The notes under the pieces: generated by a model
The model's database searches: none
Told to the model about the DNA's origin: nothing
What the model saw: the letters and a program-made list of their open reading frames with translations, nothing else
Part shown: positions 1 through 32,967 of the stretch, in pieces
How the letters are laid out: every line of letters starts with the position of its first letter
Position numbering within the stretch: position 1 is the first letter of the stretch
Position numbers and translations under genes: made by a program
Source: Haematospirillum jordaniae
Length of the DNA: 32,967 nucleotides
Sequence record: NZ_CP014526.1
Reading direction: 5' to 3' (one strand)

Positions 1-398
1 TTGCCGTGCTGCAAAATCATCCGGCAGCACAGGTCCTTGCCCACGCCGTCATCCAGTTGAGGCTTGAAGCTCTCGGGGTATTTGGCGATGGCAATCATGG
101 TGCCATCAGCGTCAAACACACCGGCCTCGCGCACGGTCCAGCCGCCGACCCGCGCCGGGATCACCGCCTCGACGGTCAGCCAGGCGGGGTTTTTCGGGTC
201 GGTGCGGATGGAATTAATTTCGGTGCGCCAGACCTCGCGGCGCAAGGCGGTTTGATCCGGCGTCGGGTCATAGGCTGCGCCGTTGCCATCGCCAAACGCA
301 AAATGGCTCAAGACCACTGGTTTTGCGGTGGCGAGGGCTTCGGTCAGGCGGGTATGACCCGCGTCGGTTACCAAAGTGTAATAGTGTGGTGCGCTCAT
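1..398 (-). CDS. H: Tail fibre protein gpH, N-terminal part. The ORF runs off the left edge and continues in frame at the right end of the window (32169..32967).
   Basis: ATG at 398..396 overlaps the gpI stop (ATGA). The minus-strand translation MSAPHYYTLVTDAGHTRLTEALATAKPVVLSHFAFGDGNGAAYDPTPDQTALRREVWRTEINSIRTDPKNPAWLTVEAVIPARVGGWTVREAGVFDADGTMIAIAKYPESFKP...CRMILQHG has no stop down to nt 1. It resembles the P2 gpH N-terminus as recalled (VGITTMAVGDGGG...EVWRHALNKIS...VIPPEVGGFWMRELGLYDDAGTLIAVANMAESYKPAL). Confidence 0.75.
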   Translation of the reverse strand, partial: MSAPHYYTLVTDAGHTRLTEALATAKPVVLSHFAFGDGNGAAYDPTPDQTALRREVWRTEINSIRTDPKNPAWLTVEAVIPARVGGWTVREAGVFDADGTMIAIAKYPESFKPQLDDGVGKDLCCRMILQHG

Positions 399-1027
399 GC
401 GGCCTCCAGCGGATAGGCAGTGACCGTTTCCGCGCCGTACAGGGCGGCGGCCATCAGGGGGGCGGGGGCGAGGGAAACCGGATCAACCGGGGGGGCGGGA
501 CGCAGGCAGACGGTCTCACCCAGAAGCAAGGCCGCCGCCGTCTGCGGGGTTGCGCCGGCCTGCTGCATGACCACGCGCAGGGCGGTCATGCGCGAGCGAA
601 CATTCTTGGACGCCCGGATCATGGACAGGGCTTCCTCGGACAGCGCGGGCGAGACCGGGCCCGGTGTGGCAATTTCGGCGGTAAACGTATGGACGGGCGC
701 GGGCGGGTCAGCCTCAAACCATTCGGTCAGCGTGACGTCAACATCAAGGGCCTCAAGTGCCTCGCGCACCGCGCGCCGCGTCCCCTTGTGGCGGTGCACT
801 TGAAACGAAGCCGCAATCACCGCCCGCTTCCGCGCCTCCGGCCAGTCCGGGTTCCATACATCCACCGACAACGCCCACGCGAGCCAGGGAAGAAACGGTG
901 CCGGGCAGGTTGCAGGATTCCAGATATCGCGGATCACAATATCCAGGGTGCCCAAGCGAACAGCGTCGACATCGGCAAGCAGGCGCTCAAGGTGTGACGC
1001 CGATGGGGGGAGGAGGTTATCCGCCAT
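395..1027 (-). CDS. I: Baseplate/tail protein gpI (P2 I family)
   Basis: Inside the 395..1309 ORF; the likely start is ATG at 1027, overlapping the gpJ stop. P2-I-like sequence (MADNLLPPSASHLERLLADVDAVRLGTLDI...NPDWPEARKRAVIAASFQVHRHKGT), and it sits in the P2 position after J. Confidence 0.8.
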   Translation of the reverse strand: MADNLLPPSASHLERLLADVDAVRLGTLDIVIRDIWNPATCPAPFLPWLAWALSVDVWNPDWPEARKRAVIAASFQVHRHKGTRRAVREALEALDVDVTLTEWFEADPPAPVHTFTAEIATPGPVSPALSEEALSMIRASKNVRSRMTALRVVMQQAGATPQTAAALLLGETVCLRPAPPVDPVSLAPAPLMAAALYGAETVTAYPLEAA

Positions 1028-1946
1028 GGCCGCCCCCCTGCCGCACAACCCGAATGCTGGTGCACTGTGCCCAGCCGGTTTCACCCGGTTCAAGGTCTGC
1101 GGATGGTTTTGACAGATGAACCTTGCGCACCCCATCCACACGCAGGGCCTTGTACAGCCCGTCAAGGGTGACCGGCTCACCAAGGCGGCGCTGGACCCGC
1201 GTAAAGGCGGTAACGGATGCTTCAGAAGCCGCCCTGACAACCTCTGAATCCGGTCCGTCATAAAGATCAAGGGCCGCCTCCACGCTGTACTCCAGCTTCG
1301 TTCCGGCACGCACCTGCAGGCAATCCGTAAACGGCCTTACTCCGTCTCCGAACCGCCCCTTCATGGAGGCAGCAACGGTGGACAGAAGGCTGGAAGAGGG
1401 GGTCCCGTCCCCTTCGCTGGACAGGATCGTCAGGATGACATGGCCGGGCTGTGGCGATGTGACCGCCACATCGGAGACACGCGGGTCGGCATTGAGCGCG
1501 TGATACACATACGCGCCTTCGGGTCCAGCTGTTGACAGGGCTTCGAACGCCAGTTGCACCCTTGAGCGGAGACGGGCATCAGTCTCATAAACCGGCGGAC
1601 GGGGTGGCACCGCCTTCGGGTCACCGGCCTCGACAATCTGGCGGGATGTGGAGAAATTGGCGGCCAGAACATCCAAAGTCGCTCCCGTGGCTGTCGCCAG
1701 CATGACCGCGCGAACACCGTCATTGATCCGCTGGCGCAGAAGCAGTTCACGATAGCTCGCCTCTTCCAGAAGCTTGACGAGCGGGTCACTCTCGCTGTCT
1801 GGATTCCAGTCAGGAAGCAATCCGGCTGCATCCAGCCTTACGCGCAAAGCGGCCTTACGCGCGGCAAGGATTGTCTCGAAATCCAGTGGCTCAACCGCAT
1901 CCGGGGCCGGAAGCCGGGACAGATCAATAGAGGCAAAGCGGCTCAT
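1017..1946 (-). CDS. J: Baseplate assembly protein gpJ
   Basis: 309-aa ORF of the baseplate J family, in the W-J-I order typical of P2. Confidence 0.85.
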   Translation of the reverse strand: MSRFASIDLSRLPAPDAVEPLDFETILAARKAALRVRLDAAGLLPDWNPDSESDPLVKLLEEASYRELLLRQRINDGVRAVMLATATGATLDVLAANFSTSRQIVEAGDPKAVPPRPPVYETDARLRSRVQLAFEALSTAGPEGAYVYHALNADPRVSDVAVTSPQPGHVILTILSSEGDGTPSSSLLSTVAASMKGRFGDGVRPFTDCLQVRAGTKLEYSVEAALDLYDGPDSEVVRAASEASVTAFTRVQRRLGEPVTLDGLYKALRVDGVRKVHLSKPSADLEPGETGWAQCTSIRVVRQGGGHGG

Positions 1947-2290
1947 CGCACACCGCCAAGGACCGTGTGCGCCGCAATATTCAGATTGGATGCACGAACG
2001 GAAAGAACCGTACGGATCTCGGCTGACCCATCAGCATGCACAACAACATTGCCCGACACCACCCGAACCCTTGGCTCCCAGCGGGTGATAGCCTCGGCGG
2101 CTGCGGCAATCACGGACAGGGTCCACGCCTGTGAGCCGGGGCTGTCGATCAATTCAAAGATATGGGACCCATAACCCCGACGCATAACCCGCGTTCCAAC
2201 GGGGGTGCACAGGATGTCTGCAACAGAATTGCGAATATCCTGCAACTCATTCACGACAGTACCTGAAACGGGATCAATGCTGATTGTCAT
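1943..2290 (-). CDS. W: Baseplate protein gpW (gp25/GPW family)
   Basis: 115-aa ORF; ATGA overlap with J; GPW/gp25-like size and position. Confidence 0.8.
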   Translation of the reverse strand: MTISIDPVSGTVVNELQDIRNSVADILCTPVGTRVMRRGYGSHIFELIDSPGSQAWTLSVIAAAAEAITRWEPRVRVVSGNVVVHADGSAEIRTVLSVRASNLNIAAHTVLGGVR

Positions 2291-2296
2291 CGCGTC

Positions 2297-2929
2297 CTAC
2301 GGGTGGCTGTGATGGTTGCTATTCGAACCGCCCGCCAGAATGTCACCGCTGGCGTGGAGGCTGCCGTTGACCGTCACGACGCCGGTCACGGCAAAATCAC
2401 CGTTCAGGCTGAAGCTGCCGGTCATGCTGGTGGCACCGCTGCCCCCGCCGCTGGCAACAATTTCGACTGTCTGGGCAGCAATACGGGCTGTCGTGGCGGC
2501 TGAAATGTCTACGGACTGCCCGGCGCTGGCCCTGACATCGCCGCCCGCGTCAACCGCAACGGACCCGGGCGTCCGAACAGACAGGTGTTGCTGCAAGCTG
2601 TCGTAGGCAACTGTGGTGCCGTCATTCCACTGGATGACATCCAGACCATCCGATGTATCCGGGGGCGGCAGGGCATCGGAATAAAGCACCTGAACAATGA
2701 CGGCATTCGCCGGGTTCCCGGACGGGCAGGCCAGAACAACCTGCGTCCCTGTCCGCAAGGGTCTCCAGCGAATAAAATTCGCCCCAATCTCGGCGGGATA
2801 GGGCAACCACCCCGTCTCGCGCCCGGAGATGGTCGCGCGGACCCGCCGCCCTTCATGATCAACACGGGTAATGACGCCGAATGCCACAAGGTTTTCAAGC
2901 CGTCTTTGTATGTCAGCCAGTCCCGCCAT
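2297..2929 (-). CDS. V: Baseplate spike/assembly protein gpV
   Basis: Inside the 2297..3103 ORF; the likely start is ATG at 2929 (MAGLADIQRRLENLVAFGVITRVDHEGRRVR...), overlapping the stop of the upstream gene. C-terminal Gly/Ser-rich spike and typical gpV N-terminal OB-fold motif. Confidence 0.8.
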   Translation of the reverse strand: MAGLADIQRRLENLVAFGVITRVDHEGRRVRATISGRETGWLPYPAEIGANFIRWRPLRTGTQVVLACPSGNPANAVIVQVLYSDALPPPDTSDGLDVIQWNDGTTVAYDSLQQHLSVRTPGSVAVDAGGDVRASAGQSVDISAATTARIAAQTVEIVASGGGSGATSMTGSFSLNGDFAVTGVVTVNGSLHASGDILAGGSNSNHHSHP

Positions 2930-3384
2930 TACCGGATACCCCGCAAGGCTTCGATGATGGTGGAGCGGATTGCCTTTCGGTCCGCTGCGGGCAGACCCAG
3001 AAGGGGGCGGGCGGCATAAAGGGCAAGGCTGCCGTTTTCCGAAACCGTGTCTGTCCGTCCATAGTGATGAACGGCAGCCACACGGGCGCGGTGGCCGCGC
3101 CAACCAACCTCGACCCCATCCGCAGTCGCTACCAGCATCATTCGTCTTGAATCGCGCAGCCTGACCATCATCTTTTTCGCGGTCCGTATCCGCCCCCGGT
3201 TGTTTCGCTTTCGCATCGGCCAGCGTTCGCCGTCCGGACCCATATGACGGGCCATGCGAGCTTGGTTACGACGCCGCATAATTTGACCAAGGCTGCGCAT
3301 CAGCTTCTTTCGCTCGCCCGGACCCAGCGCAACCAGAGCCGAACGAAGCCAGGCATCAAGAGGTTCAAACGCGTCATCACTCAT
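2929..3384 (-). CDS. S: Tail completion / virion morphogenesis protein (gpS-like)
   Basis: 151 aa; position between R and V as in P2; sequence resembles the phage virion morphogenesis family (P2 S). Confidence 0.55.
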   Translation of the reverse strand: MSDDAFEPLDAWLRSALVALGPGERKKLMRSLGQIMRRRNQARMARHMGPDGERWPMRKRNNRGRIRTAKKMMVRLRDSRRMMLVATADGVEVGWRGHRARVAAVHHYGRTDTVSENGSLALYAARPLLGLPAADRKAIRSTIIEALRGIR

Positions 3385-3836
3385 GGACAGACTTCTCCAA
3401 GCTTCATGACATCCGGGGCGGACACTATCCGCAGGCGCACACCCCCGGCTTCCGGACTGGGGGCAACAATGTCTTCAAGATCGATAGTGAGAGAGATATC
3501 CACGCTCTTGTGGTCAATCACATCGACCAGAAAGCGGATAGCTTCGTCGGACACATCAGGATCAACCGTGTGCAACCAGTCCAGAACCACAAAGAAAAGA
3601 GCCTCGGGCGCACCTGTGTAGTCCGTTACAATCAGGTGCGCGGTATAGTTCATCACGAATGCATGGTTACGCGGGCCGCGTCGGGACAAGACGGATCCCT
3701 TCTCCGCGAAAACAAGCAGCTTGTCAGGAGCAATCCCCAAAGGAGACCCAAGGACGGCTTCGCGTATATCACCCAGCTTCTTCACGGCTCGTCCTCCCGG
3801 CTCCACGCAAGAACAGCCGCCAGCCGTGACCGGCAA
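3381..3836 (-). CDS. R: Tail completion protein (gpR-like). The start is uncertain and may be an internal GTG near 3785.
   Basis: 151-aa ORF directly downstream of the spanin genes, overlapping S by 4 nt; P2 order lysC-R-S-V. Confidence 0.5.
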   Translation of the reverse strand: MPVTAGGCSCVEPGGRAVKKLGDIREAVLGSPLGIAPDKLLVFAEKGSVLSRRGPRNHAFVMNYTAHLIVTDYTGAPEALFFVVLDWLHTVDPDVSDEAIRFLVDVIDHKSVDISLTIDLEDIVAPSPEAGGVRLRIVSAPDVMKLGEVCP

Positions 3837-4060
3837 CTCTCACCTGCCGCCCAGACGTCAACCAGATAACCCGCAACGGCAGACTGGTCTGCCGCCTCCG
3901 GCACGTCCGGGTCAGGGCTGCAGGTCAGCAGGAACGGAGGCGGCACCATGCGCTCCACGTGTATCACTGTTGGTTTGAAGGCGGGCGCGGCGCAGCCCGT
4001 CAAGGGCAGCACGCAAGCCAGGAGACACAGACTGGCACGTATCTTTCGGGCCTGAAGCAT
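3782..4060 (-). CDS. o-spanin (Rz1/LysC-like outer-membrane lipoprotein), partly embedded in the i-spanin gene in another frame
   Basis: From an internal start the product is MLQARKIRASLCLLACVLPLTGC...: signal peptide plus lipobox (LTGC) followed by a Pro-rich segment. Overlaps the 3' end of the i-spanin ORF, the overlapped architecture seen in P2 lysB/lysC. Confidence 0.6.
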   Translation of the reverse strand: MLQARKIRASLCLLACVLPLTGCAAPAFKPTVIHVERMVPPPFLLTCSPDPDVPEAADQSAVAGYLVDVWAAGESCRSRLAAVLAWSREDEP

Positions 4061-4346
4061 GGCGGGAAGACTCCTTGATGGTTGCCGCGACCGCGCTGCG
4101 CTGCGCATCAGCGGCTGACACCTCACCCAACCGGGCTACAATGCGGTCACGTTCCATCCGCAAGACAGAAAGCGCGGCAATGTTGGTGGCATTGGCCTGC
4201 TCGGCGGCGGACAGACGAACCATGGCGTCCTCCAGATCACCCCGCAGACCGGACACGGTGCGCCACTGCCACGTGACCATGGCGGCCAGCGCAGCCAGAA
4301 CCACCAGCGGGTGCCGTAAGGCCAATCGCGTTATGACAGCAGGCAT
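3912..4346 (-). CDS. i-spanin (Rz/LysB-like)
   Basis: From the likely start (MPAVITRLALRHPLVVLAALAAMVTWQW...) there is an N-terminal TM helix followed by a charged, Ala/Arg-rich coiled-coil-like periplasmic domain. Immediately after the endolysin gene. Confidence 0.6.
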   Translation of the reverse strand: MPAVITRLALRHPLVVLAALAAMVTWQWRTVSGLRGDLEDAMVRLSAAEQANATNIAALSVLRMERDRIVARLGEVSAADAQRSAVAATIKESSRHASGPKDTCQSVSPGLRAALDGLRRARLQTNSDTRGAHGAASVPADLQP

Positions 4347-4828
4347 AGGGCGACCTCCTGCTCGCGCCGGTGGACAAGGCCCCGGCAATTGTTGGCCGGA
4401 TCACGACAATCTTTTTTGCCGACAAAAACCCAGCGCCGCAGATCATGACAACCGCCAGCCCGGTCCCCTTCGTTGATTTTCCGGAAAGCCGTGGACTTGC
4501 GGCAGGCTTCTTGACCAACGTTGAAGCAGAACGAAGCAAGGGCGGCCAGCGCAGATTCAGGCAGCGGGACAGAAATGAATCTTTCGACAGCCTCAAGGCT
4601 TTCAGCCACATCCGCCTGAAGAAGAGATCGGCACGTCTCCGGGGCGGCTGTCTGGCCCGGCGCAACGTCGCGGGTGTGGCCGGAGCAGATAGTCCAGACG
4701 CGGGCGGCATCCTGATACGCGCTCAGGCGTGTCCCCTCATGGCTCGCAATGTACGGCAGGGCGATGGCCATGGCCCCGGCACCACCAGCGACAAGGGCCA
4801 CAACAGCCGCAGGAAGACGGGGAATCAT
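4331..4828 (-). CDS. SAR endolysin, GH24 (T4/P21-type lysozyme) with N-terminal signal-anchor-release domain
   Basis: Likely start is ATG at 4828 (ATGA overlap with the holin stop). N-terminus MIPRLPAAVVALVAGGAGAMAIALPYIASHEGTRL is a Gly/Ala-rich weakly hydrophobic SAR-type helix, followed by the lysozyme catalytic region (E...D/C...T triad context SHEGTRLSAYQDAARVWTICSGHT). Confidence 0.75.
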   Translation of the reverse strand: MIPRLPAAVVALVAGGAGAMAIALPYIASHEGTRLSAYQDAARVWTICSGHTRDVAPGQTAAPETCRSLLQADVAESLEAVERFISVPLPESALAALASFCFNVGQEACRKSTAFRKINEGDRAGGCHDLRRWVFVGKKDCRDPANNCRGLVHRREQEVALCLLS

Positions 4829-5028
4829 GACCGCCCCCGGTGACGGGTCCGAACCAGCGCCCAGTAGCGCGGCACAAGAAGCCCTATCTGAAGGCTGACG
4901 TAAATGAGGGTGCACCATGCTACCAGCTCATTGAGCGAAAACCCCATCCACGACCACATGGCCCCTGCCGCCGCCGGGGCAACACGGAGGGCGGCATCAA
5001 ATTCGTCATGCATCTCACTCAGTCCCAC
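4825..5028 (-). CDS. Holin / pinholin candidate
   Basis: 67-aa protein with one or two hydrophobic helices (AAAGAMWSWMGF...LVAWCTLIYVSLQIGLLV), a charged C-terminus, and translational coupling to the SAR endolysin. It is in the P2 Y position after X. Confidence 0.55.
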   Translation of the reverse strand: MGLSEMHDEFDAALRVAPAAAGAMWSWMGFSLNELVAWCTLIYVSLQIGLLVPRYWALVRTRHRGRS

Positions 5029-5219
5029 AGGCTTATGCGTTTCTTTACAGGGGCGGATACGGGGGGGAGGGTGATGAGCGTTCCGTGCGGCAGGACAAGG
5101 CCAAGATCAGCCAAACCGGGGTTTGCCGCATAAATGCGGGCCGTCATCGCGGTGTCTCCATAGACCCGCAGGGCCAACTGGTCCACGGTCTCGCCGTGCA
5201 AGGATCGAACGGAAGCCAT
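5019..5219 (-). CDS. X: Tail protein X (gpX)
   Basis: 66 aa. The GDTLDxLA-type motif (GETVDQLALRVYGDTAMTARIYAANPGLADLGLVLPHGTLITLP) is typical of the P2 X family; it lies between L and the lysis genes. Confidence 0.65.
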   Translation of the reverse strand: MASVRSLHGETVDQLALRVYGDTAMTARIYAANPGLADLGLVLPHGTLITLPPVSAPVKKRISLWD

Positions 5220-5683
5220 CAGATCAACTCCACAACAATACGAGGCTTACCGCACAGCCTGGCCGTTGCCTCGGCGGCATGGCGAAGGTAGTCACGGGCT
5301 GTAACCTCCAGATCATCCGCACGGCCATGGCCCGACTTTGTGCTGTCAAAGTCACGGGTGGTCAGAAGCAATTCGGCACGGGCGCGGGCGTAAACAGCCC
5401 GCTTGTAGAAAAGGACTTTTTCCGGCACGCCCCCATACGACGTCTGCTCCGGAACCTGATCAAGACATGCTGCTGTCTGCGCAGACCTCCACGCACGAAC
5501 GCCCGCGTTGACCTCCAGAATCGCGGCCTGCACGGCAGCGGCCATCCGATCCGGGCCAAACGTGTCTCCCAGCCCCGTTTGGGACCGGAATTCCGCAAGA
5601 TCGACGTTCGGGAACCAGCCATCATTGGTGATGGTCCGCTCGTAACTCGTGGCCCGAAAACTGGTAGGTACAAGAACAGACAT
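5219..5683 (-). CDS. L: Head completion/stabilisation protein (gpL)
   Basis: 154 aa, directly downstream of M as in P2. Confidence 0.7.
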   Translation of the reverse strand: MSVLVPTSFRATSYERTITNDGWFPNVDLAEFRSQTGLGDTFGPDRMAAAVQAAILEVNAGVRAWRSAQTAACLDQVPEQTSYGGVPEKVLFYKRAVYARARAELLLTTRDFDSTKSGHGRADDLEVTARDYLRHAAEATARLCGKPRIVVELI

Positions 5684-5782
5684 ACGCTTTGATCCATGGT
5701 AGTGGCGGTGACGGCAGAGGACCGTTCAGGGCCTTGGAAGGCTCATCACGTCCCCCGCGCCGTCACCGCGCCGGGGGGCCTG

Positions 5783-6439
5783 CTATGTCCCTTCGTCCGA
5801 TGCAACAGAAAGCCGCCTCAATCGCGCCAGATGGCTCCGTACACCGCACTTCGGATGGAGGGCGAGCGCGGCCTCGAAATGATCCATTGCCTTGACCGGG
5901 TTGCCGTCCATACAGGCAAGGCCAAGCGCCTTGTGTGCCTTTGCCCTCACTTCGTCCGGCATGTCGGCCTCCTGCGTCAGGAGCAAGGCCCGGTCCAGCG
6001 GTGCTGCGTGCAGCGGGTCCGGATCAGGGCGCTCGAGCGCAACATCCGCCATCTGCTCAAGCAGTGTGGTGGGCAGATTCCGGGTGAAACCGGGCGGCAT
6101 GCTCAGATCATGGCGAACAGCGTAATCCGCAATGTGCAAAGCCCCCTCAAGATCACCCGTATCCAGACGCCACAGCATGACCATCGCCAGAACATCGTCC
6201 TGTGCACCGCGCCCGCCTTCAAGGACACCATCGACATAATCCGTATAGGCGGGCAGGAATTCGGCCTTCGCCGCCGTCTTTGCCGTACGTGACTGCTTGG
6301 TTTTCAGAACAGATGTATGCAAACGTAACTGTGCCTGCATTTTTTCAGATGACGACCGGGCCGCCATACGGTCCATGGGGTCGCTGGCATCGTGGCGGGC
6401 CGCCATTGTACGGATGAAATGTTGACGGGCCGGCGACAT
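5783..6439 (-). CDS. M: Terminase small/endonuclease subunit (gpM)
   Basis: Inside the 5783..6493 ORF; the likely start is the internal ATG near 6439 (MSPARQHFIRTMAAR...), abutting the capsid gene stop. P2 order N-M-L. Confidence 0.7.
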   Translation of the reverse strand: MSPARQHFIRTMAARHDASDPMDRMAARSSSEKMQAQLRLHTSVLKTKQSRTAKTAAKAEFLPAYTDYVDGVLEGGRGAQDDVLAMVMLWRLDTGDLEGALHIADYAVRHDLSMPPGFTRNLPTTLLEQMADVALERPDPDPLHAAPLDRALLLTQEADMPDEVRAKAHKALGLACMDGNPVKAMDHFEAALALHPKCGVRSHLARLRRLSVASDEGT

Positions 6440-7467
6440 CACGCCCACCCGTCCTGGCCGTCCGGGAGCAGAATGCCTTCGACCAGTGCACACTTGCCCA
6501 TGTCCTCAACAACATACGCCTCGTTGATCGAGAGATAGTCCACGATACGGTCGCGCTTTGGCTCGTCCTCGATGTGACGACGATGGCTTCCGGCCTGCCA
6601 ATAGATGGAGAGGTTCGAAGGCGAGGTAACCAGAACGGAGCGGGCCGGGAAAAACGGCACCGTCAAGGCCGAGCGCCCGCCGATGGTTTTGTTCAGGATG
6701 GTTGTCTGCCACGCCGCCCGCTCGGTCGGCGCATCGGCGGTCGGGTTATTGATCATGGACAGGTAACGGTCGTTCAACAACTGGTTGCCGACGATGACCA
6801 CGATCGACGGATCGCCCCGATGATGCTCCGCAACAAGCTCGTTGCAGACATCAAAGACCAAGGCATCCAGATTGCGGTAATCGGCGCCCTTGGCCTCGCC
6901 CATCTTTTTTCCGGACATGACACGCGCCGGGGCATCGGTGCGCAGATGCTGAAGCCAGCCGATGTTCACATCTTGCAACAAGGTATTCGTAACCGGGTTT
7001 GTATTTGCGGCTGCTGACGTTCCGTTCCAGCCAATCATGAGCCGGTCACGGGCTATCTGCCGGGTTACGTGATCCCTGATCCGTGCGTGAAAATCCGGAA
7101 ACTTCGCCCAGCTATCCAGAAGGGCATAGGGAACGAAGGTGTCAAAATCCGTCTTCCGGCACGTGTACTCGCGCTTCGTCAAGCCTGTGACCGCGCGGGG
7201 CTGCCTGTCCTTCTCGGCGGTATTGGTACGCCCTGCCACAGGGCCGGAGGCACCAAGGCCCAGAATCTGTCCTGACTGCTCAGTCCGGGAGATCATGTTG
7301 ATGCTCTGGAGGAAATCTGCGCTGTCCTGAATGCGGTCTTCCAGCGTTTGCTCGACGGTCGGGTCGATTGAGAATTTTGTACTGGTACTCTCCACGCCGT
7401 TCAGGCGCGAAAGCTGGTCGGTATAGGTCTGGAACAGGGCACGGGTCTTGTTATGCATGATCAGCAA
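6439..7467 (-). CDS. N: Major capsid protein (gpN, P2 family)
   Basis: 342-aa ORF at the P2 N-family size, downstream of scaffold gene O. Confidence 0.9.
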   Translation of the reverse strand: MLIMHNKTRALFQTYTDQLSRLNGVESTSTKFSIDPTVEQTLEDRIQDSADFLQSINMISRTEQSGQILGLGASGPVAGRTNTAEKDRQPRAVTGLTKREYTCRKTDFDTFVPYALLDSWAKFPDFHARIRDHVTRQIARDRLMIGWNGTSAAANTNPVTNTLLQDVNIGWLQHLRTDAPARVMSGKKMGEAKGADYRNLDALVFDVCNELVAEHHRGDPSIVVIVGNQLLNDRYLSMINNPTADAPTERAAWQTTILNKTIGGRSALTVPFFPARSVLVTSPSNLSIYWQAGSHRRHIEDEPKRDRIVDYLSINEAYVVEDMGKCALVEGILLPDGQDGWA

Positions 7468-8255
7468 TCCGTCAGGGCTATGCTTCCGGTTGCAACCGGG
7501 CGCGGTGGGTTTGCATCGGTGGATGAAAGCTTTGTAACCAGGTCATCAAGGGCGCGCCGGGTCTCGGCAAGCTCGGTAGTCAAGGCATCGACCTTGACGG
7601 CAGGAGCACAGGCCCCGATACGCTCCGATAGCCTTGACACCTCGTCGGCAATGACAAGAATTCCGTCTGCTGCTTCGGATGTGTGGACCGTCTCTGCCTT
7701 GGGTGGGCCTGCCAGCATATCCCGGACGCGCGACAGGAGACCCGGCCTGCTGTCATCATCGGCGGCAATGGTATCAAGCCGGAAGTCATCCTCAACGACC
7801 GCGCCATACAACTGCACGCGGGTCTTGTCCGGTGCCTTGTCCGACTGGATAGCAAATTTGAGCATTTCGGTGCCAAGCGAAGCCGGGCTGTCTGTAATAG
7901 CCAGACCAACCAGATATGCCTCGCCGCTCTTGGCAAAATTGGGATCAATCTCGACAGACCAGTAAACCTTCTGGCGGGATGCCGCCATTTTGATCAGATC
8001 CTCGGTTGCATCCATTTGCGCCAGCAAGACGCGGTTTCCGGCCTTGTCCGTGTCGGCTTTGACCGCAAGCACGTCGCCATAGGCCCGCCCCGGATTGTCG
8101 GGCAGAAAGGACCGCATATGCTCCAGCCAGATCCGCGCCCCATAGCGGTTGGGATCATAGGTTCGGGCGACCTGATCTATCTGGTCGACGGTTATTTCGC
8201 GACCATCGACGGTCCGCCCGGACGTGGCGACGCGAAAAAATTTGGTGACAGGCAT
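7461..8255 (-). CDS. O: Capsid scaffolding protein (gpO)
   Basis: 264-aa ORF, divergent from terminase gene P as in P2. Confidence 0.85.
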   Translation of the reverse strand: MPVTKFFRVATSGRTVDGREITVDQIDQVARTYDPNRYGARIWLEHMRSFLPDNPGRAYGDVLAVKADTDKAGNRVLLAQMDATEDLIKMAASRQKVYWSVEIDPNFAKSGEAYLVGLAITDSPASLGTEMLKFAIQSDKAPDKTRVQLYGAVVEDDFRLDTIAADDDSRPGLLSRVRDMLAGPPKAETVHTSEAADGILVIADEVSRLSERIGACAPAVKVDALTTELAETRRALDDLVTKLSSTDANPPRPVATGSIALTDC

Positions 8256-8398
8256 AGTGCACTCCGGATCCGGTTAACAATCTGTACGCCAAACCGTGGT
8301 GCATGCCATGCCTGCGGTGCAAACGTCCGGTGGTTATTTTCGGCTGAAATAACCTTCTTTTCCGTGCCGAACCAAAATGGCTTCGACACTATTGCGCC
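8256..8398. promoter_or_regulatory. Divergent late-promoter region between O (minus strand) and P (plus strand)
   Basis: 143-bp intergenic region between the two divergent late operons. It contains a CCGGATCCGG palindrome (about 8263..8272) and an 8-bp-arm inverted repeat GGTTATTT-N7-AAATAACC (about 8331..8353). In P2 these promoters depend on Ogr, and an Ogr homologue is present at 20423..20680. No exact TGT-N12-ACA was seen. Confidence 0.35.
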
Positions 8399-10174
8399 AT
8401 GACATGCCTCACAGACAGCATAGAAACGGACACCTCAACGCGCCTAATTGCCCGAAATCTGTTCTGGCAGGGCTACACGGTTGCGGAAATATCCCGCACT
8501 TTGTCCCAGCCCTACGGCACCATTGACGCCTGGAAACGCCGGGATGCATGGCAGGACGCGCCGATACTGACGCGCATAGAGGGGCACGTTGAAACCCGCC
8601 TTATGCGACTGGTGGTCAAGGAGCAGAAGACAGATTCCGACCTTGCGGAGATTGACAATCTTGCACGCATTCTGGAGCGCACGGCCCGCATACAACGCTT
8701 CAAGACAACGGGCCGGGAGTCCGACCTCAACCCGGCCCTTGAGAACCGGGCAAAGGGACGGCGCCGGAAGCGGGAGGAGCAAAACGCCATCAGCGATGAG
8801 CAGGTCTGCACTTTGCGCCACGATTTTCACGCCAATCTGTTTGACTACCAGAAGTACTGGCACAGCGTGCGCCATAACCGGGCGCGCAACATTTTGAAGT
8901 CTCGTCAAATTGGTGCCACGTGGTATTTCGCACGGGAAGCGTTTCTCGATGCGGTAGAAACCGGCGATAACCAGATCTTCCTGAGCGCCTCAAAAGCACA
9001 GGCACATGTTTTCAGGAGCTACATCGTTCAGTGGGCCAAGGATGCTGCCGGTATAGAACTGAAAGGCGATCCTATTGTTCTTGCCAACGGGGCCACACTT
9101 TATTTTTTGGGTACCAACAGCAAAACCGCACAGTCCTACCATGGACACGTATACCTCGATGAGTACTCGTGGATCGCAAAATTCCTGGAATTCCGGAAAG
9201 TCGCATCAGCCATGGCGACGCACAAAAAGTGGCGACTGACTTATTTCTCGACGCCATCCGTAATCGGCAGGGATGCTCACGCCTTCTGGTCCGGGGCCGC
9301 CTGGAACAAGGGGCGGGCGAAGGCAGACAAGGTTGACTTGGATACCTCGCACACAGCCCTCAAGGCGGGGGCCACGGGACCGGATGGGCAGTGGCGGCAG
9401 ATTGTTACAATTGAAGATGCAGAGGCGGGCGGCTGTAACCTGTTCGATATTCCGAACCTCAGGCAGGAATACAACGAACAGGATTTCAGGAACCTGTTCC
9501 TGTGCGAATGGGTTGATGACACCACCTCGTTCTTCACCTTCGAGGAAATGCGCCGGTGCATGGTGGACAGCTGGGACGAATGGAGCGATTTCGCCCCGGA
9601 CCTTGCCCGCCCCTTTGGCGACAATCCGGTATGGATTGGTTACGATCCTGCCCAAACCGCTGACAACGCCTCTGTGGTGGTGGTCGCACCTCCGGCCATG
9701 GATGGCGGCAAATTCCGGGTTATCGAAAAACTATTTGTTAACGGTCAGGATTTTCAGGAGCAGGCAAACCGCATTGAAACACTGACCCGACGCTACAACG
9801 TAGCGCACATCGGCATTGACACCACAACCATTGGCGCTGGTGTTTACGAAATGGTGCGCCGTTTCTTTCCGCAGGCCCGCGCCATTACCTACAGCGTCGA
9901 AGTAAAAACCAGAATGGTCCTGAAAACCAAGCAGTTGGTTACCCGTCGGCGTCTGGAGTTCGACGCGGGTTGGACCGATGTTGCCGCCGCTTTCATGGCC
10001 ATTCGCCGCACCACAACAGCTTCTGGACGGCAAACAACTTTTTCCGCCGGTCGGACCAAGGAAACGGGACACGCCGACGTGGCATGGGCCGTGATGCATG
10101 CAATAGATCGCCTGGATTTCGACGGCTTTGAAAAGGCCGAGGGATCTTCGCACGGATTCATGGAGTTTTTCTGA
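8399..10174 (+). CDS. P: Terminase large (ATPase) subunit gpP
   Basis: 591-aa ORF, the size of P2 gpP, first gene of the P-Q operon. Confidence 0.9.
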   Translation: MTCLTDSIETDTSTRLIARNLFWQGYTVAEISRTLSQPYGTIDAWKRRDAWQDAPILTRIEGHVETRLMRLVVKEQKTDSDLAEIDNLARILERTARIQRFKTTGRESDLNPALENRAKGRRRKREEQNAISDEQVCTLRHDFHANLFDYQKYWHSVRHNRARNILKSRQIGATWYFAREAFLDAVETGDNQIFLSASKAQAHVFRSYIVQWAKDAAGIELKGDPIVLANGATLYFLGTNSKTAQSYHGHVYLDEYSWIAKFLEFRKVASAMATHKKWRLTYFSTPSVIGRDAHAFWSGAAWNKGRAKADKVDLDTSHTALKAGATGPDGQWRQIVTIEDAEAGGCNLFDIPNLRQEYNEQDFRNLFLCEWVDDTTSFFTFEEMRRCMVDSWDEWSDFAPDLARPFGDNPVWIGYDPAQTADNASVVVVAPPAMDGGKFRVIEKLFVNGQDFQEQANRIETLTRRYNVAHIGIDTTTIGAGVYEMVRRFFPQARAITYSVEVKTRMVLKTKQLVTRRRLEFDAGWTDVAAAFMAIRRTTTASGRQTTFSAGRTKETGHADVAWAVMHAIDRLDFDGFEKAEGSSHGFMEFF

Positions 10175-11118
10175 TGAGTTTGGAAACCTTTACCTTTGGC
10201 GACCCCCTTCCGGCCATCGACCAAAGAGACATAATGGGCCTCTTCCATTCCGCGTGGTCCGGCAAGTGGTATGAACCGCCCATGAGCTTTGAAGGCTTGG
10301 CTAAAGCGCTGAATTCCAATCCACACCACCAGAGCGCCATACACTACAAGGCGTCACTGCTTGCATCACGATTCAGACCGAGCCGCCTTTTATCGCGACA
10401 GGACTTCCGGCGGCTGGCACTGGATTTTCTTGTGCTTGGAAATGCGTGGGTCGAACGCCGTCAAAACCGCCTTGGCTCGACACTCCGTCTCCAGCCAACG
10501 GTGGGACGCTGGACGCGCGTGACACGAGATGGCGCGGTTGTCCTTCACGAGGGGCAGGATTATGCGATCCGCGCCCCCCATGTCCTGCACCTGATGAATA
10601 TCGACATCCACCAAGAAATCTACGGTATGCCGGACTACACCGCTGCCTTGCAGAGCGCATTTCTGAACGAAGCCGCAACCCTGTTCCGGCGGCGCTATTA
10701 CCTGAACGGCACACACGCGGGCTTTATTCTTTACATTAGTGATCCGCTCAACAGCCAGGATGACGTGGAGAAGCTGCGGGACCAGATGAAAGGGGCCAAG
10801 GGCATCGGGAATTTCAAAAACATGCTCTTGTACGCCCCGAGCGGCAAGAAAGATGGCGTACAACTGATCCCTATTTCTGAGGTCGCCGCCAAGGACGAAT
10901 TTTTCAGCATGAAAAACGTGACGCGGGACGACATTCTGGCCGCCCATCGCGTCCCGCCACAACTCCTTGGTATCGTGCCTTCGAACGCCGGTGGATTTGG
11001 ATCTGTCGAGAATGCTGCCGCCGTTTTCATCGACAACGAGATCAAACCGTTAATGACGGCATTTGAAGTGGTCAATGACTGGTGCGGTGAACAGGCTGTT
11101 GCGTGGATCGAAGCATAA
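10174..11118 (+). CDS. Q: Portal protein gpQ
   Basis: 314-aa ORF with an ATGA-type junction with P; portal-family sequence. Confidence 0.85.
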   Translation: MSLETFTFGDPLPAIDQRDIMGLFHSAWSGKWYEPPMSFEGLAKALNSNPHHQSAIHYKASLLASRFRPSRLLSRQDFRRLALDFLVLGNAWVERRQNRLGSTLRLQPTVGRWTRVTRDGAVVLHEGQDYAIRAPHVLHLMNIDIHQEIYGMPDYTAALQSAFLNEAATLFRRRYYLNGTHAGFILYISDPLNSQDDVEKLRDQMKGAKGIGNFKNMLLYAPSGKKDGVQLIPISEVAAKDEFFSMKNVTRDDILAAHRVPPQLLGIVPSNAGGFGSVENAAAVFIDNEIKPLMTAFEVVNDWCGEQAVAWIEA

Positions 11119-11179
11119 CCGAGTATTGCAGGAAGCTCCTTTATCGGTTTTTTCCGCAATACTCTCTTTGCGTGCTGCC

Positions 11180-11650
11180 TCAGCGCATGGTGAGGCGGCG
11201 GGGCTTCTGAGGCCGGGGCGCGCCCTCTTCAGCGATTGTGTAGTCTTGAGATGCTGCGGGAATTCCCATTTCGCGCCGGGCCAGATCAGCAAGAAAGGCC
11301 GATCGTGTAAGGCCTCGCTCCTTGGCGGCCTGGTCCGTGGCGTCCAGTAATCCGGCATCCATGGTGATATTGGCGCGCACCGTGCGCCCGGTCAGATGGA
11401 TAAACGGCACGGCCAGCAGAAAAGCTCCATTTTTTAAATCTGCCTGAACATCCCGCAGCCGTCGCACGACCTCAAGGGAGCGGGCACGCGGTATGCGCTC
11501 TCCCTCCAGGTGTAGGGCCACAGCCTCGGCGGCATTGGGAAGAAGCTCATCCAGCGTGTCGGCGGCTGAGAAACATCCGGGGACATCCGGAAAGTGTATC
11601 CCGTAGGCACTGTTTTCATCTTGGTGAACAACACCGATGTAATAACGCAT
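11180..11650 (-). CDS. hicB: HicB-family antitoxin (RNase-H-like N-domain plus C-terminal RHH)
   Basis: MRYYIGVVHQDENSAYGIHFPDVPGCFSAADTLDELLPNAAEAVALHLEG is a typical HicB N-domain. C-terminal NITMDAGLLDATDQAAKERGLTRSAFLADLARRE is RHH-like. Sits downstream of hicA. Confidence 0.75.
   Translation of the reverse strand: MRYYIGVVHQDENSAYGIHFPDVPGCFSAADTLDELLPNAAEAVALHLEGERIPRARSLEVVRRLRDVQADLKNGAFLLAVPFIHLTGRTVRANITMDAGLLDATDQAAKERGLTRSAFLADLARREMGIPAASQDYTIAEEGAPRPQKPRRLTMR
11185..11225. other. Candidate cos site (cohesive-end region)
   Basis: About 70 bp past the Q stop sits GGTGAGGCGGCGGGGCTTCTGAGGCCGGGGCGCGCC, resembling the P2 19-nt cohesive end as recalled (GGCGAGGCGGGGAAAGCAC). P2 cos lies about 80 bp from the end of Q. 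A 9-bp-arm inverted repeat GAGTATTGC...GCAATACTC lies just before it (about 11121..11163). Confidence 0.3.
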
Positions 11651-11665
11651 GAACGTCTCTCCTGC

Positions 11666-11893
11666 CTAAAGTAAACCGGCCTGCCGATAAATCTGACGCA
11701 CTGTACCAATCGGAAGGTCCTTTTTGGGATGCGGTACTGTGACAGTCCGGTCCTCGCATTTGAACTTGTGATGGGATCCGGTAGTTCCGACCAGTTCAAA
11801 GCCATGGGCCTCCAGAAGCTTGATCAGTTTTCGGCTGTTTGTCTCAAACACGGTGCCGCTTTGCCTCCCCTTACGCCCAAGGATTATACGCAT
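11666..11893 (-). CDS. hicA: HicA-family mRNA-interferase toxin
   Basis: C-terminus KLIKLLEAHGFELVGTTGSHHKFKCEDRTVTVPHPKKDLPIGTVRQIYRQAGLL is the HicA signature. Start chosen at the ATG near 11893; alternatives are 11923 or an internal start. Confidence 0.65.
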   Translation of the reverse strand: MRIILGRKGRQSGTVFETNSRKLIKLLEAHGFELVGTTGSHHKFKCEDRTVTVPHPKKDLPIGTVRQIYRQAGLL

Positions 11894-11923
11894 TATGATA
11901 CACACGGTCAAGCTTTGGCGCAT

Positions 11924-11939
11924 TATAATACGTATTATA
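11924..11939. promoter_or_regulatory. Palindromic operator/promoter of hicAB (TATAATACGTATTATA)
   Basis: Perfect 16-bp palindrome overlapping TATAAT boxes immediately upstream of hicA. The related direct repeat CGCATTATGATAC is about 30 bp away. Confidence 0.4.
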
Positions 11940-12065
11940 TTCGGGAGAGTGCCCGGCGCAGCCTCACATAGAGGCAGCGATGACGGGACAGCAAAGCAAG
12001 GCAGATACCGCATGCATCCAGCGTGTCAGTAAGGATGGGACGGACACAGCCGCGCCCGCAATAAA

Positions 12066-12100
12066 GACCATTTTCGCAGCGTCACGAAAATGGTGGTGAG
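12066..12100 (-). terminator. Hairpin downstream of the mazEF-like operon
   Basis: ACCATTTTCG-N8-CGAAAATGGT, a 10-bp-arm inverted repeat just after the toxin stop. The T-tract is weak. Confidence 0.3.
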
Positions 12101-12107
12101 ATCTTGC

Positions 12108-12431
12108 TCACCCGAACCCGAGGAACAGCGCCAAAGCCCTATTCACGCTGACCATGGTTTTATCATCCAGCCTGCCAAAAGCCTCGCCCACCTTGTCACG
12201 ACGCACGGTCATAACCTTGTCGACCATGATCTGTGAGGGCTTGCGCAGCCCGTTGTCAGTATCCGGAACAATATCCATGCGGATCAGCGGTGCATCAACC
12301 AATGTGCCTGTCATCAGCAGAACCGAGACGGTTGCCGTCTCAATAAACTGATCGGATTGGATCACCAAGGCCGGGCGCGGCTTCCCGAAGTCGCCCGGCA
12401 AGGAGATAGTCACAAGATCACCGCGCCTCAA
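12108..12431 (-). CDS. PemK/MazF-family endoribonuclease toxin
   Basis: MRRGDLVTISLPGDFGKPRPALVIQSDQF... is a classic MazF/Kid N-terminus. 107 aa. Confidence 0.8.
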   Translation of the reverse strand: MRRGDLVTISLPGDFGKPRPALVIQSDQFIETATVSVLLMTGTLVDAPLIRMDIVPDTDNGLRKPSQIMVDKVMTVRRDKVGEAFGRLDDKTMVSVNRALALFLGFG

Positions 12432-12652
12432 GGTTGCGCCTCATCGTCCAGATCGAGAAGAGCCGCGTCCATAAAGTCATACAAACCAGCGTCTGCCCTG
12501 TCCGCGCGAGCCACAACATGGGCTTGGCGCTGGCATTCCTCTCTGAAACCCGGTTGGCGGGTATCAGGAATCCATATCTGGACTGGCCGGAGTCCCGCAG
12601 CCCTCAGAGCAGCCCGGCGCTTGTTTACCCGCCCAGAGACTGGCGTTGGCAT
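12428..12652 (-). CDS. Cognate antitoxin (MazE/PemI-like, small DNA-binding)
   Basis: 74 aa with a 4-nt overlap with the toxin; acidic C-terminus; RAALRAAGLRPVQIWIPD motif. Confidence 0.55.
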   Translation of the reverse strand: MPTPVSGRVNKRRAALRAAGLRPVQIWIPDTRQPGFREECQRQAHVVARADRADAGLYDFMDAALLDLDDEAQP

Positions 12653-12678
12653 GGGGGCCTCCTGTATATAAGCCTACG

Positions 12679-12692
12679 CGTTACATGTAACG
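12679..12692. promoter_or_regulatory. Operator palindrome CGTTACATGTAACG upstream of the mazEF-like operon
   Basis: Perfect 14-bp palindrome next to TATATA, about 30 bp upstream of the antitoxin start. Confidence 0.4.
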
Positions 12693-12751
12693 TAACCGAT
12701 GGTGGGTGGAGGTGTCAAGACCAGTCTCTTTCCGCGCTTTTTTTAGACCTA

Positions 12752-12835
12752 TCCAGCGAAGACAGCTCACAGCCTTATGCAACTAAATTCAGTTGCATTT
12801 AAAGGATCCTTTCCCTATACTGGGGGCACAAGCTA
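12752..12835. repeat. Direct repeat copy A (about 80 bp), containing the hicAB-2 promoter/operator
   Basis: GCGAAGACAGC..CAGCCTTATGCAACT(A/G)AATT(C/T)AGTTGCAT.TAAAGGATC.TTTCCCTATACT recurs at 13600..13680. It contains the inverted repeat TGCAACTNAATTNAGTTGCA and a TATACT -10-like box, followed by a Shine-Dalgarno and hicA-2. Confidence 0.6.
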
Positions 12836-12849
12836 GGAATTAAGGTGGC

Positions 12850-13104
12850 ATGAACAGGCGTAGCAAGCTGGTGGACCGTTTCCGGGCCTGCCCCAAGGAC
12901 TTCACATGGAAAGAACTGGTGAAGGTTCTGGAAGGCTTTGGGTACACAGAGGTCACCGGCGGCAAGACAGGTGGTTCGCGTCGTCGTTTTATCCATCCCG
13001 ATGCCGCCTCCCTTTCCTTGCACAAGCCGCATCCAGGGACCATCCTGAAGCTGTATGCGCTCGAAGCTGTTTTACAGCATCTGAAAGACGAGGGCCTTCT
13101 ATGA
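12850..13104 (+). CDS. hicA: HicA-family toxin (second copy, long form)
   Basis: FTWKELVKVLEGFGYTEVTGGKTGGSRRRFIHPD...LHKPHPGTILKLYALEAVLQHL is the HicA/YcfA fold signature. Confidence 0.7.
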   Translation: MNRRSKLVDRFRACPKDFTWKELVKVLEGFGYTEVTGGKTGGSRRRFIHPDAASLSLHKPHPGTILKLYALEAVLQHLKDEGLL

Positions 13105-13529
13105 AGACAATGATGGAGTACAAAGGGTATTACGGAAGCGCTGAGTTCAGTCCTGACGACGAGGTTTTTCACGGAAAGCTCGAATTCATCCGCGATCTGG
13201 TCACCTATGAATCAGACGACGCCAAAGGTCTGAAGCGGGCCTTCCATGAAGCCGTTGATGATTACTTGGCGCTTTGCCATGAAAATGGACGCAAGCCGCA
13301 AGTCCCCATGAAAGGCTCCTTCAACGTCCGGGTCGGGCGCGACCTGCATCGCCGCGCCATGCTGAGCGCTCATCGACATGGCGTGGGACTGAACGACACC
13401 GTAACAGAGGCCCTGCGCCGCTACCTGGACGAAGTGGACGAACTGTTACCGGAGCATCTGCGCCATGGCATGCCGGAAGCTCAGGAACACAATGACAAAC
13501 CTGGGCGGCGTCCGCTCGCCTCACGGTAA
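13101..13529 (+). CDS. hicB: HicB-family antitoxin (second copy)
   Basis: ATG at 13101 overlaps the hicA stop (ATGA). N-domain MKTMMEYKGYYGSAEFSPDDEVFHGKLEFIRD... and C-terminal RHH (SFNVRVGRDLHRRAMLSAHRHGVGLNDTVTEALRRYL). Confidence 0.7.
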   Translation: MKTMMEYKGYYGSAEFSPDDEVFHGKLEFIRDLVTYESDDAKGLKRAFHEAVDDYLALCHENGRKPQVPMKGSFNVRVGRDLHRRAMLSAHRHGVGLNDTVTEALRRYLDEVDELLPEHLRHGMPEAQEHNDKPGRRPLASR

Positions 13530-13550
13530 AAGCTGGTAACGGCAGCATCC

Positions 13551-13612
13551 GTGCCGTTTTCCGCCGCTATAGCGGCGCTCCAGAGCGCCTTCCTGAACGA
13601 GGCCGCGAAGAC
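13551..13612 (+). pseudogene. Orphan fragment of a portal (Q-like) gene
   Basis: Encodes ...AAIAALQSAFLNEAA, matching gpQ residues ...YTAALQSAFLNEAA (10640..10680) at about 75% nucleotide identity. It is fused directly to repeat copy B, and no full portal ORF is present there. Confidence 0.5.
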
Positions 13613-13680
13613 AGCCCGCAGCCTTATGCAACTGAATTTAGTTGCATATAAAGGATCTTTTCCCTATACTAATGGCACGG
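13600..13680. repeat. Direct repeat copy B (partner of 12752..12835)
   Basis: Same ~80-bp unit with the TGCAACTGAATTTAGTTGCA inverted repeat. No gene follows on the plus strand. Confidence 0.6.
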
Positions 13681-13932
13681 CAGGAAAAGCAGAAAAAAAC
13701 GAAGTCTCCCCCCGCCACGCTTGCGGCTTAAATATGCCTCACATTCTGCAGTGCAGAGAGTGCCTCTACGCCAGCAGTTGCCTTGCTTTCCACGCACCAT
13801 GGAGACCTGTCAAATCTCTGCATTTTTCTGCTGTTATTCTGCAGTACGCCGCACGGTGATTAACAGGCCGCCAAGGCAATAGCCTATCAACATTACCATA
13901 TCCCCATATTTGTAAATTTACGCATTGCCATA

Positions 13933-14178
13933 TCAGGCGATTGGCGGATAATCATACTTCTTGAACAAATCATTCAGCGCCTCGGTTACAAGCTCCTTTA
14001 TCGAGTTCCGCCGCATCTCAAGTCGCATTTTGTCAACTTGGTAATGCGCCTCTGCCGGTATCTCGACGATCAATTTCTTTGTCGGTCGCTCAATTGGCGT
14101 AAGCCCCGGGTCAATGGTGACAGGCGTTTTAGGCGTGAGTTTATTATGCAATGCAGCGTGCAGGCTTGGCTTTGCCAT
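13933..14178 (-). CDS. parG: ParG-like RHH partition protein (centromere-binding)
   Basis: From the internal start: MAKPSLHAALHNKLTPKTPVTIDPGLTPIERPTKKLIVEIPAEAHYQVDKMRLEMRRNSIKELVTEALNDLFKKY. This is a small basic protein with an RHH fold, immediately downstream of parA. The start is uncertain (overlaps parA by about 35 nt). Confidence 0.5.
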   Translation of the reverse strand: MAKPSLHAALHNKLTPKTPVTIDPGLTPIERPTKKLIVEIPAEAHYQVDKMRLEMRRNSIKELVTEALNDLFKKYDYPPIA

Positions 14179-14803
14179 GTGTCTTGCTCTCCATCTGGTT
14201 AATAATAAAACGGTATAATGCTGCGATTTCTTCGGCGGCTTTACTGTCTGATCCAAGCTCCTGAACGCCCTTGCCCATTGTGAAGGCATGAACAAAGGCC
14301 ATGCGATTGCCAATGGTGACGGGGGCAAGCGCAACGCCGTACCCTCTGATCGCCTCGGCGGCCTCCTCCGTAAGACTCCCGCGCGGTGGAGTTTGGGTCA
14401 GAACGGAAACAGCGGGCTTGCCTGCAAGCTGGGCTATTTTCACACTCGAACTGATTGCGCGTAGATCAACAAGCGACGGCTTGCACGGGATCAAGATCAG
14501 GTCAGCAAAGGCAGCGGCATCCAGAGCATCTTTTTGTGAGTGCGGAGCCGTATCAAAAATGACAAAGGCTGCTCCACTCTGGCGGGCAGTTTCGATGTAA
14601 TGCGGAATGCGGGCGGCATGAAGGGAAATGACTGCGGGTGACTCATCGTCTCGGCTGTCCTTCCACCCCATAGACGATGCCTGCGGATCAAGATCGAAGA
14701 TTGCGGCCGCCCTACCATCACGTTCAGCAGCGATTGCAAGATTAATGGCAAGGGTCGTTTTACCGGCCCCTCCTTTTTGCGATATGACAGCTATTGTCCT
14801 CAT
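14144..14803 (-). CDS. parA: ParA/ParF-type partition ATPase (small type Ib)
   Basis: Deviant Walker A box KGGAGKTT near the N-terminus (MRTIAVISQKGGAGKTTLAINLA). About 219 aa. Confidence 0.8.
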   Translation of the reverse strand: MRTIAVISQKGGAGKTTLAINLAIAAERDGRAAAIFDLDPQASSMGWKDSRDDESPAVISLHAARIPHYIETARQSGAAFVIFDTAPHSQKDALDAAAFADLILIPCKPSLVDLRAISSSVKIAQLAGKPAVSVLTQTPPRGSLTEEAAEAIRGYGVALAPVTIGNRMAFVHAFTMGKGVQELGSDSKAAEEIAALYRFIINQMESKTHGKAKPARCIA

Positions 14804-14804
14804 A

Positions 14805-15060
14805 CCATATCCCCATATTGCCACATTTAATGTTTTTTACATGGCCATATTTACTGATTGTCATACTGCCATAATTATCCAAATTTACAACCCCTTATCA
14901 GGGTACACCTTCGTCGTCGTAAAAAACGTTGTAAGCGTCTTTGCATTCGTCAGAGCATAGCTCCTGCACGTCCACCGATACTATATAGGTATACTTATGG
15001 GGGATTATTTCAGCCGTATCGCGATGCTAAGGCTTTAATCATTAATTGGTGTATACGTAT
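14805..15060. repeat. AT-rich repeat array upstream of parA (candidate centromere/par operator)
   Basis: Multiple (T/G)GCCATA(T/A) and CCATAT motifs (ccatatccccatattgccacat..ggccatatttactgattgtcatactgccataatt). The 16-mer ACCATATCCCCATATT recurs downstream of parG at about 13889. Confidence 0.35.
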
Positions 15061-15353
15061 TTATTTATGATAAAAAGAATACCTTGAACTATAAAATACA
15101 ACATATGATTTTTGAAGTTAGATTCATCCATGAAAAAGATGACTCAATAAACTAAGTCAGATTAATAGCATTAATGGGGTTGTCAGAAAAAAGCCTCTGT
15201 GCTGACATGTAGACCACATTCAACTTCACCTGTATCGATATCAGCGTCATTCACAAGCACAGCTAGAAAAAGCTGATCCGTTTTAATGTTTAGGAACAAT
15301 GGAAAACCAAGCATCACTTGCGTGGGACAACATCAGTACGAGAGAAAATTATA

Positions 15354-15743
15354 ATGTCGAAGAAACGTGTTTTTGTAAGTTTTGACTACGACAATGACAA
15401 TGAATTAAAGGAATTGCTCGTTGGGCAAGCAAAAAATCCCGACACGCCGTTCGAACTCGCAGACTGGTCTATAAAAGAACACCTGACAGGGGATTGGAAA
15501 GATAAAGCAAAAAAAAGAATTCGGTCTGTAGACCAAGTAATTGTTCTCTGCGGCGAGAGCACACACAAGGCAAATGGCGTTGCCGATGAACTTAGAATAA
15601 CTCAAGAAGAGGGAAAAGATTATTTCTTGTTGAAAGGTTATAAGGATAAAGAATGTACAAAACCGACATCAGCTCTTAAAACAGATAAAATGTATACATG
15701 GAATTGGGACAATCTCAAGGCGTTAATAAATGGGAACCGCTAG
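15354..15743 (+). CDS. TIR-like domain protein (DUF1863/ThsB-like)
   Basis: MSKKRVFVSFDYDNDNELKELLVGQAKNP... and VDQVIVLCGESTHKANGVADELRITQEEGKDYFLL match the DUF1863 TIR-like hallmark (RVFISF-DYD start; vivLiGe-T---WV--Ei motif with the catalytic-position Glu). The gene and its surroundings are markedly AT-rich compared with the rest of the window. Confidence 0.7.
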   Translation: MSKKRVFVSFDYDNDNELKELLVGQAKNPDTPFELADWSIKEHLTGDWKDKAKKRIRSVDQVIVLCGESTHKANGVADELRITQEEGKDYFLLKGYKDKECTKPTSALKTDKMYTWNWDNLKALINGNR

Positions 15744-15748
15744 ATCCC

Positions 15749-16249
15749 ATGATTGGCGTCTGGAACAGAGAAAGCAAGGATTGCATCGAACGCGAAAAAG
15801 AGATCGCAACAGAGCAATACAAACTTTATGTTGAGATGGCTGATAAGATCAGCGATCGGCGCGTACATGCAAACAAATTTTATGTTGCCCTCAATTCTAG
15901 CCTAATAGCTTTTTACGGCTTCGCTACAGCCAAGAACTCCATCGTCCAAAATGATTCTTGGCTGTATCTAGTGCTTATAGCCGGAATTCTTATTTGTTTT
16001 TTGTGGATCGAAACCGTCAAATCATACAAGAATATTAATACAGTCAAATTCAAGGTGATACATGAAATAGAGGAACACCTTCCTCTTGCACTATATAAAT
16101 ACGAGTGGGAGCTTGCCAAGCAAGGCGATGGATCAAAATACCGCCCTACATCGCATATTGAAATGATTGTTCCATGGGTATTTGGATTTCTTTACGTAAT
16201 AATTGTATCATGCAAATGCTACTCTTATTTTTTTGAACTTTATCATTAA
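15749..16249 (+). CDS. Small membrane protein with 2-3 TM helices, SLATT-like; candidate effector partner of the TIR protein
   Basis: Starts 5 nt after the TIR stop (same operon). Hydrophobic helices FYVALNSSLIAFYGFATA, WLYLVLIAGILICFLWIETV and IVPWVFGFLYVIIVSC, with a charged N-terminal helix and a helical segment between TM2 and TM3. The size (~166 aa) and topology fit SLATT-type 2TM effector domains that associate with TIR/SMODS/SLOG genes. Same low-GC composition as the TIR gene. Confidence 0.45.
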   Translation: MIGVWNRESKDCIEREKEIATEQYKLYVEMADKISDRRVHANKFYVALNSSLIAFYGFATAKNSIVQNDSWLYLVLIAGILICFLWIETVKSYKNINTVKFKVIHEIEEHLPLALYKYEWELAKQGDGSKYRPTSHIEMIVPWVFGFLYVIIVSCKCYSYFFELYH

Positions 16250-16254
16250 ATGTC

Positions 16255-16300
16255 CTTGATCGGGGGCGATGTTTGCCGGACCCCGATCAAGCGATTTATT
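16255..16300 (+). terminator. Rho-independent terminator after the TIR/TM operon
   Basis: CTTGATCGGGG-N-CCCCGATCAAG stem followed by a TTTATTTTT run. Confidence 0.5.
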
Positions 16301-16455
16301 TTTCTTAAAGCACCTACGCATAAACGGCCATTTACAAGCCGGTCCGGTTTCGAGACACCGGGCACGGCAACAGGCGGCGTCCACGCTCTCAAAAACCACG
16401 CTTGAAACCATGTCGGTTCTTGGTGATGTTTACGATGCGTTTTGAGGGAGATGTC

Positions 16456-17010
16456 ATGCTGATCGGCTACGCCCGCGTTTCGACGCGAGACCAGACCACA
16501 GAGCTACAGACAGAGGCGTTGTCGGCAGCCGGTTGCGAGCGCGTGTTCGAGGACCAGACCAGCGGCAGCCGTGAAGACCGTCCCGGCCTTTCCAGTGCGC
16601 TGGATTACCTGCGCACTGGTGACACACTGGTGGTGTGGAAGCTGGACCGTCTGGGCCGGACCGTGAAGCAGCTTGTGCATCTGGTTGACAGCCTTCAGGC
16701 CCGTGGCATCCACTTCCGCAGCCTCACCGACGGCATAGATACCGGAAGCCCGGCAGGCCGGTTCTTCTTCCACATCATGGCCAGCCTTGCCGAGATGGAG
16801 CGCGACCTGATCGCCGAAAGAACACGCGCCGGACTGGACGCCGCCCGGAAAGCCGGACGCAAAGGAGGGCGCCCCGCAAAGATGACCCCCGGCAAGATCA
16901 CGGCAGCCCGCAAGCTTCTGGAAACCGGAACACCCGCCCGCACCGTCGCCGAGAGTCTCGGCGTGTCACCCGCTACACTGTACCGCTGGCTGCCTGCCCA
17001 GACGGCTTAG
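16456..17010 (+). CDS. Small serine recombinase (resolvase/invertase family)
   Basis: MLIGYARVSTRDQTTELQ...GDTLVVWKLDRLGR is the catalytic Ser motif and resolvase N-domain, with a C-terminal HTH (VAESLGVSPATLYRWL). Likely start at 16456 with Shine-Dalgarno GAGGGAG. 184 aa. Confidence 0.85.
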   Translation: MLIGYARVSTRDQTTELQTEALSAAGCERVFEDQTSGSREDRPGLSSALDYLRTGDTLVVWKLDRLGRTVKQLVHLVDSLQARGIHFRSLTDGIDTGSPAGRFFFHIMASLAEMERDLIAERTRAGLDAARKAGRKGGRPAKMTPGKITAARKLLETGTPARTVAESLGVSPATLYRWLPAQTA

Positions 17011-17016
17011 CGTGCT

Positions 17017-17550
17017 TTATTTTCCGTTTTCTGAGACGCCGCTTTTATCAGCTATAGCTTCGCGCAAGAGAGCGTTAAGTCGGTCCTGCCATCCATCGCC
17101 CTCAGAGTGAAGATACTCAAGGATATCAGGATCGAGACGAACGGGTGCTGTTCTTGTTACACGCGCCAAGGGAGAACAGCCGCTCCGTACGGGGATTTTT
17201 TCAAGCGCTTCTGCCCATTCAGGGATATCTGTGTCCTGTTCTTGTTTTTCTACAGACATTTTCTGAATGGCCAGTCTCAAACCCATGGTGCGCAAAATCG
17301 CCATCAAGCTGCGAATCTCCGGGTTTCCTTTGTGCGACAGGGTACGATACAACTGGTTCGGGTTCAGCGCTGCCGCCTTTGCCACCTGACGCACCCCCCC
17401 GAATGCTGCGGCCATCTGGCGCAGAGCTATCAGCAGTTCCCCTTGATCACCATCTTCCAGAATGCTGTTCAGCAATGCCTCGGCATAAGCAGGATCATTA
17501 CGAAACACTTCTGCCATAGCTGTATCATGTTCCCGGTCTTTCATTGTCAA
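17017..17550 (-). CDS. HTH antitoxin (addiction-module antidote family) with a C-terminal BrnA-like extension
   Basis: The N-terminal ~100 aa (FRNDPAYAEALLNSILEDGDQGELLIALRQMAAAFGGVRQVAKAAALNPNQLYRTLSHKGNPEIRSLMAILRTMGLRL) match the antidote partner of RelE/ParE-type killers. The C-terminal ~70 aa (VRLDPDILEYLHSEGDGWQDRLNALLREAI) resemble the BrnA motif. Immediately downstream of the toxin. Confidence 0.55.
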   Translation of the reverse strand: MTMKDREHDTAMAEVFRNDPAYAEALLNSILEDGDQGELLIALRQMAAAFGGVRQVAKAAALNPNQLYRTLSHKGNPEIRSLMAILRTMGLRLAIQKMSVEKQEQDTDIPEWAEALEKIPVRSGCSPLARVTRTAPVRLDPDILEYLHSEGDGWQDRLNALLREAIADKSGVSENGK

Positions 17551-17556
17551 ACCTCT

Positions 17557-17874
17557 TTAACGTTTCTGCCAGTCTTGCCAGTACGAACAAGCGCGCTCAA
17601 TGTCGGCCTTCTGCCTTCGCTTGTCCCCACCGCAGAGCAGAAGGACAATTTCCTTGCCTGCTCTTGCAAAGTAAACGCGATAGCCTGGACCAACGTCGAT
17701 GCGCAGCTCATACACACCATCACGCAATGGTTTATGATCACCAAAATTACCGAGTTCCATGCGGTAAATACGACGATCAATGGCAACCAGGGCCTTGGTG
17801 TCCCGTATTTGCTCACGCCATTCGGCAAAGTGGTCCCGGCCATTTGAATCGAGATAGTGTCGTATCGTCTGCAT
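17557..17874 (-). CDS. RelE/ParE-superfamily toxin (addiction-module killer)
   Basis: 105 aa, upstream of the HTH antitoxin with a 6-nt gap. Sequence features are typical of the killer-protein family (MQTIRHYLDSNGRDHFAEWREQI...GVYELRIDVGPGYRVYFARAGKEIVLLLCGGDKRRQ). Confidence 0.7.
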   Translation of the reverse strand: MQTIRHYLDSNGRDHFAEWREQIRDTKALVAIDRRIYRMELGNFGDHKPLRDGVYELRIDVGPGYRVYFARAGKEIVLLLCGGDKRRQKADIERACSYWQDWQKR

Positions 17875-17885
17875 GACGGGGATTA

Positions 17886-17899
17886 TCGTTTATAAACGA
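17886..17899. promoter_or_regulatory. Operator palindrome TCGTTTATAAACGA upstream of the relE/antitoxin operon
   Basis: Perfect 14-bp palindrome about 12 bp upstream of the toxin start codon. Confidence 0.4.
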
Positions 17900-18204
17900 C
17901 ATTGTGTCAAGCGTTATTCTTTTGAGCCGATGGGAGTGACAGCCTGCATATTGCTTACCAAGCCATACCGCTCCTCCAGATGGTGCAAACAAAAAACTCA
18001 ACCATCCGTCCCTTGTTCGATCCGCGCCGGAGGCGAGGGCGAACATGCCCGTAAGGGCGTGGACGTCCCTCGTCCCGACGCCTTCAGAAGACCAGCGCGC
18101 GCAACGGAGTGCAACAGGCCGAAGGCGCACCGCAGCCACGCGCAGCACGTAGTGCGAGCATGGCGAGAAGCCACCTGTTGCACGGAGAGAGCACGTTGGT
18201 ATTA

Positions 18205-18262
18205 GGCTCCCTCCCCGATGACGGGGAGGGGTGTGCGCGACCCTAGCGCACGCCTTTTTATA
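18205..18262 (+). terminator. Tandem hairpins with a T-run (plus-strand terminator)
   Basis: CCCTCCCCGATGACGGGGAGGG hairpin followed by GTGCGCGACCCTAGCGCAC + GCCTTTTTAT. Confidence 0.4.
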
Positions 18263-18400
18263 TTTATTTGTTTGTTTAAAGGTTCTCTCATCAGTTTCTG
18301 AACCCTAGAAAGTCCGGAAAAGGGGGTTCTGGTCCGTAAAATCCGGATTCTTGTTTGTGTTTCTGTGGATAACTTTATTTTGGGCTTCAAAAACGACAGC
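18255..18400. other. AT-rich origin-like region (candidate oriV / DNA-unwinding element) 3' of the repA-like gene
   Basis: tttatatttatttgtttgtttaaagg...ttattttgggcttcaaaaacgac is a strongly AT-rich island inside an otherwise ~60% GC replicon. Short TCCGGA-containing repeats. Only spurious small ORFs. Confidence 0.3.
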
Positions 18401-18452
18401 AAAACAGGGGGAGAAGGTGCCGGAAAAGGCCCGGATTTGCTGTCCGCACAAA

Positions 18453-18482
18453 CGGCTACGCCCGCTCAAGGGCGGGTTTTAG
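18453..18482 (+). terminator. Rho-independent terminator (GCCCGCTCAAGGGCGGG + TTTT)
   Basis: Perfect 7-bp stem with T-run, 20 bp from the 3' end of the convergent repA-like gene. Confidence 0.45.
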
Positions 18483-18504
18483 AGGGACAGATTGTAACTG
18501 GCTG

Positions 18505-19191
18505 CTAGTCGGGCGGCTTGCGCTTGCGGGCCTCTTTCTGGTCCAGAATACGCCGATCCAGATCAGCCTGCTTCTGTTCATGGGCATCCCCGTAGCGTTC
18601 GAGAAGCGCAAGGCCCTCACGGACCTCACCCACCTCCCGCGCGGCCTTGTACATTTCACGCGCACTCGGCCACTCGAAGGGGTAGCGGTCAAAGACCTTT
18701 GACTCATCCATCTTCAGTTGCCACCGCGCCGGAGACAGAAAGGCGTATGCGTTGGATACTTGCTTCAGGAGGAACCGACCGTTATCAAAGGTCCGTTTGA
18801 TGCAGCGGTTGACCGCGAAGATAATGCCCTGTTCCCGAAGGAATTTCAGCGCCTTGTAGACCGTTGTCTGACCGTAGCCCGCCTTCTCTCCAAGGGTCTT
18901 GTAAGAGCATGTCAGTTCGCCGGTCTCCCAATTGATCATCTCGACAAAAGCCCGATAGACAGCGAGCACCGAGCGGCCTCGTCCTTCATAACGCTGCACC
19001 TCTGGGCTTGCTGCGAGTTGCTCCTTCCAGCGCAAAACCGTCTTTCTCGGCGGCGGCTTGCCGAACTTGACAAGATGCTTCTCGAACGCGCCGCGACGGC
19101 ACTGCCACTTCGGACCGTCCGGCAAGCCGAACGGGGGCGTGAGCCGGAAGCCCGGTGAAACTGTGTCTGGAGGGGAACCTGAAAGAAACAA
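18505..19191 (-). CDS. Replication initiator-like winged-HTH protein (plasmid RepA/RPA-like)
   Basis: Core RSVLAVYRAFVEMINWETGELTCSYKTLGEKAGYGQTTVYKALKFLREQGIIFAVNRCIK is the wHTH typical of alphaproteobacterial RepA-type initiators. Last gene of the early operon, where P2/186 carry replication genes. The true start is uncertain. Confidence 0.45.
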   Translation of the reverse strand: MFLSGSPPDTVSPGFRLTPPFGLPDGPKWQCRRGAFEKHLVKFGKPPPRKTVLRWKEQLAASPEVQRYEGRGRSVLAVYRAFVEMINWETGELTCSYKTLGEKAGYGQTTVYKALKFLREQGIIFAVNRCIKRTFDNGRFLLKQVSNAYAFLSPARWQLKMDESKVFDRYPFEWPSAREMYKAAREVGEVREGLALLERYGDAHEQKQADLDRRILDQKEARKRKPPD

Positions 19192-19300
19192 AGACCGCGC
19201 CCTACCTTGGGGCCGGGAGAGCTTTTTTTGCTGGAGTCTCGAGAGTGATTGACTTGGCTGAAGCCGCGCCCTATCTTGGGCTTTGCGGTAACGCCTGCAT
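19192..19300. repeat. Direct repeats upstream of the repA-like gene (iteron/operator candidates)
   Basis: CGCGCCCTACCTTGGGG (about 19196) and CGCGCCCTATCTTGGGC (about 19266), 70 bp apart. Confidence 0.3.
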
Positions 19301-19522
19301 TCACTGCCTAAGACCAGCGTAAGTCTTCCGGCTATGATTACTACACACAGTGGATGTGCCGCAAACCGTTCGTCGCGGTAGGCAACACAGCCCGGGGTTC
19401 TCCCCGGGCTTTCTCTTTGTCGTTTATTTTGGGCGCGGTGTAAAGCCTTGCGTGTAAAACGGGCCTAGCCGTGCGCTGTGACCGCGCAGCGTCCAAACAT
19501 TCACGTCTAAAAAGAAAGCCCA

Positions 19523-20056
19523 TCATTCCGCCTCTACAATCTTGTTGTTTTCATCGAGCGTGTACCAAGTGTCGGGTTTGATGCCATTCTCACCGACAAC
19601 CCCGACGACAACGCGCCCATGATCTGAACCGCGCGCCAAAACCCGAAACGCGATTACGCCGCCATCACTTGCCCTGGCCTTTCCGCCGCCAAGCGCATCA
19701 TCGACGAACACCAGAGCCAAGCCCGCGTGCGCTGCCTCTGCCCAACCGCTTTCACCTGCGATCGCAACATCCCAACCAATCGAATGGCCATCACAACCAG
19801 CAATCGCTATGTGATGTGAGTCAGCACATCCGCCCTCGCCAACGATCGCAACGTCCGACCACAAAGCGAGTCCACCGACCGGTGCAAAACACACAGGTCC
19901 GTAGGAAGACAATACGGAGAGCCGGTAATCAAAGCCGCGATTGAAAGCGATCGTGCCACCATAACTCTCAACTTCCATGCAGAGGTCCGAATCATCAGCC
20001 GCAGCACCCCAAACACGCTTGCCTCTGCGGAATCGGTCACGCCAGCCCATTACCAC
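19523..20056 (-). CDS. Hypothetical beta-helix-like repeat protein (early operon)
   Basis: 177-aa ORF with degenerate short repeats (DVAIVGEGGCADSHHIAIAGCDGHSIGWDVAIAGESGW). Co-directional with ogr and repA. Function unknown. Confidence 0.3.
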   Translation of the reverse strand: MVMGWRDRFRRGKRVWGAAADDSDLCMEVESYGGTIAFNRGFDYRLSVLSSYGPVCFAPVGGLALWSDVAIVGEGGCADSHHIAIAGCDGHSIGWDVAIAGESGWAEAAHAGLALVFVDDALGGGKARASDGGVIAFRVLARGSDHGRVVVGVVGENGIKPDTWYTLDENNKIVEAE

Positions 20057-20409
20057 CCTCCTTCATCGGATTGCTTTGAACCTCTGGCCTTGACCCCATA
20101 ACGGGCATACAGGCAGTCGGCAGCCTGCTGTGGTGTCAGGTAGTTTTTCCGTCGACTCGCGCGGTATTCGTTGCATCGCCTTAGAAAGAAGATCGCGACC
20201 AGAATCGCCAAGCCGCACCACTGCATGGCCTGGCTTCCCAAAAGCCAGCCGGCACCAATCACTGCAAAAATCAGCATGAAGGTGACGGCATCGCGCCGCC
20301 ACGACTGCTGCACCGTGGTTTGCAGGATGATTATTTTAACCTTGTCGCGCCAACCAAGGCTTATGCTCTCGGTCGCGTGAACACCTTCTACACCGTGAGT
20401 CGTCTTCAT
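20050..20409 (-). CDS. Hypothetical 2-TM membrane protein (early operon)
   Basis: From the internal start MKTTHGVEG...; helices VTFMLIFAVIGAGWLLG and WCGLAILVAIFFL. Confidence 0.3.
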   Translation of the reverse strand: MKTTHGVEGVHATESISLGWRDKVKIIILQTTVQQSWRRDAVTFMLIFAVIGAGWLLGSQAMQWCGLAILVAIFFLRRCNEYRASRRKNYLTPQQAADCLYARYGVKARGSKQSDEGGW

Positions 20410-20422
20410 GGCGCGCACCTCG

Positions 20423-20680
20423 TCACAGGAATGGAAACTGCATTTGATTCGGCGAAACACCGACAGCGAACGGAACGCCGACCCGCCGCCGACCCGGCAA
20501 CGAACTTTCGTTGAGAGAGCGAACCGGCGTCAGCGCGGCCACAAACATTGCGGCGCAATCCTCGCTGGTGCACAGATACGTAATCTCGCGGTACACGTCG
20601 GTAACCTGTCGGGTCTTGACCGTCCGACACCGGACGCCGCAATACGGACACTGCGTCGAATTGCTCGGACCTGCGCTCAT
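20423..20680 (-). CDS. ogr: Ogr/Delta-family zinc-finger late-gene transcription activator
   Basis: MSAGPSNSTQCPYCGVRCRTVKTRQVTDVYREITYLCTSEDCAAMFVAAL carries the C-x2-C-x22-C-x4-C pattern and the RTxxTRxVTD...FVAxL signature of P2 Ogr / 186 B. Confidence 0.75.
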   Translation of the reverse strand: MSAGPSNSTQCPYCGVRCRTVKTRQVTDVYREITYLCTSEDCAAMFVAALTPVRSLNESSLPGRRRVGVPFAVGVSPNQMQFPFL

Positions 20681-21105
20681 AGCTTCACCAAGAATTGTGA
20701 TATTGCCACAACCGCTTTAGTCAGTTCCGTGCGGCACACGGCACGCTCCTGATGGTCGATGTGACCGTCGGCCAGCGCCTCGGCCAGAACCGCAGCACCC
20801 TGTGTAATGTCGCGCATCAGTGAAAGGCCCGTGATTGTCTCGTCCCCGGTTCGCCTCACACCGGACAGCCCTGCCGGGCGCAGAACGGTTTCGGCAAATT
20901 CAACGGGCAAGACCCGGATCAGGGTCATTGCGTTGTGCCACTCCGGGCAGCTTTCGTTGCGAAGATAGCGACGGATCGCATCCTGCCCCACACCTGTGGC
21001 CGCCGCGACGTCGCCGACAGAAAACCGCCGTCCCGCTCCAACATAGAGTGACAGTGCGTCACTGAAGGCTTGACGTACGTTCCTGATCTGTTCTGGGTCT
21101 ATCAT
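20677..21105 (-). CDS. HTH regulatory protein of the early operon (CII-like role possible)
   Basis: 142 aa with an HTH around FSVGDVAAATGVGQDAIRRYL. Its first ~10 codons (MIDPEQIRNV) are duplicated at 22112 on the other side of the tandem-repeat array. Confidence 0.4.
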   Translation of the reverse strand: MIDPEQIRNVRQAFSDALSLYVGAGRRFSVGDVAAATGVGQDAIRRYLRNESCPEWHNAMTLIRVLPVEFAETVLRPAGLSGVRRTGDETITGLSLMRDITQGAAVLAEALADGHIDHQERAVCRTELTKAVVAISQFLVKL

Positions 21106-21151
21106 GATAGACCCCGCGCGGAGTTAACGGCACAGTGACCCGATGAGTGAC

Positions 21152-22042
21152 AAGAAACAGAATATTGCGTTTGCACCCATGCTCCCCCGTCTCCGGTTGT
21201 GGCCGGAGCAAAGTTCCCGGGAAGAGGCGCTGGTGCTCCGGGGGCTAAAAAAACCGCAACAAGTCGGCCCCGCACACCTTTGGCCTTTCGGCTTGGACAT
21301 GCGCGTGCGGCCCCCGGAACATGGGCATGAAAACACCGCCTTGCGGGGCGGGACCGCTTGTTGTGGGAGATTTTTAGGCTCCTGCCCCGAACCTTACCCG
21401 CAACAGGCGTGGAATGCAAGCACCGCTGTGCTGGCAAAAAGGGCGTGGCAAGAACAGAATATTGCGCGTGCACCCATGCTCCCCCGTCTCCGGTTGTGGC
21501 CGGAGAAACCACACCGGAAGAAGGTGCAGGCGCTCCGGGGGTTAAAACCGCCGCAACAAGTCGGCCCCGCACACCTTTGGCCTTTCGGCTTGGACATGCG
21601 CGTGCGGCCCCCGGAACATGGGCATGAAAACACCGCCTTGCGGGGCGGGACCGCTTGTTGTGGGAGGGTTTTAAGCTCCTGCCCCGAACGTTACCCGCAA
21701 CAGGCGTGGAATGCAAGCACCGCTGTGCTGGCAAAAAGGGTGTGGCAAGAACAGAATATTGCGTTTGCACCCATGCTCCCCCGTCTCCGGTTGTGGCCGG
21801 AGCAAAGTTCCCGGGAAGGGGTGCTGGTGCTCCGGGGGATAGAAACACCGCAACAAGTCGGCCCCGCACACCTTTGGCCTTTCGGCTTGGACATGCGCGT
21901 GCGGCCCCCGGAACATGGGCATGAAAATACCGCCTTGCGGGGCGGGACCGCTTGTTGTGGGAGGTTTCTATTCTCCTGCCCCGAACGTTACCCGCAACAG
22001 GCGTGGAATGCAAGCACCACTGTGCTGGCAAAAAGGGCGTGG
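21152..22042. repeat. Tandem repeat array: 3 copies of a 297-bp unit (about 90-95% identical)
   Basis: Units begin GAACAGAATATTGCG(T/C)(T/G)TGCACCCATGCTCCCCCGTCTCCGGTTGTGGCCGGAG at about 21154, 21452 and 21749 (period 297 = 99 codons). Long ORFs are open on both strands purely because of the 3n periodicity. Confidence 0.85.
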
Positions 22043-22108
22043 AAACGGTGTCTTGGTACTGCAATGCACGGGACACACCATCGATGTTCCTGATCTGTTC
22101 GGCATCAA

Positions 22109-22363
22109 TCATGACTGAATCCCTTCGACAATCCGTCCATGATGGCGACCCAGAGCGTGAGGGGCAGAAGAAGGTAGGCTGGTGTGGAACGCTATCGCAC
22201 GGATGATCTTGTTCGCCGTAGAAACAGACACAGATGCAGAGCCACGCTTCCAGCGTGTGAACGAAGAGCGTGAAACACCGGCATCCCTGCACACCTGGTT
22301 GATGCTAAGGCCCACAGCTTTGGCAATGCGCTCAATCTCATGTGGTGTAACAGGGTGCAACAC
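22109..22363 (-). CDS. Cro/Apl/Cox-like HTH protein, first gene of the early lytic operon
   Basis: 84 aa; HTH IERIAKAVGLSINQVCRDAGVSRSSFTRWKRG; divergent from the CI-like repressor gene. Confidence 0.55.
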   Translation of the reverse strand: MLHPVTPHEIERIAKAVGLSINQVCRDAGVSRSSFTRWKRGSASVSVSTANKIIRAIAFHTSLPSSAPHALGRHHGRIVEGIQS

Positions 22364-22469
22364 AATCAGCCTCCCTTGTGATCAGGGGGCGATTTTAGGC
22401 ACGCCTTTCTAGCAGGGCAAGCGTTTTAGTGATTTTTATAATTTACCATATTGCTAAATCAGTTCTCAA
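22364..22469. promoter_or_regulatory. Lysis-lysogeny switch region (divergent promoters/operators)
   Basis: 106-bp AT-rich intergenic region between divergent repressor-like genes; TATAAT at about 22433. Confidence 0.4.
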
Positions 22470-23522
22470 ATGATGACCGTAGGTGCGAATTTGCATACGG
22501 TAGCCTGCATGAGCATGAATGTGGGAAATAAGCAATTTCGCGAATACATAGACGCAGTGAAAGCAGTCACTGGTCTCTCACCGACTGCGATTGCTACAAA
22601 AGCTGGGCTTTCGTCATCAACGGTAAACACGCCGTACTACAGACCAGAGCTTGGCGTCACACCAACGTTACGAACAATAAACAAGATCGCCAAGGCCACC
22701 GACGTCCCGTTTGACCCCATGAGCTTTGATGAACTCGGAGCGATGGAGGACATCGACGAGAACAGGGAAAAGGCGCGGCCAAGAAAGAAGCCTGTCTTCA
22801 GGGGCGAAAAGGTCGGTTCCGACGCCTTCCAGCGATACATGAAGTCCGTTATTTCACAAACCGGACTTAGCCCCACAATGATCGCAAAAATTTCAGGTGT
22901 GTCCGGCCCAACATTGACCAATGCCTATTACACTGGAGCGCCTCCTACCCGCCGCACGGTTGACAGAATTGCGCAGGCAACCGGCATACCATTTGCGGGA
23001 GCCACAGAGGGTGTGACAACGGATGATGAGAATACTGGGCGCGACACGTCTCACATGGCGCGATGCCAACCGATACCAGTTCCACTTGATGTCTCTGCCC
23101 TTGAAAAGGACCTGCCGATAGTTTTTCTACATATAATAGAAGTGCCTTCTAACAATAAGTTAGAGGGGTACTCTATGAAGAAAAATGCCATCGAATTCTG
23201 TCGGCGTCCACCGGGCGTAGCGGGTGCACCAAATGCTTACGCAATCTATGCACCAGACGATGCTTTGGTGAAGTACGATTCCGGTGACTTGCTGTTTCTG
23301 GTGCCTGATCGGCCTGTCAAACCGGGCGATCATGCCCTCGTTCACGTGCAGTACAAGATGGACCAAGAACCCGTCGTGCACCTTGGACGCCTGACCGCAC
23401 GCAGTGCAACATCGATTACACTGTCGATCGACAGGCCGGAACCAACACAACAAAGAATTGCACTCGATAAAATCGTTTCCATTCACAAGATCCTGAGTAA
23501 TCGGGAAATTTTTGGCATCTGA
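22470..23522 (+). CDS. CI-like immunity repressor with two tandem N-terminal DNA-binding modules and a C-terminal LexA/S24-like domain
   Basis: The ~60-aa module is internally duplicated (REYIDAVKAVTGLSPTAIATKAGLSSSTVNTPYY...INKIAKATDVPF versus QRYMKSVISQTGLSPTMIAKISGVSGPTLTNAYY...VDRIAQATGIPF). The C-terminal region (YAIYAPDDALVKYDSGDLLFLVPDRPVKPGDHALVHV) resembles the S24 fold. The start may be an internal ATG (22509/22515). Confidence 0.55.
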   Translation: MMTVGANLHTVACMSMNVGNKQFREYIDAVKAVTGLSPTAIATKAGLSSSTVNTPYYRPELGVTPTLRTINKIAKATDVPFDPMSFDELGAMEDIDENREKARPRKKPVFRGEKVGSDAFQRYMKSVISQTGLSPTMIAKISGVSGPTLTNAYYTGAPPTRRTVDRIAQATGIPFAGATEGVTTDDENTGRDTSHMARCQPIPVPLDVSALEKDLPIVFLHIIEVPSNNKLEGYSMKKNAIEFCRRPPGVAGAPNAYAIYAPDDALVKYDSGDLLFLVPDRPVKPGDHALVHVQYKMDQEPVVHLGRLTARSATSITLSIDRPEPTQQRIALDKIVSIHKILSNREIFGI

Positions 23523-23543
23523 GAACAAGGAAGGAGAGACGGC

Positions 23544-24056
23544 GTGCCGGATGGTTTTAATGCGTTGCAAAGAGAGGTTCGGTCCGCCGCATCCCGATCC
23601 CCGGAATTTTTGTCTTTTGACGGCCTAGTGGATGCTGAAGACGTCTGCGACAAGGCCGTCTGCATGGAATACACCAATGCTGACGGTGGAAAGTCGAAGC
23701 GATGGATCACGATGCGCAGCATCGACGAGGACGGACCAACGCCGAAGTTTTTCGCCTATTGCTGGGTGCGCCGCCAAGTGCGCTCCTTCCGGGCCGATCG
23801 CGTAGAAACGTTTATAGACTGTGATGGCGAATGCATCTCCGGGCGGGATTTTTTCGAGAGAATCGGCGTTAATCTCCCGCCGCCCGCCTCAGTAAGCCGG
23901 TCACGCAAGAAGAGCCGGAAAGCCGATACGGAACACAGCAGCTATAACAGCAGCAGCGGAACCGCCGCCACCACGGAGTCTGCTGGAACAGGAAACACTA
24001 TCGCAACGCTCGTCTTTATCGGCTTTGTTATTTACCTGATCAGCCTGCTCTTTTAA
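23544..24056 (+). CDS. WYL-domain protein with a C-terminal transmembrane anchor
   Basis: KSKRWITMRSIDEDGPTPKFFAYCWVRRQVRSFRADRVETF matches the WYL-domain consensus (..YL.AYC..R...R.FRxDRI). Then a Ser-rich linker and the terminal hydrophobic helix IATLVFIGFVIYLISLLF. Shine-Dalgarno AAGGAAGGAGAG, 21 nt after the CI stop. Confidence 0.5.
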   Translation: MPDGFNALQREVRSAASRSPEFLSFDGLVDAEDVCDKAVCMEYTNADGGKSKRWITMRSIDEDGPTPKFFAYCWVRRQVRSFRADRVETFIDCDGECISGRDFFERIGVNLPPPASVSRSRKKSRKADTEHSSYNSSSGTAATTESAGTGNTIATLVFIGFVIYLISLLF

Positions 24057-24143
24057 CCTAAAAAGGTTGTTTTCTGCAATCATTATAAACCGAGAGTAAG
24101 CATTGCCGACATCTTGGAGACGCAGGAAATCTCTACAAAACAA

Positions 24144-24181
24144 TGAATTGTGCTTGATTTGCGCATATTATGCGCTATAAT
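24144..24181 (+). promoter_or_regulatory. Sigma70-like promoter TTGATT-N16-TATAAT with an embedded palindromic operator GCGCATATTATGCGC
   Basis: Near-consensus -35/-10 boxes with a perfect 15-bp palindrome in the spacer. It is followed by a ~200-nt GC-rich leader with strong hairpins (GGGGGCGGGCTGGTCCGCCTCCCC; CCGGGAGGGAGAGATCAGCTCTCTCCCGG) before the first ORF. Confidence 0.4.
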
Positions 24182-24379
24182 CGGAGGCGTGGTCAGGGGG
24201 CGGGCTGGTCCGCCTCCCCGCCACGAAACAGAGGAAGAGCATGGAAAAACTTCCATTCTTCCTCTCCCTTCGGGTTAAATTTCTGGGTCTTACCCTGAAA
24301 CTTGTAATCCGGAGGTAGAGGACACCGGGAGGGAGAGATCAGCTCTCTCCCGGACCTCTGAAAGGATAAGGCAGCACTC

Positions 24380-24547
24380 ATGAAAATGCAACTCCGTGGA
24401 TTTGCCGCCGCCTTGCTGCTGGCAGCCCTTCTGGGGGCCTTGGCCTTGCTTGTCAGCGGGTTGCTCGCGGCCTTGGCGATAGCTGTACCTGTTCTTGTTA
24501 TTCTGGCCGTGCTGTTTGGAAAACCAGTGCAGGAGGATGACCAATGA
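24380..24547 (+). CDS. Small hydrophobic protein (55 aa, 2 predicted TM helices). Not in the ORF track because it is under 60 aa.
   Basis: Shine-Dalgarno AAGGATAAGG then ATG. Product MKMQLRGFAAALLLAALLGALALLVSGLLAALAIAVPVLVILAVLFGKPVQEDDQ. The stop overlaps the start of the downstream HTH gene (ATGA). Confidence 0.35.
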   Translation: MKMQLRGFAAALLLAALLGALALLVSGLLAALAIAVPVLVILAVLFGKPVQEDDQ

Positions 24548-24771
24548 CACCACGTGATTTCAGGGCCTGGCGGCGAAAGATGGGCCTGACCCAAGAGCAG
24601 GCGGCTGAACTTCTTGGCATGGGCCGTACTGCTGTATCACAGTACGACACAGGCAAACGCCGCGCCCCGGCAGAGGTTATAGAGACAGTGCCCCGGTATA
24701 TTGCGCTGGCATGCGCAGCCATCAGCCACGGACTTGCGCCGTATGGTTCGGATGAGGAGGAAGGCCGCTAG
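24544..24771 (+). CDS. XRE-family HTH transcriptional regulator
   Basis: MTPRDFRAWRRKMGLTQEQAAELLGMGRTAVSQYDTGKRRAPAEVIETV is a classic Cro/CI-type HTH. 75 aa. Confidence 0.6.
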   Translation: MTPRDFRAWRRKMGLTQEQAAELLGMGRTAVSQYDTGKRRAPAEVIETVPRYIALACAAISHGLAPYGSDEEEGR

Positions 24772-24822
24772 GCCTTCTCACAGGCAGAAATATCGGTTGT
24801 GAATCCGCCGCTCCCGATCAGG
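24768..24822. repeat. 55-bp direct repeat copy 1 (duplicate of the 3' end of gene D)
   Basis: CTAGGCCTTCTCACAGGCAGAAATATCGGTTGTGAATCCGCCGCTCCC recurs at 25576..25630. Both copies encode the same C-terminal peptide SGGFTTDISACEK(A/V). Confidence 0.6.
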
Positions 24823-25190
24823 TCATCGGCATCTATGCCAAGGATATTCGCCAGACTGCTCGCCATAATGGGCGACATAACCCGACGCCCTGTTTCCAGT
24901 TGCGAAATATAGTTCGCCGTACATCCGGCCTTCTCTGCAAGGCTTTTCTGTGACAAGCCTCGGTATGTCCGGTAGACATGCAGCGGGTTCTCACCGTCCA
25001 AAAGCCTGTTGACCAGAGCGGCTGGCCATGTCTCTTCGTTCGGGTCATGTGTGGCAAGGACGAGCGCGGCGAGATCCTCATCGCTTAAGGCCGATTCCGC
25101 TTGTTCTGCGAGCCGCCGGAATATCTCAAACGGCAGCACCACCCCTACCGGAGAGCCTGTGTGGTCCTTTATGACCGATACTTTCAGCAT
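24768..25190 (-). CDS. HigA-like antitoxin (N-terminal toxin-neutralising domain plus C-terminal XRE HTH)
   Basis: HTH GLSQKSLAEKAGCTANYISQLETGRR. Located immediately downstream of the RelE-like toxin. The last 18 codons derive from the duplicated gene D 3' end. Confidence 0.6.
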   Translation of the reverse strand: MLKVSVIKDHTGSPVGVVLPFEIFRRLAEQAESALSDEDLAALVLATHDPNEETWPAALVNRLLDGENPLHVYRTYRGLSQKSLAEKAGCTANYISQLETGRRVMSPIMASSLANILGIDADDLIGSGGFTTDISACEKA

Positions 25191-25206
25191 GGTATCCTCT
25201 TATAGG

Positions 25207-25455
25207 TTAGTAGGCGCTTCCGCGCGGGGCTATCTTCTGCACATCCAGCACGAAGCCGTCTTCGGAATAAATAACGCGGTATGTACCAACACGCAGGCGG
25301 TACATACCCGTACCCACCAGCGGCTTTATATCCAAATCGGGCCGCGCGGGATTTTCTGCCAATTGCGTTATTTTTTCCCGAATTTGGTGGGCGCGGTCCC
25401 GTGGGATCTTTAGCAGGGCCTTTCTGGCCGCCCTGCTGTATTCAATTTCAAGCAC
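25207..25455 (-). CDS. RelE/ParE-family toxin
   Basis: MLEIEYSRAARKALLKIPRDRAHQIREKITQLAENP...MYRLRVGTYRVIYSEDGFVLDVQKIAPR is a typical RelE/ParE layout. 82 aa. Confidence 0.7.
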   Translation of the reverse strand: MLEIEYSRAARKALLKIPRDRAHQIREKITQLAENPARPDLDIKPLVGTGMYRLRVGTYRVIYSEDGFVLDVQKIAPRGSAY

Positions 25456-25575
25456 CGCCCGCGATCCTCACCAACCTTCAGTTTTGGCAAGGTACTCTGT
25501 AAAGATGTCTGTGTCAATATTATATATTACCTCTGTCAATATCGCAGTATGACTGTGGCATACTATACAGCTAAG

Positions 25576-25630
25576 CCGCTAGACCTTCTCACAGGCAGAA
25601 ATATCGGTTGTAAATCCGCCGCTCCCATCG
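25576..25630. repeat. 55-bp direct repeat copy 2 (native 3' end of gene D)
   Basis: See 24768..24822. Confidence 0.6.
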
Positions 25631-26559
25631 ATTGTGTGCGTAACATCGTCGGCGATCCAGTTCATGCGGCAGATCTCCGGGGACCAGCCGACAAGGTTCA
25701 GCGGCATTCCGGCGCACAGGTCGGGCTTGCCGAGCGCCAGCGACAGAGTCAATTCATTGGCGCCGCGCTGGCGCTGCTTCCACGCTGCAGCCGCTGCGTC
25801 CTCCGCATCCTTGCGGCTGGTGTATATCTTTTTAAGGGTCTTGACCGATCCCCCCTCGCGACCCGCTATAACCGTCTCGGTAGATCCTGTTGACAGGTTA
25901 TGCCACTTGGCTGCGATGCCTGTTGTTGATCCCTCGCGATCAGACGTGCGGAAGCTGTGGCGGTCGCTGTCCCGACGGTTGATGGTTAGAGACGGCATTG
26001 CCGCCCCAGAGGCCGTAACACCGGACGCGGCTGGCAGGAACAGCAAGCGACCGGCCTTGATCGTTGACAGCGCGTCATGATCTTCACCCAGACGGCTGAT
26101 GAAGTTGAGGTCGCTTTCGTTGGTCTGGTCGATGTGATCGATTGCAATTGCCGCCAGATCCGGGTGAATGGCGGAGGCCAATCCATGGCGCTCGGCAATG
26201 GATCCAAGAACTGAACCAATGTTTGTCGCCTCGTAACTGGCCTCGCGCTGGTCCTTCAGCGCCCCCTGAAAATCAGCCGATCGCGCCGTAATCCGGATGA
26301 CATCCGGCGGTCCCTCGTGTCCGATTTCATCAACAACAAACTGGCCCTTGTCGACGAGGGCCTCCCCCTTCCAACCTATCGCCAGCGACAACCTGACGCC
26401 GCGTGCGGGCAGGGCAATCGATCCATCATCAAACACACTCAGTTCAAGCTGGTCTGCCTCCATGCCGGATTTGTCCAAAAGTCGAAGCGCGAGAAGGCGA
26501 TGCGCAAAGGCTGTTGTGATGTCCCGGTCTTCCGCAAGGATACGCCAGTCCGGTATCAT
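25579..26559 (-). CDS. D: Tail protein / late control protein gpD
   Basis: 326-aa ORF following U. P2 D-family features, and it is the terminal gene of the tail operon. Confidence 0.8.
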   Translation of the reverse strand: MIPDWRILAEDRDITTAFAHRLLALRLLDKSGMEADQLELSVFDDGSIALPARGVRLSLAIGWKGEALVDKGQFVVDEIGHEGPPDVIRITARSADFQGALKDQREASYEATNIGSVLGSIAERHGLASAIHPDLAAIAIDHIDQTNESDLNFISRLGEDHDALSTIKAGRLLFLPAASGVTASGAAMPSLTINRRDSDRHSFRTSDREGSTTGIAAKWHNLSTGSTETVIAGREGGSVKTLKKIYTSRKDAEDAAAAAWKQRQRGANELTLSLALGKPDLCAGMPLNLVGWSPEICRMNWIADDVTHTIDGSGGFTTDISACEKV

Positions 26560-26972
26560 GGGCGGCTGTCCATCAGGCGGCCAAGCTGGGTAATATCATC
26601 TGGATAACGCCGCAACTTCAGACTAAAGCTAACCTTTTGCGGTGCTCCATTTTTCAGGATATGGGAGCGACCTTCCTCAACAGAGTCAATGACCCACGGC
26701 CCGAGATTTTCACCCGTCCCGGCAGTCAACAGCCATGCCTTGCCGGTCGCTGCCATCTCGCGCAGCCTATCCAGCGTCTCAGGCCCCCCGGAGACACCGC
26801 GTGCCAAGGTGCCATCAATGGTGACCGTCTCTGACCCCGGCCCCGTCCACTGCAAGGCGGGCGTATAACCGATCCGGGCCTTTTCCTCCCATCGCTGCTG
26901 GGTGGACCGCTTGATGCTCTCGAACGGGGCGGTTTGTATCGAGAACGTAAATAACCCGAGCGACAACAACAC
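26556..26972 (-). CDS. U: Tail protein gpU
   Basis: 138 aa, between T and D, overlapping D by 4 nt. Confidence 0.75.
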   Translation of the reverse strand: MLLSLGLFTFSIQTAPFESIKRSTQQRWEEKARIGYTPALQWTGPGSETVTIDGTLARGVSGGPETLDRLREMAATGKAWLLTAGTGENLGPWVIDSVEEGRSHILKNGAPQKVSFSLKLRRYPDDITQLGRLMDSRP

Positions 26973-26975
26973 AAC

Positions 26976-29459
26976 CTAGTCCTCCTCGTCATACATGCGG
27001 GCGCGTGCATTCGACCGTTCGCGGGCCATCATCTTTTCAAGCTCAAGGCGGACTGCACGCGCTATGTCTGTTTCGGACTGTCCCGCAGCCGCATGAATCG
27101 TGATGGATACGCCGCCCATATCAACACCATGGCCCGAAGGGGCCTTGGCAACGGCTGCGCCGGAAACCGTTGCGGCGACACCGGCGGTTGCTGCAACCTT
27201 GACCGTCTTTTTGGCCAGATCACCACCAACGCCGGACAGGGCGCTTCCGGCAGCAGACACGGCTTCACCAAAGCCGCCGGTCAAGCGGGCAATCATATCG
27301 CTGACCCAAACCAGTGGGGCCTTGATCGCTTCGATCCCGCTTGTAATGCATCCCCAAGCCTGCGCAAACGTGTCGGACAGCCCCTGCCACAAGGCACCCA
27401 GATAACCGGCAATCGGCTCCCAGTTTGAAACAACAAGTCCAAGCGGGGTCCAGGCAAAGGCCGTCTTTATGACGTCCCATGCGCCAGCAAAAATACCGGA
27501 CACACTCTGCCAGAGGCGCGCGAAGAAAGCCTTGATCGGCTCCCAGTACACAACAATCAACGTAACGGCAGCGGCGATGGCCATGACCGCCAGCACAATG
27601 GGGTTCATCAGGAATGCGAGATTCAACTGCTTTACCCACGTCAGAAGAGCCGGAAAGACAGTTTTGGCCACCGCCCCCATAAACCCGATGGCCCCGGAGA
27701 ACAGACCGACACCACCCCCGGCAAGTCCGGCCTTGATGCCAAGCGAAACAACCGCGAAGCGCAGAATAGCAATGGGGCCTATAATGGCAGCCGCAACGGT
27801 TGCAAGGATACCGCCGACCAACACAAGTCCAGCAACAGATGCGGCAACCTTGAACAGGGTCCCGGCCAGTGCCGGGTTGGCCTTGACCCATTCCGCTGTC
27901 GACCGCACCACAGATGTTGCGGACTGAACAAGATCGCGCAATGGAGAGGTCTGGGTTTGGGACAGGGTGATATTCAGGCCCTCGACCGCTGACCAGAAGC
28001 CCTGAATATCCCCGGCGGCATTGTCCCCCATTGTTTTGGCCAAGCGACTGGCCTCGCCCCCGGCTTGTTTCAGAACCTCTGAAAATTTGCTGATAGCCCC
28101 CTCACCCTCACGCTCCACCAAGGACGCCATGGCCGCCCCGGCTTCGGTTCCAGCAATCGCCGTGAAGGCGGCCAGACGATCCGCACTCCCCAAGTCCTTG
28201 GTACCCTTGGCCACATCCGCCAGTATTTCTGTGATGGGGCGCATGTTGCCCGCCGCGTCCTGAGTCGCGACCGACAACTCGAGCAATGCCTTCCGCGCAC
28301 CGCCCGGCGGGCTGGCAAGGCGGGAAAACAGGGCACGCAGGGCTGTACCGGCCTGGGCACCCTGTATCCCGATATTGCCCAACAGGCCAGACATGGCCGA
28401 GACATCCTCGACCGACGCCCCGACCTGACGGGCAATCGGTGCGGTATACTTCATGGTTTCACCCAGCATCCCAAGGTCCACATTGGCCCGCGTAAAGGTT
28501 GCGGCCATCACGTCCCCGAGCCGTGACATTTCCGCAGCCTCAAGGCCAAAGCCCGACAGGATATTGCTGGCGATGTCGGCAGCCTCACCAAGGTTGGTAT
28601 TGCCTGCTTTTGCGAGATCGAGCATGCCGGGCATAGAAGCCAGGATCTGTTTTGCATCGAAACCGGCCATAGCCAGCTTTTGCATACCTTCAGCCGCTTC
28701 GGACGCCGAGAAACTGGTTGTTGCCCCCAACGCCATCGCCTGCTGTCCCAAAGCCGCAAATTCCGCCGATGTTTTGTCGAGCCGGGCGACAGCGCCAACG
28801 GCTGACATTTGCTTCTCGAAGGCAATTCCGTCGCGCAAGACCACACCCATTCCGGCCAGCATTCCACCTCCGGTTGCAACACCGCTGGCTCCGGCCATCG
28901 CCAAGCCACCTGCCCGAGCCGTTGCCCGATCCATACGGCTGCGGGCAATGGCTGTCGCTGTTGACTTCTTTTGCAGGGCCTCAAGTGCGCTGGCTTGGCC
29001 CTCCGCAGCCTTCTGGACTGCACCCAGATCCTTCTTCAGGGCTTTCTGTGCCGAAGCCAGTTTACGTGTATCAATGCCCGCCAAAGACAATTCACGCCGC
29101 ATGGAGCTTGTTTTTTTTGCCAAATCAAACTGAGACTGCTCCAGCCTCTGAACCTCTTGGCGCGCGAAGGCAAATGCACGCTTCGCTTTCTTGCTGTCCT
29201 CTCCACCAGCCGCCAGCGCCCGTCCCAGATCACGGGCCTTGCTCCGCGCCGCATCCAGAGATGATGTGTTGTCCCGGAGCATTTTTTTGAGTCGGGAGAA
29301 TTCACCAACGCCCGCAGACTTTTTGTGCAACGTCTGTAACTGCTCGGACGTCCCACGCATGGCCTCCTTCAGCTTCTCCGCCGATGACCGCGCCGTCTTG
29401 AAAGGCGCGGTCATCTTGTCGACCGCCGCCATGGTTACCTGAATCTTCAAATCACTCAC
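26976..29459 (-). CDS. T: Tail tape-measure protein gpT
   Basis: 827-aa Ala/Gly-rich, coiled-coil-rich ORF with a hydrophobic central segment. Follows E/E'. Confidence 0.85.
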   Translation of the reverse strand: MSDLKIQVTMAAVDKMTAPFKTARSSAEKLKEAMRGTSEQLQTLHKKSAGVGEFSRLKKMLRDNTSSLDAARSKARDLGRALAAGGEDSKKAKRAFAFARQEVQRLEQSQFDLAKKTSSMRRELSLAGIDTRKLASAQKALKKDLGAVQKAAEGQASALEALQKKSTATAIARSRMDRATARAGGLAMAGASGVATGGGMLAGMGVVLRDGIAFEKQMSAVGAVARLDKTSAEFAALGQQAMALGATTSFSASEAAEGMQKLAMAGFDAKQILASMPGMLDLAKAGNTNLGEAADIASNILSGFGLEAAEMSRLGDVMAATFTRANVDLGMLGETMKYTAPIARQVGASVEDVSAMSGLLGNIGIQGAQAGTALRALFSRLASPPGGARKALLELSVATQDAAGNMRPITEILADVAKGTKDLGSADRLAAFTAIAGTEAGAAMASLVEREGEGAISKFSEVLKQAGGEASRLAKTMGDNAAGDIQGFWSAVEGLNITLSQTQTSPLRDLVQSATSVVRSTAEWVKANPALAGTLFKVAASVAGLVLVGGILATVAAAIIGPIAILRFAVVSLGIKAGLAGGGVGLFSGAIGFMGAVAKTVFPALLTWVKQLNLAFLMNPIVLAVMAIAAAVTLIVVYWEPIKAFFARLWQSVSGIFAGAWDVIKTAFAWTPLGLVVSNWEPIAGYLGALWQGLSDTFAQAWGCITSGIEAIKAPLVWVSDMIARLTGGFGEAVSAAGSALSGVGGDLAKKTVKVAATAGVAATVSGAAVAKAPSGHGVDMGGVSITIHAAAGQSETDIARAVRLELEKMMARERSNARARMYDEED

Positions 29460-29889
29460 GGCGTAAACTCCTTTGCCGCGCGGGCCTCGGCCTCTGCGAA
29501 ATCAATCGCAAGCGCATAGGCTTCGGCATAACGATCCAGGGTCAGGGCTTCAAAAACCGGCGGAGGAAACGACCCCGGAAACACTTTCATCAAAATTCCC
29601 CAAGCCATCAGGGCGTCGTCGGGGATGCCGTCTCCGCACGTTCGAAAAAACCGGCCACCGCTGTGCAAACCGCCAGCAGGTCGGCTGCGCTCATCCGGTC
29701 GAGGGCTTCCTGCGTCAGGGGCTCTGTGGTGATGCGGAGAACAAGGGCAAAGATTGCGGAGGTATCAAATGAAAAGACCTCGGTCATCTTCAGGCCCCGC
29801 AAATCACCGGCCAAGGGAACACGCAATTTCAGCGCCGTTACCTTGCTGCCATTGACCGTGATCGGGGTTGTGAGTGCAACAGTTTGCAT
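29456..29889 (-). CDS. E': gpE' (E+E'), product of a programmed -1 frameshift from E into the overlapping 29456..29668 frame
   Basis: The slippery run G-GTT-TTT-TCG (plus strand cgaaaaaacc at about 29644..29653) lies near the 3' end of E, with the -1 frame open for ~60 further codons ending at the T start. This mirrors the P2 E/E' arrangement. The fused length is about 140 aa. Confidence 0.45.
29608..29889 (-). CDS. E: Tail assembly chaperone gpE
   Basis: 93 aa, between FII and T. Confidence 0.6.
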   Translation of the reverse strand: MQTVALTTPITVNGSKVTALKLRVPLAGDLRGLKMTEVFSFDTSAIFALVLRITTEPLTQEALDRMSAADLLAVCTAVAGFFERAETASPTTP

Positions 29890-29928
29890 CGAATGAACTC
29901 CTTAGTTGGATAAACGTATTAATATTAA

Positions 29929-30468
29929 CTAGATGCCTATTTTTGGGAGATCCGGCATGCCGGGCAGACCTATAGCCCGTGAAATCGCGCTGGCTCTGTC
30001 AATGCCACCGACCAGTTCTGTGCCGCCGAGCATGTCGATCTCAACCAGCTTCGAACCATTGGACGAGTAGCAGTAGTAGGTGAGAGGCATTTCAACCTTC
30101 ATTTTTGCCATGTCTTTCGCCTTGATCGTGCCCATGTCAATCGACTTCCAGCGCCCACGAACCGTGATATCGACCGCTGATGTTCCAACACCGTCGGCAG
30201 CCAGACCGGCAGCAACAAAGCGCACACCAAGCCCGCCAACATCGGACAATCCCCAAGCGCGCAAAACATCGGAATTGAACTCCCCGAGAGTGAACTCCAT
30301 CTTGAGCGGCTCCATTCCGAGATCGACAAGAACCGGACCCGCCATCCCGGCAGCCCGCCACTCTTCCGTGGACCGCTCCAGCTTTGGCAGAACGACTTCC
30401 TCTGCGATTCCCGCCATACCCCGTCCATCTATGAACACATTGAAATTCTTCAATATCATCGGCAACAT
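29929..30468 (-). CDS. FII: Tail tube protein gpFII
   Basis: Inside the 29929..30513 ORF; the likely start is MLPMILKNFNVFIDG, which resembles the P2 FII N-terminus (LMNVFLNG). Confidence 0.8.
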   Translation of the reverse strand: MLPMILKNFNVFIDGRGMAGIAEEVVLPKLERSTEEWRAAGMAGPVLVDLGMEPLKMEFTLGEFNSDVLRAWGLSDVGGLGVRFVAAGLAADGVGTSAVDITVRGRWKSIDMGTIKAKDMAKMKVEMPLTYYCYSSNGSKLVEIDMLGGTELVGGIDRASAISRAIGLPGMPDLPKIGI

Positions 30469-30490
30469 GCTGTTATCTCCTTCTGTAAGG

Positions 30491-31663
30491 TCAGGCCGCC
30501 ATGGCCGAGGCAAAATCCATCAGGTATCCGTCCGTGATCTTCTGCTCGAACATCAGGTTTTCAAGCGGAGGGACGGGTGTGTAATCGTAGGAGACGAGGA
30601 GCTTTCCGGCCTTCAGCGTCGTGGCATCGTTCCTGGCCGGATCGAACCAAGCATTGCCGCCGATCAGATATCCATTCCGGACCAGTTCACGCATTTTGGC
30701 GTTGACCCCGTCAACAATGTCACGGGCCAGCATGGGATGAAGCGGTTTGTCCATCGCCCAGAAATGGGCCTCCGCCATCGTGTCAGCCAAGATATGGGCT
30801 GTCCGCGTGTAATTCTCGAACGCAAACAGGGGATCAGCCGAGCAGGTCCGCGACCCCCAGAAGCGGTACCCGTCCTTGCGGATCAATGTTGTGACATCGG
30901 CGGCGTTCAGAAGCCCGGCATCCGTGGCCGGATTCTGCAGATCCCAGAACACATCCTTGCTGATTCCGGTTACGCCTTGAACAACGACGTTTGATAGTGT
31001 CTTGTGCCAACCGATGTCTTCGTCAATCTTGGCCCGCAGACCCAGTGCACGGGCTGTCGCCCACTCTGTCCGGCTGGCACTGGACGCATTGTCCCATGAC
31101 TGGAAGTCAGGCCAGATCACCATCAGTTCGCGGTTTCCAAAATTCTGGCGGTAGGCAATGGCCGCATCCCGATTGACGCAGCCGTGGGCGGCGACATAGG
31201 CAAAGGCACGGGTCTTCGCGGCAATTGACGCAAGCTCGACGGCAACGGGCTTTGTATCCAGGCCAGGCGCTCCAAGAATACGCGGCGTCAGGCCGAACAT
31301 GGCCTTGGCAGCCGTCAATGCCTGCAAGCCGGTTTTCATCCCGTCAGCCGTTACGCCGCCAATCACGTTGGTTGTTGTTTTGGCGGGCGTGTCGCCCTCC
31401 GGGACACGAACAACAACCGTTGCCGGGTTCCCGTGATCCTTGATCGCAGCAAGGACATGGGGGAGCGTGCCAGAATCCCCCGCCTTCCCGAGACCGGACA
31501 TAATGTCCGTCAAAAGCACCGGGCGGTTCAGCGGAAAAGCTCCGGCATCGGCATCGGCACCTGTTGCAACAAATCCGATAACGGCACTCTCTATGGTCCG
31601 GATGGGGCGAATACCGTTGCTGGCTTCAATAACGCGGACGCCATGATGATAATCGGCAGCCAT
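30491..31663 (-). CDS. FI: Contractile tail sheath protein gpFI
   Basis: 390-aa ORF of the sheath family, upstream of FII. Confidence 0.9.
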
Positions 31664-31686
31664 GACTCTCTCCTTCTTGCGTGGTT

Positions 31687-32160
31687 TTATTCACCGTCCG
31701 GCGTGTGCGGCCAGTGCGTGTCGTTGTAGTAATCGGGTGGGATGGGGGGTGCGGCTTCCAGGGCGTTGCAGCGCTCGCGAATGGCGGCGCGAAACCGGGC
31801 GATGGGCGCGGGGACGGCCTCGCCGGTTTCAATCTGACGCACGACGTACCAGTCCGTCGCCGCAAGTCGGCGGCGGGCTTCGGCTTGCACCAGTGCGGCA
31901 GAAGGCAGTACGGCTTCAGCGGCTTCAGCGGCTTCAGCGTCCGGGGACACCTCTGCGGTGGTGTCTGGCACAGGCTCAACCACCCACGCCGTTCCATCCC
32001 AGCGGGCCTGTTCGCCCTCGGCAAGCGCAGGCGGCGGGACGGTGACGCACCCGGCTGGGATCAGCCAGGTATCCGGCGAACGCGGATTGCGGTCGCTCTC
32101 ATCAAGGATCTGTTCACCGGCGTAAAGGTCGTTTTGTGTGCGATAAACTGTTTGGGACAT
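31687..32160 (-). CDS. G: Tail fibre assembly chaperone (gpG/Tfa-like)
   Basis: 157 aa. The C-terminal [29 protein letters not shown] motif is typical of Tfa chaperones. Immediately downstream of H. Confidence 0.65.
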
Positions 32161-32168
32161 GACGGGCC

Positions 32169-32967
32169 TCAGCGATATCGGATGCAGGCAAGAAGGGCGA
32201 TGTTGCGGGGGCGGGTTTCGGCGCCGCCTTCACTTGAGGTTCTGTGGTAATTCGGGTCTATGTTGCCGTTGGGCCAGATTCCGTACCCACCGGTCGTTGC
32301 GAAAAATGCGCCTTGGTTAAAGGAACGACCTATCGAGACGTGACTGTGGCTTTCGAAGTCATCCGACTGTGCACTTCCGAACGCGCGGCCTGAATCCACG
32401 CCCCGCCCGTCATCCCAGCCGCGCAGGAATTCACCGCGCAGGTCCGGCACGGCGAAGGTTGTGGAGCCGTCACCACTCCCGAATGTGGTTCCGATCACGG
32501 TGAACAGTTCAGGGTATGCGGCGCGGCTCAGGAGCGCCCCGTTGCACTTCAGATACAGCGGCGGCGGCTCCTGCCCGGCATGCATGATCACGCTGCCCAC
32601 CGGAGCCGGAAAAGCCTGTGCCAGTGCCGCAGGCGTGACCGCCTTTTCCGCATCCGTCCCGGCCTTGACCTCATCCGCCGTCGCCAGCCGGACGATGCCG
32701 GGTGTTATGGGGGTGGCGGCGGGGATGGTGGCGGCATCCATGGCGGCCTTCAGGCCCGCCGGGGTGACGGCCAGATGGGTGGACGACCCGGCGCGGGCCT
32801 CGGCTGTGGTGGCCAGTTCCACCAGTCCCTTGACAGTGGTGGAGGCATCCGGCGGGCTGTGGCCGGGACCGGCATGAGAGGCGATCGCGGCGGCGACCTC
32901 TGCGGAAACATGATCACGGGTTGCAAGCACCACCGACGGGTCAATTTTCAGGGTCACGGCGCTCACG
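32169..32967 (-). CDS. H: Tail fibre protein gpH, C-terminal part (collar/receptor-binding domain). The 5' part is at 1..398 across the window junction.
   Basis: VSAVTLKIDPSVVLATRDHV... followed by repeated ATTAEA motifs and the C-terminal AVPDLRGEFLRGWDDGRGVDSGRAFGSAQSDD collar-type domain. The frame is continuous with the 1..398 ORF through the codon formed by nt 2, 1 and 32967. Confidence 0.8.
   Translation of the reverse strand, partial: VSAVTLKIDPSVVLATRDHVSAEVAAAIASHAGPGHSPPDASTTVKGLVELATTAEARAGSSTHLAVTPAGLKAAMDAATIPAATPITPGIVRLATADEVKAGTDAEKAVTPAALAQAFPAPVGSVIMHAGQEPPPLYLKCNGALLSRAAYPELFTVIGTTFGSGDGSTTFAVPDLRGEFLRGWDDGRGVDSGRAFGSAQSDDFESHSHVSIGRSFNQGAFFATTGGYGIWPNGNIDPNYHRTSSEGGAETRPRNIALLACIRYR

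Follow-up and report, generated by a model that had tools for sequence, protein, structure and literature searches.

The window, by which we mean the whole 32,967-bp stretch of Haematospirillum jordaniae DNA analysed here, carries the late genes of a P2-like phage together with a plasmid-type backbone, an early region and several toxin-antitoxin modules (Table 1). Homologues of the P2 genes Q, P, O, N, M, X, R, S, V, W, J, I, H (N-terminal part), FI, FII, T, U, D and ogr occur in the same order as in P2, and in tblastn searches the P2 late genes (n = 19) and ogr matched the window at 24–59% identity. As in P2, the P/Q operon is divergent from the O-N-M-L operon, and a slippery T-run lies at E+E'. 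This synteny and the Ogr/Delta zinc-finger activator together constitute a morphogenesis and late-control module of the Peduoviridae type. The large terminase is AMW35713.1 in GenBank, where its annotation as "oxidoreductase" is misleading.

Table 1. Genes and other features of the window; blocks precede their members
Feature	Position	Strand	Remarks
H, 5' part	1..398	-	ATG 398..396, 132 codons + 2 nt; runs on at nt 32967
Baseplate and tail-completion genes	395..3785	-	PHROGs, Pfam, P2 similarity
I	395-1027	-	baseplate/tail-completion block
J	1017-1946	-	baseplate/tail-completion block
W	1943-2290	-	baseplate/tail-completion block
V	2297-2929	-	baseplate/tail-completion block
S	2929-3384	-	baseplate/tail-completion block
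R	3381-3785	-	baseplate/tail-completion block
Lysis cassette and X	3912..5219	-	
LysB-position ORF	3912-4346	-	no family match
Endolysin	4331-4828	-	
62-aa ORF	4825-5013	-	holin position
X	5019-5219	-	
Head genes	5219..8255	-	
L	5219-5683	-	Pfam/PHROG family and position
M, small terminase	5783-6442	-	
N, major capsid	6439-7458	-	
O, scaffold	7461-8255	-	
P, large terminase	8399-10174	+	
Q, portal	10174-11118	+	
Three toxin-antitoxin modules	11180..13529	.	between Q and cos-like site
HicB/HicA	11180-11893	-	
MazF/MazE	12108-12652	-	
HicA/HicB	12850-13529	+	flanked by 74-nt direct repeats at 12756 and 13605
Candidate cos core GTCTCCCCCCGCCACGCT	13704-13721	+	18 nt, G/C-rich; relative to Q oriented as in P2
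Partition locus	13933..14803	-	
81-aa ORF	13933-14178	-	overlaps ParA, downstream; centromere-binding-partner position
ParA ATPase	14144-14803	-	219 aa; NCBIfam NF041546
Low-GC island	15351..16249	+	ThsB-like TIR protein and 8xMP membrane protein
ThsB-like TIR protein	15351-15743	+	
8xMP membrane protein	15698-16249	+	
Small serine recombinase	16435..17010	+	resolvase/invertase type, 191 aa; PF00239 and HTH_7; PHROG 125
Toxin-antitoxin pair	17017..17874	-	
HI1420/BrnA-type antitoxin	17017-17544	-	
Gp49/HigB-like toxin	17557-17874	-	
p228, winged-helix protein	18505..19191	-	candidate plasmid replication initiator
Early-operon genes p175, p119, Ogr/Delta, p142	19523..21105	-	
Ogr/Delta zinc-finger late activator	20423-20680	-	
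Three tandem copies of 297-bp unit	21147..22042	.	gene-free kilobase in early operon
Immunity-type region	22109..24056	.	
84-aa HTH gene	22109-22363	-	Cox/Cro position; divergent from double-HTH gene
Double-HTH protein	22470/22509-23522	+	337-350 aa; repressor position
p170	23544-24056	+	immunity-type region
55-aa ORF, MqsA-like protein, ParE/RelE pair	24380..25455	.	
MqsA-like HTH protein	24544-24771	+	
ParE/RelE toxin and HTH partner	24768-25455	-	flanked by 52-nt direct repeats
Tail genes	25579..32160	-	
D	25579-26559	-	
U	26556-26972	-	
T, tape measure	26976-29459	-	
E	29608-29889	-	T-run for E+E' frameshift; Pfam/PHROG family and position
FII, tube	29929-30468	-	
FI, sheath	30491-31663	-	
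G, fibre assembly	31687-32160	-	Pfam/PHROG family and position
H, 3' part	32169..32967	-	nt 32967 completes codon 133; stop 32169..32171; includes Collar domain

P2-like phages have a cos site near gene Q, with 19-nt cohesive ends. The P2 cos 19-mer, with up to 3 mismatches allowed, has no match in the window; a candidate cos core downstream of Q, in the same orientation to that gene as in P2, aligns with the reverse complement of the P2 cosL end. This core is kept in relatives (22/23 in L033 and L039, 27/30 in L044), where it sits ~130–320 nt downstream of the Q genes. Because the terminase genes are of the P2 type, that is, of cos packaging, and the cos-like site is conserved, the window is unlikely to be one unit of a circularly permuted genome, an alternative that had been offered in the initial annotation of the DNA.

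That annotation had also seen every P2 module once and in P2 order, which is borne out for the late (virion and lysis) genes and ogr, but not for int, C, cox, B, A, old, tin and fun, for which tblastn detected no homologue in the window. The early module of the Peduoviridae (tyrosine integrase/attP, C/Cox, the rolling-circle initiator gpA, and gpB) is thus missing: PHROG and Pfam scans of the window ORFs identified no member of an integrase or gpA family, no integrase is found among the ORFs of at least 250 aa, and the unassigned entries of that size in the ORF list are only antisense and repeat-spanning ones. In place of these genes stands a plasmid-type backbone. Its ParA scores 181.8 bits against the NF041546 equivalog cut-off of 180, which identifies a plasmid partition system, and the neighbouring 81-aa ORF has no match in the family search. 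The leading, though unproven, candidate for the replication initiator is p228, which has a homologue at 1903–2583 of a 303-kb H. jordaniae plasmid; RctB domain 1, the DnaD N-terminal domain and RepA_N fit its fold no better than do ordinary winged-helix regulators, and in a 46-kb variant of the element it is absent from its usual place. On the minus strand, each of the 297-bp units matches Rfam sRNA-Xcc1 with a score below threshold. In the adjoining immunity-type region the roles of the genes are predicted from position.

The element further bears five to six toxin-antitoxin modules. The 52-nt direct repeats around the ParE/RelE pair duplicate the 3' end of gene D. The low-GC island with the ThsB-like and 8xMP genes is probably defence cargo.

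The tail-fibre gene H lies across the two ends of the window. On the plus strand TCAT is read at 395–398 (ATGA on the minus strand), and the start codon of H therefore overlaps the stop of the upstream gene I (397..395). The 398 nt of its 5' part leave two bases of a codon unfinished; nt 2, 1 and 32967 together spell AAC (Asn) on the minus strand, and the minus-strand ORF listed at 32169..32966 lies in the exact frame that fills this split codon. Translated across the join, the two parts give one 398-aa ORF, ...GKDLCCRMILQHG-N-VSAVTLKIDPSVVLATRDHV..., and the continuity of frame noticed in the initial annotation is confirmed in its coordinates, its ATGA overlap and its AAC codon. The phage tail-collar fibre N-terminal domain PF12571 matches aa 5–151 of this protein along profile positions 4–150 of 150 (E 4e-56) in one unbroken stretch, within which falls the join at aa 132/133. 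It is followed by the Collar domain PF07484 at aa 257–314, and downstream lies G (157 aa), with weak matches to tail-fibre-assembly PHROGs; this is the architecture of a P2 gpH-type tail fibre. The impression that the joined ORF resembles the N-terminal region of P2 gpH was likewise correct, with BLASTP giving 39% identity over aa 26–248 (E 1e-38; gpH aa 26–241) in an alignment that is gap-free at the join. The P2 gpH motif quoted at that stage came close to the true sequence, CRMVIIVSSVASVELTIDTTTVMATQDYV, without matching it exactly. P2 gpH has 669 aa against the 398 of H, the likeness stops at ~aa 248, and the C-terminal receptor-binding part of H is not common to P2 gpH. A search for a terminal direct repeat of 10–500 nt at the window ends found none, and comparison with an independent contig indicates that the join neither loses nor duplicates any base. 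Judged from these sequence matches, the joining of the two halves of H is no chance effect.

Several lines of evidence place this join in a real circle, the topology of which was read from assemblies. 1) GenBank lists the window's proteins under H. jordaniae H5569 with the label '(plasmid)', on a contig of 32,967 bp; AMW35723.1, for instance, reads 'hypothetical protein AY555_10105 (plasmid) [Haematospirillum jordaniae]'. 2) The contig JAAVST010000014.1 runs unbroken over the window ends (identity 100% and 99.7% on the two sides), and H is called on it as an intact 398-aa gene. 3) JAAVSS010000020.1 represents the entire circle once, opened elsewhere by an IS607-family element in gene T: it reads IS end, window 28725 to 1, 32967 to 28723 and the other IS end, and the window sequence between the IS ends comprises 32,970 nt, the circle plus a 3-nt overlap. 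4) In about a dozen assemblies no host DNA is found at the contig ends or flanks of the element, and its genes are confined to contigs of at most 50 kb. In other isolates the contigs break off at IS607-family insertions (window 22036, 28189 and 28725), at the repeated 297-bp units or within the I/H region that is common to other prophages. The element was not found in PLSDB. The source label, the junction-crossing contigs, the full circle opened by an IS and the lack of host flanks thus support the proposal of the initial annotation, a whole circular replicon opened in gene H rather than a prophage embedded in host DNA; host genes beyond either end, which would have counted against it, adjoin in none of the assemblies.

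An artefact of assembly, in which the ends were joined or the contig was called circular through the repeated I/H N-terminal region, is extremely unlikely. This region does recur in other prophages, and JAAVTC010000011.1 starts 16 nt from the opening point and lacks window positions 17–750; assemblers therefore do break at that place. However, the junction sequence is 100% identical in two independent assemblies, which extend into unique sequence for many kilobases on both sides, the joined frame and its Pfam domain are seamless, and the size of the circle agrees among isolates (32,967 bp, and 32,970 nt with the 3-nt overlap in JAAVSS010000020.1). H is intact in the cell, and appears as two half-genes because the database record was opened inside it; the split is an effect of record linearisation, merely marks where the circle was opened, and has no biological meaning by itself.

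At the level of the assemblies, then, the element is an extrachromosomal circle without chromosomal junctions. Such a circle could also arise when an ordinary integrative prophage, still present in the chromosome, is spontaneously induced and its excised or replicating DNA assembles as a separate contig. P2-like phages normally integrate, and H. jordaniae isolates do harbour other P2-like prophages, with an I/H region 89–97% identical to that of the element (IMG/VR L001–L003), but the similarity of the junction-sharing IMG/VR contigs is limited to ~0.9 kb on each side. Neither an integrase nor an attP-type module is present, ParA and multiple addiction modules are, and about a dozen assemblies include not a single host junction. 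Moreover, two isolates carry an IS in the essential tape-measure gene, and there the element still forms its own contig (33.3 kb and 28.7 kb); the persistence of such disrupted copies fits vertical, plasmid-type maintenance. We regard an excised integrative prophage as very unlikely.

The same insertions might point to a plasmid that is no longer a phage and whose P2-type cluster is defective or domesticated, like a tailocin or a prophage in decay. The loss of ogr and neighbouring early genes in the 46-kb variant would agree with this, and virion production by the element is a prediction. In the window, however, the head, packaging, tail, lysis and regulatory genes are all full length and intact, the capsid and terminase, needless for a tailocin, are conserved, and so is the cos-like site; a defective cluster therefore seems improbable. 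By far the best explanation, in our view, is that the window is one whole 32,967-bp circular extrachromosomal replicon of H. jordaniae H5569, very probably a P2-like (Peduoviridae-type) temperate phage that is kept as a plasmid and not integrated.

The life cycle of such a phage-plasmid can be envisaged as follows. 1) The prophage circle would be replicated by a plasmid-type initiator, for which the winged-helix p228 of the early operon is the best candidate. 2) Its copies would be segregated by ParA and the 81-aa partner, and multimers would be resolved by the serine recombinase. 3) Cells that lost the element would be killed through its toxin-antitoxin pairs, which would thereby stabilise it. 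4) Upon induction the late operons would be turned on by Ogr, and the P/M terminase would cut concatemers at cos (~13.71 kb), yielding linear, non-permuted virion DNA.

Unlike P2, which integrates, the element is plasmid-maintained, lacks attP in addition to int, C, cox, B, A, old, tin and fun, and has three toxin-antitoxin modules inserted between Q and cos. In combining a temperate tailed phage with partition and addiction functions in an extrachromosomal state it resembles the phage-plasmids P1, N15 and SSU5, although its P2-type virion module is rare among described members of that group. The closest parallel in design is a Burkholderia phage, Kisquattuordecimvirus KS14 (NC_015273), a P2-like phage of 32,317 bp without a tyrosine integrase, which has a Gin/Cin-like serine recombinase and ParA and was experimentally shown to lysogenise as a plasmid (PMC3091744). 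The two are nearly equal in size, have the same P2-type late-gene order, both lack a tyrosine integrase, and each has its ParA gene between Q and the early region; the KS14 gp6 invertase and the small serine recombinase of the element share 50% amino-acid identity. In contrast, the structural proteins are just 25–63% identical, and the replication initiation protein, the 923-aa primase and the ParA of KS14 have no detectable homologue in the element. The element in turn differs from KS14 in p228, its five to six toxin-antitoxin modules, the ThsB/8xMP pair and the array of three 297-bp units, and its host is an alphaproteobacterium. The usual genus criterion for tailed phages is high nucleotide identity over most of the genome; megablast of window 1–25000 against a phage collection detected no related phage, only a 42-bp match to P1, and this, with the protein identities to KS14, places the element outside Kisquattuordecimvirus. 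As far as gene content can tell, it matches the KS14 design, yet its replication and partition genes are unrelated. The phage-plasmid survey of Pfeifer et al. 2021, as far as its main text goes, puts KS14 in the heterogeneous VP882 community and makes no mention of Haematospirillum (PMC7969092).

The large terminase is 58–72% identical to those of integrated Rhodospirillales prophages, and the plasmid backbone has so far been seen only in Haematospirillum. We tentatively raise the possibility, which we consider rather less than even, that the element represents a second, independently assembled P2-type phage-plasmid lineage, in which a late module related to Rhodospirillales prophages was combined with a Haematospirillum-only backbone of an uncharacterised replicon type, with a candidate initiator of the p228 family and with 297-bp units possibly controlling copy number or immunity.

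Integration is textbook behaviour for P2-like phages, and the sole experimentally shown exception that we found is KS14. The element described here adds a second clear P2-like plasmid prophage, whose host belongs to another bacterial class and whose replication and partition genes are unrelated to those of KS14; this suggests that plasmid maintenance has replaced integration more than once in this phage family. The presence of the element in many clinical isolates of H. jordaniae, a blood-borne, emerging human pathogen, its addiction and probable defence cargo and its recombination with the 303-kb megaplasmid make it relevant to the typing of strains and to genome plasticity in this species.

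The tail-fiber gene H is divided between the two ends of the window in a single reading frame. Plus-strand positions 395-398 read TCAT, or ATGA on the minus strand, where the start codon of H (398..396) overlaps the TGA stop of the upstream gene I. From this ATG the minus strand is open to nt 1 (132 codons plus 2 nt). The codon interrupted there is completed by nt 32967 (AAC, Asn), which puts the minus-strand ORF at 32169..32966 precisely in phase. When the two ends are concatenated, one ORF of 398 aa results, with its stop at 32169..32171. The tail-fiber N-terminal domain of Pfam (PF12571) matches aa 5-151 of this product over profile positions 4-150 of 150 (E 4e-56), such that the join, at aa 132/133, falls within one unbroken match, and the Collar domain (PF07484) follows at aa 257-314. 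BLASTP against P2 gpH gave 39% identity over aa 26-248 (E 1e-38), in an alignment that is gapless at the join. The division of H noticed in the initial annotation was thereby confirmed in every detail. The cut point lies near the end of the conserved N-terminal fiber domain, and the window has no terminal direct repeat.

The initial annotation had further proposed that the window is a complete circular replicon opened inside H, rather than a prophage embedded in host DNA, and this main inference proved right. A homology search with an internal window protein returned AMW35723.1, labeled 'hypothetical protein AY555_10105 (plasmid) [Haematospirillum jordaniae]', in which AY555 is the locus-tag prefix of strain H5569. 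Because of this plasmid label, we regard the window as a plasmid record of a finished genome. The strain also has a 303-kb plasmid, NZ_CP014527, which is present in PLSDB; a megablast of window 8000-32967 against that database matched nothing over the full length, its hits being limited to resolvase fragments and to 1 kb of NZ_CP014527 at 88% identity.

Other assemblies cross the join. A 28-mer spanning it is contiguous in three IMG/VR contigs from isolate genomes, these being mosaic relatives that have only ~0.9 kb in common with the window on each side. Further H. jordaniae isolates, sequenced as draft genomes (GCA_0121025xx to GCA_0121028xx), have the same element. In JAAVST010000014.1 (33,227 bp), locus L004 matches window 31366-32967 with 100% identity in its positions 1-1602 and window 1-20163 with 99.7% identity in its positions 1603-21776, and H is annotated as a single 398-aa gene. 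JAAVSS010000020.1 (33,310 bp, rebuilt from two loci) consists of 125 foreign nt, window 28725 to 1 and then 32967 to 28723 (100% identity), and 215 foreign nt. Both foreign stretches derive from an IS607-family element, one from each of its ends: contigs of other isolates that stop at window 22036 and 28189 terminate in the identical 125 nt, and on the opposite side a partial gene encodes a MerR-type HTH like that of IS607 TnpA. Since the window sequence runs all the way around between these IS ends, JAAVSS010000020.1 is a complete circle opened by the IS in the tape-measure gene, and not in H; the window is unbroken at the break of this contig, which in turn is unbroken at the break of the window. 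The remaining contig ends of the isolates lie either in an array of 297-bp repeats or in the I/H region, which other prophages share. In five gene look-ups, every contig with a gene of the element measured 50 kb or less, and no host DNA was seen adjoining it in the isolate contigs examined. The circular topology is hence established at the level of the assemblies, and the closure is the ordinary result of linearizing a circular plasmid record.

The IS607-family element, comprised of a serine-recombinase TnpA with a MerR-type HTH and a TnpB, occupies differing positions between isolates, twice within the tape-measure gene T, and is absent from the window itself. Two isolates have retained the phage element despite an IS in this essential gene, which is in keeping with vertical transmission as a plasmid and not with repeated infection. 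A larger variant is seen in JAAVTC010000011.1 (46,310 bp), where window 16334-21540, with the recombinase, a toxin-antitoxin pair, the winged-helix gene p228 of the early operon, ogr and others, is replaced by IS607 and 8.5 kb; the replacing DNA bears a second ParA/RHH pair, a serine recombinase of 568 aa, Xre-RES and a restriction-modification system. As these 8.5 kb are 99.5% identical to positions 4890-13420 of NZ_CP014527, the variant indicates recombination between the phage-plasmid and the 303-kb megaplasmid. The same contig begins 16 nt from the opening point of the window (window 1-16 equal its positions 1-16, with 2 mismatches) and lacks window 17-750; this segment, which comprises the end of I and the N-terminal part of H, is shared with other P2-like prophages (L001-L003) at 89-97% identity.

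As to gene content (see the table), the initial annotation had every P2 module occurring once and in P2 order. Scans against PHROG and Pfam, together with a comparison to P2, bear this out for the full late gene set and for ogr; for int, C, cox, B, A, old, tin and fun of P2 the claim fails, the window having no homologues of these, and no window ORF matched an integrase family. The toxin-antitoxin modules, cos-like site, ParA with its partner ORF, low-GC island, resolvase/invertase, early operon, tandem array and divergent HTH pair listed in the table all lie between Q and D. Downstream of the T-run near the end of E comes a short ORF in a different frame, an arrangement that fits the conserved -1 frameshift of P2 E+E'.

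Features of the window by position
Feature	Position (nt)	Remarks
IS607-family insertion points in other isolates	22036; 28189; 28725	loci L011/L013/L014; L019; L018, respectively
Candidate cos core	13704-13721	GTCTCCCCCCGCCACGCT
Tandem array, 3 x 297 bp	21147-22042	gene-free kilobase inside early operon; units 92-95% identical
Late genes H, I, J, W, V, S, R, lysis cassette, X, L, M, N, O		minus strand
Late genes P, Q		plus strand
Late genes D, U, T, E, FII, FI, G		minus strand
Ogr/Delta zinc-finger gene	20423-20680	
T-run for putative E+E' frameshift	29645-29651	GGTTTTTTC on minus strand; ~36 nt before E stop
HicAB, MazEF, second HicAB	11180-13529	three toxin-antitoxin modules between Q and D
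ParA and overlapping 81-aa partner ORF		ParA reaches NCBIfam equivalog cut-off
Resolvase/invertase		191 aa
Gp49/HI1420-BrnA pair	17017-17874	toxin-antitoxin
Early operon of orphan genes		includes 228-aa winged-helix p228
Divergent HTH gene pair		at C/cox position
ParE-HTH module and MqsA-like HTH	24544-25455	toxin-antitoxin
Low-GC island	14858-16411	GC 0.40-0.45 against 0.57 overall; ThsB-like TIR protein and 8xMP octameric membrane protein

The initial annotation had also offered, as an alternative, that the window is one unit of a circularly permuted genome, as headful packaging would produce; the P2-type terminase and the presence of a cos-like site argue against this, and we rejected it. 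The exact cohesive-end 19-mer of P2 cos is absent from the window, also when up to 3 mismatches are allowed, and a search with its 12-mer core gave one match, which is at chance level and is meaningful only because the same site is conserved in relatives. In three of these, found via the large terminase (L033, L039 and L044), the core recurs ~130-320 nt downstream of Q, with 22/23 positions matching in two and 27/30 in the third. It aligns with the reverse complement of the left cohesive end of P2, in the same orientation relative to Q; in the P2 genome cos lies 187 nt beyond Q, and in the window three toxin-antitoxin modules are inserted between Q and the cos-like site. This site, together with the P2-type terminase genes, argues for cos packaging as judged from sequence. 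This would put the natural genome ends of the phage at ~13.7 kb, so that the opening in H is a matter of record-keeping.

Five to six toxin-antitoxin modules are accommodated on 33 kb (HicAB twice, MazEF, Gp49/HI1420-BrnA, ParE-HTH and the MqsA-like HTH), two of them flanked by direct repeats that mark their insertion: 74-nt repeats at 12756 and 13605 around one of the three modules between Q and the cos-like site, and 52-nt repeats at 24764 and 25575, which duplicate the 3' end of D, around the other. The TIR protein and 8xMP possibly form a Thoeris-like or other TIR defense pair, at the position of the P2 old/tin hotspot; ThsA was not found in the window. The 191-aa serine recombinase is too small for a serine integrase. 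Its gene has ~75% nucleotide matches on >1,800 plasmids, and a 42-bp stretch at its 3' end (17003-17044) is 95% identical to 'mobile element protein' sequences of P1-type phage records. A role as tail-fiber invertase, as in Mu and P1, was rejected, given that it lies 16 kb from H and that an alternative inverted fiber segment is absent; the window has no inverted repeats of at least 30 nt.

Each unit of the 297-bp array has a full-length, sub-threshold match on the minus strand to Rfam RF02221 (sRNA-Xcc1), scoring 30-33 bits where the gathering score is 53; at gathering thresholds no Rfam family was matched. A 35-mer from the repeat is absent from IMG/VR. Five other isolate contigs spanning the array retain all three copies, the 46-kb variant has it truncated by IS607, and short-read contigs often end in it.

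Integration functions are absent from this gene content, and partition, recombinase and addiction functions are present. We infer that the prophage replicates as a low-copy plasmid, which ParA and its 81-aa partner would segregate; the small serine recombinase might resolve dimers, and the toxin-antitoxin pairs would penalize loss of the element. A putative initiator is p228, which belongs to a family of ~160 winged-helix proteins (HTH_36 in 31 of 46 members) and was modeled confidently (mean pLDDT 86.9), its closest low-rmsd structural neighbors including RctB domain 1, the DnaD N-terminal domain and a RepA_N initiator. On the 303-kb plasmid, a homologue 88% identical to p228 adjoins IS607 at the beginning of the sequence. 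Because ordinary regulators score equally in the structural comparison and, counting against such a role, the p228 region is replaced in the 46-kb variant, p228 is only a candidate. GC skew tracks gene orientation and locates no origin in the window. The structure model of the 337-aa protein in the repressor position was poor (mean pLDDT 53).

The nearest known counterpart is Burkholderia phage KS14, a P2-like phage of 32,317 bp without a tyrosine integrase and with a Gin/Cin-like serine recombinase and a ParA gene, which was shown to lysogenize as a plasmid, 'unlike other P2-like viruses' (Lynch et al., PMC3091744). The maps of KS14 and the window agree in layout, the structural proteins of the two are 25-63% identical, and the invertase-like gp6 of KS14 is 50% identical to the window recombinase. 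For the KS14 replication protein, primase and ParA the window contains no homologue, and a megablast covering window 1-25000 revealed no similarity between the two at the nucleotide level. In a contig scan with the large terminase, the closest late modules belonged to prophages integrated in genomes of Rhodospirillales, with large terminases 58-72% identical to that of the window, and the plasmid-backbone genes occurred in none of the prophage flanks fetched from these. The main text of the phage-plasmid survey of Pfeifer et al. (PMC7969092) places KS14 in a heterogeneous community and makes no mention of Haematospirillum, and our literature search found no paper describing this H. jordaniae plasmid.

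On all of this evidence, the split gene H is real, and the reading of the window as a closed circle stands. The element is a P2-type plasmid prophage, of a known but rare kind, with a replicon that appears unrelated to that of the known plasmid prophage and with p228 as its candidate initiator. Its large terminase (8399-10174; AMW35713.1, of the same genome as AMW35723.1) goes under the name 'oxidoreductase' in GenBank and several RefSeq entries, a mis-annotation that hides the phage nature of the plasmid.

Follow-up and report, generated by a model that had tools for sequence, protein, structure and literature searches.

How does a phage of the P2 type persist in its host when it carries no recognisable integrase? 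The question is raised by a 32,967-bp stretch of DNA, here called the window, from Haematospirillum jordaniae, a blood-borne bacterium. The first-pass annotation had proposed a P2-type phage-plasmid, and the proposal is supported by the closed plasmid record, the lack of an integrase, a plasmid-type rep and ParA, and existing precedents. Judged by its gene content, the window is probably a temperate P2-type myovirus whose prophage state would be a low-copy circular plasmid. The integrase and the phage's own replication genes have been exchanged for a plasmid replication-and-partition kit, and this backbone occupies the position of the P2 A-to-Q accessory hotspot.

The circle and its P2-type genes

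The record labels the window, a closed circle, as a plasmid of strain H5569. A gpH-like tail-fibre ORF remains open, with no stop, when read across the end-to-start junction. The arrangement that would have spoken for a prophage, integration with an integrase just outside the window, is not what is found: the circle closes through the intact tail-fibre gene, and the record is that of a plasmid. In two other strains the element lies on contigs of its own (33,227 bp and 32,696 bp), whose break points differ and are both internal, one in a tandem-repeat array and the other in the tail-fibre gene. No chromosomal genes were called on the retrieved parts of these two contigs, and no contig above 50 kb carries an identical terminase or tape-measure protein. 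The phage genes are arranged as follows.

25579..32967, continuing at 1-394, minus strand: tail module D, U, T, E, FII, FI, G and the 3′ part of H (Pfam, tblastn with P2 proteins, junction ORF)
1..11118, minus strand: 5′ part of H, I, J, W, V, S, R, lysis genes, X, L, M, N, O (Pfam, precomputed Pfam, P2 tblastn)
within 1..11118, plus strand: terminase P and portal Q (Pfam, P2 tblastn)
20423..20680, minus strand: Ogr/Delta late-gene activator (Pfam Ogr_Delta, 33.5 bits, cut-off 26.3)
22109-22363, minus strand: cox/cro-like HTH protein of the immunity switch (PHROG regulator match)
22470-23522, plus strand: 350-aa repressor facing it (PHROG repressor match); the switch spans 22109..23522

Pfam and tblastn together recognise Q, P, O, N, M, L, X, lysozyme, R, S, V, W, J, I, H, FI, FII, E, T, U, D and ogr; for G the tail-fibre-assembly match is weak. 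In tblastn against the window, 20 P2 structural proteins are recognised, together with a weak Ogr match, at 25-59% identity, the counterparts of N, P and Q standing at 41-53%. The virion, packaging and lysis gene set is complete and of the P2 type. As in Peduoviridae, the Q-P and O-N-M-L operons are divergent, and Ogr is present.

The P2 early module (tyrosine integrase, C/Cox switch, gpA nickase and gpB) was not found in the window by tblastn: P2 Int, A, B, C, cox, old and tin gave nothing better than E = 0.3, and Int reached only E = 2.2. Likewise, Pfam identified no tyrosine or large serine recombinase among the 47 candidate ORFs that cover the gene-dense circle, in agreement with the first-pass annotation. 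Its statement that P2-like phages carry int between ogr and C is also correct for the P2 reference, where the order is ogr-attP-int-C. The position of the switch is held by unrelated HTH regulators. To judge by sequence, then, the element appears to have neither integrase nor att and not to be inserted in a chromosome, as a phage-plasmid should.

Could the element be a phage-derived plasmid that no longer makes infectious virions, domesticated or defective and kept only by plasmid and toxin-antitoxin (TA) functions? No dedicated lytic replication gene (gpA, primase) is recognised in the window by Pfam, PHROG or P2 tblastn, and cos, which the first-pass annotation had named next to Q, was sought there and not located. 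Moreover, five addiction modules could retain a dead element, and of the related pZM36 only a plasmid form is known. We nevertheless consider such a fate unlikely: all the essential P2 morphogenesis, packaging and lysis genes found are full length and near-identical across the strains compared, the repressor/cox-like switch and ogr are intact, and the heteroimmune form of the switch in another strain suggests that the element is still under selection as a phage.

Replication and partition

The maintenance genes lie between the phage modules, as candidates for the following functions.

18505..19191, minus strand: rep, replication initiator candidate, 228-aa single winged-helix protein of an HTH_36-related family (HMMER family, profile, AF2)
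19193..19282, unstranded: CCGCGCCCTAYCTTGGG twice in direct orientation upstream of rep, candidate binding sites for Rep or operators
18255..18395, unstranded: candidate oriV, AT-rich patch of 33-45% GC beside rep, with DnaA box and repeats
14144..14803, minus strand: ParA partition ATPase, 219 aa from the ATG at 14803 (NCBIfam NF041546, Pfam CbiA/AAA_31)
13933..14178, minus strand: 81-aa candidate RHH centromere-binding protein, ParG-like in layout, directly downstream of parA
13894..13933, unstranded: three CCATAT hexamers clustered on the downstream side, candidate centromere or operator (repeat analysis)
14803..14875, unstranded: upstream CCATAT cluster abutting the parA start, candidate centromere and operator (repeat analysis)

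The expected RepA-like winged-helix initiator with nearby direct repeats is there in part: the winged-helix protein is encoded as listed, and the two copies of CCGCGCCCTAYCTTGGG, at 19195 and 19264, lie immediately upstream of its gene, but it is not a classical RepA/Rep_3. An assignment to the iteron-type initiators (pPS10 RepA, F RepE, R6K pi) was rejected, as the protein matches no two-winged-helix initiator among Pfam and NCBIfam models or solved structures. HMMER instead gathers 163 relatives. Pfam HTH_36 (PF13730) is matched by 44 of 61 family members (best 6.6e-12), the window protein itself scoring 18.3 bits, below the cut-off of 25; its AF2 model has a pLDDT of 86.6. The family profile matches Zmob_1855 (1.3e-31), and likewise at about 1e-31 the pZMOB05 ORF and the 576-aa protein of pZM36; for Zmob_1855 and the pZMOB05 ORF the match runs over positions 16-233 of 241.

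Members of the family are carried by 64 native Zymomonas plasmids, and relatives adjoin ParA on T4SS-bearing contigs. Its only members within the phage collection come from pZM36 and two relatives, Zymomonas plasmid records that were filed there. The matching ORF of pZMOB05 is the sole large one of that 4-kb plasmid. Deletion of Zmob_1855 left a pZMOB04 shuttle vector unable to become established, and the gene is required for replication (PMC10832546). The family features suggest a plasmid-type replication initiator in the window as well.

Where would such an initiator act? The AT-rich island to which an origin had been ascribed (14.8-16.4 kb, 38-43% GC) is mostly coding; it specifies a ThsB-type TIR protein and an 8xMP membrane protein, and is for that reason not an origin. 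We infer that the patch at 18255-18395 is the better candidate. It contains short GTCCGGAAAAGG-type repeats and the sole perfect DnaA box of the window (TTATCCACA, 18364-18372, minus strand), of which about 0.25 are expected by chance in 33 kb, so that the box is not rare. A decayed sister copy of the element is present in a 303-kb plasmid, and the 244 bp at 18231-18474 are exactly the part absent from that copy, at an IS607 insertion.

A partition system is present, consisting of ParA, a small downstream protein and flanking hexamer clusters. ParA has the predicted Walker A motif KGGAGKTT and scores 181.6 bits on the equivalog model ParA_partition (cut-off 180). It is of the small Walker type without an N-terminal HTH, and is 38% and 35% identical to ParAs adjoining rep homologues on T4SS-bearing contigs. 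The ParG-like RHH partner was rightly located, as an ORF directly downstream, but its class is less clear: the Antitox_RHH match in Pfam is weak (22.8 bits, cut-off 27.2), and there is no Pfam match to the ParG family. The protein matches PHROG 15913 (5e-8), and a small protein also follows ParA in pZM36, L019 and L020. Repeats flank the pair as claimed. A 27-nt direct repeat stands on either side (13894-13920 and 14803-14829), and six of the window's ten plus-strand CCATAT hexamers fall in the two flanks of about 100 bp; the clusters are candidate centromere sites. Set against a type Ib, ParF/ParG-like system, ParA conforms, the partner's RHH match is sub-threshold and the CCATAT clusters are candidates only.

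The first-pass annotation had reserved the possibility that rep is the usual replication gene of P2-like phages and that par and the resolvase are remnants. Because its family is plasmid-borne and one member is required for plasmid replication, rep does not look like that usual gene; and since ParA passes a curated equivalog model and the maintenance ORFs are all intact, these genes are not remnants.

Recombinase, addiction modules and cargo

The remaining genes of the backbone, and one TA pair beyond it, are these.

16435..17010, plus strand: small serine recombinase, resolvase/invertase type, proposed multimer resolvase (Pfam Resolvase 2e-48, HTH_7)
17006..17038, minus strand: Tn21-type terminal inverted repeat remnant (33-nt pattern), overlapping the recombinase stop codon
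15351..16249, plus strand: low-GC cargo, ThsB-type TIR protein (15351-15743) and 8xMP membrane protein (15698-16249) (Pfam, PADLOC, GC)
11180..11893, minus strand: first hicA-hicB pair, hicB 11180-11650 and hicA 11666-11893 (Pfam HicB_lk_antitox 1.9e-27, HicA_toxin 5e-22)
12108..12652, minus strand: mazE-like/mazF (PemK) pair (Pfam PemK_toxin 5e-20, MazE-like 4e-28)
12756..13678 with repeats, plus strand: hicA2 (12850-13104) and hicB2 (13101-13529), pair 12850-13529 (Pfam HicA_toxin 2e-11, HicB 4e-14)
17017..17874, minus strand: HI1419/HI1420-type pair, RelE/ParE-family toxin 17557-17874 and antidote 17017-17544 (NCBIfam, Pfam)
24764..25626 with repeats, minus strand: fifth pair, ParE/RelE 25207-25455 and XRE antitoxin 24768-25190 (Pfam HTH_31; ParE_toxin in the precomputed annotation)

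The small serine resolvase of the first-pass annotation is confirmed as a recombinase of the class of about 190 aa, with an N-terminal Resolvase domain (164.5 bits) and a C-terminal HTH_7 (38.8 bits), both above cut-off; its role as a multimer resolvase is proposed from sequence. At its end a 33-nt pattern matches exactly (0 expected by chance), marking what we take to be a Tn21-type terminal inverted repeat. A 42-bp stretch at this repeat has matches in thousands of plasmids.

Small serine recombinases serve integration in a few phages. The window might accordingly be the excised, replicating circle of a normally integrating prophage, moved by this enzyme or by a host system and deposited as a plasmid. 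The megaplasmid sister backbone does adjoin a 569-aa large serine recombinase, and in one strain IS607 links the tail module with megaplasmid-like DNA on a 46-kb contig, which means that the element or a sister can end up within another replicon. Integration as the normal state is nonetheless improbable: neither Pfam nor tblastn finds a tyrosine or large serine integrase, a plasmid-type Rep and ParA are both present and intact, and the retrieved parts of three assemblies contain the free circle only, with no large contig carrying an identical terminase. Further, the homologous serine recombinase of phage KS14 was judged invertase-like, and KS14 was shown to be a plasmid (PMC3091744).

Five type II TA cassettes had been counted between 11119 and 19300. 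Four lie there, all intact, of type II and with above-cut-off Pfam or NCBIfam matches; the fifth, at 24768-25455, is outside. The second hicA-hicB pair is flanked by 74-nt direct repeats (12756-12829 and 13605-13678), each with a 23-nt palindrome inside. The HI1419/HI1420-type pair matches TIGR02683 above cut-off (4e-38); its antidote falls below cut-off on TIGR02684 (2e-12, 47.1 bits vs. 53.7) and in Pfam matches dnstrm_HI1420 (47.9 bits, cut-off 27) and BrnA_antitoxin. The fifth pair is flanked by a 52-bp direct repeat (50/52 identical) that duplicates the 3′ end of gene D.

The cargo proteins match ThsB_TIR (3e-8, 34.4 bits, cut-off 21.2, Pfam; PADLOC ThsB 2e-5) and 8xMP (1.4e-41, Pfam). 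They do not make up a Thoeris system, as no ThsA effector (SIR2 or Macro) is found, the partner being an 8xMP membrane protein for which PADLOC gives no match. The pair is probably anti-phage accessory cargo, a candidate defence pair. That the whole 11-19-kb stretch is the usual A-to-Q hotspot, with rep and par as incidental passengers lacking a maintenance role, is hardly credible. In P2-like prophages the principal hotspot for defence genes is indeed the gpA-gpQ interval (PMC13586616), and TA pairs and a TIR cassette do occupy the stretch. But the element, lacking integrase and gpA, shows no other way of persisting, the order rep-parA-RHH-portal is kept in pZM36 despite only 30-46% protein identity, and unrelated plasmids likewise carry Rep together with ParA.

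As a phage-plasmid the element might work as follows. The HTH_36-related, single-winged-helix initiator probably binds the repeats beside its own gene and, with host DnaA, would start theta replication by opening the neighbouring AT-rich patch (about 18.25-18.40 kb). For segregation, the type Ib-like ParA and the candidate RHH protein would use the CCATAT clusters that flank their operon. Multimers would be resolved by the small serine recombinase, and the five TA pairs would act against cells that have lost the element, killing or arresting them. The leftward early operon has rep at its distal end, so that replication for lytic growth may also increase once the cox-like/repressor switch is derepressed.

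Comparison with known systems

The novelty implied by the phage-plasmid claim was overrated, as P2-like plasmid prophages are already described: KS14 (PMC3091744), pZM36 (PMC5930841) and pArsFIN13. P2 itself (AF063097) matches the window in the content and order of its morphogenesis, packaging, lysis and late-control genes. It integrates, however, by Int at an attP between ogr and C and replicates by the rolling-circle nickase gpA with gpB, and none of the three proteins has a homologue in the window.

KS14 of Burkholderia, a P2-like, virion-forming phage, lacks a tyrosine integrase and was obtained from lysogens in plasmid form (PMC3091744). Like the window, its genome (HM461982, 32,317 bp; Peduoviridae) has an initiator, ParA and a small protein between portal Q and the early genes. 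Its structural proteins are up to 63% identical to those of the window, and its small serine recombinase, gp6, is 50% identical. In contrast, its ParA is only 28% identical, and its initiator gp37 is outside the HTH_36-related family, the profile giving no match. KS14 also encodes a 923-aa CHC2 zinc-finger protein, of a primase type, which may serve phage replication; nothing comparable is recognised in the window.

The circular pArsFIN13-type plasmids of Arsenophonus nasoniae (about 33.6 kb) resemble the window in having a complete P2-type set, RepA and ParA and no annotated integrase, and their terminase is 52% identical. They differ in retaining the gpA replication endonuclease and Cox, and in the position of RepA-ParA, which is between Cox/early genes and ogr, roughly the int/C place of P2, rather than next to Q.

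For the initiator, Zmob_1855 (pZMOB04) and the pZMOB05 ORF share the winged-helix core and flanking conserved motifs with the window protein, although they are longer (374-501 aa). The pZMOB05 origin has iterons of 24 bp x 3.8, and the Zymomonas origin sequences are unrelated to the candidate origin of the window.

Finally, pZM36 of Zymomonas mobilis (CP023680/CP023718, 36,494 bp) was presented as a plasmid with many phage genes and not analysed as a phage-plasmid; experimentally it is a plasmid of about one copy per cell (PMC5930841). Its host belongs to the Sphingomonadales, that of the window to the Rhodospirillales. Its accessory cargo (Abi, DinD) is different, no serine recombinase is annotated, and its Rep, of 576 aa, is extended by long additional parts at both termini. 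Nevertheless, pZM36 carries TA pairs and has no annotated integrase or gpA, as in the window; its P2-type structural set is 25-46% identical at the protein level; and the two elements have a common order of ogr, HTH_36-family rep homologue, accessory genes, ParA, small RHH protein (Arc-RHH in pZM36) and portal.

Gene map and probable extrachromosomal state

The hypothesis of the first-pass annotation that the element is a phage-plasmid stands, and we hold it to be probable, given a closed circle, a record labelled as a plasmid, plasmid-type rep and par genes and no integrase. The circle is closed: a 398-aa ORF resembling gpH of P2 stays open across the 1/32967 junction, running from about 394 (minus strand) to 1 and then from 32967 to 32169 without a stop. 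The original annotation of rep, on a 32,967-bp record, reads "AY555_10105 (plasmid)".

A complete P2-type late region is recognised by Pfam and by tblastn with P2 proteins.

P2-type and early regulatory genes of the window
395-8255, minus strand: I, J, W, V, S, R, lysis genes, X, L, M, N and O (Pfam, tblastn)
8399-11118, plus strand: terminase P and portal Q (Pfam, tblastn)
20423-20680: Ogr, the late-gene activator
22109-22363, minus strand: 84-aa cox/cro-like protein
22470-23522, plus strand: 350-aa double-HTH repressor, facing the cox/cro-like gene
25579 through the junction, minus strand: D, U, T, E, FII, FI, G and H (Pfam, tblastn)

Identity to P2 in tblastn is 25-59% (FI 59%, P 53%, Q 47%, N 41%). 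No counterpart of P2 Int, C, Cox, B, A, Old or Tin was found in the window by tblastn (best E = 0.3), nor was a primase recognised. The reference order in P2 is D-ogr-attP-int-C-cox-B-A-tin-old-cos-Q; between D and the repressor the window has instead a ParE/RelE-XRE pair, a 55-aa hydrophobic ORF with a 75-aa XRE protein, and a 170-aa protein. The claim that the circle carries no integrase anywhere holds, on ORF-level Pfam scans, the unmatched P2 Int and the absence of free coding space. Neither the P2 cos sequence nor the Q-distal region of the Burkholderia P2-like phage KS14 matched anything in the window. A portal-protein search for related loci returned only five distant ones, from Iodobacter or MAGs.

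In two draft genomes the element forms contigs near unit length, of 33,227 and 32,696 bp. The former has at least one end within a 297-bp tandem array (in the parts retrieved, all but the last 2 kb), and judged from its size the other end should lie there too. The latter spans a gap sized like the array, and its retrieved end falls in the tail-fibre gene. In the retrieved parts of both, no chromosomal gene was called. The differing break points and the lack of a called chromosomal gene in these parts make the pattern that a free circle would give. No contig above 50 kb encoded an identical terminase or tape-measure protein.

The element is near-identical among the H. jordaniae isolates in which it was found. 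One exception to the free-circle pattern is a 46,310-bp contig (JAAVTC010000011.1, assembly GCA_012102795.1), whose tail genes are 99.6% identical to the window; its element is heteroimmune, since its repressor and cox-like proteins share only 65-70% amino-acid identity with those of the window. After about 1.7 repeat units of the array, an IS607 joins it to DNA matching the 303-kb plasmid of H5569, the strain of the window (NZ_CP014527.1, the megaplasmid below); a cointegrate and a larger variant of the element are the two readings. Searches of the phage and plasmid collections gave no match above a few per cent of the query, hence the window record itself is absent from them. A literature search by a guessed accession, CP014526, gave no paper describing the element. 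The element is apparently uncatalogued so far.

Probable replication initiator, candidate origin and a sister backbone

The first-pass annotation named a RepA-like winged-helix protein as the initiator. Taken alone, this 228-aa protein (rep, 18505-19191, minus strand) stays sub-threshold, both with HTH_36 (E = 0.002) and with two PHROG families named "replication initiation protein" (about 1e-3). A single-sequence AF2 model is poor (pLDDT 52); a second model was built from a 61-sequence alignment. A k-mer-based homologue search returned Haematospirillum proteins only. HMMER, run in full against 1.84 billion representatives, gave 163 relatives, mostly of 220-250 aa, and PF13730 is matched by 44 of 61 aligned members (best 6.6e-12). 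By tblastn, homologues occur on 64 native Zymomonas plasmids and, among 50,697 phage records, on none besides pZM36-type plasmids filed there. Four Zymomonas proteins match almost the whole of the family profile, at about 1e-31.

Zymomonas proteins matched by the family profile
pZMOB05 (4,023 bp): its only large ORF
pZMOB04: two proteins, including Zmob_1855
pZM36: a 576-aa protein

Deletion of Zmob_1855 ("pfam13730") blocks establishment of a pZMOB04-based shuttle vector, and a pZMOB05 region functions as a replicon (Behrendt et al., PMC10832546). Two relatives from metagenomes have a ParA and small-protein pair 1-2 kb away on contigs with T4SS genes, and the ParAs of these contigs are the closest to that of the window (35-38%). 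A third adjoins a MobA/MobL relaxase. Because the relatives are found on plasmids, beside ParA, T4SS genes and a relaxase, the rep-par pair behaves as a plasmid backbone module. We consider this comparative evidence decisive: the 228-aa protein, of an HTH_36-related family, is likely a plasmid replication initiator. A likely function is thereby assigned to a poorly annotated family of winged-helix proteins of about 225 aa.

The direct repeats claimed near the initiator are present as two 17-nt copies directly upstream of rep. Downstream of it lies 18255-18395, more AT-rich than any other non-coding patch near the gene, with the only perfect DnaA box of the window (18364-18372) and short GTCCGGAAAAGG-type repeats. 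From these sequence features, we regard the patch as a candidate origin.

The megaplasmid (1-8694 and 283117-303116) carries a decayed sister backbone, in the order recombinase remnant, TA pair, 263-bp stretch, IS607/TnpB and rep homologue. The 263-bp stretch is 97.7% identical to window 17969-18230, and the rep homologue is 88% identical as protein and 87% as DNA. The IS607/TnpB sits where the window has the AT-rich patch, and the exact segment absent there is window 18231-18474 (244 bp). This loss would fit, without proving, an origin no longer needed once it lay in a replicon that has a RepA of its own. The megaplasmid also has a tail-tube fragment, RelBE, a ParA with an RHH protein, and a 569-aa large serine recombinase. 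In its record the sister gene block occurs twice, at about 3.6-9 kb and 282-288 kb, either as a real duplication or as an assembly artefact; two IS607 copies span the record start, nearly back to back.

Partition, recombination and cargo

The components listed by the first-pass annotation for 11119-19300 all exist, except that only four of the five TA pairs lie inside and the AT-rich island is mostly coding. ParA (14144-14803, minus strand), claimed with its Walker A motif KGGAGKTT, reaches the NCBI equivalog cut-off for partition ATPases. For the ParG-like partner, the small protein following ParA is there: an 81-aa product with a long basic N-terminus, whose gene (13933-14178, minus strand) overlaps the parA stop. 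Its RHH match is weak, sub-threshold and confined to the C-terminal end. The same pattern is seen by eye in small post-ParA proteins of pZM36 and two plasmid-like contigs. The repeats said to flank the pair were found as a 27-nt direct repeat with CCATAT hexamers at both ends of the parA operon; of the 10 plus-strand copies of CCATAT in the window, 6 fall in these two short flanks, against an expectation of about 0.1. One cluster directly adjoins the start codon of parA, where a type Ib centromere and operator usually lie.

The small serine resolvase is confirmed as a 191-aa recombinase with Resolvase and HTH_7 domains (Pfam). Overlapping its stop codon, at 17006-17038 (minus strand), is an exact match to a 33-nt pattern that we take to be the Tn21-type terminal inverted repeat. 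Alignments of about 75% DNA identity, from the 3' half of a recombinase gene through this site, occur in about 250 plasmid records; among the matches listed, most are from enterobacteria or Pseudomonas. Neither a second Tn21-type inverted repeat nor a transposase is present in the window. Inverted repeats of 34 nt (76% complementary; 16385-16418 and 17894-17927) bracket the recombinase gene and a RelE-antidote pair, a layout reminiscent of hin-type invertible segments. A strong promoter-like site of the toxin operon (TTGACA-17-GATAAT) overlaps one arm.

The four TA pairs within 11119-19300 score above curated cut-offs; the fifth, ParE/RelE-XRE, lies between D and the repressor. It is bracketed by a 52-bp direct repeat (50/52 identical; 24764-24815 and 25575-25626) in which the final 16 codons of tail gene D are duplicated. 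Because the repeat copies the 3' end of D, the XRE antitoxin ends in the C-terminal peptide of D, GSGGFTTDISACEK. The pair looks like a cassette inserted with target duplication. At 24380-24771 (plus strand) the 55-aa ORF, strongly hydrophobic, overlaps the 75-aa XRE/MqsA-like HTH gene by 4 bp; the two could be a sixth TA pair, of the membrane-peptide type. Direct repeats of 74 nt (88% identical; 12756-12829 and 13605-13678), each holding a perfect 23-nt palindrome, bracket hicA2-hicB2. In the roughly 250 bp after the second copy, no gene was recognisable. A duplicated operator, or a cassette that was lost and left a scar, may explain the repeats.

The AT-rich island (14.8-16.4 kb, 38-43% GC), previously likened to an origin, is rejected as one, being filled mostly by two overlapping genes (15351-16249) for a ThsB-type TIR protein and an 8xMP-family membrane protein. 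No ThsA partner was found, nor a PADLOC model for the membrane component. This block is cargo, and may represent an undescribed defence pair of TIR plus membrane effector. With its five addiction modules and TIR cassette, and its near-identity in the isolates where it was found, the element bears on the genome plasticity of H. jordaniae as an emerging pathogen; it is relevant also to curing or vector design.

Early operon and P2-like relatives

Beyond the cox-like gene, the leftward operon runs through the 297-bp array, a CII-like ORF, ogr and three further ORFs, with rep last. The array (3.0 units, 92% identity, 21147-22042) is a point at which draft assemblies break. All six frames are open across it, giving spurious ORFs of 316 and 396 aa; the latter (21102-22292), with no Pfam match, is dismissed as a tandem-repeat artefact. 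Each unit has on the transcribed minus strand a terminator-like hairpin, CCGCCCCGCAAGGCGG, followed by a T-run. A structured RNA was dropped as a reading of the unit, which folds no better than shuffles (z -1.6 and -1.8 on the two strands); no Rfam family matched anywhere in the window. The array may be a transcriptional gate, or repeats that serve replication. In pZM36, seven separate arrays of about 87-90 bp x 3 lie between gene D and the regulatory region (14758-17983), along with one array of 33 bp x 8.5. Repeat-rich early regions may be common to these alphaproteobacterial P2-like plasmids.

We think it improbable that, in the alphaproteobacterial lineage of the element and pZM36, one plasmid-type HTH_36-family initiator has wholly displaced the gpA/gpB rolling-circle machinery of P2 and serves both stable low-copy maintenance and lytic amplification. 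Were this so, the switch between the two would be transcriptional, with transcripts from the cox-like early promoter reading through the hairpin-bearing array into ogr and rep, and the design of replication control would be one not described for P2-like phages.

The element joins the P2-like phages known to persist as plasmids, still a small set, and is useful for cataloguing phage-plasmids and annotating HTH_36-related initiators. KS14, shown in 2010 to lysogenise as a plasmid, encodes ParA and an invertase-like serine recombinase of 225 aa but no tyrosine integrase (PMC3091744). In its genome the genes for a replication initiator and ParA lie between Q and the early region; the recombinase is 50% identical to that of the window, whereas its Rep belongs to another family. 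The Zymomonas mobilis plasmid pZM36, kept at about one copy per cell (PMC5930841), shares with the window the order rep-family gene, ParA, RHH and portal; its P2-type structural genes are 25-46% identical, and no integrase is annotated. The Arsenophonus plasmid pArsFIN13 shows a third design: gpA and Cox are retained, and RepA and ParA are added between the Cox/early genes and ogr, at about the int/C position of P2. P2-like prophages have their main hotspot for accessory and defence genes in the gpA-gpQ interval (PMC13586616), which would account for the TA pairs and TIR cassette gathered there. In the element, KS14 and pZM36 the plasmid backbone sits at this A-to-Q hotspot. Together with KS14, pZM36 and pArsFIN13, the element shows that the union of a P2-type virion module with a plasmid backbone has come about several times, with differing backbones.

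Follow-up and report, generated by a model that had tools for sequence, protein, structure and literature searches.

This locus raises the question whether the genes which follow the portal gene of a P2-like genome are dispensable cargo or a part of the machinery that maintains the element. An earlier note placed the interval from 11119 to about 18500 at the old/tin hotspot of P2 and considered all of it as accessory.

A circular P2-like element and its two hotspot positions

The window, i.e. the whole stretch of 32,967 bp analyzed here, is a complete circular plasmid of Haematospirillum jordaniae H5569. The gene of the H tail fibre spans the window ends and forms a single open frame of 427 codons when the ends are joined, showing the circularity. 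Database records annotate two window proteins as '(plasmid) [Haematospirillum jordaniae]'. On the basis of the deposited record and the gene content, the element appears to follow a plasmid lifestyle. Homologues of P2 Q, P, O, N, M, X, R, S, V, W, J, I, H, FI, FII, T, U, D and ogr were identified, which represent all late genes and ogr. The head, packaging, lysis, tail and ogr set is intact and arranged in the order of P2. No homologue of P2 int, C, cox, B or A was found anywhere in the 32,967-bp window, and the P2-type early operon proposed as the far boundary of the interval is thus absent. Homologues of P2 old, tin and fun were also not found among the window genes.

We read the element as a P2-like phage-plasmid in which a maintenance skeleton is combined with exchangeable cassettes, including a Thoeris-like TIR/8xMP pair (probability roughly 0.78). 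The region 11119-19191 would be its lysogeny-side, cos-proximal module. In place of the P2 integrase and the gpA/B replication system, the element would rely on a conserved skeleton: a candidate origin with a Rep-like initiator, a ParA/RHH pair for partition and a small serine resolvase that resolves multimers. The cassettes would be situated between the skeleton pieces on both sides of cos, with three toxin-antitoxin (TA) modules from Q to cos, TIR/8xMP by ParA and a killer/antidote pair by the resolvase. The par, res and rep functions fit a plasmid-prophage lifestyle since the element possesses neither integrase nor gpA.

The portal gene Q (10174..11118, plus strand; Pfam Phage_portal), 47% identical to P2 gpQ, forms the left anchor. 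The position of the interval is that of the published gpA-gpQ, cos-proximal hotspot (PMC9122126; 10.64898/2026.02.27.708500), in agreement with the proposed placement. All convincing genes in 11180-17874 are TA, partition, resolvase or TIR/membrane genes, and Pfam bore out the content described before. The Z/fun position, which the earlier note called empty, is a gap of only 23 bp (31664..31686, from the ORF coordinates) between FI, ending at 31663 and 59% identical to P2 FI, and the G-position gene (31687-32160), whereas the P2 gap measures 2,377 bp (G end 15274, FI start 17652) and contains fun(Z). The observation of cargo-type content and an empty Z/fun position is therefore confirmed, while the first interpretation of it is partly supported. 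The claim that the interval holds all accessory cargo did not stand, as a ParE toxin (25207-25455, ParE_toxin 3.1e-09) and an HTH antitoxin (24768-25190, HTH_31 1.8e-12) lie between D and the repressor (24768..25455, minus strand). In the same region, Pfam also pointed to an HTH gene at 24544-24771 and to a WYL-like gene at 23544-24056. In total, Pfam revealed five TA pairs on one 33-kb replicon.

The cos region and exchange of toxin-antitoxin modules

The cos region (13689..13790, plus strand) was located by alignment to the annotated P2 cohesive end. Its core, CCCCGCCACGCTTGC at 13710-13724, is unique in the window, and 17 further loci with a Q relative each contain a single copy of it, likewise oriented. 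The core is situated 2.6 kb from Q and not beside it, so cos divides the interval into a Q-cos part, which contains three TA modules, and a cos-Rep part. In P2, Q and cos are 186 bp apart with nothing but a terminator between them, and old/tin lie beyond cos. The interval is hence not simply an old/tin equivalent beside cos, as its three left-hand TA modules are on the Q side. Two direct repeats of 74 nt, 88% identical, were detected by repeat search. Copy 1 (12756..12829) carries a 23-nt palindrome, and copy 2 (13605..13678) lies just 5' of the conserved cos block.

The mosaic nature of the interval is directly visible in the comparison with a sister Haematospirillum element (L029), which has a 97% identical portal. 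On the Q side both are collinear up to 11133 with 96% nucleotide identity. Four islands, PemK/MazE, cos, res and ori/Rep, are common to both, and the four slots between them are replaced. Slot 1 holds HicB (11180-11650, HicB_lk_antitox 1.9e-27) and HicA (11666-11890, HicA_toxin 4.8e-22) on the minus strand; the sister has an unrelated 156-aa gene instead. The following Pfam-assigned PemK/MazF toxin (12108-12431) and MazE-like antitoxin (12428-12652; together 12108..12652, minus strand) are 93% and 100% identical to their counterparts within a common nucleotide block of 12093-12762, and the sister breakpoint at 12762 coincides with the start of repeat copy 1. Slot 2 holds a second pair on the plus strand, HicA (12850-13104) and HicB (13101-13529), identified by Pfam. 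The sister carries IS200/IS605 tnpA, tnpB and an N6/N4 methyltransferase here; the HicA/HicB pair was found in L031/L032 with 95% identity in HicB. The common cos block begins at 13689 and is 92% identical. Slot 4, replaced by three unrelated genes in the sister, holds a Gp49-type killer (17557-17874) and an HI1420-type antidote (17017-17550) fused to a BrnA-like C-terminus (minus strand; Pfam). A promoter-like site with 11/12 match was found upstream of this pair at 17910-17882. The alignment of relatives showed the expected variable content next to a conserved Q; an early operon as second anchor is absent from the window. Part of the hotspot appears to be swappable TA modules and a TIR pair inserted between backbone genes. 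The TA modules are probably addiction modules which would stabilise the plasmid prophage, and they may possibly act in abortive infection too.

A plasmid with a defective P2-type prophage or tailocin-like cluster, in which the interval would be plain plasmid backbone without phage-hotspot logic, would agree with the plasmid-type rep/par/res/TA set. A tail-tube gene fragment beside a Rep paralogue on the 303-kb plasmid of the same strain points in this direction as well, showing that such elements decay in the strain. However, here the structural and ogr set is intact in P2 order, the cos core is conserved and the size of 33 kb equals a single headful of P2. Between this element and the sister, backbone conservation is 96% while the cargo turns over, which fits selection on phage genes. 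The probability of a defective prophage is therefore very slight.

Partition, resolvase and a candidate replication region

The partition module (13933..14824, minus strand; Pfam CbiA, AAA_31, ParA, Antitox_RHH) comprises a ParA ATPase (14144-14824) and a small RHH protein (13933-14178). The sister has the same function at the same position, but its allele differs, with 53% identity in ParA. A relative with an 81% portal (L031) shows ParA at this position before its contig ends, and a partition function is at the matching position also in the 41-kb Azospirillum melinis plasmid (L033). The latter shows the order Q, cos, PDC-M55ABC (a defence candidate), resolvase, ParA and RepA_C. The small serine recombinase of resolvase/invertase type (16457..17010, plus strand; Pfam Resolvase 2.2e-48, HTH_7) is 100% identical to that of the sister, 41.5% to that of the Azospirillum plasmid and 50% to gp6 of Burkholderia phage KS14. 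Because three related elements keep both functions in the interval, ParA/RHH and the resolvase are plasmid backbone and not cargo, and the Rep-like gene is probably so. The listing of these genes as accessory was accordingly not sustained: the relatives carry the par/res subset as conserved core, and the TA/TIR content varies.

The 630-bp non-coding stretch at 17875..18504 is a candidate plasmid origin. No ORF with a Pfam family match was found in it, its GC content is 39-43%, 18250-18400 forms an AT-rich dip, and from 17969 onward it is 94.6% conserved with the sister. The sole perfect DnaA box TTATCCACA of the window is situated at 18364-18372, a single site noticed post hoc. A search for iterons gave no clear ones but one 17-nt repeat with two copies only. 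The right boundary of the interval is a Rep-like winged-helix protein (18505..19191, minus strand), to which the Rep of the sister is 88% identical. Its HTH_36 match is weak (18 bits, under the Pfam cutoff), though 44 of the 61 family members match HTH_36. The AlphaFold model has a pLDDT of 52, and only generic winged-helix regulators of the PDB were matched by the profile. Searches of the annotated plasmid and phage collections placed its homologues on plasmid replicons only, with 66 PLSDB records; the three matches in the phage collection are all Zymomonas plasmid sequences. One homologue is on the 4-kb pZMOB05, and linkage to ParA was seen in L001, L036/L037 and L038. This distribution tentatively suggests a candidate plasmid replication initiator, by which the element might replicate as a plasmid.

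Known plasmid maintenance cores show a similar set, in which type Ib ParA/RHH partition, multimer resolution by a resolvase and TA addiction cluster close to a Rep gene and to an AT-rich region that includes a DnaA box; here, however, the set is inside a phage genome, between the portal and the immunity/late-control genes. The P2-like phage KS14 (Kisquattuordecimvirus; HM461982) also lacks an integrase, is maintained as a plasmid prophage as seen by plasmid preparation, and its genes for a replication initiator and for ParA follow immediately on Q (Lynch et al. 2010, PMC3091744). Both are P2-like myoviruses of about 32 kb without tyrosine integrase, with a small serine recombinase of the Gin/Cin/resolvase type (50% identical) and ParA (28% identical). 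In contrast, the Rep of KS14 (gp37) is not homologous to the Rep-like protein here (hhalign probability 0.3%), a large primase-like gene with a CHC2 zinc finger is retained in KS14, its recombinase is beside the repressor outside the Q interval, and its Q interval is devoid of the TA stack and the TIR pair.

The interval resembles the P2 hotspot in its map position next to portal and cos and in its highly variable content including defence-type genes. It differs in having a plasmid Rep-like gene and not gpA as far anchor, in a content which is partly conserved plasmid backbone, and in cargo flanking cos on both sides. An ordinary temperate P2-like phage, in which the whole interval separating Q from the early genes is dispensable accessory or defence cargo at old/tin, would explain the gpA-gpQ position (PMC9122126; 10.64898/2026.02.27.708500) and the TA and TIR cassettes which differ between relatives. 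It is quite improbable in view of the missing integrase and gpA/B, the par, res and rep functions which the sister, the relative with the 81% portal and the Azospirillum plasmid all keep in this interval, the deposition of the records as plasmids and the division of the interval by cos.

The TIR/8xMP islet

Next to ParA lies a low-GC islet (14825..16249, plus strand; Pfam) composed of an AT-rich leader of 529 bp, a ThsB-type TIR gene (15354-15743, ThsB_TIR 3e-08) and an 8xMP gene (15749-16249, 1.4e-41). Its GC content is 36-40% (38-40% for the pair itself) against 57% for the genome. The 8xMP protein (PF24838) is a membrane protein with three helices, and one homologue is named 'RipA family octameric membrane protein' by NCBI. 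The pair is absent from the sister and present in the Q-side interval of a distant P2-like locus (L010). TIR is directly upstream of 8xMP in 5/5 other loci, representing 4 independent contexts, and the neighbourhoods include genes for an integrase, a transposase, restriction-modification or conjugation. The two genes are thus a fixed operon outside this element, and they behave as mobile defence cargo across relatives and other loci, supporting the earlier view of the pair as real defence cargo. From sequence, anti-phage activity is predicted; none of the papers in a literature search described an assay of TIR-8xMP against phages. For E. coli phage AC1, a system of TIR plus TM was reported at the P2 hotspot (Rousset et al. 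2022, PMC9122126).

The pair most likely works like Thoeris, by analogy with type IV and the predicted 'TIR-3TM' systems, which are two-gene operons where a ThsB-type TIR gene precedes that of the effector. Identity of the TIR here to ThsB proteins paired with type IV caspase effectors is 62-66%, with an invariant glutamate in the alignment, and other 8xMP-linked TIRs resemble those listed with a predicted '3TM' effector (both Table S1, 10.64898/2025.12.03.692087). Its match to the PADLOC ThsB models is weak (E 1.9e-05), and PADLOC has no model for 8xMP. The effector is a point of difference from these systems, and 8xMP is not among the effectors tested in that study (Table S2, 10.64898/2025.12.03.692087). 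In Thoeris types II, V, VII and X, the effectors are as a rule membrane proteins predicted to be ring-forming (10.64898/2025.12.03.692087), and 8xMP may similarly form a pore; its model gave no significant fold match in the PDB. Upon infection, the TIR would produce an NAD-derived signal, possibly that of type IV Thoeris, which would gate an oligomeric 8xMP effector, leading to membrane collapse and aborted infection.

That the TA modules and TIR/8xMP serve plasmid addiction only, by post-segregational killing and not anti-phage defence, is unlikely. The presence of five TA pairs in a low-copy replicon of 33 kb and the lack of a PADLOC match for 8xMP would suit it, but a TIR signalling enzyme coupled to a membrane effector does not follow an antitoxin-like logic, and the TIR falls in a protein cluster of validated type IV Thoeris systems. 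TIR-8xMP is also chromosomal, beside restriction-modification genes and integrases, and the corresponding slot of the Azospirillum plasmid is occupied by a three-gene PADLOC defence candidate.

P2 kinship and the position of cos

Every annotated P2 protein (record AF063097) was searched against the window by tblastn. Homologues of Q, P, O, N, M, X, R, S, V, W, J, I, H, FI, FII, T, U, D and ogr were found, collinear and in the P2 order. Pfam agreed with tblastn on the anchors, which are the large terminase (8399-10174), the Q portal (10174-11118, found by both methods), Ogr (20423-20680), D (25579-26559) and the sheath (30491-31663). No match at E<=0.01 was obtained in the window for int, C, cox, B and A (the rolling-circle initiator gpA), and orf78-91, old, tin, fun(Z) and orf30 of P2 also had no tblastn match there. 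A CI/Cro-like pair of a different kind is situated at 22109-23522. The element is P2-like (Peduoviridae) in its late gene order and its Ogr, but it does not possess a P2-type early region. The gene in the G position (31687-32160) showed weak similarity to tail-fibre assembly proteins. The gap between G and FI is 23 bp (31664-31686) compared with 2,377 bp, including fun(Z), in P2, so the Z/fun hotspot is empty, as supposed earlier.

A tandem repeat of a 297-bp unit (3.0 copies, 92% matches) occupies 21147-22042, between an HTH gene and the Cro-like gene. Long spurious ORFs run across both strands of this repeat, and short-read contigs of sister strains end there. It belongs to no Rfam family and has no PLSDB match, its long ORFs gave no Pfam match, and its RNA folding was not in excess (z -0.33).

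A P2-type cos is predicted at 13710, where the core CCCCGCCACGC can be aligned to the cohesive end annotated in P2 and to 17 relatives, in constant orientation relative to Q. The motif CCCCGCCNCGCNTGC was found exactly once in each of 14 loci encoding portal relatives of about 50% identity, always in the orientation of Q and 125 to about 1,900 bp past the end of the Q match. The core of P2 lies within its annotated cohesive end about 175 bp after Q, while the single motif of the window, at 13710, lies about 2.6 kb after Q and is alignable with the relatives. The core is also present in the closer relatives, namely the sister element of Haematospirillum sp. 15-248 (L029), the relative with an 81% identical portal (L031/L032) and the Azospirillum melinis plasmid element (L033/L034). 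The 61 bp directly after Q consist of an inverted repeat followed by a T-run and nothing else. A G-rich stretch at 11190-11215, beside Q, looked cos-like and was rejected, as its orientation is wrong and it is not conserved; the conserved core is the one at 13710.

The hotspot which holds old and tin in P2 has been described as a cos-proximal locus between gpA and gpQ (PMC9122126), and the position of the interval 11119 to about 18500 agrees with it: Q ends at 11118, cos is at 13710 and a Rep-like gene follows at 18505-19191, the gpA anchor being absent. The interval had been taken as one region next to cos. With cos at 13710 it is divided into two, a Q-cos region holding the three left-hand toxin-antitoxin (TA) modules, and the old/tin side holding the partition pair, the TIR/8xMP pair, the resolvase and a killer/antidote pair. 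P2 is without genes between Q and cos, but inserts are found at this place in several relatives.

Two features were seen close to cos. The second HicAB module is flanked by a 74-nt direct repeat (12756-12829 and 13605-13678, 88% identical) which contains the 23-nt palindrome ATGCAACTNAATTNAGTTGCAT and whose outer ends fall at breakpoints relative to the sister element. The repeat may represent an operator, a site of recombination or the scar of an insertion. Upstream of cos, 36 nt at 13572-13607 read in frame AALQSAFLNEAA, identical to the portal residues encoded at 10642-10677, with about 28/36 nucleotides identical. It may be what recombination left of a portal-gene fragment.

Variable slots and fixed functions in the interval

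Each convincing ORF in 11180-17874 has a clear Pfam family, and the gene description of the interval in the earlier note proved correct at its coordinates. From left to right these are HicB and HicA (11180-11890), PemK and a MazE-like protein (12108-12652), a second HicA and HicB (12850-13529), a small RHH protein and ParA (13933-14824), a ThsB-type TIR (15354-15743), an 8xMP membrane protein (15749-16249), a small serine resolvase (16457-17010), and an HI1420-type antidote fused to a BrnA-like tail together with a Gp49-type killer (17017-17874). Cargo is not confined to this interval as had been proposed, since a ParE/HTH-antitoxin pair (24768-25455), an HTH gene (24544-24771) and a WYL-like gene (23544-24056) are situated between D and the CI-like repressor. 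Adjacent toxin and antitoxin genes of matching families form five pairs: HicA/HicB twice, PemK/MazE-like, Gp49/HI1420-antidote and ParE/HTH.

The 3' end of the resolvase contains 42 bp (17003-17044) which are 95% identical to 'mobile element protein' regions of three P1-type phage records. Between the Rep-like gene and ogr (19523-20460), two conserved genes encode a glycine-rich repeat protein of 177 aa and a membrane protein of 136 aa; searches of Pfam, NCBIfam and PADLOC gave no match for either. The nucleotide block which the window shares with the sister element (block end 20526) leaves out the first 105 of the 938 bases, and the rest is covered in the sister by gene calls matching in size and position.

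Relatives were sought with the Q protein. An exact-protein look-up returned near-identical strains only, with the same cargo. In the protein search, a contig of 33,612 bp from Haematospirillum sp. 15-248 proved to encode a portal of 97% identity; the 81% relative was also obtained, as was a 61% relative on a 40,965-bp Azospirillum melinis plasmid. Portal searches of GTDB genomes and IMG/VR gave loci of about 50% identity only, mostly betaproteobacterial, which were useful for cos but not for mapping the slots.

The window and the sister element are collinear at 96% up to 11133 and thereafter have just four islands in common: PemK/MazE (12093-12762), cos (13689-13790), the resolvase (16286-17001), and a stretch of non-coding DNA with the Rep-like gene and the genes downstream of it (17969-20526). 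Four slots are replaced. In place of the first HicAB, the sister carries an unrelated 156-aa gene; in place of the second, IS200/IS605 tnpA and tnpB along with a methyltransferase. The slot of RHH-ParA and TIR/8xMP holds a different RHH-ParA allele (53% identical) and lacks the TIR pair, and that of the killer/antidote pair holds three unrelated genes. In the 81% relative, Q is followed by an HTH module, the counterpart of which in the window lies near 24137-24758, then by HicB-2, cos and ParA. In the Azospirillum plasmid, Q and cos are followed by a three-gene set, then by a resolvase (41.5% identical) and a ParA-like gene, and finally by a RepA_C initiator. The three-gene set matches a complete PADLOC candidate, PDC-M55 A/B/C (E 1.7e-29 to 8.2e-75). 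Among the 14 distant relatives, none of the cargo genes of the window was found after Q except the TIR/8xMP pair of one P2-like locus, L010.

The comparison with relatives called for by the earlier note thus confirmed variable content, with four slots exchanged beside a backbone of 96% identity. The view that this content is accessory cargo held for the TA and TIR cassettes. The same cannot be said of par and res, whose functions persist in L029, L031 and L033 and which belong to the backbone, as probably does rep. Partition and resolvase functions are fixtures of the interval in this lineage, and the replication initiator probably is another. An 'accessory' interval can therefore hide the maintenance machinery of the element itself.

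The HTH module at 24137-24758, between D and the repressor, is inverted and 85% identical at 10325-10946 of L031, directly after Q. Its differing positions indicate that one cassette occupies different slots in related elements.

Proposed plasmid maintenance and replication

Joining the last and first bases of the window gave a single uninterrupted open frame of 427 codons on the minus strand, within which a methionine opens a typical N-terminus of the P2 H tail fibre. The proteins AY555_10085 and AY555_10105 are on record as '(plasmid) [Haematospirillum jordaniae]', with a contig of exactly 32,967 bp. The window thus represents a whole circular replicon, and its deposit names it a plasmid of H. 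jordaniae H5569. The sister is a 33.6-kb contig and the Azospirillum element a 41-kb plasmid record. No full-length relative was found by megablast against phage and plasmid collections, in which matches were limited to the resolvase and the Rep gene. Phage_integrase had no match among the 34 window ORFs scanned and the gene calls of a sister-strain contig covering 173-21118 of the window, and P2 Int had no tblastn match in the window. Partition genes of ParA and RHH type are present according to Pfam. We read the element as a phage-plasmid from its gene content and its deposited record, since it has no integrase or gpA, is a circular replicon deposited as a plasmid, and carries ParA/RHH, a resolvase, five TA pairs and a Rep-like gene.

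The nearest known counterpart is KS14 of Burkholderia, a P2-like phage of 32.3 kb which lacks an integrase, carries a small serine recombinase and ParA, and lysogenises as a plasmid according to plasmid preparation (PMC3091744). Its record shows replication-initiation and partition genes directly after Q. The recombinase and ParA of KS14 are 50% and 28% identical to those of the window, but its Rep is unrelated. Natural P2-like plasmid prophages are thereby added beside KS14, and the Azospirillum plasmid record CP171991.1 (41 kb; positions 13490-34515) is a P2-like element; Azospirillum looks like a second genus with P2-like phage-plasmids. The survey of the P2 hotspot used a model that needs an integrase and GpA, and mentioned possible uncatalogued phage-plasmids; with such a model, elements like the window would be missed or mis-scored.

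The Rep assignment is the weakest link of the phage-plasmid reading. The Pfam match of the gene (18505-19191) is below threshold, the protein has no NCBIfam match, and its profile retrieved only generic winged-helix/HTH regulators among PDB sequences. A single-sequence AlphaFold model reached pLDDT 52 and was too poor for a structure search, and no convincing iterons were found around the gene. In the annotated collections of plasmids and phages, its homologues were confined to plasmid replicons: 66 records in PLSDB, and three hits in the phage collection which are themselves plasmid sequences of Zymomonas. Among the homologues are 64 records of Zymomonas plasmids, and in one of these, pZMOB05 (4,023 bp), the homologue and a ToxN toxin are the only sizeable genes. 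An exhaustive HMMER search gave 163 representatives of the family. HTH_36 was matched in 44 of the 61 aligned members, and a ParA gene lies within 1-2 kb in the contexts looked up. The strain also has a 303-kb plasmid (NZ_CP014527.1, 1-10847), which carries an 88% identical paralogue near its start. Next to the paralogue are a fragment of a phage tail-tube gene, ParA/RHH, a RelE/RelB pair and a large serine recombinase, and the region may be a decayed or cointegrated relative of the phage-plasmid. A 630-bp non-coding stretch beside the Rep-like gene shows an AT-rich dip, and the sole perfect DnaA box of the window, TTATCCACA, lies in this dip at 18364-18372, about 130 bp beyond the Rep-like stop. 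Together they suggest a candidate plasmid origin.

The TIR/8xMP pair

The two genes lie in an islet (14825-16249) of 36-40% GC in a genome of 57% GC. The TIR matched PF08937 at 3e-08 and, weakly, the ThsB models of PADLOC. It is 62-66% identical to type IV-associated ThsB proteins, and E79, by analogy with TIR domains in general the presumed catalytic residue, is invariant in the alignment. The 8xMP protein has no PADLOC model and matched only PF24838 in Pfam. A ThsB_TIR gene stands immediately upstream of 8xMP in the window, in L010, where the proteins are 57% and 42% identical to those of the window, and in five further loci (L024-L028), which comprise a conjugative-plasmid fragment, two chromosomes, a prophage-like region and a small contig. 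The five represent four independent contexts, as one protein pair occurs in two of them. Genes for integrases, transposases or restriction-modification lie near the pair. The conserved operon, low GC, kinship with ThsB, absence from the sister and presence in L010 support the proposal that the pair is real defence cargo.

An AlphaFold model of 8xMP, built with 56 homologues, reached pLDDT 87 and has three long helices and a short one, which is consistent with three membrane spans. Neither a PDB sequence match nor a significant PDB fold match for the model was found. The NCBI name of the Deferrisoma camini homologue is 'RipA family octameric membrane protein', and nothing relevant on 8xMP, or on RipA with Thoeris or TIR, was present among the papers searched.

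Type IV Thoeris uses a cyclic ADP-ribose isomer to activate a caspase-like effector. The closeness of the window TIR to type IV ThsB provides a ready hypothesis for the signal of the pair, and by analogy it could be the same isomer. The mechanism is most likely Thoeris-like: on infection the TIR would make an NAD-derived signal, which would activate 8xMP as an oligomeric membrane effector. The pair has a ThsB-type TIR with the glutamate and a TIR-effector operon, but its effector is not of a validated type (ThsA to ThsL).

A preprint of December 2025 predicted 29 Thoeris configurations and validated types V-XI (10.64898/2025.12.03.692087). In its Table S1, the TIRs 62-66% identical to that of the window are paired with 'Caspase - Type IV' effectors, and the TIR subtype of L025-L028 resembles TIRs listed with a '3TM' effector, untested in that study. 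Effectors of 8xMP type are absent from the tested set (Table S2), and 8xMP probably corresponds to the untested '3TM' class of Table S1.

The components are already known in kind, namely the P2 hotspot, plasmid prophages of KS14 type, TA addiction modules and Thoeris-like TIR systems. New features are their combination in an alphaproteobacterial lineage of two or more genera, a map of the slots, an insertion slot between Q and cos, and a naturally occurring TIR-8xMP pair, for which no experimental test was found. The idea of the P2 cos-proximal hotspot is thereby extended from Enterobacteria to Alphaproteobacteria. The boldest reading of these results, to which we give a probability of about 0.4, has two parts. 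TIR-8xMP would be a working Thoeris type, yet to be validated, in which a type IV-like ThsB acts on a ring-forming three-helix membrane protein and not on a caspase-like protease, effectors being swapped on one signal and carried by phage-plasmids. The P2-like phages of Alphaproteobacteria (Haematospirillum, Azospirillum) would constitute a lineage of phage-plasmids so far unrecognised, in which the P2 hotspot has merged with a plasmid backbone and a second slot, lacking in E. coli P2, lies between Q and cos. With two genes in about 1.4 kb, the pair is a compact natural test case for a Thoeris configuration predicted beforehand.

On the conjugative-plasmid-like metagenomic contig L024 (5615-7018), the TIR-8xMP pair directly follows a ParA gene, echoing its ParA-adjacent position in the window, and is itself followed by a second TIR gene of TIR_2 type.

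What the first reader, a model, noticed from the sequence alone, without database searches (positions are those of the whole stretch)
12752..13680. hicAB-2 cassette bracketed by ~80-bp direct repeats; the second repeat is fused to an orphan portal-gene fragment
The repeat (GCGAAGACAGC..CAGCCTTATGCAACTNAATTNAGTTGCAT.TAAAGGATC.TTTCCCTATACT) carries an operator-like inverted repeat and a -10 box, and in copy A drives hicA-2/hicB-2. Copy B is in frame with a 60-bp stretch encoding AALQSAFLNEAA, the same peptide as gpQ residues encoded at 10640..10680. It follows that the repeat boundary lies exactly where Q-like sequence stops. This looks like a scar of cassette capture or exchange by recombination within a portal gene of a related phage, or a mobile promoter-TA cassette with defined ends.
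Basis: seen in the sequence. Interest (0 to 1): 0.6.

Follow-up and report, generated by a model that had tools for sequence, protein, structure and literature searches.

The report
Duplicated hicAB promoter with portal-gene scar
A toxin-antitoxin gene pair in a P2-like phage of Haematospirillum is followed by a spare copy of its own promoter, fused to a 43-base scrap of a related phage's portal gene; this is a real but ordinary recombination scar in the variable region next to the phage's probable packaging site.

Summary
Two 74-nt direct repeats (12756-12829 and 13605-13678, 88% identical) flank hicA-2/hicB-2. The 12 codons before copy B encode the portal motif AALQSAFLNEAA.

The repeat is the hicAB family's own promoter and HicB operator, TGCAACT-N6-AGTTGCA followed by TATACT. 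The same palindrome precedes hicAB operons in unrelated metagenomes and in an Omnitrophota genome. Copy B is therefore an orphan promoter/operator.

The portal scrap (13565-13609) is real. It matches the portal gene of a related phage (L018) at 41 of 43 bases, against 23 of 26 for the window's own portal gene.

Copy B abuts a conserved non-coding element (13679-13835). This element lies downstream of P2-type portal genes in all eight related loci where both were in view, so it is most likely cos.

The whole block, copy A through cos, recurs in L018 behind different left neighbours, with hicA decayed. A sister phage (L043) lacks both copies and has a methyltransferase gene there instead. One metagenome variant keeps a 42-nt scrap of that methyltransferase fused near copy A.

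All junctions show microhomology. The repeats are not the ends of a mobile cassette. This is patchwork from illegitimate recombination in the known cos-proximal hotspot of P2-like phages. Interest is modest.

The parts
10174..11118 (+). Resident portal gene Q (314 aa). The motif AALQSAFLNEAA is encoded at 10642-10677.
   Evidence: PF04860, E 5.5e-18. Homologues of 310-365 aa cover 95-100% of it in nearly all cases, so it is complete. Motif located.
12753..12764 (+). CCAGCGAAGACA, the microhomology at the left junction of copy A and the site of a 47-bp deletion relative to metagenome variant L009.
   Evidence: L009 has 47 extra bases here, flanked by CCGGCAAAGACA and CCAGCGAAGACA. Of these, 42 are 100% identical to L043 14110-14151, inside an N6_N4 methyltransferase gene.
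12756..12845 (+). Repeat copy A, the promoter and operator of hicAB-2. Operator palindrome 12778-12797, -35-like TTGCAT 12793-12798, -10 TATACT 12816-12821, then the leader with Shine-Dalgarno AAGGTGG.
   Evidence: The same palindrome and -10 spacing lie upstream of hicA in L013, L016, L017 and L002.
12850..13104 (+). hicA-2 toxin gene (84 aa).
   Evidence: PF07927 HicA_toxin, E 2.1e-11. It is a pseudogene in the L018 lineage.
13101..13529 (+). hicB-2 antitoxin gene (142 aa). Family homology ends near 13448; 13449-13529 is a 26-aa read-through tail.
   Evidence: PF05534, E 4e-14. 3372 homologues at E<=1e-10, and nearly all of the 120 best are about 116 aa; the tail has no counterpart in eight aligned homologues. 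A family profile hits ribbon-helix-helix (CopG-type) structures at positions 73-114. Against L018, 9 of 12 core differences are at codon position 3, versus 2, 1 and 1 across the three positions in the tail.
13530..13564 (+). Filler of unknown origin between the hicB-2 stop and the portal scrap. The perfect 16-nt palindrome CGCCGCTATAGCGGCG (13562-13577) starts inside it and runs 13 nt into the portal scrap. L018 has 26 extra bases here.
   Evidence: No significant match to any locus examined.
13565..13609 (+). Orphan fragment of a portal gene (codons about 154-168), donated by an L018-like phage.
   Evidence: 41 of 43 identical plus a 2-nt gap to L018 8461-8505, inside L018's portal gene. Only 23 of 26 to the window's own Q. 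blastn E 2e-10 and 5e-11. The exact motif variant occurs in 3 of the 38 portal homologues in which the motif pattern was found, out of 120 examined.
13605..13691 (+). Repeat copy B, an orphan hicAB promoter/operator. Palindrome 13627-13646, TTGCAT 13642-13647, TATACT 13665-13670. It ends at about the predicted transcription start and points into the next element.
   Evidence: 94% identical to copy B of L018. The palindrome arms and the -10 box are invariant in all four copies (A and B in both lineages), while the 6-nt spacer varies.
13679..13835 (+). Conserved non-coding element, most likely the phage cos region. Core AGTCTCCCCCCGCCACGC at 13703-13720, with repeated TCTGCA motifs. Homology with L018 continues to 13877.
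   Evidence: 81.5% identical to H. jordaniae plasmid NZ_CP014527.1. Found after P2-type portal genes, in the same orientation, at about 93 to 3900 nt in L042, L064, L058, L074, L048, L047, L070 and L043. No RNA family match and no covarying structure.

Best explanation
The region is a patchwork built by successive illegitimate (microhomology-mediated) recombination events. It lies in the variable interval between the portal gene and the probable cos site of a P2-like phage, or phage-plasmid, of Haematospirillum.

The roughly 80-nt repeat is the native sigma-70-type promoter of this hicAB family, with the HicB operator overlapping its -35 region. HicB is a ribbon-helix-helix antitoxin, and the operator is the palindrome TGCAACT-N6-AGTTGCA. 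Copy A drives the autoregulated hicA-2/hicB-2 operon.

Copy B is a second, orphan copy of the same promoter/operator. It has lost, or never had, its own genes, and it ends about where transcription would start. On its left it is joined to a 43-nt scrap of the portal gene of a related (L018-like) phage. On its right it is joined to the left edge of the cos element.

This composite block formed once, before it spread. The order is copy A, hicAB, filler, portal scrap, copy B. It is now in two phage lineages whose backbones are only 76% identical, while the block itself is 91-100% identical segment by segment.

In the window's lineage the block replaced most of a methyltransferase gene that normally sits next to cos. 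A 42-nt methyltransferase remnant survives in one variant (L009). In the window that remnant was removed by a 47-bp deletion between CCGGCAAAGACA and CCAGCGAAGACA.

Shown: the repeat, the conservation of the operator, the origin of both gene scraps, the comparative arrangements and the microhomologies. Inferred: HicB binding, activity of both promoters, the order of events, and the identity of the downstream element as cos. Copy B would be expected to bind HicB-2 and, when derepressed, to fire across cos. Nothing here shows that this matters to the phage.
For: - Repeat and palindromes.
- HicA, HicB and ribbon-helix-helix assignments.
- The same palindrome, followed at a similar distance by a CATACT- or CATTAT-type hexamer, lies upstream of hicA in metagenome loci whose HicB is 72-76% identical (L013, L016, L017). 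The palindrome also lies 27 nt upstream of a hicAB operon with 48%-identical HicB in an Omnitrophota genome (L002).
- HicB-2 has a 26-aa tail absent from eight aligned homologues, and nearly all of the 120 best homologues are about 116 aa. The native 3' end of the cassette has therefore been lost.
- The portal scrap matches L018's Q at 41/43 and the window's Q at 23/26. All 8 differences from the window's Q are synonymous.
- L018, L019 and L020 carry the same double-repeat block with the same scrap but different left neighbours. Identity is 91-100% in the block's segments, 87% in the cos element and 76% in the backbone.
- L043 has a 96% identical backbone but no hicAB-2 and no repeat. Instead it has an IS200/605 element and a methyltransferase gene next to the same element.
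- L009's extra 42 nt are 100% identical to part of that methyltransferase gene. A methyltransferase gene lies between the portal gene and the element in L070 and L048, and one follows the portal gene in L049, where the element was not detected.
- The element lies downstream of portal genes in eight relatives.
- Literature: P2-like phages have a hotspot of variable genes next to cos, between gpA and the portal gene (PMC9122126). Small intergenic remnants of core genes in these hotspots are read as leftovers of intense recombination (PMC13586616).
Against: - No experiment shows that either promoter fires or that HicB-2 binds. The simple promoter scan did not flag either copy, because the -35 hexamer TTGCAT matches only 3 of 6 consensus bases.
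- The order of events is reconstructed from four arrangements only.
- How copy B arose cannot be decided. It could be a tandem duplication followed by loss of the second gene pair, or a second decayed hicAB cassette.
- The cos assignment rests on position and conservation. Similarity to the P2 cohesive end is not significant, and no contig ends at the site.
- Copy B's palindrome arms and -10 box are intact in both lineages. That could mean it is kept by selection rather than being a passive scar.
Confidence: 0.7

Rival explanations
1. Copy B is kept because it works. One version: it is a second HicB operator that cooperates with copy A, for example by DNA looping over 849 bp, or that titrates HicB. 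Another version: it is a HicB-controlled promoter that transcribes across cos and antisense to the RHH/ParA partition genes. Either would link the state of the toxin-antitoxin pair to packaging or to plasmid partition. Its origin by recombination would still hold.
For: The palindrome arms (14 nt) and TATACT are invariant in all four copies, while the 6-nt spacer and flanks vary. Copy B is 94% identical between lineages, against 87% for the adjacent cos element. It is retained in L018, where hicA is dead but hicB is intact and under purifying selection, with 9 of 12 changes at codon position 3. The promoter points into cos and then runs antisense to the genes at 13933-14824.
Against: Only two lineages are known and few substitutions separate them, so the conservation could simply reflect recent spread. 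No ORF or structured RNA follows copy B: changes in the small ORF are mostly non-synonymous (and my reading of it), and there is no covariation. hicAB loci elsewhere have a single operator.
Confidence: 0.15
2. The two repeats are the functional ends of a mobile promoter-TA cassette. They could be recombination sites for a site-specific recombinase, or the product of a circular cassette integrating into a resident copy of the repeat.
For: Direct repeats bracket the gene pair. Between window and L018, identity in the segments of the block from copy A to copy B is 91-100%, and it falls to 87% beyond copy B. A resolvase gene lies 2.7 kb away at 16402-17010.
Against: The repeat is the family's ordinary promoter/operator. 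L043 lacks both copies rather than keeping one. The homology shared with L018 starts inside copy A and continues 186 nt past copy B. The left junctions differ and sit at microhomologies. No other cargo was found in any collection. The copies are 12% diverged.
Confidence: 0.07
3. The element after copy B is a small RNA gene or the terminator of the partition operon, not cos, and copy B is that RNA's promoter.
For: Copy B ends at the predicted start site, exactly at the element's edge. A weak terminator-like hairpin with a T-run lies on the minus strand at 13716-13698.
Against: No Rfam match even at E<=1. Across 13 sequences the consensus fold is -5.8 kcal/mol with no supporting covariation, and conservation falls in ungapped sequence blocks. 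In relatives the element is preceded by unrelated sequence and has no conserved promoter. It tracks the portal gene, not ParA.
Confidence: 0.05

Closest known systems
hicAB type II toxin-antitoxin operons with a ribbon-helix-helix HicB that represses its own promoter
   Same: HicA (PF07927) lies upstream of HicB (PF05534) with overlapping stop and start codons. HicB has a C-terminal ribbon-helix-helix region. A palindromic operator overlaps the promoter and is conserved across the family.
   Different: A second, gene-less copy of the promoter/operator sits 849 nt downstream. HicB carries a 26-aa read-through tail. No solved structure is close enough to be detected by sequence.
The cos-proximal hotspot of variable (defence and accessory) genes in P2-like phages, such as the old/tin locus of P2 (Rousset et al. 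2022, PMC9122126)
   Same: Variable accessory genes are packed between the portal gene and the early genes, around cos, and differ between otherwise similar phages.
   Different: In P2 itself cos is 168 nt from the Q stop and the variable genes lie on the far side of cos. In this alphaproteobacterial clade genes are also inserted between the portal gene and the putative cos, at about 93 to 3900 nt. The cargo here is mostly toxin-antitoxin pairs and a methyltransferase.
Small intergenic remnants of core genes in P2/P4 hotspots, read as leftovers of recombination (NAR 2026, PMC13586616)
   Same: A very short intergenic piece with homology to a core phage gene, inside the variable locus.
   Different: Here the donor lineage can be named (L018-like portal gene, 41/43). 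A second scrap, from a methyltransferase, is caught at the equivalent junction of the other repeat copy, and the microhomologies at the junctions are visible.
The cos site of phage P2
   Same: A non-coding site near the end of the portal gene, in a fixed orientation, conserved more strongly than its surroundings.
   Different: Sequence similarity to the 19-nt P2 cohesive end is not significant. The distance from the portal gene is variable. Cleavage is untested.

Membership tests
hicAB type II toxin-antitoxin system | Toxin with a HicA domain | tested here: met
   PF07927, E 2.1e-11, 44.2 bits against a cutoff of 27.
hicAB type II toxin-antitoxin system | Adjacent HicB antitoxin with a DNA-binding (ribbon-helix-helix) domain, co-oriented in one operon | tested here: met
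   PF05534, E 4e-14. ATGA overlap at 13101-13104. The family profile hits CopG-type ribbon-helix-helix structures, E 0.0024.
hicAB type II toxin-antitoxin system | Autoregulation through antitoxin binding to a palindromic operator in the promoter | tested here: inconclusive
   The palindrome and -10 box are conserved upstream of hicA in four independent loci, including another phylum. Binding and repression cannot be tested with these tools.
hicAB type II toxin-antitoxin system | Toxicity of HicA (RNA cleavage) neutralised by HicB | not testable with these tools
   This needs expression experiments.
Mobile gene cassette with defined terminal repeats (transposon-, integron- or MITE-like) | The repeats coincide with the edges of the unit that moves | tested here: not met
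   The block shared with L018 runs from 12771, inside copy A, to 13877, which is 186 nt past copy B.
Mobile gene cassette with defined terminal repeats (transposon-, integron- or MITE-like) | Empty sites keep one repeat or a target duplication | tested here: not met
   L043 has a 96% identical backbone but lacks hicAB-2 and both repeat copies.
Mobile gene cassette with defined terminal repeats (transposon-, integron- or MITE-like) | The same ends occur with different cargo or at many sites | tested here: not met
   No copy was found outside this phage group in the phage, plasmid, viral-contig or metagenome collections, or with the 23-nt palindrome pattern in the genome collection. The palindrome alone recurs, but only as the hicAB operator.
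P2-type cos site | A conserved non-coding site beside the portal gene, in a fixed orientation | tested here: met
   The element lies downstream of, and co-oriented with, P2-type portal genes in L042, L064, L058, L074, L048, L047, L070, L043 and the window. Conservation is in sequence blocks without RNA covariation.
P2-type cos site | Sequence related to the known P2/P4 core cos | tested here: inconclusive
   By eye there is a CCCCGCC.CGC core in the right orientation. However, the best local alignment of the P2 core to the window lies elsewhere, and 275 of 300 shuffles score as well. The pattern is expected 0.3 times by chance.
P2-type cos site | Terminase cleavage giving cohesive ends | not testable with these tools
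   This needs sequencing of virion DNA ends. No contig end coincided with the site.
Recombination remnant (short core-gene pseudogene) in the P2 cos-proximal hotspot | A short intergenic fragment homologous to a core phage gene, lying inside the variable locus next to cos | tested here: met
   A 43-nt portal fragment matching L018's Q at 41/43. It lies between the portal gene and the putative cos, among variable genes.

The most novel reading that the evidence does not exclude
The orphan promoter/operator (copy B) is a working regulatory part. HicB-2 would hold it shut. When antitoxin levels fall, it would fire across the packaging site and antisense into the partition genes. This would couple the toxin-antitoxin state of a P2-like phage-plasmid to packaging or segregation. 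Alternatively, the two operators could loop the DNA to tighten hicAB repression.
Probability: 0.12. Interest if true: 0.55.

Novelty: new member of a known kind. Interest (0 to 1): 0.3.

Why it matters
The finding gives an unusually legible example of how accessory genes are shuffled in the hotspot next to the packaging site of P2-like phages. Two gene scraps have identifiable donors, the junctions show microhomology, and four related arrangements order the events. It also yields two usable by-products. One is a conserved operator sequence for a large HicB family (3372 homologues at E<=1e-10). The other is a candidate cos element for an alphaproteobacterial branch of P2-like phages, which also occurs on a Haematospirillum plasmid and on contigs without a nearby portal gene. 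None of this overturns current understanding. It illustrates that understanding in a little-studied emerging human pathogen.

Tried and rejected
- Repeat searches. DNA searches of 12600-13900 against phages found nothing. Against plasmids they found only the downstream element. Exact-pattern scans for the repeat in viral contigs and metagenomes found nothing.
- Genome scan for the palindrome. It found two hits. One turned out to be a true hicAB operator in an Omnitrophota genome. The other, in a Lachnospiraceae genome, has no hicAB in view and was not pursued.
- Downstream element in viral contigs. A 19-mer from the element hit only an unrelated low-GC phage gene.
- Portal peptide. tblastn of the 42-aa peptide around the portal scrap against phages returned nothing.
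- Similarity to known cos sites. Direct alignment to P2 cos, and a shuffle test of the P2 core, were not significant. The Burkholderia phage Menos genome ends gave no match. A profile search of distant P2-like viral contigs (portal 48-53% identical) gave nothing.
- RNA. Rfam gave no match at the gathering threshold or at E<=1. A consensus fold of 13 copies showed no covariation. The small-RNA reading was therefore dropped.
- Remaining filler (13449-13564). It has no convincing homology to anything. A weak collinear tblastx pairing with L018's portal gene (37% over 30 aa) was judged to be noise.
- Solved structures. None was detectable for HicA-2 or HicB-2 by sequence.
- CRISPR-like reading. 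Both scraps are about 42-43 nt and abut a repeat, which briefly suggested repeat-spacer units. I rejected this because there is no repeat on their left side, there are only two units, and the repeat is a promoter.
Full report
**Observation.** The repeat finder reports one long direct repeat in 12000-14500: 12756-12829 against 13605-13678, 74 nt, 88% identical, 849 nt start to start. With two small gaps the similarity continues to about 12845 and 13691, which is as far as the ribosome-binding region of copy A. Each copy contains a perfect palindrome, TGCAACT-N6-AGTTGCA, at 12778-12797 and 13627-13646. These are the only exact matches in the window. After each palindrome comes TTGCAT, a 17-nt spacer and TATACT. 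Between the copies lie hicA-2 (12850-13104, PF07927) and hicB-2 (13101-13529, PF05534), overlapping in ATGA. The twelve codons at 13572-13607 encode AALQSAFLNEAA. This is identical to portal residues 157-168, encoded at 10642-10677. Eight of the 36 bases differ and all eight changes are synonymous.

**What the repeat is.** It is the ordinary promoter and operator of this hicAB family.
- HicB-2 has 3372 homologues at E<=1e-10.
- In metagenome loci whose HicB is 72-76% identical, the region upstream of hicA holds TGCAACTGATTTCAGTTGCA (L013), TGCAACTGATTTTAGTTGCA (L017) or TGCGACTGAAAACGGTTGCA (L016). Each is followed at a similar distance by CCCATACT or CCCATTAT. One further arrangement, seen in L014 and L015, lacks the palindrome in the 160 nt upstream of hicA.
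- The genome-wide scan for the palindrome hit an Omnitrophota genome. There TATGCAACTAAATTTAGTTGCATA lies 27 nt upstream of a hicAB operon whose HicB is 48% identical.
- The C-terminal part of the HicB family profile matches ribbon-helix-helix (CopG-type) structures. Such proteins bind inverted repeats.

I infer that HicB-2 binds the palindrome, which overlaps the -35 hexamer, and represses both copies. This is not shown. The simple promoter scan did not flag either copy, because TTGCAT matches only 3 of 6 consensus bases.

**Edges of the cassette.** Nearly all of the 120 best family members are about 116 aa, whereas HicB-2 is 142 aa. In an alignment with eight homologues the last 26 residues have no counterpart. 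Against L018 the differences in this tail show no codon-position bias (2, 1, 1), whereas the core shows 2, 1, 9. The native 3' end of the cassette was therefore lost near 13448. What follows up to 13604 is filler, and its last 43 nt are the portal scrap.

**The portal scrap.**
- The motif xALQSA[FL]LNE[AS]A-TLFRR is well conserved among the P2-type portal homologues in which it was found (38 of the 120 examined). The exact variant seen here occurs in 3 of those 38.
- The portal P0123 is 81% identical to the window's portal and led to a related phage found in several sequencing runs (L018-L022).
- Window 13565-13609 matches L018's own portal gene (L018 8461-8505) at 41 of 43 positions plus a 2-nt gap. 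It matches the window's own portal gene at only 23 of 26.
- The 2-nt deletion completes a perfect 16-nt palindrome at 13562-13577.

The scrap is therefore a true fragment of the portal gene of an L018-like phage. Its right end overlaps the repeat by GCGA.

**What lies after copy B.**
- The 157 nt from 13679 to 13835 are 81.5% identical to a stretch of Haematospirillum jordaniae plasmid NZ_CP014527.1.
- A profile of this element, and an exact scan for its core AGTCTCCCCCCGCCACGC, found it in many P2-like loci. Wherever a portal gene was in view it lay upstream, in the same orientation, at a variable distance: about 93 nt (L042), 145 (L064), 1031 (L058), 1069 (L074), about 1250 (L048), about 1850 (L047), 2372 (L070), about 2585 (window) and about 3880 (L043).
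- Conservation falls in ungapped blocks: the core, TTCTGCA.TGCAGA, and TCTCTGCA. There is no RNA-family match and no covarying structure.
- In P2 itself, cos lies 168 nt beyond the portal stop codon.

I conclude that the element is most likely cos, with roughly 75-80% confidence. The portal-to-cos interval would then be an insertion hotspot in this clade. Sequence similarity to the P2 cohesive end is not significant, and cleavage is untested.

**Comparative arrangements.** The window belongs to Haematospirillum. The 97%-identical portal P0121 is named from Haematospirillum sp. 15-248, and the same protein sequences occur in NCBI assemblies GCA_012102595.1 and related ones.
- **L018, L019 and L020.** The backbone is 76% identical. 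The same block is present: copy A, hicA, hicB, filler, portal scrap, copy B and cos, up to window 13877. Identity is 91-100% from copy A to copy B and 87% in the cos element. The left neighbours differ. There the block follows the portal gene and a pair of small genes (an HTH/MqsA-like antitoxin and a 55-aa ORF) whose homologous DNA lies inverted at window 24137-24758. Homology with the window starts only at 12771, inside copy A. hicA is broken in this lineage and hicB is intact.
- **L043.** The backbone is 96% identical. It lacks hicAB-1, hicAB-2 and both repeat copies. Its order is portal, a 156-aa ORF, mazEF, an IS200/605 element, an N6_N4 methyltransferase gene on the minus strand, then cos. 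A methyltransferase gene lies between the portal gene and the element in L070 and L048, and one follows the portal gene in L049, where the element was not detected.
- **L009.** This metagenome contig is 99% identical across hicAB-2 but only 92.6% across mazEF. It has 47 extra bases just upstream of copy A. Of these, 42 are 100% identical to L043 14110-14151, inside that methyltransferase gene.

**History and mechanism.** All three states continue after the shared sequence ...GACCTAT with a CCRGCNAAGA-type string. L043 has CCGGCCAAGAGG, L009 has CCGGCAAAGACA (from the methyltransferase gene) and the window has CCAGCGAAGACA (the left edge of copy A). The simplest history has three steps.
1. The composite block replaced the 5' part of the methyltransferase gene, up to the edge of cos.
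2. A deletion between short imperfect repeats left a 42-nt remnant, which is the L009 state.
3. A further 47-bp deletion between CCGGCAAAGACA and CCAGCGAAGACA removed that remnant, giving the window state.

The portal scrap's junction with copy B (GCGA) and copy B's junction with cos (GGCA..) also show short overlaps. Because the scrap is L018-like and present in both lineages, the block was assembled once, probably in an L018-like phage, and then spread. Conserved cos offers homology for one crossover. How copy B itself arose cannot be decided from four arrangements. It could be a duplication followed by loss of a second gene pair, or the stump of an older hicAB cassette.

**Function.** Copy A should drive an autoregulated hicAB-2. 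Copy B retains the palindrome arms and TATACT unchanged in both lineages, while the spacer varies. It would be expected to bind HicB-2 and to fire into cos and antisense to the RHH/ParA genes at 13933-14824. Whether this matters is open, and I give it about 0.12-0.15. The ORF 13551-13859 has no family match. The small ORF inside the element changes mostly non-synonymously between copies.

**Relation to what is known.** P2-like phages are known to carry a hotspot of variable genes next to cos, between gpA and the portal gene (PMC9122126). A 2026 survey reports that most pseudogenes in P2 and P4 are very small intergenic pieces, about half of which lie in defence-associated loci. The authors read the small intergenic pieces in defence loci as remnants of intense recombination (PMC13586616). 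The present case is a clear instance of that phenomenon in an alphaproteobacterial relative. The cargo here lies on the portal side of the putative cos. It is a new member of a known kind, not a new mechanism.

**Limits.** Everything functional is inferred. The relatives number four arrangements from one genus plus metagenomes. The genome collection could be scanned only once.

Noticed in passing
window 13679-13835; L001 8001-8157 (plasmid NZ_CP014527.1 149324-149480); L056, L063, L073: The putative cos element also occurs on a 303-kb H. jordaniae plasmid, beside a RepA fragment and a type II CRISPR-Cas9 locus, with a second place in the same record. It also occurs on metagenome contigs with no portal gene within 3-6 kb upstream. 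These could be satellites or plasmids that borrow the phage's packaging site, or prophage remnants.
   Followed up: partly
window 21147-22042: Three tandem copies of a 297-bp unit (92% matches) lie in the early region. They overlap long ORFs on both strands. They could be replication-origin repeats or a repeated protein domain.
   Followed up: no
window 15318-16249: A low-GC island (38.5% against about 56%) encodes a ThsB-like TIR protein and an 8xMP protein. It is a candidate anti-phage defence pair just beyond cos and the partition genes.
   Followed up: no
window 11180-17874: Four toxin-antitoxin pairs lie within 7 kb: hicAB-1 (11180-12013, minus strand), mazEF (12108-12652, minus strand), hicAB-2, and a BrnA/HigB-like pair (17017-17874, minus strand). 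ParA, a ribbon-helix-helix partner and a resolvase are also present.
   Followed up: partly
window as a whole; contigs JAAVSX010000015.1 (32.7 kb) and JAAVTF010000016.1 (33.6 kb): No integrase or gpA-type replication gene was recognised among the ORFs examined. Together with ParA, the resolvase, the toxin-antitoxin load and phage-sized contigs, this suggests a P2-like phage-plasmid rather than an integrated prophage.
   Followed up: partly
L018 9724-9822 and 9848-10276: In the related phage, hicA-2 is a frameshifted and deleted pseudogene. hicB-2 is intact, with 9 of 12 substitutions at third codon positions. It is an orphan antitoxin kept with both operator copies.
   Followed up: partly
window 24137-24758 versus L018 8971-9592: A segment of about 620 bp, carrying in L018 an HTH/MqsA-like antitoxin gene and a 55-aa ORF, sits next to tail gene D in the window. 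In L018 it sits inverted, immediately after the portal gene (86% identical). It is a translocated module.
   Followed up: no
L043 12289-13961: The sister phage carries an IS200/IS605 element (a Y1 transposase gene plus TnpB) exactly where the window has hicAB-2, between mazE and the methyltransferase gene.
   Followed up: no
window 13562-13577: A perfect 16-nt palindrome, CGCCGCTATAGCGGCG, is completed by the 2-nt deletion at the left end of the portal scrap. It has no T-run, so it is not an obvious terminator.
   Followed up: no
L003 4527-4549: A Lachnospiraceae genome contains the exact palindrome TATGCAACTAAATTTAGTTGCAT with no hicAB homologue in the 8 kb fetched. It may be chance or an orphan operator.
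   Followed up: partly

Follow-up and report, generated by a model that had tools for sequence, protein, structure and literature searches.

A TIR-8xMP gene pair on a P2-like phage-plasmid of Haematospirillum jordaniae, probably a Thoeris-family anti-phage system

The two-gene cassette and its setting

The window (the whole stretch of 32,967 nt analysed, from Haematospirillum jordaniae, NZ_CP014526.1) includes genes for terminase, portal, capsid, sheath, tape measure and baseplate proteins, and as a whole it is a phage-plasmid, a P2-like phage genome that also encodes plasmid functions. In an accessory region between the portal gene and the late regulators we identified two adjacent genes on the + strand. 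The upstream gene (gene A, thsB-like, 15354..15743) encodes a stand-alone TIR protein of 129 aa that begins MSKKRVFVSFDYDND. The downstream gene (gene B, thsF-like, 15749..16249) encodes a putative effector of 166 aa, a three-transmembrane (three-TM) protein of the Pfam family PF24838 (8xMP). An alternative upstream start for gene B, the ATG at 15698, would give a protein of 183 aa; the start at 15749 is favored because the N-termini of homologues agree with it. Only 5 nt separate the TAG stop codon of gene A from the ATG of gene B. Such close spacing, from −4 to +6 nt, also holds at 32 of 36 related TIR-8xMP loci, and thus the tight coupling of the two genes is conserved.

The pair is preceded by an AT-rich spacer (14825..15353, no strand assigned; 36% GC) that lies between a divergent parA-like gene and gene A and is presumed to be its promoter and regulatory region. 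Matches to sigma-70-like promoters within it were weak and no better than those in shuffled sequences, and the promoter was not located; a search of the spacer against Rfam for structured RNAs gave no match. An intrinsic-terminator-like hairpin with a U-run (16252..16306, + strand) closes the operon. The hairpin itself, at 16252-16295 (CUUGAUCGGGG...CCCCGAUCAAG), precedes a U-rich tail and has a predicted fold energy of −23.9 kcal/mol (z = −3.7), which none of 200 shuffled sequences equaled. Its loop is longer than 8 nt, and for this reason alone it escaped a simple terminator scan. With the terminator included, the cassette is about 1.5 kb.

The GC content of positions 14830-16260 is 38.0%, compared to 58.1% in the remainder of the window (gene A, 39.5%; gene B, 38.3%; upstream spacer, 36.1%), and third codon positions have a GC fraction of 0.39-0.40 in the cassette, against 0.61-0.73 in parA and the resolvase gene on either side. 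An earlier reading made from the sequence alone had described two coupled ORFs with a GC content about 20 points below their surroundings and a terminator of their own, and had proposed horizontal acquisition. Both ORFs, the coupling and the hairpin are present as described, the GC values establish that the drop is real, and the two genes form a module that is carried horizontally. What that reading had not recognized is the setting of the cassette in a genome of the P2-like phage type, to which the whole window belongs.

Adjoining the cassette are parA and resolvase genes, and among its neighbors are toxin-antitoxin modules (HicAB, MazEF, a further HicAB and a HigBA-like pair). No gene for a Peptidase_C14 caspase-like protein flanks the pair or occurs in the window. 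A second H. jordaniae strain (L187) shares the segment containing the pair. Based on blastn of L187 against the window, the right edge of the common segment is at 16307..16334 (no strand assigned). The homology ends at 16334, just short of the serine resolvase gene (16402-17010), and the genes that come after the pair in L187 are unlike those of the window.

The TIR protein and its membrane partner

Gene A encodes a TIR of the ThsB/DUF1863 type. It matches PF08937 with 34.7 bits (Pfam cut-off 21.2), and its AlphaFold2 model (pLDDT 88) has a TIR fold. In Foldseek searches the top structures were BcTir (PDB 8fz9, the closest solved structure, TM-score 0.72) and ThsB proteins, and the structural neighbors also include the NADase TIRs of SPARTA and SARM1. 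BcTir, of the BcTir/BcTpr system, is likewise a small stand-alone defense TIR from a two-gene operon, but its partner is a TPR protein whereas that of gene A is a membrane protein. The protein shares 61% identity with a TIR listed as type IV Thoeris and 32% identity with PsTIR, a type IV Thoeris enzyme. The putative catalytic residue, Glu79 in the motif GVADELR, aligns with Glu79 of PsTIR, in which the E79Q mutation abolishes defense, and is at least 90% conserved among 30 homologues.

Gene B is clearly a member of PF24838 with three transmembrane helices. The match to the profile has an E-value of 1.1e-41 (142.3 bits, cut-off 30) and covers positions 2-134 of 136. The AlphaFold2 model (pLDDT 85) has helices at residues 13-61, 70-108, 115-122 and 135-165, and hydrophobic segments occur at approximately 44-61, 72-91 and 140-162. 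Among the residues that are at least 95% conserved in 120 homologues are R37, R38, K100 and H105, all in predicted cytoplasmic parts of the protein. The NCBI name for PF24838 is “RipA family octameric membrane protein,” in which “octameric” is part of a family name only. The family has 4133 representatives at 50% identity and E ≤ 1e-3, and we found no solved structure and no literature for it. Literature searches for 8xMP, octameric membrane protein or RipA in a phage context returned unrelated papers, the only relevant ones being those on Francisella RipA, and no experiment on this pair or on any PF24838-type effector was found.

The sequence-only reading had recognized gene A as a DUF1863-type TIR, which the quoted motifs, the PF08937 match and the fold all bear out, and had given the second protein two to three transmembrane helices, in agreement with the three found here. 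It had also called that protein SLATT-like, which we reject: no SLATT family in Pfam matched gene B at E ≤ 1 or eight of its relatives at E ≤ 10. Of the Pfam results it had anticipated, PF08937 was obtained for gene A, but PF24838 rather than a SLATT family for gene B. A PADLOC check, also proposed there, gave weak matches of gene A to the ThsB and PDC-M50B models only, and no model in PADLOC-DB 2.0 (2023) matched gene B at E ≤ 1. The PADLOC system Rst_2TM_1TM_TIR was rejected on these grounds.

Linkage of TIR and 8xMP genes

We surveyed the linkage from both sides. The 8xMP side comprised 80 loci, taken from different species, of which 78 could be assessed, the other two lying at contig edges. 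At 50 of the 78 (64%) a TIR gene adjoins the 8xMP gene in the same orientation, mostly immediately upstream; at the other 28 no TIR gene is adjacent. The TIR partners belong to two different families. From the TIR side, we examined the gene following each of 80 metagenomic TIRs that are 59-70% identical to gene A. This gene encodes an 8xMP in 33 cases and a Peptidase_C14 caspase-like protein in 36; six TIRs are at contig edges and the remaining five were placed in none of these groups. At two of these five loci (L136 and L149) an 8xMP-matching ORF overlaps the TIR gene, and for this reason they were not counted as adjacent. TIRs tied to 8xMP and those tied to the caspase-like protease are up to 90% identical, and on one contig TIR, caspase and 8xMP-like genes occur in series. 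Moreover, in one protein of 299 aa (P0486) a TIR domain is fused to 8xMP.

The pair is chromosomal in many phyla, with no plasmid functions alongside it. In Moritella sp. PE36, a TIR that is 61% identical to gene A is followed directly by an 8xMP that is 42% identical to gene B. We also identified the pair on five viral contigs from IMG/VR, and found no phage encoding 8xMP in the INPHARED collection. Near-identical DNA relatives of the cassette were not detected in plasmid or E. coli collections. In combination, the surveys establish that the operon linkage of TIR and 8xMP is conserved in many phyla.

Thoeris type, signal and competing readings

Given these results, we consider that the cassette is a Thoeris-family anti-phage signaling system with the ThsB plus ThsF (“type V”) layout, carried as cargo of the P2-like phage-plasmid, and we give this a probability of roughly three in four. 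By this model, the TIR protein would sense infection by a competing phage, and its Glu79 would convert NAD+ into an ADP-ribose-derived second messenger. The messenger may then bind positively charged cytoplasmic pockets in a homo-oligomeric ring of the three-TM gene B protein, the pockets being made up of the N-terminal helix (with R37/R38) and the loop between TM2 and TM3 (K100, K102 and H105). The ring would breach or depolarize the inner membrane, so that the infected cell would cease growing or die ahead of phage maturation, as in abortive infection. Validated Thoeris systems are the model from which we infer that a signal is made and bound, that gene B forms oligomers, that the membrane is damaged and that the host is protected against phage. 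The TIR-gated membrane anti-phage module of the sequence-only reading is thus retained in its main part, as a TIR signal passed to a membrane effector is the best reading of the locus, but the effector is not a SLATT protein.

Type V Thoeris is catalogued as ThsB plus ThsF in a December 2025 preprint (Yirmiya et al., bioRxiv 10.64898/2025.12.03.692087). As here, its operon has two genes, the first for a small TIR and the second for a three-TM protein of about 140-180 aa that is predicted to form a ring, and in the preprint's model of ThsF positive pockets lie at the interfaces of the ring. In the part of Table S1 available to us, the Moritella PE36 TIR (IMG 2501723643) is labeled “DUF2270 - Type V,” and 8xMP is the only membrane protein adjoining it. 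The sequence-only reading had seen no equal among the named Thoeris layouts; the label on this orthologous pair argues otherwise. Because the layout is already in the preprint, the cassette is most likely a further case of a kind already described. The TIR plus SLATT arrangement that had been proposed earlier corresponds instead to type VII Thoeris of the same preprint.

The type V label has limits of its own. In the rows of Table S1 that we could consult, “DUF2270 - Type V” also takes in a second TIR family, and the table is cluster-based and described by its authors as noisy. PF10028 (DUF2270) had no match at E ≤ 1 to gene B or at E ≤ 10 to eight relatives, and therefore “ThsF” membership rests on that cluster-based table. 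Even among four Bacillus-type ThsF proteins, PF10028 matched only one (E = 0.031). The validated ThsF of Bacillus thuringiensis DAR 81934 (L176:3773-4198) is marginally similar to PF24838 over profile positions 6-130 of 136 (E = 0.012, with a score of 15.9 bits where 30 is required), and a profile-profile comparison (hhalign) with the 8xMP alignment was not significant. Validated ThsF and 8xMP proteins have the N-helix motif Y.EM....S.R...N.F in common, as well as their three-TM topology. We also looked for plasmid-borne ThsF via relatives of the B. thuringiensis ThsB, and the Bacillus cereus and Priestia plasmid loci obtained lacked a gene for a small membrane protein downstream of the TIR. 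It is ambiguous whether 8xMP is the “3TM” effector class of Yirmiya et al.: among the Table S1 rows listed, “3TM” effectors are with the YNLFISHSW TIR family only, and that family appears under “DUF2270 - Type V” as well. The validated type V members are from Bacillus and from other TIR clusters, whereas the cassette is on a phage-plasmid in an alphaproteobacterium. Defense was validated in Bacillus, toxicity triggered by 3′cADPR was reported for one system only, and a type V system from the Gram-negative Vibrio cholerae gave no defense in E. coli (10.64898/2025.12.03.692087).

Other Thoeris types share parts of this design. Type IV, a TIR with a caspase-like protease that responds to N7-cADPR (Rousset et al., bioRxiv 10.1101/2024.10.24.620036), has the same TIR clade, and about half of the close relatives of gene A are followed by Peptidase_C14, but its effector is a protease whereas gene B encodes a membrane protein. 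In type VII (TIR plus SLATT, signaling by canonical cADPR), a TIR signal gates a small oligomerizing membrane effector, as may be the case here, but the SLATT effector has two transmembrane helices and gene B has three. Type II (TIR plus a Macro-TM effector, signaling by His-ADPR) resembles our proposal in that an ADPR derivative produced by the TIR sets off an effector that disrupts the membrane. Gene B, unlike that effector, has no Macro domain, and its ligand would instead be bound by the ring's own short cytoplasmic helices.

The roles of the two proteins could be reversed, with the membrane protein as sensor or anchor (responding, for example, to the injection of phage DNA or to stress on the envelope) and the TIR as an NAD+-depleting executioner, as in CBASS, Pycsar and SPARTA. 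Yirmiya et al. (10.64898/2025.12.03.692087) note that in layouts yet to be verified the TIR might act as an effector that depletes NAD+, and the presence of SPARTA and SARM1 TIRs among the structural neighbors is in line with this. However, caspase-like proteases partner TIRs that are up to 90% identical to those next to 8xMP, the characterized clade member PsTIR is a signal producer, the gene A protein has no extra domain through which it could receive input from a membrane partner, and the layout fits operons of ThsB plus an effector. We regard role reversal as unlikely. The location of the cassette in a run of toxin-antitoxin modules, beside parA and a resolvase, would suit a module that mainly stabilizes the phage-plasmid by addiction rather than sensing phage, loss of the element unleashing the membrane protein. 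We judge this very unlikely, as the pair is also chromosomal in many phyla, 8xMP is exchanged with a validated defense effector, and neither gene has an evident antitoxin-like feature such as a DNA-binding domain or a labile small protein.

It is highly improbable that gene B is a RipA-like housekeeping membrane protein, related to the envelope or lipid A, with an incidental TIR neighbor. The NCBI family name and the 8xMP loci that have no adjacent TIR are compatible with that idea, as is the Francisella protein itself, a homo-oligomeric inner-membrane protein that co-precipitates with LpxA. Against it are TIR adjacency at most loci across phyla, the tight coupling, the fusion protein, the location of the pair in AT-rich mobile phage cargo and the swapping of effectors with a caspase-like protease. 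RipA of Francisella tularensis, which is linked to PF24838 by the family name, is small, has two cytoplasmic domains and was studied as a virulence factor linked to LpxA, with no TIR partner reported. As the family is named after this envelope-associated protein, it may not be exclusively immune.

The discovery value is modest, the layout having been catalogued as type V Thoeris. The interest of the cassette is as a compact immune module, from TIR to membrane effector, on a temperate P2-like phage-plasmid in a lineage of human-blood isolates. It would tie Pfam 8xMP/“RipA” (about 4,100 sequence clusters) to Thoeris immunity.

The signal of the validated B. thuringiensis type V system is 3′cADPR, whereas PsTIR, which is in the same TIR cluster as gene A, makes N7-cADPR. 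We tentatively raise the possibility, which we would not favor at present, that the TIR plus 8xMP subclass uses N7-cADPR (the type IV signal) or another non-3′ isomer instead of 3′cADPR. One signal would then gate either a protease or a membrane ring, the two effectors having been repeatedly exchanged under one TIR clade. On this reading, the PF24838/RipA family would be one of nucleotide-gated membrane rings, which could change how the role of Francisella RipA is seen. The suggestion of a non-3′ signal comes from the product of PsTIR, the TIRs with different effectors that are up to 90% identical and the occurrence of the effectors in series on one contig. Since one TIR clade alternates between a protease and a membrane effector, the pair is well suited to asking by which isomer of cADPR ThsF-like rings are gated.

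The gene pair and its products

The cassette consists of two plus-strand ORFs, gene A at 15354-15743 (129 aa) and gene B at 15749-16249 (166 aa), with 5 nt between them. An alternative, longer reading of gene B starts at 15698; the start at 15749 fits the N-termini of 35 homologues. GC content is 38.0% in 14830-16260 versus 58.1% over the remainder of the 32,967-bp window, and third-position GC is 0.39-0.40 in the cassette genes versus 0.61-0.73 in the genes on either side. Immediately 3′ of gene B, at 16252-16295, is a terminator-like hairpin with a GC-rich stem of 11-14 bp and a U-run (−23.9 kcal/mol, z = −3.7; 0 of 200 shuffles equally stable). A consensus terminator scan overlooked this hairpin because its loop is long, and an Rfam search of the cassette region matched no family. 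The sequence-only reading had described the cassette accurately, as its ORF coordinates, tight spacing, GC drop and terminator were all recovered.

Gene A matched ThsB_TIR (PF08937) with 34.7 bits, above the Pfam cut-off of 21.2, and several PADLOC ThsB models matched it weakly. An AlphaFold2 model built from 30 homologues (pLDDT 88) predicts an alternating beta-alpha, TIR/flavodoxin-like fold, for which the best structural matches are a Bacillus cereus defence TIR (8fz9, TM 0.72), the ThsB of the ThsB-Tad3 complex and EcThsB. Relatives in the database number about 1,900, many of them of 129 aa with 65-77% identity. The gene A motifs recur in TIR cluster 2635319349, for which the first partners given by Yirmiya et al. 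(bioRxiv 10.64898/2025.12.03.692087, Table S1) are “Caspase - Type IV.” Gene A shares 61% identity with one TIR so labeled and 32% with PsTIR, a characterized type IV enzyme (Rousset et al., bioRxiv 10.1101/2024.10.24.620036). Glu79 of gene A, conserved at 90% or more among homologues, aligns with Glu79 of PsTIR, in which the E79Q substitution abolished defence.

The SLATT identity proposed earlier for gene B was ruled out; the protein is instead a full-length, high-scoring match to PF24838, the “Octameric membrane protein family (8xMP)” (Pfam, E = 1.1e-41), which includes 4,133 clusters at 50% identity (E ≤ 1e-3). No entry for gene B was found in PADLOC-DB 2.0 or NCBIfam, and searches of solved structures by sequence and by fold returned none related to it. 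Its AF2 model (pLDDT 85) predicts a long N-terminal helix leading into TM1, a short loop, TM2 leading into a cytoplasmic helix, a conserved loop and TM3; the K/R distribution places the N-terminus and the TM2-TM3 loop on the predicted cytoplasmic side. Residues conserved at 95% or more in 120 homologues concentrate in the predicted cytoplasmic parts, with an N-terminal set (Y24, Y27, S35, R37, R38 and N42) and a later set that includes S92, Y93, N97, K100, F101, H105, E108, P112, E119 and W120.

Partners of TIR and 8xMP genes

We surveyed 80 8xMP loci from 80 species of Pseudomonadota, Bacteroidota, Nitrospirota, Patescibacteria and archaea. A same-strand TIR gene adjoins 8xMP in 50 of them, nearly always directly upstream; two loci lie at contig ends and 28 (of 78 assessable) are without an adjoining TIR. 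The TIR-less loci include L008, L010, L049, L050, L057, L061-L068 and L076-L080, and many are supplied by Patescibacteria (Saccharibacteria, Paceibacteria, Nomurabacteria). The partner TIRs belong to two families, one gene-A-like and the other characterized by “YNLFISHSW….” TIR+8xMP also occurs on five IMG/VR contigs. At two loci (L142:2413-4378 and L145:2517-4482) the order is inverted, with 8xMP before the TIR and then a WYL-domain regulator.

From the TIR side, we examined the 80 metagenomic TIRs nearest gene A (59-70% identity). The downstream gene encodes 8xMP in 33 cases and a ~325-aa protein in 36, and 24 of the complete ~325-aa examples scanned have a Peptidase_C14 caspase domain. Six loci are cut by a contig end and five were classed as “other” by the script; in two of these five (L136 and L149) an 8xMP-matching ORF overlaps the TIR gene and was hence left out of the adjacency count.

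In 32 of 36 pairs, 8xMP starts −4 to +6 nt from the TIR stop. TIRs with differing partners intermix: mean identity is 0.62 among TIRs of one partner group and likewise 0.62 across groups. The nearest-neighbor TIR has the same partner in 80 of 95 cases, and identity across partners reaches 90%. On one contig (L138:1082-2700) a TIR, a caspase and an 8xMP-like gene (truncated, 36.6 bits) follow in series, placing two effectors behind one TIR. A Longimicrobiales genome (L023:4357-6826) encodes a YNLFISHSW-type TIR and 8xMP, followed directly by a gene-A-type TIR and caspase, which puts a type V-like system beside type IV Thoeris. Protein P0486 (299 aa) combines an N-terminal ThsB_TIR domain with a C-terminal 8xMP domain, whether as a true fusion or through two genes having been merged in gene calling. 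In combination, the short gap, the intermixed TIRs, the serial and side-by-side loci and the possible fusion bear the signature of effector swapping inside one signaling family.

Relation to type V Thoeris and proposed function

Thoeris was enlarged to eleven validated types in December 2025, including type V, which pairs ThsB with ThsF, a three-TM protein that carries the annotation DUF2270 (PF10028) and whose AlphaFold3 model is a ring resembling a channel, in which the pockets between protomers are positively charged (Yirmiya et al., bioRxiv 10.64898/2025.12.03.692087). In the same preprint, a B. thuringiensis type V system protected B. subtilis, its TIR product was 3′cADPR, and 3′cADPR supplied externally was toxic to cells that had this system. 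Another Bacillus system defended but was not triggered by 3′cADPR, and E. coli gained no defence from a Vibrio system. Table S1 of that preprint, the labels of which are representative-based and noisy according to its authors, lists the TIR of Moritella sp. PE36 (IMG 2501723643, cluster 2635319349) as “DUF2270 - Type V,” a label whose rows take in the YNLFISHSW family too.

At the Moritella locus (L036), the sole membrane protein is encoded immediately 3′ of this TIR and matches PF24838 with 139.8 bits; a PF10028 search of it gave no match. The Moritella pair shares 61% (TIR) and 42% (8xMP) identity with genes A and B. The Moritella label, the PF24838 neighbor and the YNLFISHSW rows together imply that the authors' type V takes in the TIR+8xMP pairing. 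The cassette is a real two-gene system and a further example of a layout already catalogued in the preprint as type V Thoeris; the earlier view that it did not obviously equal the named Thoeris layout gives way to the Moritella row. At L036:4190-6153, Moritella also encodes another small TIR upstream of the ThsB-like one and, downstream of 8xMP, a 177-aa protein whose family is unknown.

The validated B. thuringiensis ThsF, taken as the gene after protein P0241, scored E = 0.012 against PF24838, and hhalign found no significant similarity between it and the 8xMP profile. PF10028 matched one of four Bacillus-type ThsF proteins (E = 0.031). Validated ThsF and 8xMP have in common an N-terminal-helix motif, Y.EM....S.R...N.F, and the three-TM order.

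By analogy with these systems, we consider the cassette likely (probability roughly 0.75) to be a Thoeris-type abortive-infection module, in which a TIR messenger would act on a membrane ring of gene B. The TIR would sense infection and produce an ADPR-derived messenger; the messenger would bind to the cytoplasmic face of the ring, and the ring would then open or disrupt the membrane. The anti-phage outline of the sequence-only reading stands, with 8xMP in place of SLATT. Because the TIR clade of gene A otherwise drives caspase-like proteases, the TIR+8xMP subclass could, tentatively, respond to N7-cADPR and not to 3′cADPR.

Reversed roles, with the TIR as NADase executioner and the membrane protein as sensor, seem unlikely. 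The cassette has toxin and antitoxin genes nearby, and we judge it improbable that the pair is itself an addiction module of the phage-plasmid. NCBI names the relatives of gene B “RipA family octameric membrane protein”; given the recurrent TIR neighbor, a RipA-like envelope protein beside an incidental TIR is highly improbable.

The probable phage-plasmid setting

The gene content marks the window as a complete P2-like myovirus genome; its deposited record is a Haematospirillum jordaniae plasmid. It encodes a major capsid protein (6439-7467), terminase (8399-10174), portal (10174-11118), tape measure protein (26976-29459), tail sheath (30491-31663) and baseplate genes. Its parA and serine resolvase genes make it a probable phage-plasmid. 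A dense accessory stretch (11180-17874) after the portal gene contains the cassette, together with HicAB (11180-11893, minus strand), MazEF/PemK (12108-12652, minus), a second HicAB (12850-13529, plus), RHH-ParA (13933-14824, minus), the small serine resolvase (16402-17010) and a BrnA/HI1420-type antitoxin with a Gp49/HigB-like toxin (17017-17874, minus). Defence systems of P2-like phages reportedly sit in hotspots beside packaging genes, a pattern ascribed to Rousset et al. in 2022, and the location of the cassette fits it.

Other H. jordaniae strains have an identical gene A-gene B pair. In one (L187), homology to the window stops at 16334, ~40 nt past the terminator, and YafQ/RelB, ParA and a large serine recombinase replace the small resolvase, indicating a recombination junction. 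For L185 and L186, the near-identical strain loci, the gene calls place an Ogr/Delta-type regulator farther along, in locus coordinates. The RHH-ParA operon is flanked by a 27-nt direct repeat (TACCATATCCCCATATT...) at 13894-13920 and 14803-14829, the copies of which are 85% identical and are candidate partition or operator sites.

Follow-up and report, generated by a model that had tools for sequence, protein, structure and literature searches.

Three tandem repeats in the early operon of a P2-like Haematospirillum element as putative structured regulatory RNA modules with private pairing codes

The genus Haematospirillum includes isolates from human blood, and the stretch of Haematospirillum DNA analysed here (32,967 nucleotides, hereafter the window) carries a P2-like element in whose early operon three tandem 297-bp repeats separate two regulator genes. 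What such an array does beside a genetic switch, and whether it does so as protein, as DNA or as RNA, is the question raised by this locus. The early operon and the array run in the same direction, on the minus strand. Upstream of the operon are two sigma-70-like matches (22392..22469, minus strand), TTGAGA-18-TAAATT (22469..22440) and TTGCCC-17-TAAAAT (22420..22392), which are consensus matches only and provide a candidate early or switch promoter. The first gene (22109..22363, minus strand) occupies the Cro/Cox position and encodes an 84-aa HTH protein that matches HTH_31, HTH_3, HTH_26 and phrog_4268 (transcriptional repressor), while a divergent gene for a 350-aa double-HTH, repressor-like protein (22470..23522, plus strand) matches phrog_4 and phrog_2328 (transcriptional repressor). 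On the 3' side of the array is a 142-aa HTH gene (20677..21105, minus strand), for which homologues were found and which is weakly CII-like (HTH_3, E = 0.0013; phrog_101, CII-like activator, E = 1.5e-4). The next gene in the operon encodes an Ogr/Delta-type zinc-finger activator of late genes (20423..20680, minus strand; PF04606, E = 4e-8; phrog_603).

A first-pass annotation, made from the letters of the window, had described three head-to-tail 297-bp units, and Tandem Repeats Finder bears this out, returning 3.0 copies of period 297 at 21147-22042 (score 1571, 92% matches, no indels). A gap-free alignment of the three has a mean column identity of 96%, and the 20-30 differences per 297 positions that separate the copies are structured and compensatory. 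The annotation had also proposed a second copy, at 22112, of the start of the downstream HTH gene, and this duplication is real: the two starts, MIDPEQIRNV at 21105 and MIDAEQIRNI at 22112, both lie on the minus strand, and the ATG of each overlaps the preceding stop codon as ATGA. The upstream copy is a remnant of the 5' end of the HTH gene (MIDAEQIRNIDGVSRALQYQDTVS; 22041..22112, minus strand) whose ATG overlaps the stop of the 84-aa gene, and such a remnant was found in every relative with at least one unit (L001, L003, L004, L006 and L009). An assembly artefact, which would have undermined all of this, is unlikely because the copies differ in a structured way, the same array recurs in other assemblies and a separate isolate (L263) has three units of different content. 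At least two further NCBI assemblies (L261 and L262) contain an identical three-unit array and L264 has the same three units; Logan short-read contigs (L265-L268) end at the array, as expected of a true repeat.

Each unit, read along the minus strand, presents an a1b1 box, a small terminator-like hairpin, a three-helix cloverleaf sRNA of approximately 86 nt and, last in order, a pair of alternative hairpins that exclude each other and draw strands from the closing stem of the sRNA. Within the sRNA, b' forms the loop of the second hairpin and a' a single-stranded junction, both being complementary to the a1b1 box. All of the following positions are on the minus strand. In unit A (21741..22037), the first to be transcribed, a1 (ATAGAAAC) occupies 21971..21964 and b1 21960..21948, the terminator-like hairpin follows at 21945..21930, the sRNA spans 21914..21829, with b' at 21861..21848 and a' (GTTTCTAT) at 21846..21839, and the alternative hairpins lie at 21835..21785. 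Unit B (21444..21740) has a possible weak promoter (TTGCAT, 21716..21711; TAACGT, 21693..21688), succeeded by a1 (TTAAAACC, 21674..21667), b1 (21663..21651), the terminator-like hairpin (21648..21633), the sRNA (21617..21532; b' 21564..21551; a' GGTTTTAA, 21549..21542) and the alternative hairpins (21538..21488). The corresponding parts of unit C (21147..21443), which is the last and adjoins the 142-aa HTH gene, are a1 (CTAAAAAT) at 21377..21370, b1 at 21366..21354, the terminator-like hairpin at 21351..21336, the sRNA at 21320..21235, with b' at 21267..21254 and a' (TTTTTTAG) at 21252..21245, and the alternative hairpins at 21241..21191.

Several of these parts are individually modest. The terminator-like hairpin has 5 bp and is followed by a run of 4 U in all three units, and the four hairpin-U sites across the region fall inside the shuffle expectation of 2.6 +/- 1.8. 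The promoter candidate within the unit has 6 of 12 consensus positions by our own count, was missed by the promoter scan and lies in a region that is only 64% conserved in L009. The folding energy of a single unit is unexceptional (z = -1.55 and -1.79). A 27-aa hydrophobic ORF 3' of each sRNA (MGARAIFCSCHALFASTAVLAFHACCG) was considered as a type-I toxin and dropped because L009 has AAG in place of the ATG and a 1-nt indel that shifts the frame.

RNA repeats were among the possibilities first raised for the array, and a covariance search upholds that one. The Rfam family sRNA-Xcc1 (RF02221) aligned along its whole length (1-87/87) in every unit, on the minus strand only, at 29.8, 30.1 and 32.9 bits (E = 0.002-0.01), scores that miss the gathering score of 53 bits; nothing in the whole window reaches threshold. 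Other members of the branch to which the array belongs score 33-36 bits against RF02221, and the bona fide sRNA-Xcc1 members L018 and L013 score 84 and 52.7 bits. No other Rfam family was matched in 20900-22500 at E up to 10, and hence neither C4 nor isrK. The closing stem and two internal hairpins of sRNA-Xcc1 are present in all three units. Our own covariance model (R1) was built from 32 family members, omitting two bona fide sRNA-Xcc1 sequences because MAFFT misaligned them; it scores units A, B and C at 93.1, 94.5 and 93.3 bits, as expected given that all three were in its training set, and yields 101 matches in the other collected loci (approximately 90 loci, mostly metagenomic). In the R1 alignment, whose fit to the model inflates the pair counts, 95.8% of cells pair, compared to 74.2% when shuffled and 32–45% when partners are slid, and 18 of the 25 pairs vary on both sides. 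Many of these pairs are G-U or U-G, which work on the minus strand only. Each unit holds a predicted structured sRNA with covariation support. This sRNA shares the three-helix topology and the full-length model alignment of sRNA-Xcc1 but differs in its apical hairpin, conserved throughout the branch as AUGUCCARGCCGAAAGGCYAAAGG; with that difference, the sub-threshold scores and the failure of R1 to retrieve L018 and L013 at E <= 0.001, it is, judged from sequence, a remote relative in a separate and uncurated branch.

The positions at which units differ are concerned with pairing between the upstream box and the sRNA. In all units a1 and a' form 7-8 of 8 pairs, and b1 and b' 12 of 13. Across the phage group the a1:a' helix averages 7.9 of 8 Watson-Crick pairs in cognate combinations and 5.5 of 8 in non-cognate ones; the cognate sum was reached by 1 of 20000 permutations. 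Among ten distinct units there are eight different a1:a' codes, compensated in every case; L263 has an additional code (TTACAAAA/TTTTGTAG, with one G-U), L001 has a compensatory b1/b' change, and no code is shared between the units of one array in the window, L263 or L003. A diversity-generating retroelement was rejected as the source of this hypervariable box, the changes being mirrored on the partner strand and not specific to adenine.

In the wider family the same 3' part of the sRNA has partners on both sides. A duplex-energy test for downstream targets does not discriminate in GC-rich sequence and a 7-mer test was used instead: a complementary 7-mer occurs upstream in 82 of 88 family loci (15.5 expected), downstream in 58 of 88 (12.2 expected) and, as an identical 7-mer on both sides, in 46 of 88 (0.46 expected). 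Most of the family has such a downstream box, at the ribosome-binding site of the following gene, which in many loci encodes a Bro-N or Rha antirepressor. The window units and their close relatives have the upstream box and lack a downstream one (a2b2). Nor does the window contain a convincing trans target of the sRNA, the search having returned only the trivial antisense strand and weak GC-rich duplexes; a CAACAAG near 19547 is inside chance expectation. Hence, we can only infer what the sRNA acts on.

Comparison across relatives, where 0, 1, 2 or 3 units are present and unit content differs, sustains the earlier suggestion of amplification by recombination. Unit B has 3 differences in 297 positions from unit L263_1 and 11 from the single unit of L004, unit C is identical to the final unit of L263, and most likely units are swapped like cassettes between closely related prophages. 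Between the window and L009, identity is 96% from a1 as far as the end of the sRNA and 59–64% in the flanks. The distant homologue L103 (nhmmer, E = 4e-16) has its parts in the same order as the window units, with a TTGACA-18-CATTAT promoter, a hairpin-U site at the matching place and compensatory helices; downstream are a Bro-N/Rha antirepressor gene and a partial box, CGAAAGG, at the Shine-Dalgarno sequence. The next gene is Rha in L144 and an ECF sigma factor in L159, and the promoter is clear in L018 as in L103. A loose gapped pattern, CCGGGGG..CCGAAAGG..CCCCCGG, was sought on genome contigs; among the matches listed L103 is clearly related and L052, L086 and L106 weakly so (nhmmer). The whole array had no match in phage and plasmid collections (blastn), nor did an exact 20-mer, a relative of the 142-aa protein or a 21-mer core pattern occur on viral contigs.

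We estimate at roughly 60% the probability that the array comprises three tandem structured regulatory RNA modules, encoded on the minus strand, which carry an 8-bp specificity code and are exchanged as units. The modules have the layout of the antisense-RNA immunity leaders of P1/P4-type phages, except that the downstream target box is missing. Longer transcripts would start at the early promoter, and possibly at the weak promoter inside each unit, and the sRNA would be released from them to pair with a1b1 boxes on nascent early transcripts; such pairing could favour a stop at the adjacent hairpin-U site, or disturb ribosomes on the ORF that passes through the array (see below). The outcome would be to throttle the CII-like gene, Ogr and the genes beyond, adding an RNA layer of immunity or timing to the protein repressor. 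On an unprocessed transcript, a1b1 would mask b'a' in cis. The 8-bp a1:a' helix would act as the specificity code, recombination between related elements would add, remove and swap units, and the frame would be kept open to preserve translational coupling to the downstream HTH gene.

An unlikely competitor is that each unit makes one large cis-acting RNA, an attenuator or riboregulator in which a1b1:b'a' is the long-range closing helix of a leader of approximately 150 nt and the codes prevent mispairing between tandem copies. The minimum-free-energy fold of the whole unit does pair a1b1 with b'a', neither an a2b2 box nor a trans target was found, the chained alternative hairpins share strands with the sRNA closing stem, and the codes are all different within the arrays of the window, L263 and L003. 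However, all-different codes are expected by chance in arrays of two or three units if some eight codes circulate, and covariation across the family backs the cloverleaf, which is mutually exclusive with the long helix and is the form detected as an 88-nt RNA for sRNA-Xcc1 (PMC2996969). Furthermore, boxes recur downstream at the ribosome-binding site in most family members, so the sRNA must there act on a separate site.

It is improbable that the sRNAs instead act in trans, as regulators, sponges or anti-defence RNAs against transcripts of the host or of competing mobile elements, with the array raising dosage or target range. sRNA-Xcc1 has been described as trans-acting, its five Xylella homologues are abundant with many predicted targets (PMC12189769), the lack of a target within the element is as this explanation would have it, and variation in the code would fit changing external targets. 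Yet each a' change is matched by a change of a1 in cis, which argues that selection acts on internal pairing, and the targets in the wider family lie directly downstream in cis.

The open frames of the array bear on a third explanation. The first-pass annotation had reported a 396-aa ORF (minus strand) and a 316-aa ORF (plus strand) over the repeats, and both are in the ORF list; the statement that both strands stay open holds for the minus strand, open in all five loci (window, L001, L003, L004 and L009), but not for the plus strand, where the frame is unconserved, with 2 stops in 7 units, and was rejected as a gene. From the remnant ATG, a minus-strand frame of 336 codons (21102..22112) crosses the three units and ends at a TGA overlapping the initial ATG of the 142-aa gene. 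This frame is probably a translated pass-through coupling ORF, since it is open in all loci and ATGA-coupled at its ends (at both ends in 4 of 5 loci). That it also encodes a functional repetitive protein, of 336 aa from the ATG at 22112 with three 99-aa repeats rich in Arg, Pro, Ala and Gly, is very unlikely. The unit is exactly 99 codons, none of 7 units contains a stop and the frame stays open in the divergent L009, for which the chance is approximately 0.105 under 79 random substitutions with indels uncounted; coupling to the upstream gene and, in 4 of 5 loci, to the downstream gene also speaks for a protein. Against this, 29% of shuffled units have at least one frame open by chance, the variable positions track RNA pairing, and variable codons comprise 8 synonymous and 28 amino-acid-changing cases, like the five other frames, no synonymous excess being seen in any of the six. 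The ORF has no Pfam or PHROG match, and a search of 1.84 billion representative proteins gave only 2 matches; these are 237 and 198 aa long, as are the ORFs called across the repeat of L003 and L006. The basic repetitive product first entertained is left unsupported as a functional protein, and no homologue among those representatives presents it as an ordinary repeat-domain protein.

A DNA-level element (iterons, regulator binding sites, a cruciform or an origin) or a mis-assembled repeat is hardly credible, for while the array adjoins the genetic switch and each unit has long inverted repeats, the variable positions are compensatory, the many G-U pairs in the helices of the family would turn into A-C mismatches if the opposite strand or the DNA itself were to fold, the conserved part of the unit matches an RNA family, and an array with 20-30 differences between units is identical in independent assemblies and replaced by a different three-unit array elsewhere, so that the regulator binding sites initially proposed find no support.

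The reading as regulatory RNA modules has precedents. In P1/P7, c4 is a processed structured RNA whose exposed a' and b' are complementary to upstream boxes and to downstream boxes at the ribosome-binding site of the antirepressor operon, as in the wider family; of these, the window units have the upstream a1b1 box and lack the a2b2 box. In 1990, Citron and Schuster reportedly identified covarying boxes as the specificity determinant, and so as the basis of P1/P7 heteroimmunity. The window is unlike P1/P7 in that its units have no C4 model match, the next gene is a CII-like HTH gene and not an antirepressor, and three tandem modules lie within the early operon. The c4-a1b1 motif is listed, for P1/P7 c4 (Rfam RF01695), in PMC2864571. 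P4 CI (seqA/seqC) and the IsrK - STnc1160 - orf45 - anrP mechanism of Gifsy-1 (PMC4825925) have in common the order promoter, short 5' RNA to a terminator (seqA/IsrK), processed structured RNA (CI/STnc1160) and regulated gene. In P4, antisense pairing leads to premature termination (PMC4825925), and the a1b1 box of the window is likewise directly 5' of a hairpin-U site. As a counterpart to the IsrK leader, that site is present in each unit and in L103 but is weak, and the unit promoter has only half of the consensus positions; moreover, the window units have no isrK or C4 match, lie inside a probably translated frame, are multi-copy and carry private codes.

sRNA-Xcc1 is an experimentally confirmed RNA of 88 nt (PMC2996969). 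It occurs in Xanthomonas integron cassettes and prophages; an integron attC site was considered for the array because sRNA-Xcc1 is cassette-borne, and no R'/R'' core pattern was seen by eye. On our reading of their sequences, L018 and L013 resemble the units in having a promoter, a complementary upstream box, a hairpin-U site and the sRNA. The RNA is found upstream of a toxic or regulatory gene, symE (10.1101/2025.06.18.660453), and in APSE phages upstream of an ORF6N gene. The closest precedent for a tandem array is sXF1-sXF5 of Xylella fastidiosa Temecula1, five sRNA-Xcc1 homologues on one strand of a phage-like element, approximately 381 bp apart, for which transcripts were detected (PMC12189769); unlike the window units they pass the RF02221 threshold and have a period of approximately 381 bp rather than 297, and their authors read them as vesicle-delivered, trans-acting RNAs (PMC12189769). 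Arrays of the ToxI-type, from type III toxin-antitoxin systems, are also tandem direct repeats of structured RNA in a phage-related operon. Their units measure approximately 36 nt (about 34–40) and precede a terminator and the gene of an endoribonuclease, the toxin that cuts them. By contrast, the window units measure 297 nt, and an HTH regulator gene follows them. The antisense-RNA immunity layout of c4/CI/IsrK is, therefore, known; what appears to be new is an uncurated branch, with tandem modules that carry private codes, and this branch is large (approximately 90 loci, mostly from soil metagenomes) and uncaptured by Rfam.

A tentative and rather doubtful extension is that the a1:a' helix is an immunity code under diversifying selection and that the array stacks heteroimmune antisense-RNA alleles, traded as cassettes within one bacterial species. 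If so, each unit would silence resident or incoming early transcripts with a matching a1 box, and a three-unit prophage would shut out competitors of three specificity classes; this would be a superinfection immunity locus of multiple specificities, made solely of RNA and built by recombination, and the RNAs of the sRNA-Xcc1 class, which have until now been regarded as trans-acting virulence sRNAs, would be cis-linked immunity RNAs of the c4/CI type. Should the regulatory module reading hold, the switch repeat of a P2-like Haematospirillum element would be explained as an RNA control layer over a protein repressor, the poorly understood sRNA-Xcc1 class would be tied to the logic of P1 c4, P4 CI and IsrK, and the compensated private 8-bp codes would offer a compact natural case of fast-evolving, programmable RNA-RNA specificity. 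Even if the codes were only folding insulators, they would still reflect selection for orthogonality between tandem RNA genes. Unit sets turn over between isolates in which the downstream protein is identical. Annotated members of the sRNA-Xcc1 class come from Xanthomonas integrons, Xylella islands and APSE phages, and the literature mostly treats them as virulence sRNAs.

A single large tandem array was located in the window by Tandem Repeats Finder at 21147-22042, with a period of 297, 3.0 copies, 92% matches and 0 indels; the three copies align without gaps, bearing out the three head-to-tail 297-bp units described in the first-pass annotation. The array sits within the early operon, on the minus strand, between an 84-aa HTH gene in the Cro/Cox position upstream (22363..22109) and a 142-aa HTH gene downstream (21105..20677), which is followed by an Ogr/Delta zinc-finger gene (20680..20423); a repressor-like gene of 350 aa is divergent from this operon, all being assigned by ORF and domain matches. 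As had been claimed, the start of the 142-aa gene (MIDPEQIRNV, 21105) recurs as a remnant, MIDAEQIRNI, at 22112, and the start codon of this remnant, ATG, shares bases with the stop codon of the 84-aa gene. Where units meet (…CTTGCCACG/CCCTTT…), the sequence combines the left flank (…TTTCCACG/CCC) with the right flank (…CTTGTCAC/TCA), which suggests that short homology was used in the first duplication. Elsewhere in the window, a 170-aa gene directly 3' of the repressor gene (23544-24056, plus strand) has a weak WYL-domain match (E = 0.0012) and also matches phrog_6785, of unknown function (E = 1.4e-13), and Tandem Repeats Finder reports the 9-bp unit CGGCTTCAG repeated perfectly in tandem, 3.2 times, at 31911-31939.

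Both of the long frames listed earlier (396 and 316 aa) are present among the ORF calls, but the repetitive basic protein then entertained is disfavoured, since the 336-aa translation from 22112 has two matches in a set of 1.84 billion representative proteins (their 237 and 198 aa correspond in length to the repeat-spanning ORFs called in the related loci L003 and L006), no family in Pfam or PHROG, and a split of variable codons in the pass-through frame, which runs from the remnant ATG across the array (8 synonymous, 28 amino-acid-changing), like that of the other five frames (5-7 and 27-29). In relatives the openness of both strands holds for the minus strand and not for the plus strand, where stops occur. 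From the remnant ATG, the minus-strand frame is open across one, two or three units in five of five loci. In four of them its stop falls precisely at the ATGA of the HTH gene, and in L009, a divergent relative in which it is open despite 79 substitutions and 16 indel events, the stop comes 3 nt further on. An open frame has a chance of ~10% under substitutions alone, and some open frame arises by chance in ~29% of shuffled units. The HTH gene's own Shine-Dalgarno sequence is weak, and ribosomes probably traverse the array, keeping that gene translationally coupled; in our reading the pass-through peptide itself is not selected.

No match was found in the window with Rfam at curated thresholds. 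At permissive thresholds, the covariance search of each unit proposed in the first-pass annotation gave sRNA-Xcc1 (RF02221) as the sole family, with one full-length match per unit, all on the minus strand, scoring 29.8-32.9 bits against a threshold of 53; the C4 and isrK models did not match the array. The Rfam threshold therefore places the array outside RF02221. When the window units are aligned with those of related contigs, variation is confined mostly to a few short segments, of which the most variable, an 8-nt box (a1), is perfectly complementary, in every aligned copy, to another variable box (a') ~125 nt downstream. In cognate a1:a' helices 7.9 of 8 pairs are Watson-Crick, compared with 5.5 of 8 in non-cognate ones, and the observed pairing sum was reached by only 1 in 20000 permutations. 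Adjoining a1 is a constant box, b1 (CACAACAAG), complementary to b' (CUUGUUG); in the single-unit locus L001 both have changed jointly (GGAAAAAG with CUUUUUCC). The sRNA-Xcc1-type fold places b' in the second hairpin's loop and a' in the single-stranded junction, predicted positions suited to antisense recognition. All three units carry a 5-bp hairpin and U-run between b1 and the sRNA, and two hairpins 3' of the sRNA have strands in common with one another and with the sRNA closing stem (CCGGAG / CUCCGG / CCGGAG). Alignment to L009 reveals the region under selection: identity is 96% over the 148 nt spanning a1 to the sRNA end, and 59-64% over the remnant start, the promoter-like stretch and the 3' spacer. 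An internal promoter, TTGCAT-17-TAACGT, is therefore only a possibility; L009 retains TTGC and TA...T, its key positions, but the promoter scan did not call it. The post-sRNA hairpin (21488-21538 and the equivalent stretch in other units) exists in two very different versions, CCGGAGCACCAGCGCC… and CCGGAGCGCCTGCACC…, which assort independently of the a1:a' codes.

A 21-nt apical-hairpin pattern matched 118 metagenome loci, and the matches listed for a looser pattern included a single clear relative of genomic origin, L103, from a Magnetococcales MAG. A covariance model, R1, was built from 32 members, the window units included, so that its scores on those units (93.1-94.5 bits) are as expected; it gave 101 matches among the loci compared. 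In the R1 alignment, which is fitted to the model, 95.8% of cells pair, compared with 74.2% in shuffles and 32-45% with slid partners, and 18 of 25 pairs show change on both sides, again in that fitted alignment. Frequent G-U pairs identify the window's minus strand as the functional one. Members score only 33-36 bits with RF02221, and the branch is uncurated and related to sRNA-Xcc1. Among the soil metagenome loci L146-L260 (for example L149, 902-1400), the largest branch always precedes a protein of 129-149 aa without a Pfam match, and its downstream boxes (a2b2) overlap the start codon of that gene; another, distant branch (L159, L184, L150) precedes an ECF sigma factor, with tandem sRNA pairs spaced 324-352 bp in L150 and L184. 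A loop motif, CCCGACAG, read by eye, is common to the hairpin-U sites, located between the upstream box and the sRNA, of the otherwise divergent loci L018 (1235-1270), L144 and L151.

The P1/P7 c4 system is defined by three-way covariation of a1b1, a'b' and a2b2. Covariation of the same kind, among seqA, seqB and seqC, defines the P4 CI system (P4 and IsrK are described in PMC4825925), and PMC2864571 lists the c4 and c4-a1b1 motifs. The layout of the present family corresponds to that of these phage antisense-RNA immunity leaders: among 88 distinct loci, a 7-mer complementary to the sRNA 3' part occurs upstream in 82 (15.5 expected) and downstream in 58 (12.2 expected), and is identical on both sides in 46 (0.46 expected). 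By eye, the downstream box overlaps the Shine-Dalgarno sequence or start codon, as in L149, L157, L209 and L018, and the bona fide sRNA-Xcc1 loci L018 (84 bits) and L013 (52.7 bits) are arranged alike, as promoter, a1b1, hairpin-U, sRNA, and a2b2 at the ribosome-binding site. Where it can be named, the downstream gene is of Bro-N/Rha or Rha antirepressor type, an ECF sigma factor or a nuclease; sRNA-Xcc1 has been placed in the literature upstream of symE (10.1101/2025.06.18.660453) and of an ORF6N gene. L103, the closest outgroup of the window units, has the full layout in single copy before a Bro-N/Rha gene, with a clear promoter, a hairpin-U site positioned as in the window units and compensatory changes in both long-range helices. 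About 1.5 kb from its sRNA module, at 6499-7785, are seven sub-threshold CRISPR-DR9 matches (26.7-28.3 bits; threshold 45), and a CRISPR array may adjoin the prophage-like region. The units of the window and of its close relatives, in contrast, have a1b1 and lack a2b2, and a duplex scan of the whole window gave no other sRNA target. Judged by its layout, the array is like the RF02221/C4/isrK-type systems without their downstream target box. A limited literature search found no paper linking the sRNA-Xcc1 class to c4/CI-type immunity RNAs.

Comparison across relatives, as proposed earlier, revealed that both copy number and unit content vary. There are no units in L010, L012 and L139 (HTH protein 56-59% identical), where the two genes abut; among closer relatives there is one in L001, L004 and L009 (a1 codes TTAGAACC, TTAAAACC and TTAAAACA); two in L003 (CTAGAAAA, TCAAAAAC in transcription order); and three in the window, L261, L262 and L264 (ATAGAAAC, TTAAAACC, CTAAAAAT) and in L263 (TTAAAACC, TTACAAAA, CTAAAAAT). 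The L263 array (GCA_012102735.1, 1998-3000) precedes a 142-aa protein identical to the window's; its last unit is identical to the window's last and its first is the window's middle unit with 3 differences; one unit has been lost and one gained (a1 TTACAAAA, a' TTTTGTAG), the new middle unit keeping a1:a' pairing through G-U. Eight a1 codes occur among ten distinct units, and units are often nearer to those of other genomes than to their own neighbours, which points to exchange by recombination rather than duplication in place alone. Tandem copies also occur in a phage-like island of Xylella, there five in number and ~381 bp apart, four being detected as transcripts in vesicles (PMC12189769).

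In the minimum-free-energy fold, a1b1 pairs with b'a' and excludes the cloverleaf; the full-length transcript would thus be predicted to hold a1b1 in this pairing, and an excised cloverleaf would expose b' and a'. On the model of P4 CI and IsrK/STnc1160 (PMC4825925), the free sRNA would pair with a1b1 on nascent early transcripts, favouring a stop at the adjacent hairpin-U site or disturbing ribosomes on the pass-through frame, and either effect would reduce expression from the CII-like gene onwards, Ogr and later genes included. The transcript would then meet three checkpoints in succession, one per module and each with a private code. The codes may determine immunity specificity and be under diversifying selection, as between P1 and P7, or may serve as insulators against mispairing of tandem copies. 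The array is more than routine in its private compensatory codes, its cassette-like turnover among isolates with an identical downstream protein, a pass-through frame that we infer to be translated, and the link of the sRNA-Xcc1 class to c4/CI-type immunity RNAs.

The element belongs to the P2-like prophages or phage-plasmids of Haematospirillum; in relatives the switch is flanked by tape-measure, gpU and gpD genes, and Haematospirillum sp. 15-248 supplies the closest protein match. P2-type tail genes are adjoined by ParA/CbiA and a resolvase in L001 (10748-12429), and by ParA and RepA_C in L010 (7038-9472) and L011. NCBI contigs with the element span 28.7-33.6 kb, approximately the size of the window, and the element may exist as a phage-plasmid or as a replicon assembled separately. 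L001 also carries, at 2049-3335 between its gpD and repressor genes, a ParE-toxin gene paired with an HTH partner and a gene for an MqsA-like antitoxin, which look like toxin-antitoxin or moron cargo.

What the first reader, a model, noticed from the sequence alone, without database searches (positions are those of the whole stretch)
24768..25630. relE/higA-like cassette inserted after gene D with a 55-bp duplication of the 3' end of D; the antitoxin ends with the D-derived peptide
The last 55 bp of gene D (25576..25630) are repeated at 24768..24822, so the antitoxin ORF and gpD share the C-terminal residues SGGFTTDISACEK. The TA cassette lies exactly between the two copies. This is the second cassette in the element bounded by long direct repeats that duplicate a phage gene end, suggesting a recurrent insertion or recombination mechanism. 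It also displaces the region where P2 carries ogr-att-int.
Basis: seen in the sequence. Interest (0 to 1): 0.55.

Follow-up and report, generated by a model that had tools for sequence, protein, structure and literature searches.

The report
Tail-gene scar fused to an antitoxin
A 52-base leftover copy of the end of phage tail gene D sits between two add-on gene cassettes, and a later 20-base deletion made the antitoxin gene read into it; this is an ordinary by-product of phage gene shuffling, not a new insertion mechanism.

Summary
Window 24764-24815 repeats 25575-25626 (50 of 52 bases; none expected by chance). A ParE/RelE toxin plus XRE-HTH antitoxin pair lies between the copies, and the antitoxin ends with 14 residues identical to the gpD C-terminus.

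- **The peptide is native to gpD.** GGFTT is conserved across gpD homologues.
- **The toxin-antitoxin (TA) pair next to D is the widespread state.** It occurs in at least six downstream contexts, including a 67%-identical lineage.
- **A clean presence/absence pair shows no duplication.** L152 and L154 have about 97% identical flanks, and the filled site has no D duplication.
- **The D remnant travels with a different cassette.** This is a 606-nt two-gene module (small membrane protein plus HTH) that also occurs elsewhere in P2-like and T7-like phages.
- **The fusion is secondary.** Relatives keep the native tail I(A/G)PSET*. Haematospirillum jordaniae elements lost 20 nt between two TGATCGG repeats, so translation continues into the remnant in D's frame.

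Best reading: a scar from a non-allelic crossover between related phage genomes carrying different cargo downstream of D. The second cassette's repeats are promoter copies, not a gene end. Interest is low to moderate; this is a known kind of feature.

The parts
25579..26559 (-). gpD (P2 late control D / tail baseplate hub), 326 aa, intact, ending ...IDGSGGFTTDISACEKV*
   Evidence: Pfam PF05954, 45.7 bits. It is 98% identical to H. jordaniae P0001. The C-terminal GGFTT motif is conserved across the gpD homologues fetched.
25575..25626 (.). Proximal repeat copy: the last 45 sense nt of D, its stop codon, and 4 nt downstream (CGGC)
25456..25578 (-). Spacer between D and the toxin gene, holding the presumed TA promoter/operator. 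It has two 12-nt direct repeats, ATATTGACA(G/C)AG, at 25509-25520 and 25531-25542, 22 nt apart. The left end (CGGC...GCTRTATAGTATGCCACAGTCAT) is conserved in all TA-bearing relatives.
   Evidence: The consensus scan found no full sigma-70 match, so promoter function is inferred.
25207..25455 (-). ParE/RelE-superfamily toxin, 82 aa, GTG start
   Evidence: PF05016, 37.7 bits against a cutoff of 23. It is intact in all relatives.
24814..25190 (-). Native part of the XRE-HTH antitoxin (residues 1 to about 126, ...GIDADDLIG). The toxin-then-antitoxin order resembles HigBA.
   Evidence: PF13560 47.8 bits and PF01381 42.4 bits, with the HTH at residues 70-125. Homology to type N relatives runs to window 24814.
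24768..24813 (-). D-derived C-terminal tail of the antitoxin (SGGFTTDISACEKA plus D's own TAG). It is read in D's frame because the native PSET* codons were deleted.
24764..24815 (.). Distal repeat copy: the truncated D 3' end remnant (scar). It lies between the TA cassette and the mem55-HTH75 module.
   Evidence: It is present with indels and non-coding in L001/L196. Only a 9-11-nt vestige is left in L197-199.
24153..24758 (+). Independently mobile two-gene module. It has a promoter-like site at 24154-24181, a 55-aa hydrophobic protein at 24380..24547, and an MqsA-like HTH protein at 24544..24771. The last four codons and stop of the HTH protein (EEGR*) lie outside the module, in the junction and D-remnant flank.
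   Evidence: It is 82-84% nt identical over 606 nt to L190 (P2-like, next to the portal gene) and L191 (T7-like). Promoter scan. Pfam. Homologues end ...GSDED* or ...GSEED*.
23544..24056 (+). Conserved anchor gene on the far side of the variable region (170 aa, weak WYL hit)
   Evidence: It is 87% nt identical to L152 directly beside the empty site and is conserved in L197-L201.

Best explanation
The element is a P2-like phage, probably a phage-plasmid, of Haematospirillum. The interval between tail gene D and the WYL/CI-like regulator genes is a cargo hotspot.

In this phage group a ParE/RelE toxin plus XRE-HTH antitoxin pair sits immediately after the D stop codon. The 52-nt second copy of the D end is not a target-site duplication made by that pair. 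It is a recombination scar: a truncated D 3' end that sits directly next to a different cargo unit, the 606-nt mem55-HTH75 module.

The most likely origin (inferred) is a non-allelic, microhomology-level crossover between two related genomes.
- One parent broke just after the antitoxin stop (...CTTGATCGG).
- The other broke 51 nt before the end of D (...ATCGATGG|GAGCGG).
- The product stacks both cargos and leaves a piece of D between them.

The antitoxin-gpD peptide fusion came later. The ancestral arrangement was antitoxin ...CTGATCGGCCCGTCTGAAACTTGA followed by TCGG|GAGCGGCGGATTC... (the D remnant). The H. jordaniae lineage lost the 20 nt between two 7-nt direct repeats (TGATCGG). That removed the native codons P-S-E-T and the stop, so translation runs through the remnant in D's frame to D's old TAG.

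The tail lies outside the HTH domain and is probably functionally neutral. The TA pair itself presumably acts as an ordinary autoregulated type II addiction or abortive-infection module.

Shown here: the repeat, the comparative states and the position of every junction. Inferred: the crossover model, the polarity of the events and TA function.
For: - **The repeat is real and non-random**.
- **The peptide is native to gpD**.
- **The antitoxin cluster at 90% identity or more has 14 members**.
  - Five end I(A/G)PSE(T/A)*.
  - Two end TNSVLS*.
  - Others are 142, 149 and 179 aa with unrelated tails.
  - The 140-aa fused form is found only in H. jordaniae.
- **Junction alignment**.
  - L001/L196 carry the native end CCGTCTGAAGCTTGA directly upstream of the same D remnant, displaced from the gene body by a 188-nt insert.
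  - L197-199 have the contiguous native end plus a short vestige of the remnant joined to codon 10 of mem55. This is a deletion of window 24413-24813.
  - The window differs from the inferred ancestor by exactly the 20 nt between two TGATCGG repeats.
- **The fused form cannot be ancestral.** It lacks the native tail codons that L001 retains.
- **The TA pair is linked to D in several other contexts.** These are L153 (95.6% nt), L197-199 and the 67%-identical L154/155. L200/201 carry the same TA pair, but the contig starts just after D's stop position.
- **L152 is the empty site of the L154 lineage.** Its flanks are 97.5% identical and it has no D duplication.
- **The mem55-HTH75 module is mobile and has defined ends**.
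- **The two D copies were probably identical when the remnant formed.** Both lineages point to the same ancestral sequence, so the scar is young relative to the TA-D association.
- **Similar scars occur elsewhere.** There is a portal-gene fragment at 13566-13608 and an internal duplicate of the antitoxin 3' end in P0138.
- **Literature.** P2-like hotspots swap cargo by recombination, and small gene remnants are seen there (PMC9122126; bioRxiv 10.64898/2026.02.27.708500).
Against: - No genome with the postulated second parent, D followed directly by the mem55-HTH75 module without the TA pair, was found. All contigs carrying the near-identical HTH75 are L001-type.
- The inferred ancestor itself, with native tail plus intact remnant and no insert, was not observed. 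It is reconstructed from three derived states.
- The 5-6 nt after the remnant's stop (CGGCC) resemble the left end of the TA cassette. The second parent would therefore also once have carried that cassette end, which adds a step.
- A Campbell-type single crossover of a small circle would give the same final structure.
- Most relatives are short metagenomic contigs.
- TA function and tail neutrality are untested. The AlphaFold model is of low confidence (mean pLDDT 47.7).
Confidence: 0.65

Rival explanations
1. One reading: the TA pair is a mobile cassette that inserted after D by a mechanism that duplicates about 50 bp of the target. The same mechanism would also have placed the HicAB cassette.
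For: The TA pair lies exactly between the two D-end copies. A second cassette in the window is also flanked by long direct repeats (74 nt). TA cassettes are swapped at one site in L002 versus L068.
Against: - The clean empty/filled pair L152/L154 has no duplication and no shared att-like core.
- The TA pair occurs without a remnant in L153 and L200/201.
- The cassette has no recombinase gene and no terminal inverted repeats.
- The 74-nt repeats are promoter copies, not a gene end.
- The remnant abuts a different mobile module.
Confidence: 0.1
2. Campbell-type integration. A small circular DNA carrying the last 51 nt or so of D plus the TA pair recombined by a single homologous crossover with the D end of a phage that had the mem55-HTH75 module directly after D. 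This would give direct repeats around the TA pair.
For: It produces exactly the observed topology. The two copies were near-identical at origin. The repeat's distal edge lies where the TA-left and HTH75 flanks diverge.
Against: It needs a circle of about 0.8-1 kb formed by an earlier illegitimate event, plus recombination on about 55 bp of homology. That is two rare steps against one. No such circle and no recipient was seen.
Confidence: 0.15
3. The D-derived tail is adaptive. It would give the antitoxin a new property, such as a degron, a gpD mimic or a link to late gene expression, and is retained for that reason.
For: The fused form is fixed in all H. jordaniae copies seen (at least 8 contigs). 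It stays in frame.
Against: - The tail already varies by a non-synonymous change (T to A in L150/L151/P0136).
- Close relatives work with at least five unrelated tails.
- The tail lies beyond the HTH domain.
- It has the lowest pLDDT in an admittedly poor model.
- These copies differ by only about 1.5% in nt, so shared ancestry is enough to explain retention.
Confidence: 0.04

Closest known systems
Cargo hotspots of P2-like phages (Rousset et al. 2022, PMC9122126; bioRxiv 10.64898/2026.02.27.708500)
   Same: A short locus between conserved phage genes shows high cargo turnover. TA and defence cassettes are swapped among close relatives, and gene remnants are left by recombination. This window also has the classic portal-adjacent hotspot: HicAB twice, MazEF, and TIR plus 8xMP.
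   Different: The locus studied here lies after tail gene D, not next to cos/Q. The host is an alphaproteobacterium (Haematospirillum). The element appears to use ParA and a resolvase rather than an integrase.
Morons and mosaic joints in tailed phages (Hendrix/Juhala model of illegitimate recombination followed by selection; from general knowledge)
   Same: Self-contained units with their own promoter sit between essential genes. Novel joints fall at or just past gene ends. Surviving joints keep the neighbouring genes intact.
   Different: Here the scar is unusually legible. It is a 52-nt copy of a structural-gene end, and it has since become coding by fusion.
HigBA / RelE-ParE type II toxin-antitoxin systems
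   Same: The toxin belongs to the RelE/ParE superfamily. The toxin gene precedes an antitoxin with an XRE-type HTH. The genes are tightly spaced (16 nt).
   Different: The antitoxin does not reach the HigA equivalog threshold (17 against 47.7 bits). It has a roughly 65-residue N-terminal extension and a foreign 14-residue C-terminal tail.
Integrative elements that duplicate a gene 3' end (attL/attR around tRNA or protein-gene ends)
   Same: Direct repeats of about 50 bp cover a gene's 3' end and flank inserted DNA.
   Different: There is no integrase in or beside the insert. The empty and filled relatives share no conserved core. The duplication is absent at the same site in relatives.

Membership tests
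Type II TA, RelE/ParE-superfamily toxin | Toxin matches the RelE/ParE fold family above the curated threshold | tested here: met
   PF05016 ParE_toxin, 37.7 bits against a cutoff of 23, residues 4-79. There was no NCBIfam hit.
Type II TA, RelE/ParE-superfamily toxin | Adjacent small antitoxin gene with a DNA-binding domain, co-oriented and tightly spaced | tested here: met
   The toxin gene ends at 25207 and the antitoxin gene starts at 25190. HTH_31 scores 47.8 bits. The pair is conserved together in all relatives.
Type II TA, RelE/ParE-superfamily toxin | Toxicity, and neutralisation by the antitoxin | not testable with these tools
   Only an indirect argument is available: the toxin ORF is intact in cultured isolates that carry the fused antitoxin.
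HigA antitoxin family (TIGR02607) | Score above the equivalog cutoff | tested here: not met
   17.0 bits against a cutoff of 47.7. It is best described as a generic XRE-HTH antitoxin in HigBA-like gene order.
Transposable or insertion element with target-site duplication | The same kind of duplication at independent insertions, terminal inverted repeats, and its own recombinase | tested here: not met
   The L152 (empty) and L154 (filled) pair shows no duplication. No inverted repeats were found at the cassette ends. Only the toxin and antitoxin are encoded.
Site-specific integration (att sites) | A core sequence shared by the empty site and both junctions, with an integrase nearby | tested here: not met
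   The empty site reads TAGGTCTGTGATCCGACCGGTGGCGG. The filled junctions read TAGTCGCGGCC... and ...TGATCTGGGGCGCGGCGG. They share no core. The only recombinase seen is a serine resolvase 8 kb away. Its sites were not examined.
Phage cargo hotspot (variable locus between conserved anchor genes) | Conserved flanking genes with several alternative contents among close relatives | tested here: met
   Between D and the WYL-like gene, seven states were seen:
- empty (L152);
- TA only (L154);
- TA plus an RHH ORF (L200);
- TA plus a truncated module (L197);
- TA plus scar plus module (window);
- TA plus a 188-nt insert plus scar plus module (L001);
- other downstream sequence (L153, P0121, P0141).
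Moron (autonomous cargo unit) | The same unit occurs in unrelated phage backgrounds with its own promoter | tested here: met
   Window 24153-24758 is 82-84% nt identical to units in a P2-like contig and a T7-like contig. Promoter-like TTGATT-16-TATAAT lies at its first bases. Promoter activity is untested.

The most novel reading that the evidence does not exclude
The D-derived tail has been co-opted. It could act as a degradation tag or a gpD-like interaction peptide that ties antitoxin stability, and hence toxin release, to tail assembly or late gene expression of this or a competing P2-like phage. A milder version: the retained D-end repeats serve as portable homology arms that allow reversible loss and gain of the TA pair.
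Probability: 0.04. Interest if true: 0.65.

Novelty: new member of a known kind. Interest (0 to 1): 0.27.

Why it matters
This is a clearly resolved, multi-step example of how cargo accumulates in a phage hotspot.
- Two mobile cassettes were stacked, and a structural-gene fragment was left as a scar.
- Microhomology deletions and insertions then rewrote the C-termini of both neighbouring regulators.
- The antitoxin's C-terminal tail proves freely replaceable.

The case shows that long direct repeats around a cassette need not mean a dedicated insertion mechanism. It also identifies a D-proximal hotspot in alphaproteobacterial P2-like phage-plasmids that could be mined for cargo. It does not reveal a new mechanism.

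Tried and rejected
1. **A 206-nt deletion from an L001-type ancestor.** This was my first idea for the fusion. I dropped it once the native I(A/G)PSET* tails and the L197/L200 sequences showed that L001 carries a 188-nt insertion and that the window differs by a 20-nt deletion.
2. **A decayed D-end copy downstream of the TA pair in L152/L154.** The local alignment score was 8.5, reached by about half of 2000 shuffles, so it is not significant.
3. **Close relatives in the annotated phage and plasmid collections.** Only weak gpD hits at 67-70% were found.
4. **Exact-pattern scans for the D end.** Only L001 was found in the viral contigs and nothing in the metagenome contigs.
5. **Search for the hypothetical parent with D directly followed by HTH75.** All contigs carrying the near-identical HTH75 are L001-type. 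The viral and metagenome scans returned only relatives at 47% identity or less.
7. **Structure prediction of the fused antitoxin.** The model is too poor to use beyond noting that the tail is its least confident part (mean pLDDT 47.7).
8. **Terminal inverted repeats or an att core at the cassette ends.** None were found.

Full report
**1. Observation**

Window 24764-24815 and 25575-25626 are a 52-nt ungapped direct repeat with 2 mismatches. No other site in the window comes within 3 mismatches, and none appeared in 100 dinucleotide-preserving shuffles.

The minus strand carries three genes here:
- gpD, 25579..26559, Pfam Phage_GPD;
- a ParE/RelE toxin, 25207..25455, PF05016;
- a 140-aa XRE-HTH antitoxin, 24768..25190, with the HTH at residues 70-125.

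The antitoxin ends DDLIGSGGFTTDISACEKA*. gpD ends IDGSGGFTTDISACEKV*. On the plus strand, a 55-aa hydrophobic protein (24380..24547) and a 75-aa MqsA-like HTH protein (24544..24771) converge on the antitoxin. The two stop codons share the palindrome CTAG.

**2. Whose peptide is it?**

In about 150 gpD homologues from viral and bacterial contigs, the C-terminal region reads ...H(T/S)x..(G/D)GFTT(S/A)LELE.... GGFTT is therefore native to gpD. Antitoxin relatives at 90% identity or more do not end this way.

**3. Source and relatives**

The gpD is 98% identical to a Haematospirillum jordaniae protein.
- Two H. jordaniae contigs (L150, L151) are 98.5-98.6% identical to the window and carry the same fusion, with one T-to-A change in the tail.
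- Nothing close exists in the annotated phage or plasmid collections.
- The window also encodes ParA, a serine resolvase, a TIR protein with an 8xMP membrane protein, two HicAB pairs, MazEF and Ogr.
- No tyrosine integrase turned up among the ORFs scanned. The element looks like a P2-like phage-plasmid.

**4. States of the interval downstream of D**

| State | Loci | Content after D |
|---|---|---|
| Empty | L152 (D 73% aa; 77% nt over 6 kb) | D stop, 184 nt, then the WYL-like gene (87% nt to window 23551-24052) |
| Filled, same lineage | L154/L155 | TA pair placed right after the D stop, ending at the antitoxin stop |
| Type N2 | L200/201 | TA pair with native tail IAPSET*, then an unrelated RHH ORF |
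| Type N | L197-199 (95% nt) | D, TA pair with native tail IGPSET*, TGA, then TCGGGGGCGGC joined to codon 10 of the 55-aa gene |
| Type L | L001, L195/196 (Haematospirillum sp. 15-248), L202-204 | D, TA pair, D remnant, HTH75 |
| Type W | window, L150, L151 | the fused form |

Notes on these states:
- **L152 versus L154.** L154's D end is 97.5% identical to L152's, and the downstream flank is nearly identical too. The filled site has no D-end duplication and no shared core sequence.
- **Type N2.** The L200 contig begins just after the D stop position, so D itself is not seen there.
- **Type N.** Window 24413-24813 is missing.
- **Type L.** The antitoxin reads DDL|TNSVLS*. A 188-nt insert separates the gene body from its native end, CCGTCTGAAGCTTGA, which still lies directly upstream of the remnant.
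- **Further variants.** L153, P0121/P0137, P0141 and P0138 have still other sequences after ...DADDL.

**5. Polarity of the events**

- The tail I(A/G)PSE(T/A)* is shared by relatives with different downstream DNA, so it is the native end.
- Type L retains those codons next to the D remnant. An ancestor with native antitoxin, then D remnant, then HTH75 must therefore have existed.
- Type W lacks those codons, so it cannot be ancestral.
- The inferred ancestor reads ...CTGATCGGCCCGTCTGAAACTTGATCGGGAGCGGCGGATTC... Deleting the 20 nt between the two TGATCGG repeats gives exactly the window sequence CTGATCGGGAGCGGCGGATTC. This reads L-I-G-S-G-G-F in D's frame and stops at D's old TAG.
- Type N is a separate deletion, probably at GCGGC microhomology.
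- The 140-aa form is confined to H. jordaniae.

**6. What the remnant belongs to**

Window 24153-24758 is 82-84% identical over 606 nt to a unit found in two other backgrounds: next to the portal gene of a P2-like contig (L190, from the same sequencing run as L152) and in a T7-like contig (L191).
- The unit begins with a promoter-like TTGATT-16-TATAAT at 24154-24181.
- It ends 2 nt before the native stop of its HTH gene. Homologues end GSDED* or GSEED*; the window ends GSDEEEGR*.
- Only 5 nt separate this unit from the D remnant.
- The remnant therefore lies exactly between two independently mobile units, and both neighbouring regulators have C-termini rewritten by the joints.

The two D-end copies in the window and in L001 point to the same ancestral sequence. 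The scar is therefore young relative to the D-TA association, which is shared with a lineage whose cassette is only 67% identical.

**7. Mechanism**

The simplest model is one non-allelic crossover between two related genomes with different cargo after D.
- One parent broke just past the antitoxin stop (CTTGATCGG).
- The other broke 51 nt before the end of D (ATCGATGG|GAGCGG).
- Homologous exchange, or simple continuity, accounts for the rest of the genome.

This stacks both cargos and leaves a D fragment between them. It matches the accepted picture of mosaic phage evolution and of hotspot swapping in P2-like phages, where small gene remnants are noted.

Three weaknesses remain. I did not find the second parent. 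The CGGCC after the remnant's stop resembles the TA cassette's left end. A Campbell-type circle integration gives the same product.

A dedicated duplicating insertion mechanism is disfavoured by L152/L154 and by the lack of a recombinase, terminal inverted repeats or an att core.

**8. Function**

The TA pair meets the sequence criteria for a RelE/ParE-type type II system. The antitoxin is a generic XRE-HTH protein, not a HigA equivalog. Two 12-nt direct repeats, ATATTGACA(G/C)AG, spaced 22 nt apart upstream of the toxin gene are candidate operators.

The D-derived tail is probably neutral, for four reasons:
- it lies beyond the HTH domain;
- it varies even within H. jordaniae;
- at least five other tails replace it in relatives at 90% identity or more;
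- the toxin is intact in cultured isolates that carry the fusion.

The AlphaFold model was too poor to add much.

**9. The second cassette**

HicA (12850..13104) and HicB (13101..13529) are flanked by 74-nt repeats at 88% identity. The repeats are intergenic and carry TTGCAT-17-TATACT plus an 8-bp-arm palindrome. They are promoter/operator copies, not a gene end.

A 45-nt internal fragment of a portal gene lies at 13566-13608, beside the second copy. So the window holds another structural-gene scar at a cassette boundary. This supports recurrent illegitimate recombination in general, not one specific insertion mechanism.

**10. Verdict**

The feature is a recombination scar plus a secondary microhomology deletion, in a cargo hotspot of a P2-like phage-plasmid. 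It is a new example of a known kind, of low to moderate interest.

Noticed in passing
window 13566-13608: A fragment of about 45 nt from an internal part of a portal (Q) gene. It is 91% nt identical to the L190 portal gene, and 12 of 12 residues (AALQSAFLNEAA) equal the window's own portal residues 156-167. It lies just upstream of the second copy of the 74-nt promoter-like repeat that flanks HicAB, so it is another structural-gene scar at a cassette boundary.
   Followed up: partly
window 12756-12829 and 13605-13678: The 74-nt direct repeats (88% identical) around HicAB are promoter/operator-like: TTGCAT-17-TATACT with the palindrome ATGCAACT-N6-AGTTGCAT. The second copy faces a stretch with no obvious ORF, which could be an orphan promoter or the remains of a lost cassette.
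   Followed up: partly
window 24153-24758: A self-contained two-gene module: a 55-aa hydrophobic protein plus an MqsA-like HTH protein. It recurs at 82-84% nt identity in a P2-like contig next to the portal gene (L190) and in a T7-like contig (L191). Its function is unknown; it could be a small membrane toxin with its regulator, or an exclusion module.
   Followed up: partly
window 21156-22045: Three tandem copies of a 297-nt unit (92-96% identical) lie between the 84-aa HTH gene and the gene upstream of ogr. The related Haematospirillum sp. 15-248 contig (L196) has a single copy. They could be iterons or a repeat protein; this is unresolved.
   Followed up: no
window 11180-16249 and 16402-17010: The portal-adjacent cargo region holds HicAB twice, MazEF, ParA with an RHH partner, a ThsB-like TIR protein with an 8xMP membrane protein, and a serine resolvase. 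No P2 A-type replicase or tyrosine integrase appeared among the ORFs scanned, which suggests a phage-plasmid lifestyle.
   Followed up: partly
P0138/P0140 (antitoxin cluster members; no window coordinates): A 179-aa antitoxin variant carries a second, diverged copy of its own 3' end (LGIDADDLIDPPEAV ... LGINADDLPEAV). This is another gene-end duplication at the same hotspot.
   Followed up: no
L002 9459-10079 versus L068 9317-10060: In two more distant P2-like prophages (gpD 45-50% identical), HicAB and a RelE/XRE pair occupy the same site just after ogr. This is TA cassette swapping at a second hotspot.
   Followed up: no
L156 105-800 and 869-1140: An antitoxin relative is fused in frame to a BrnA-like domain (231 aa). 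It converges on a HicB gene that is 90% nt identical to window 13267-13529. The same cassettes are rearranged in another element.
   Followed up: no
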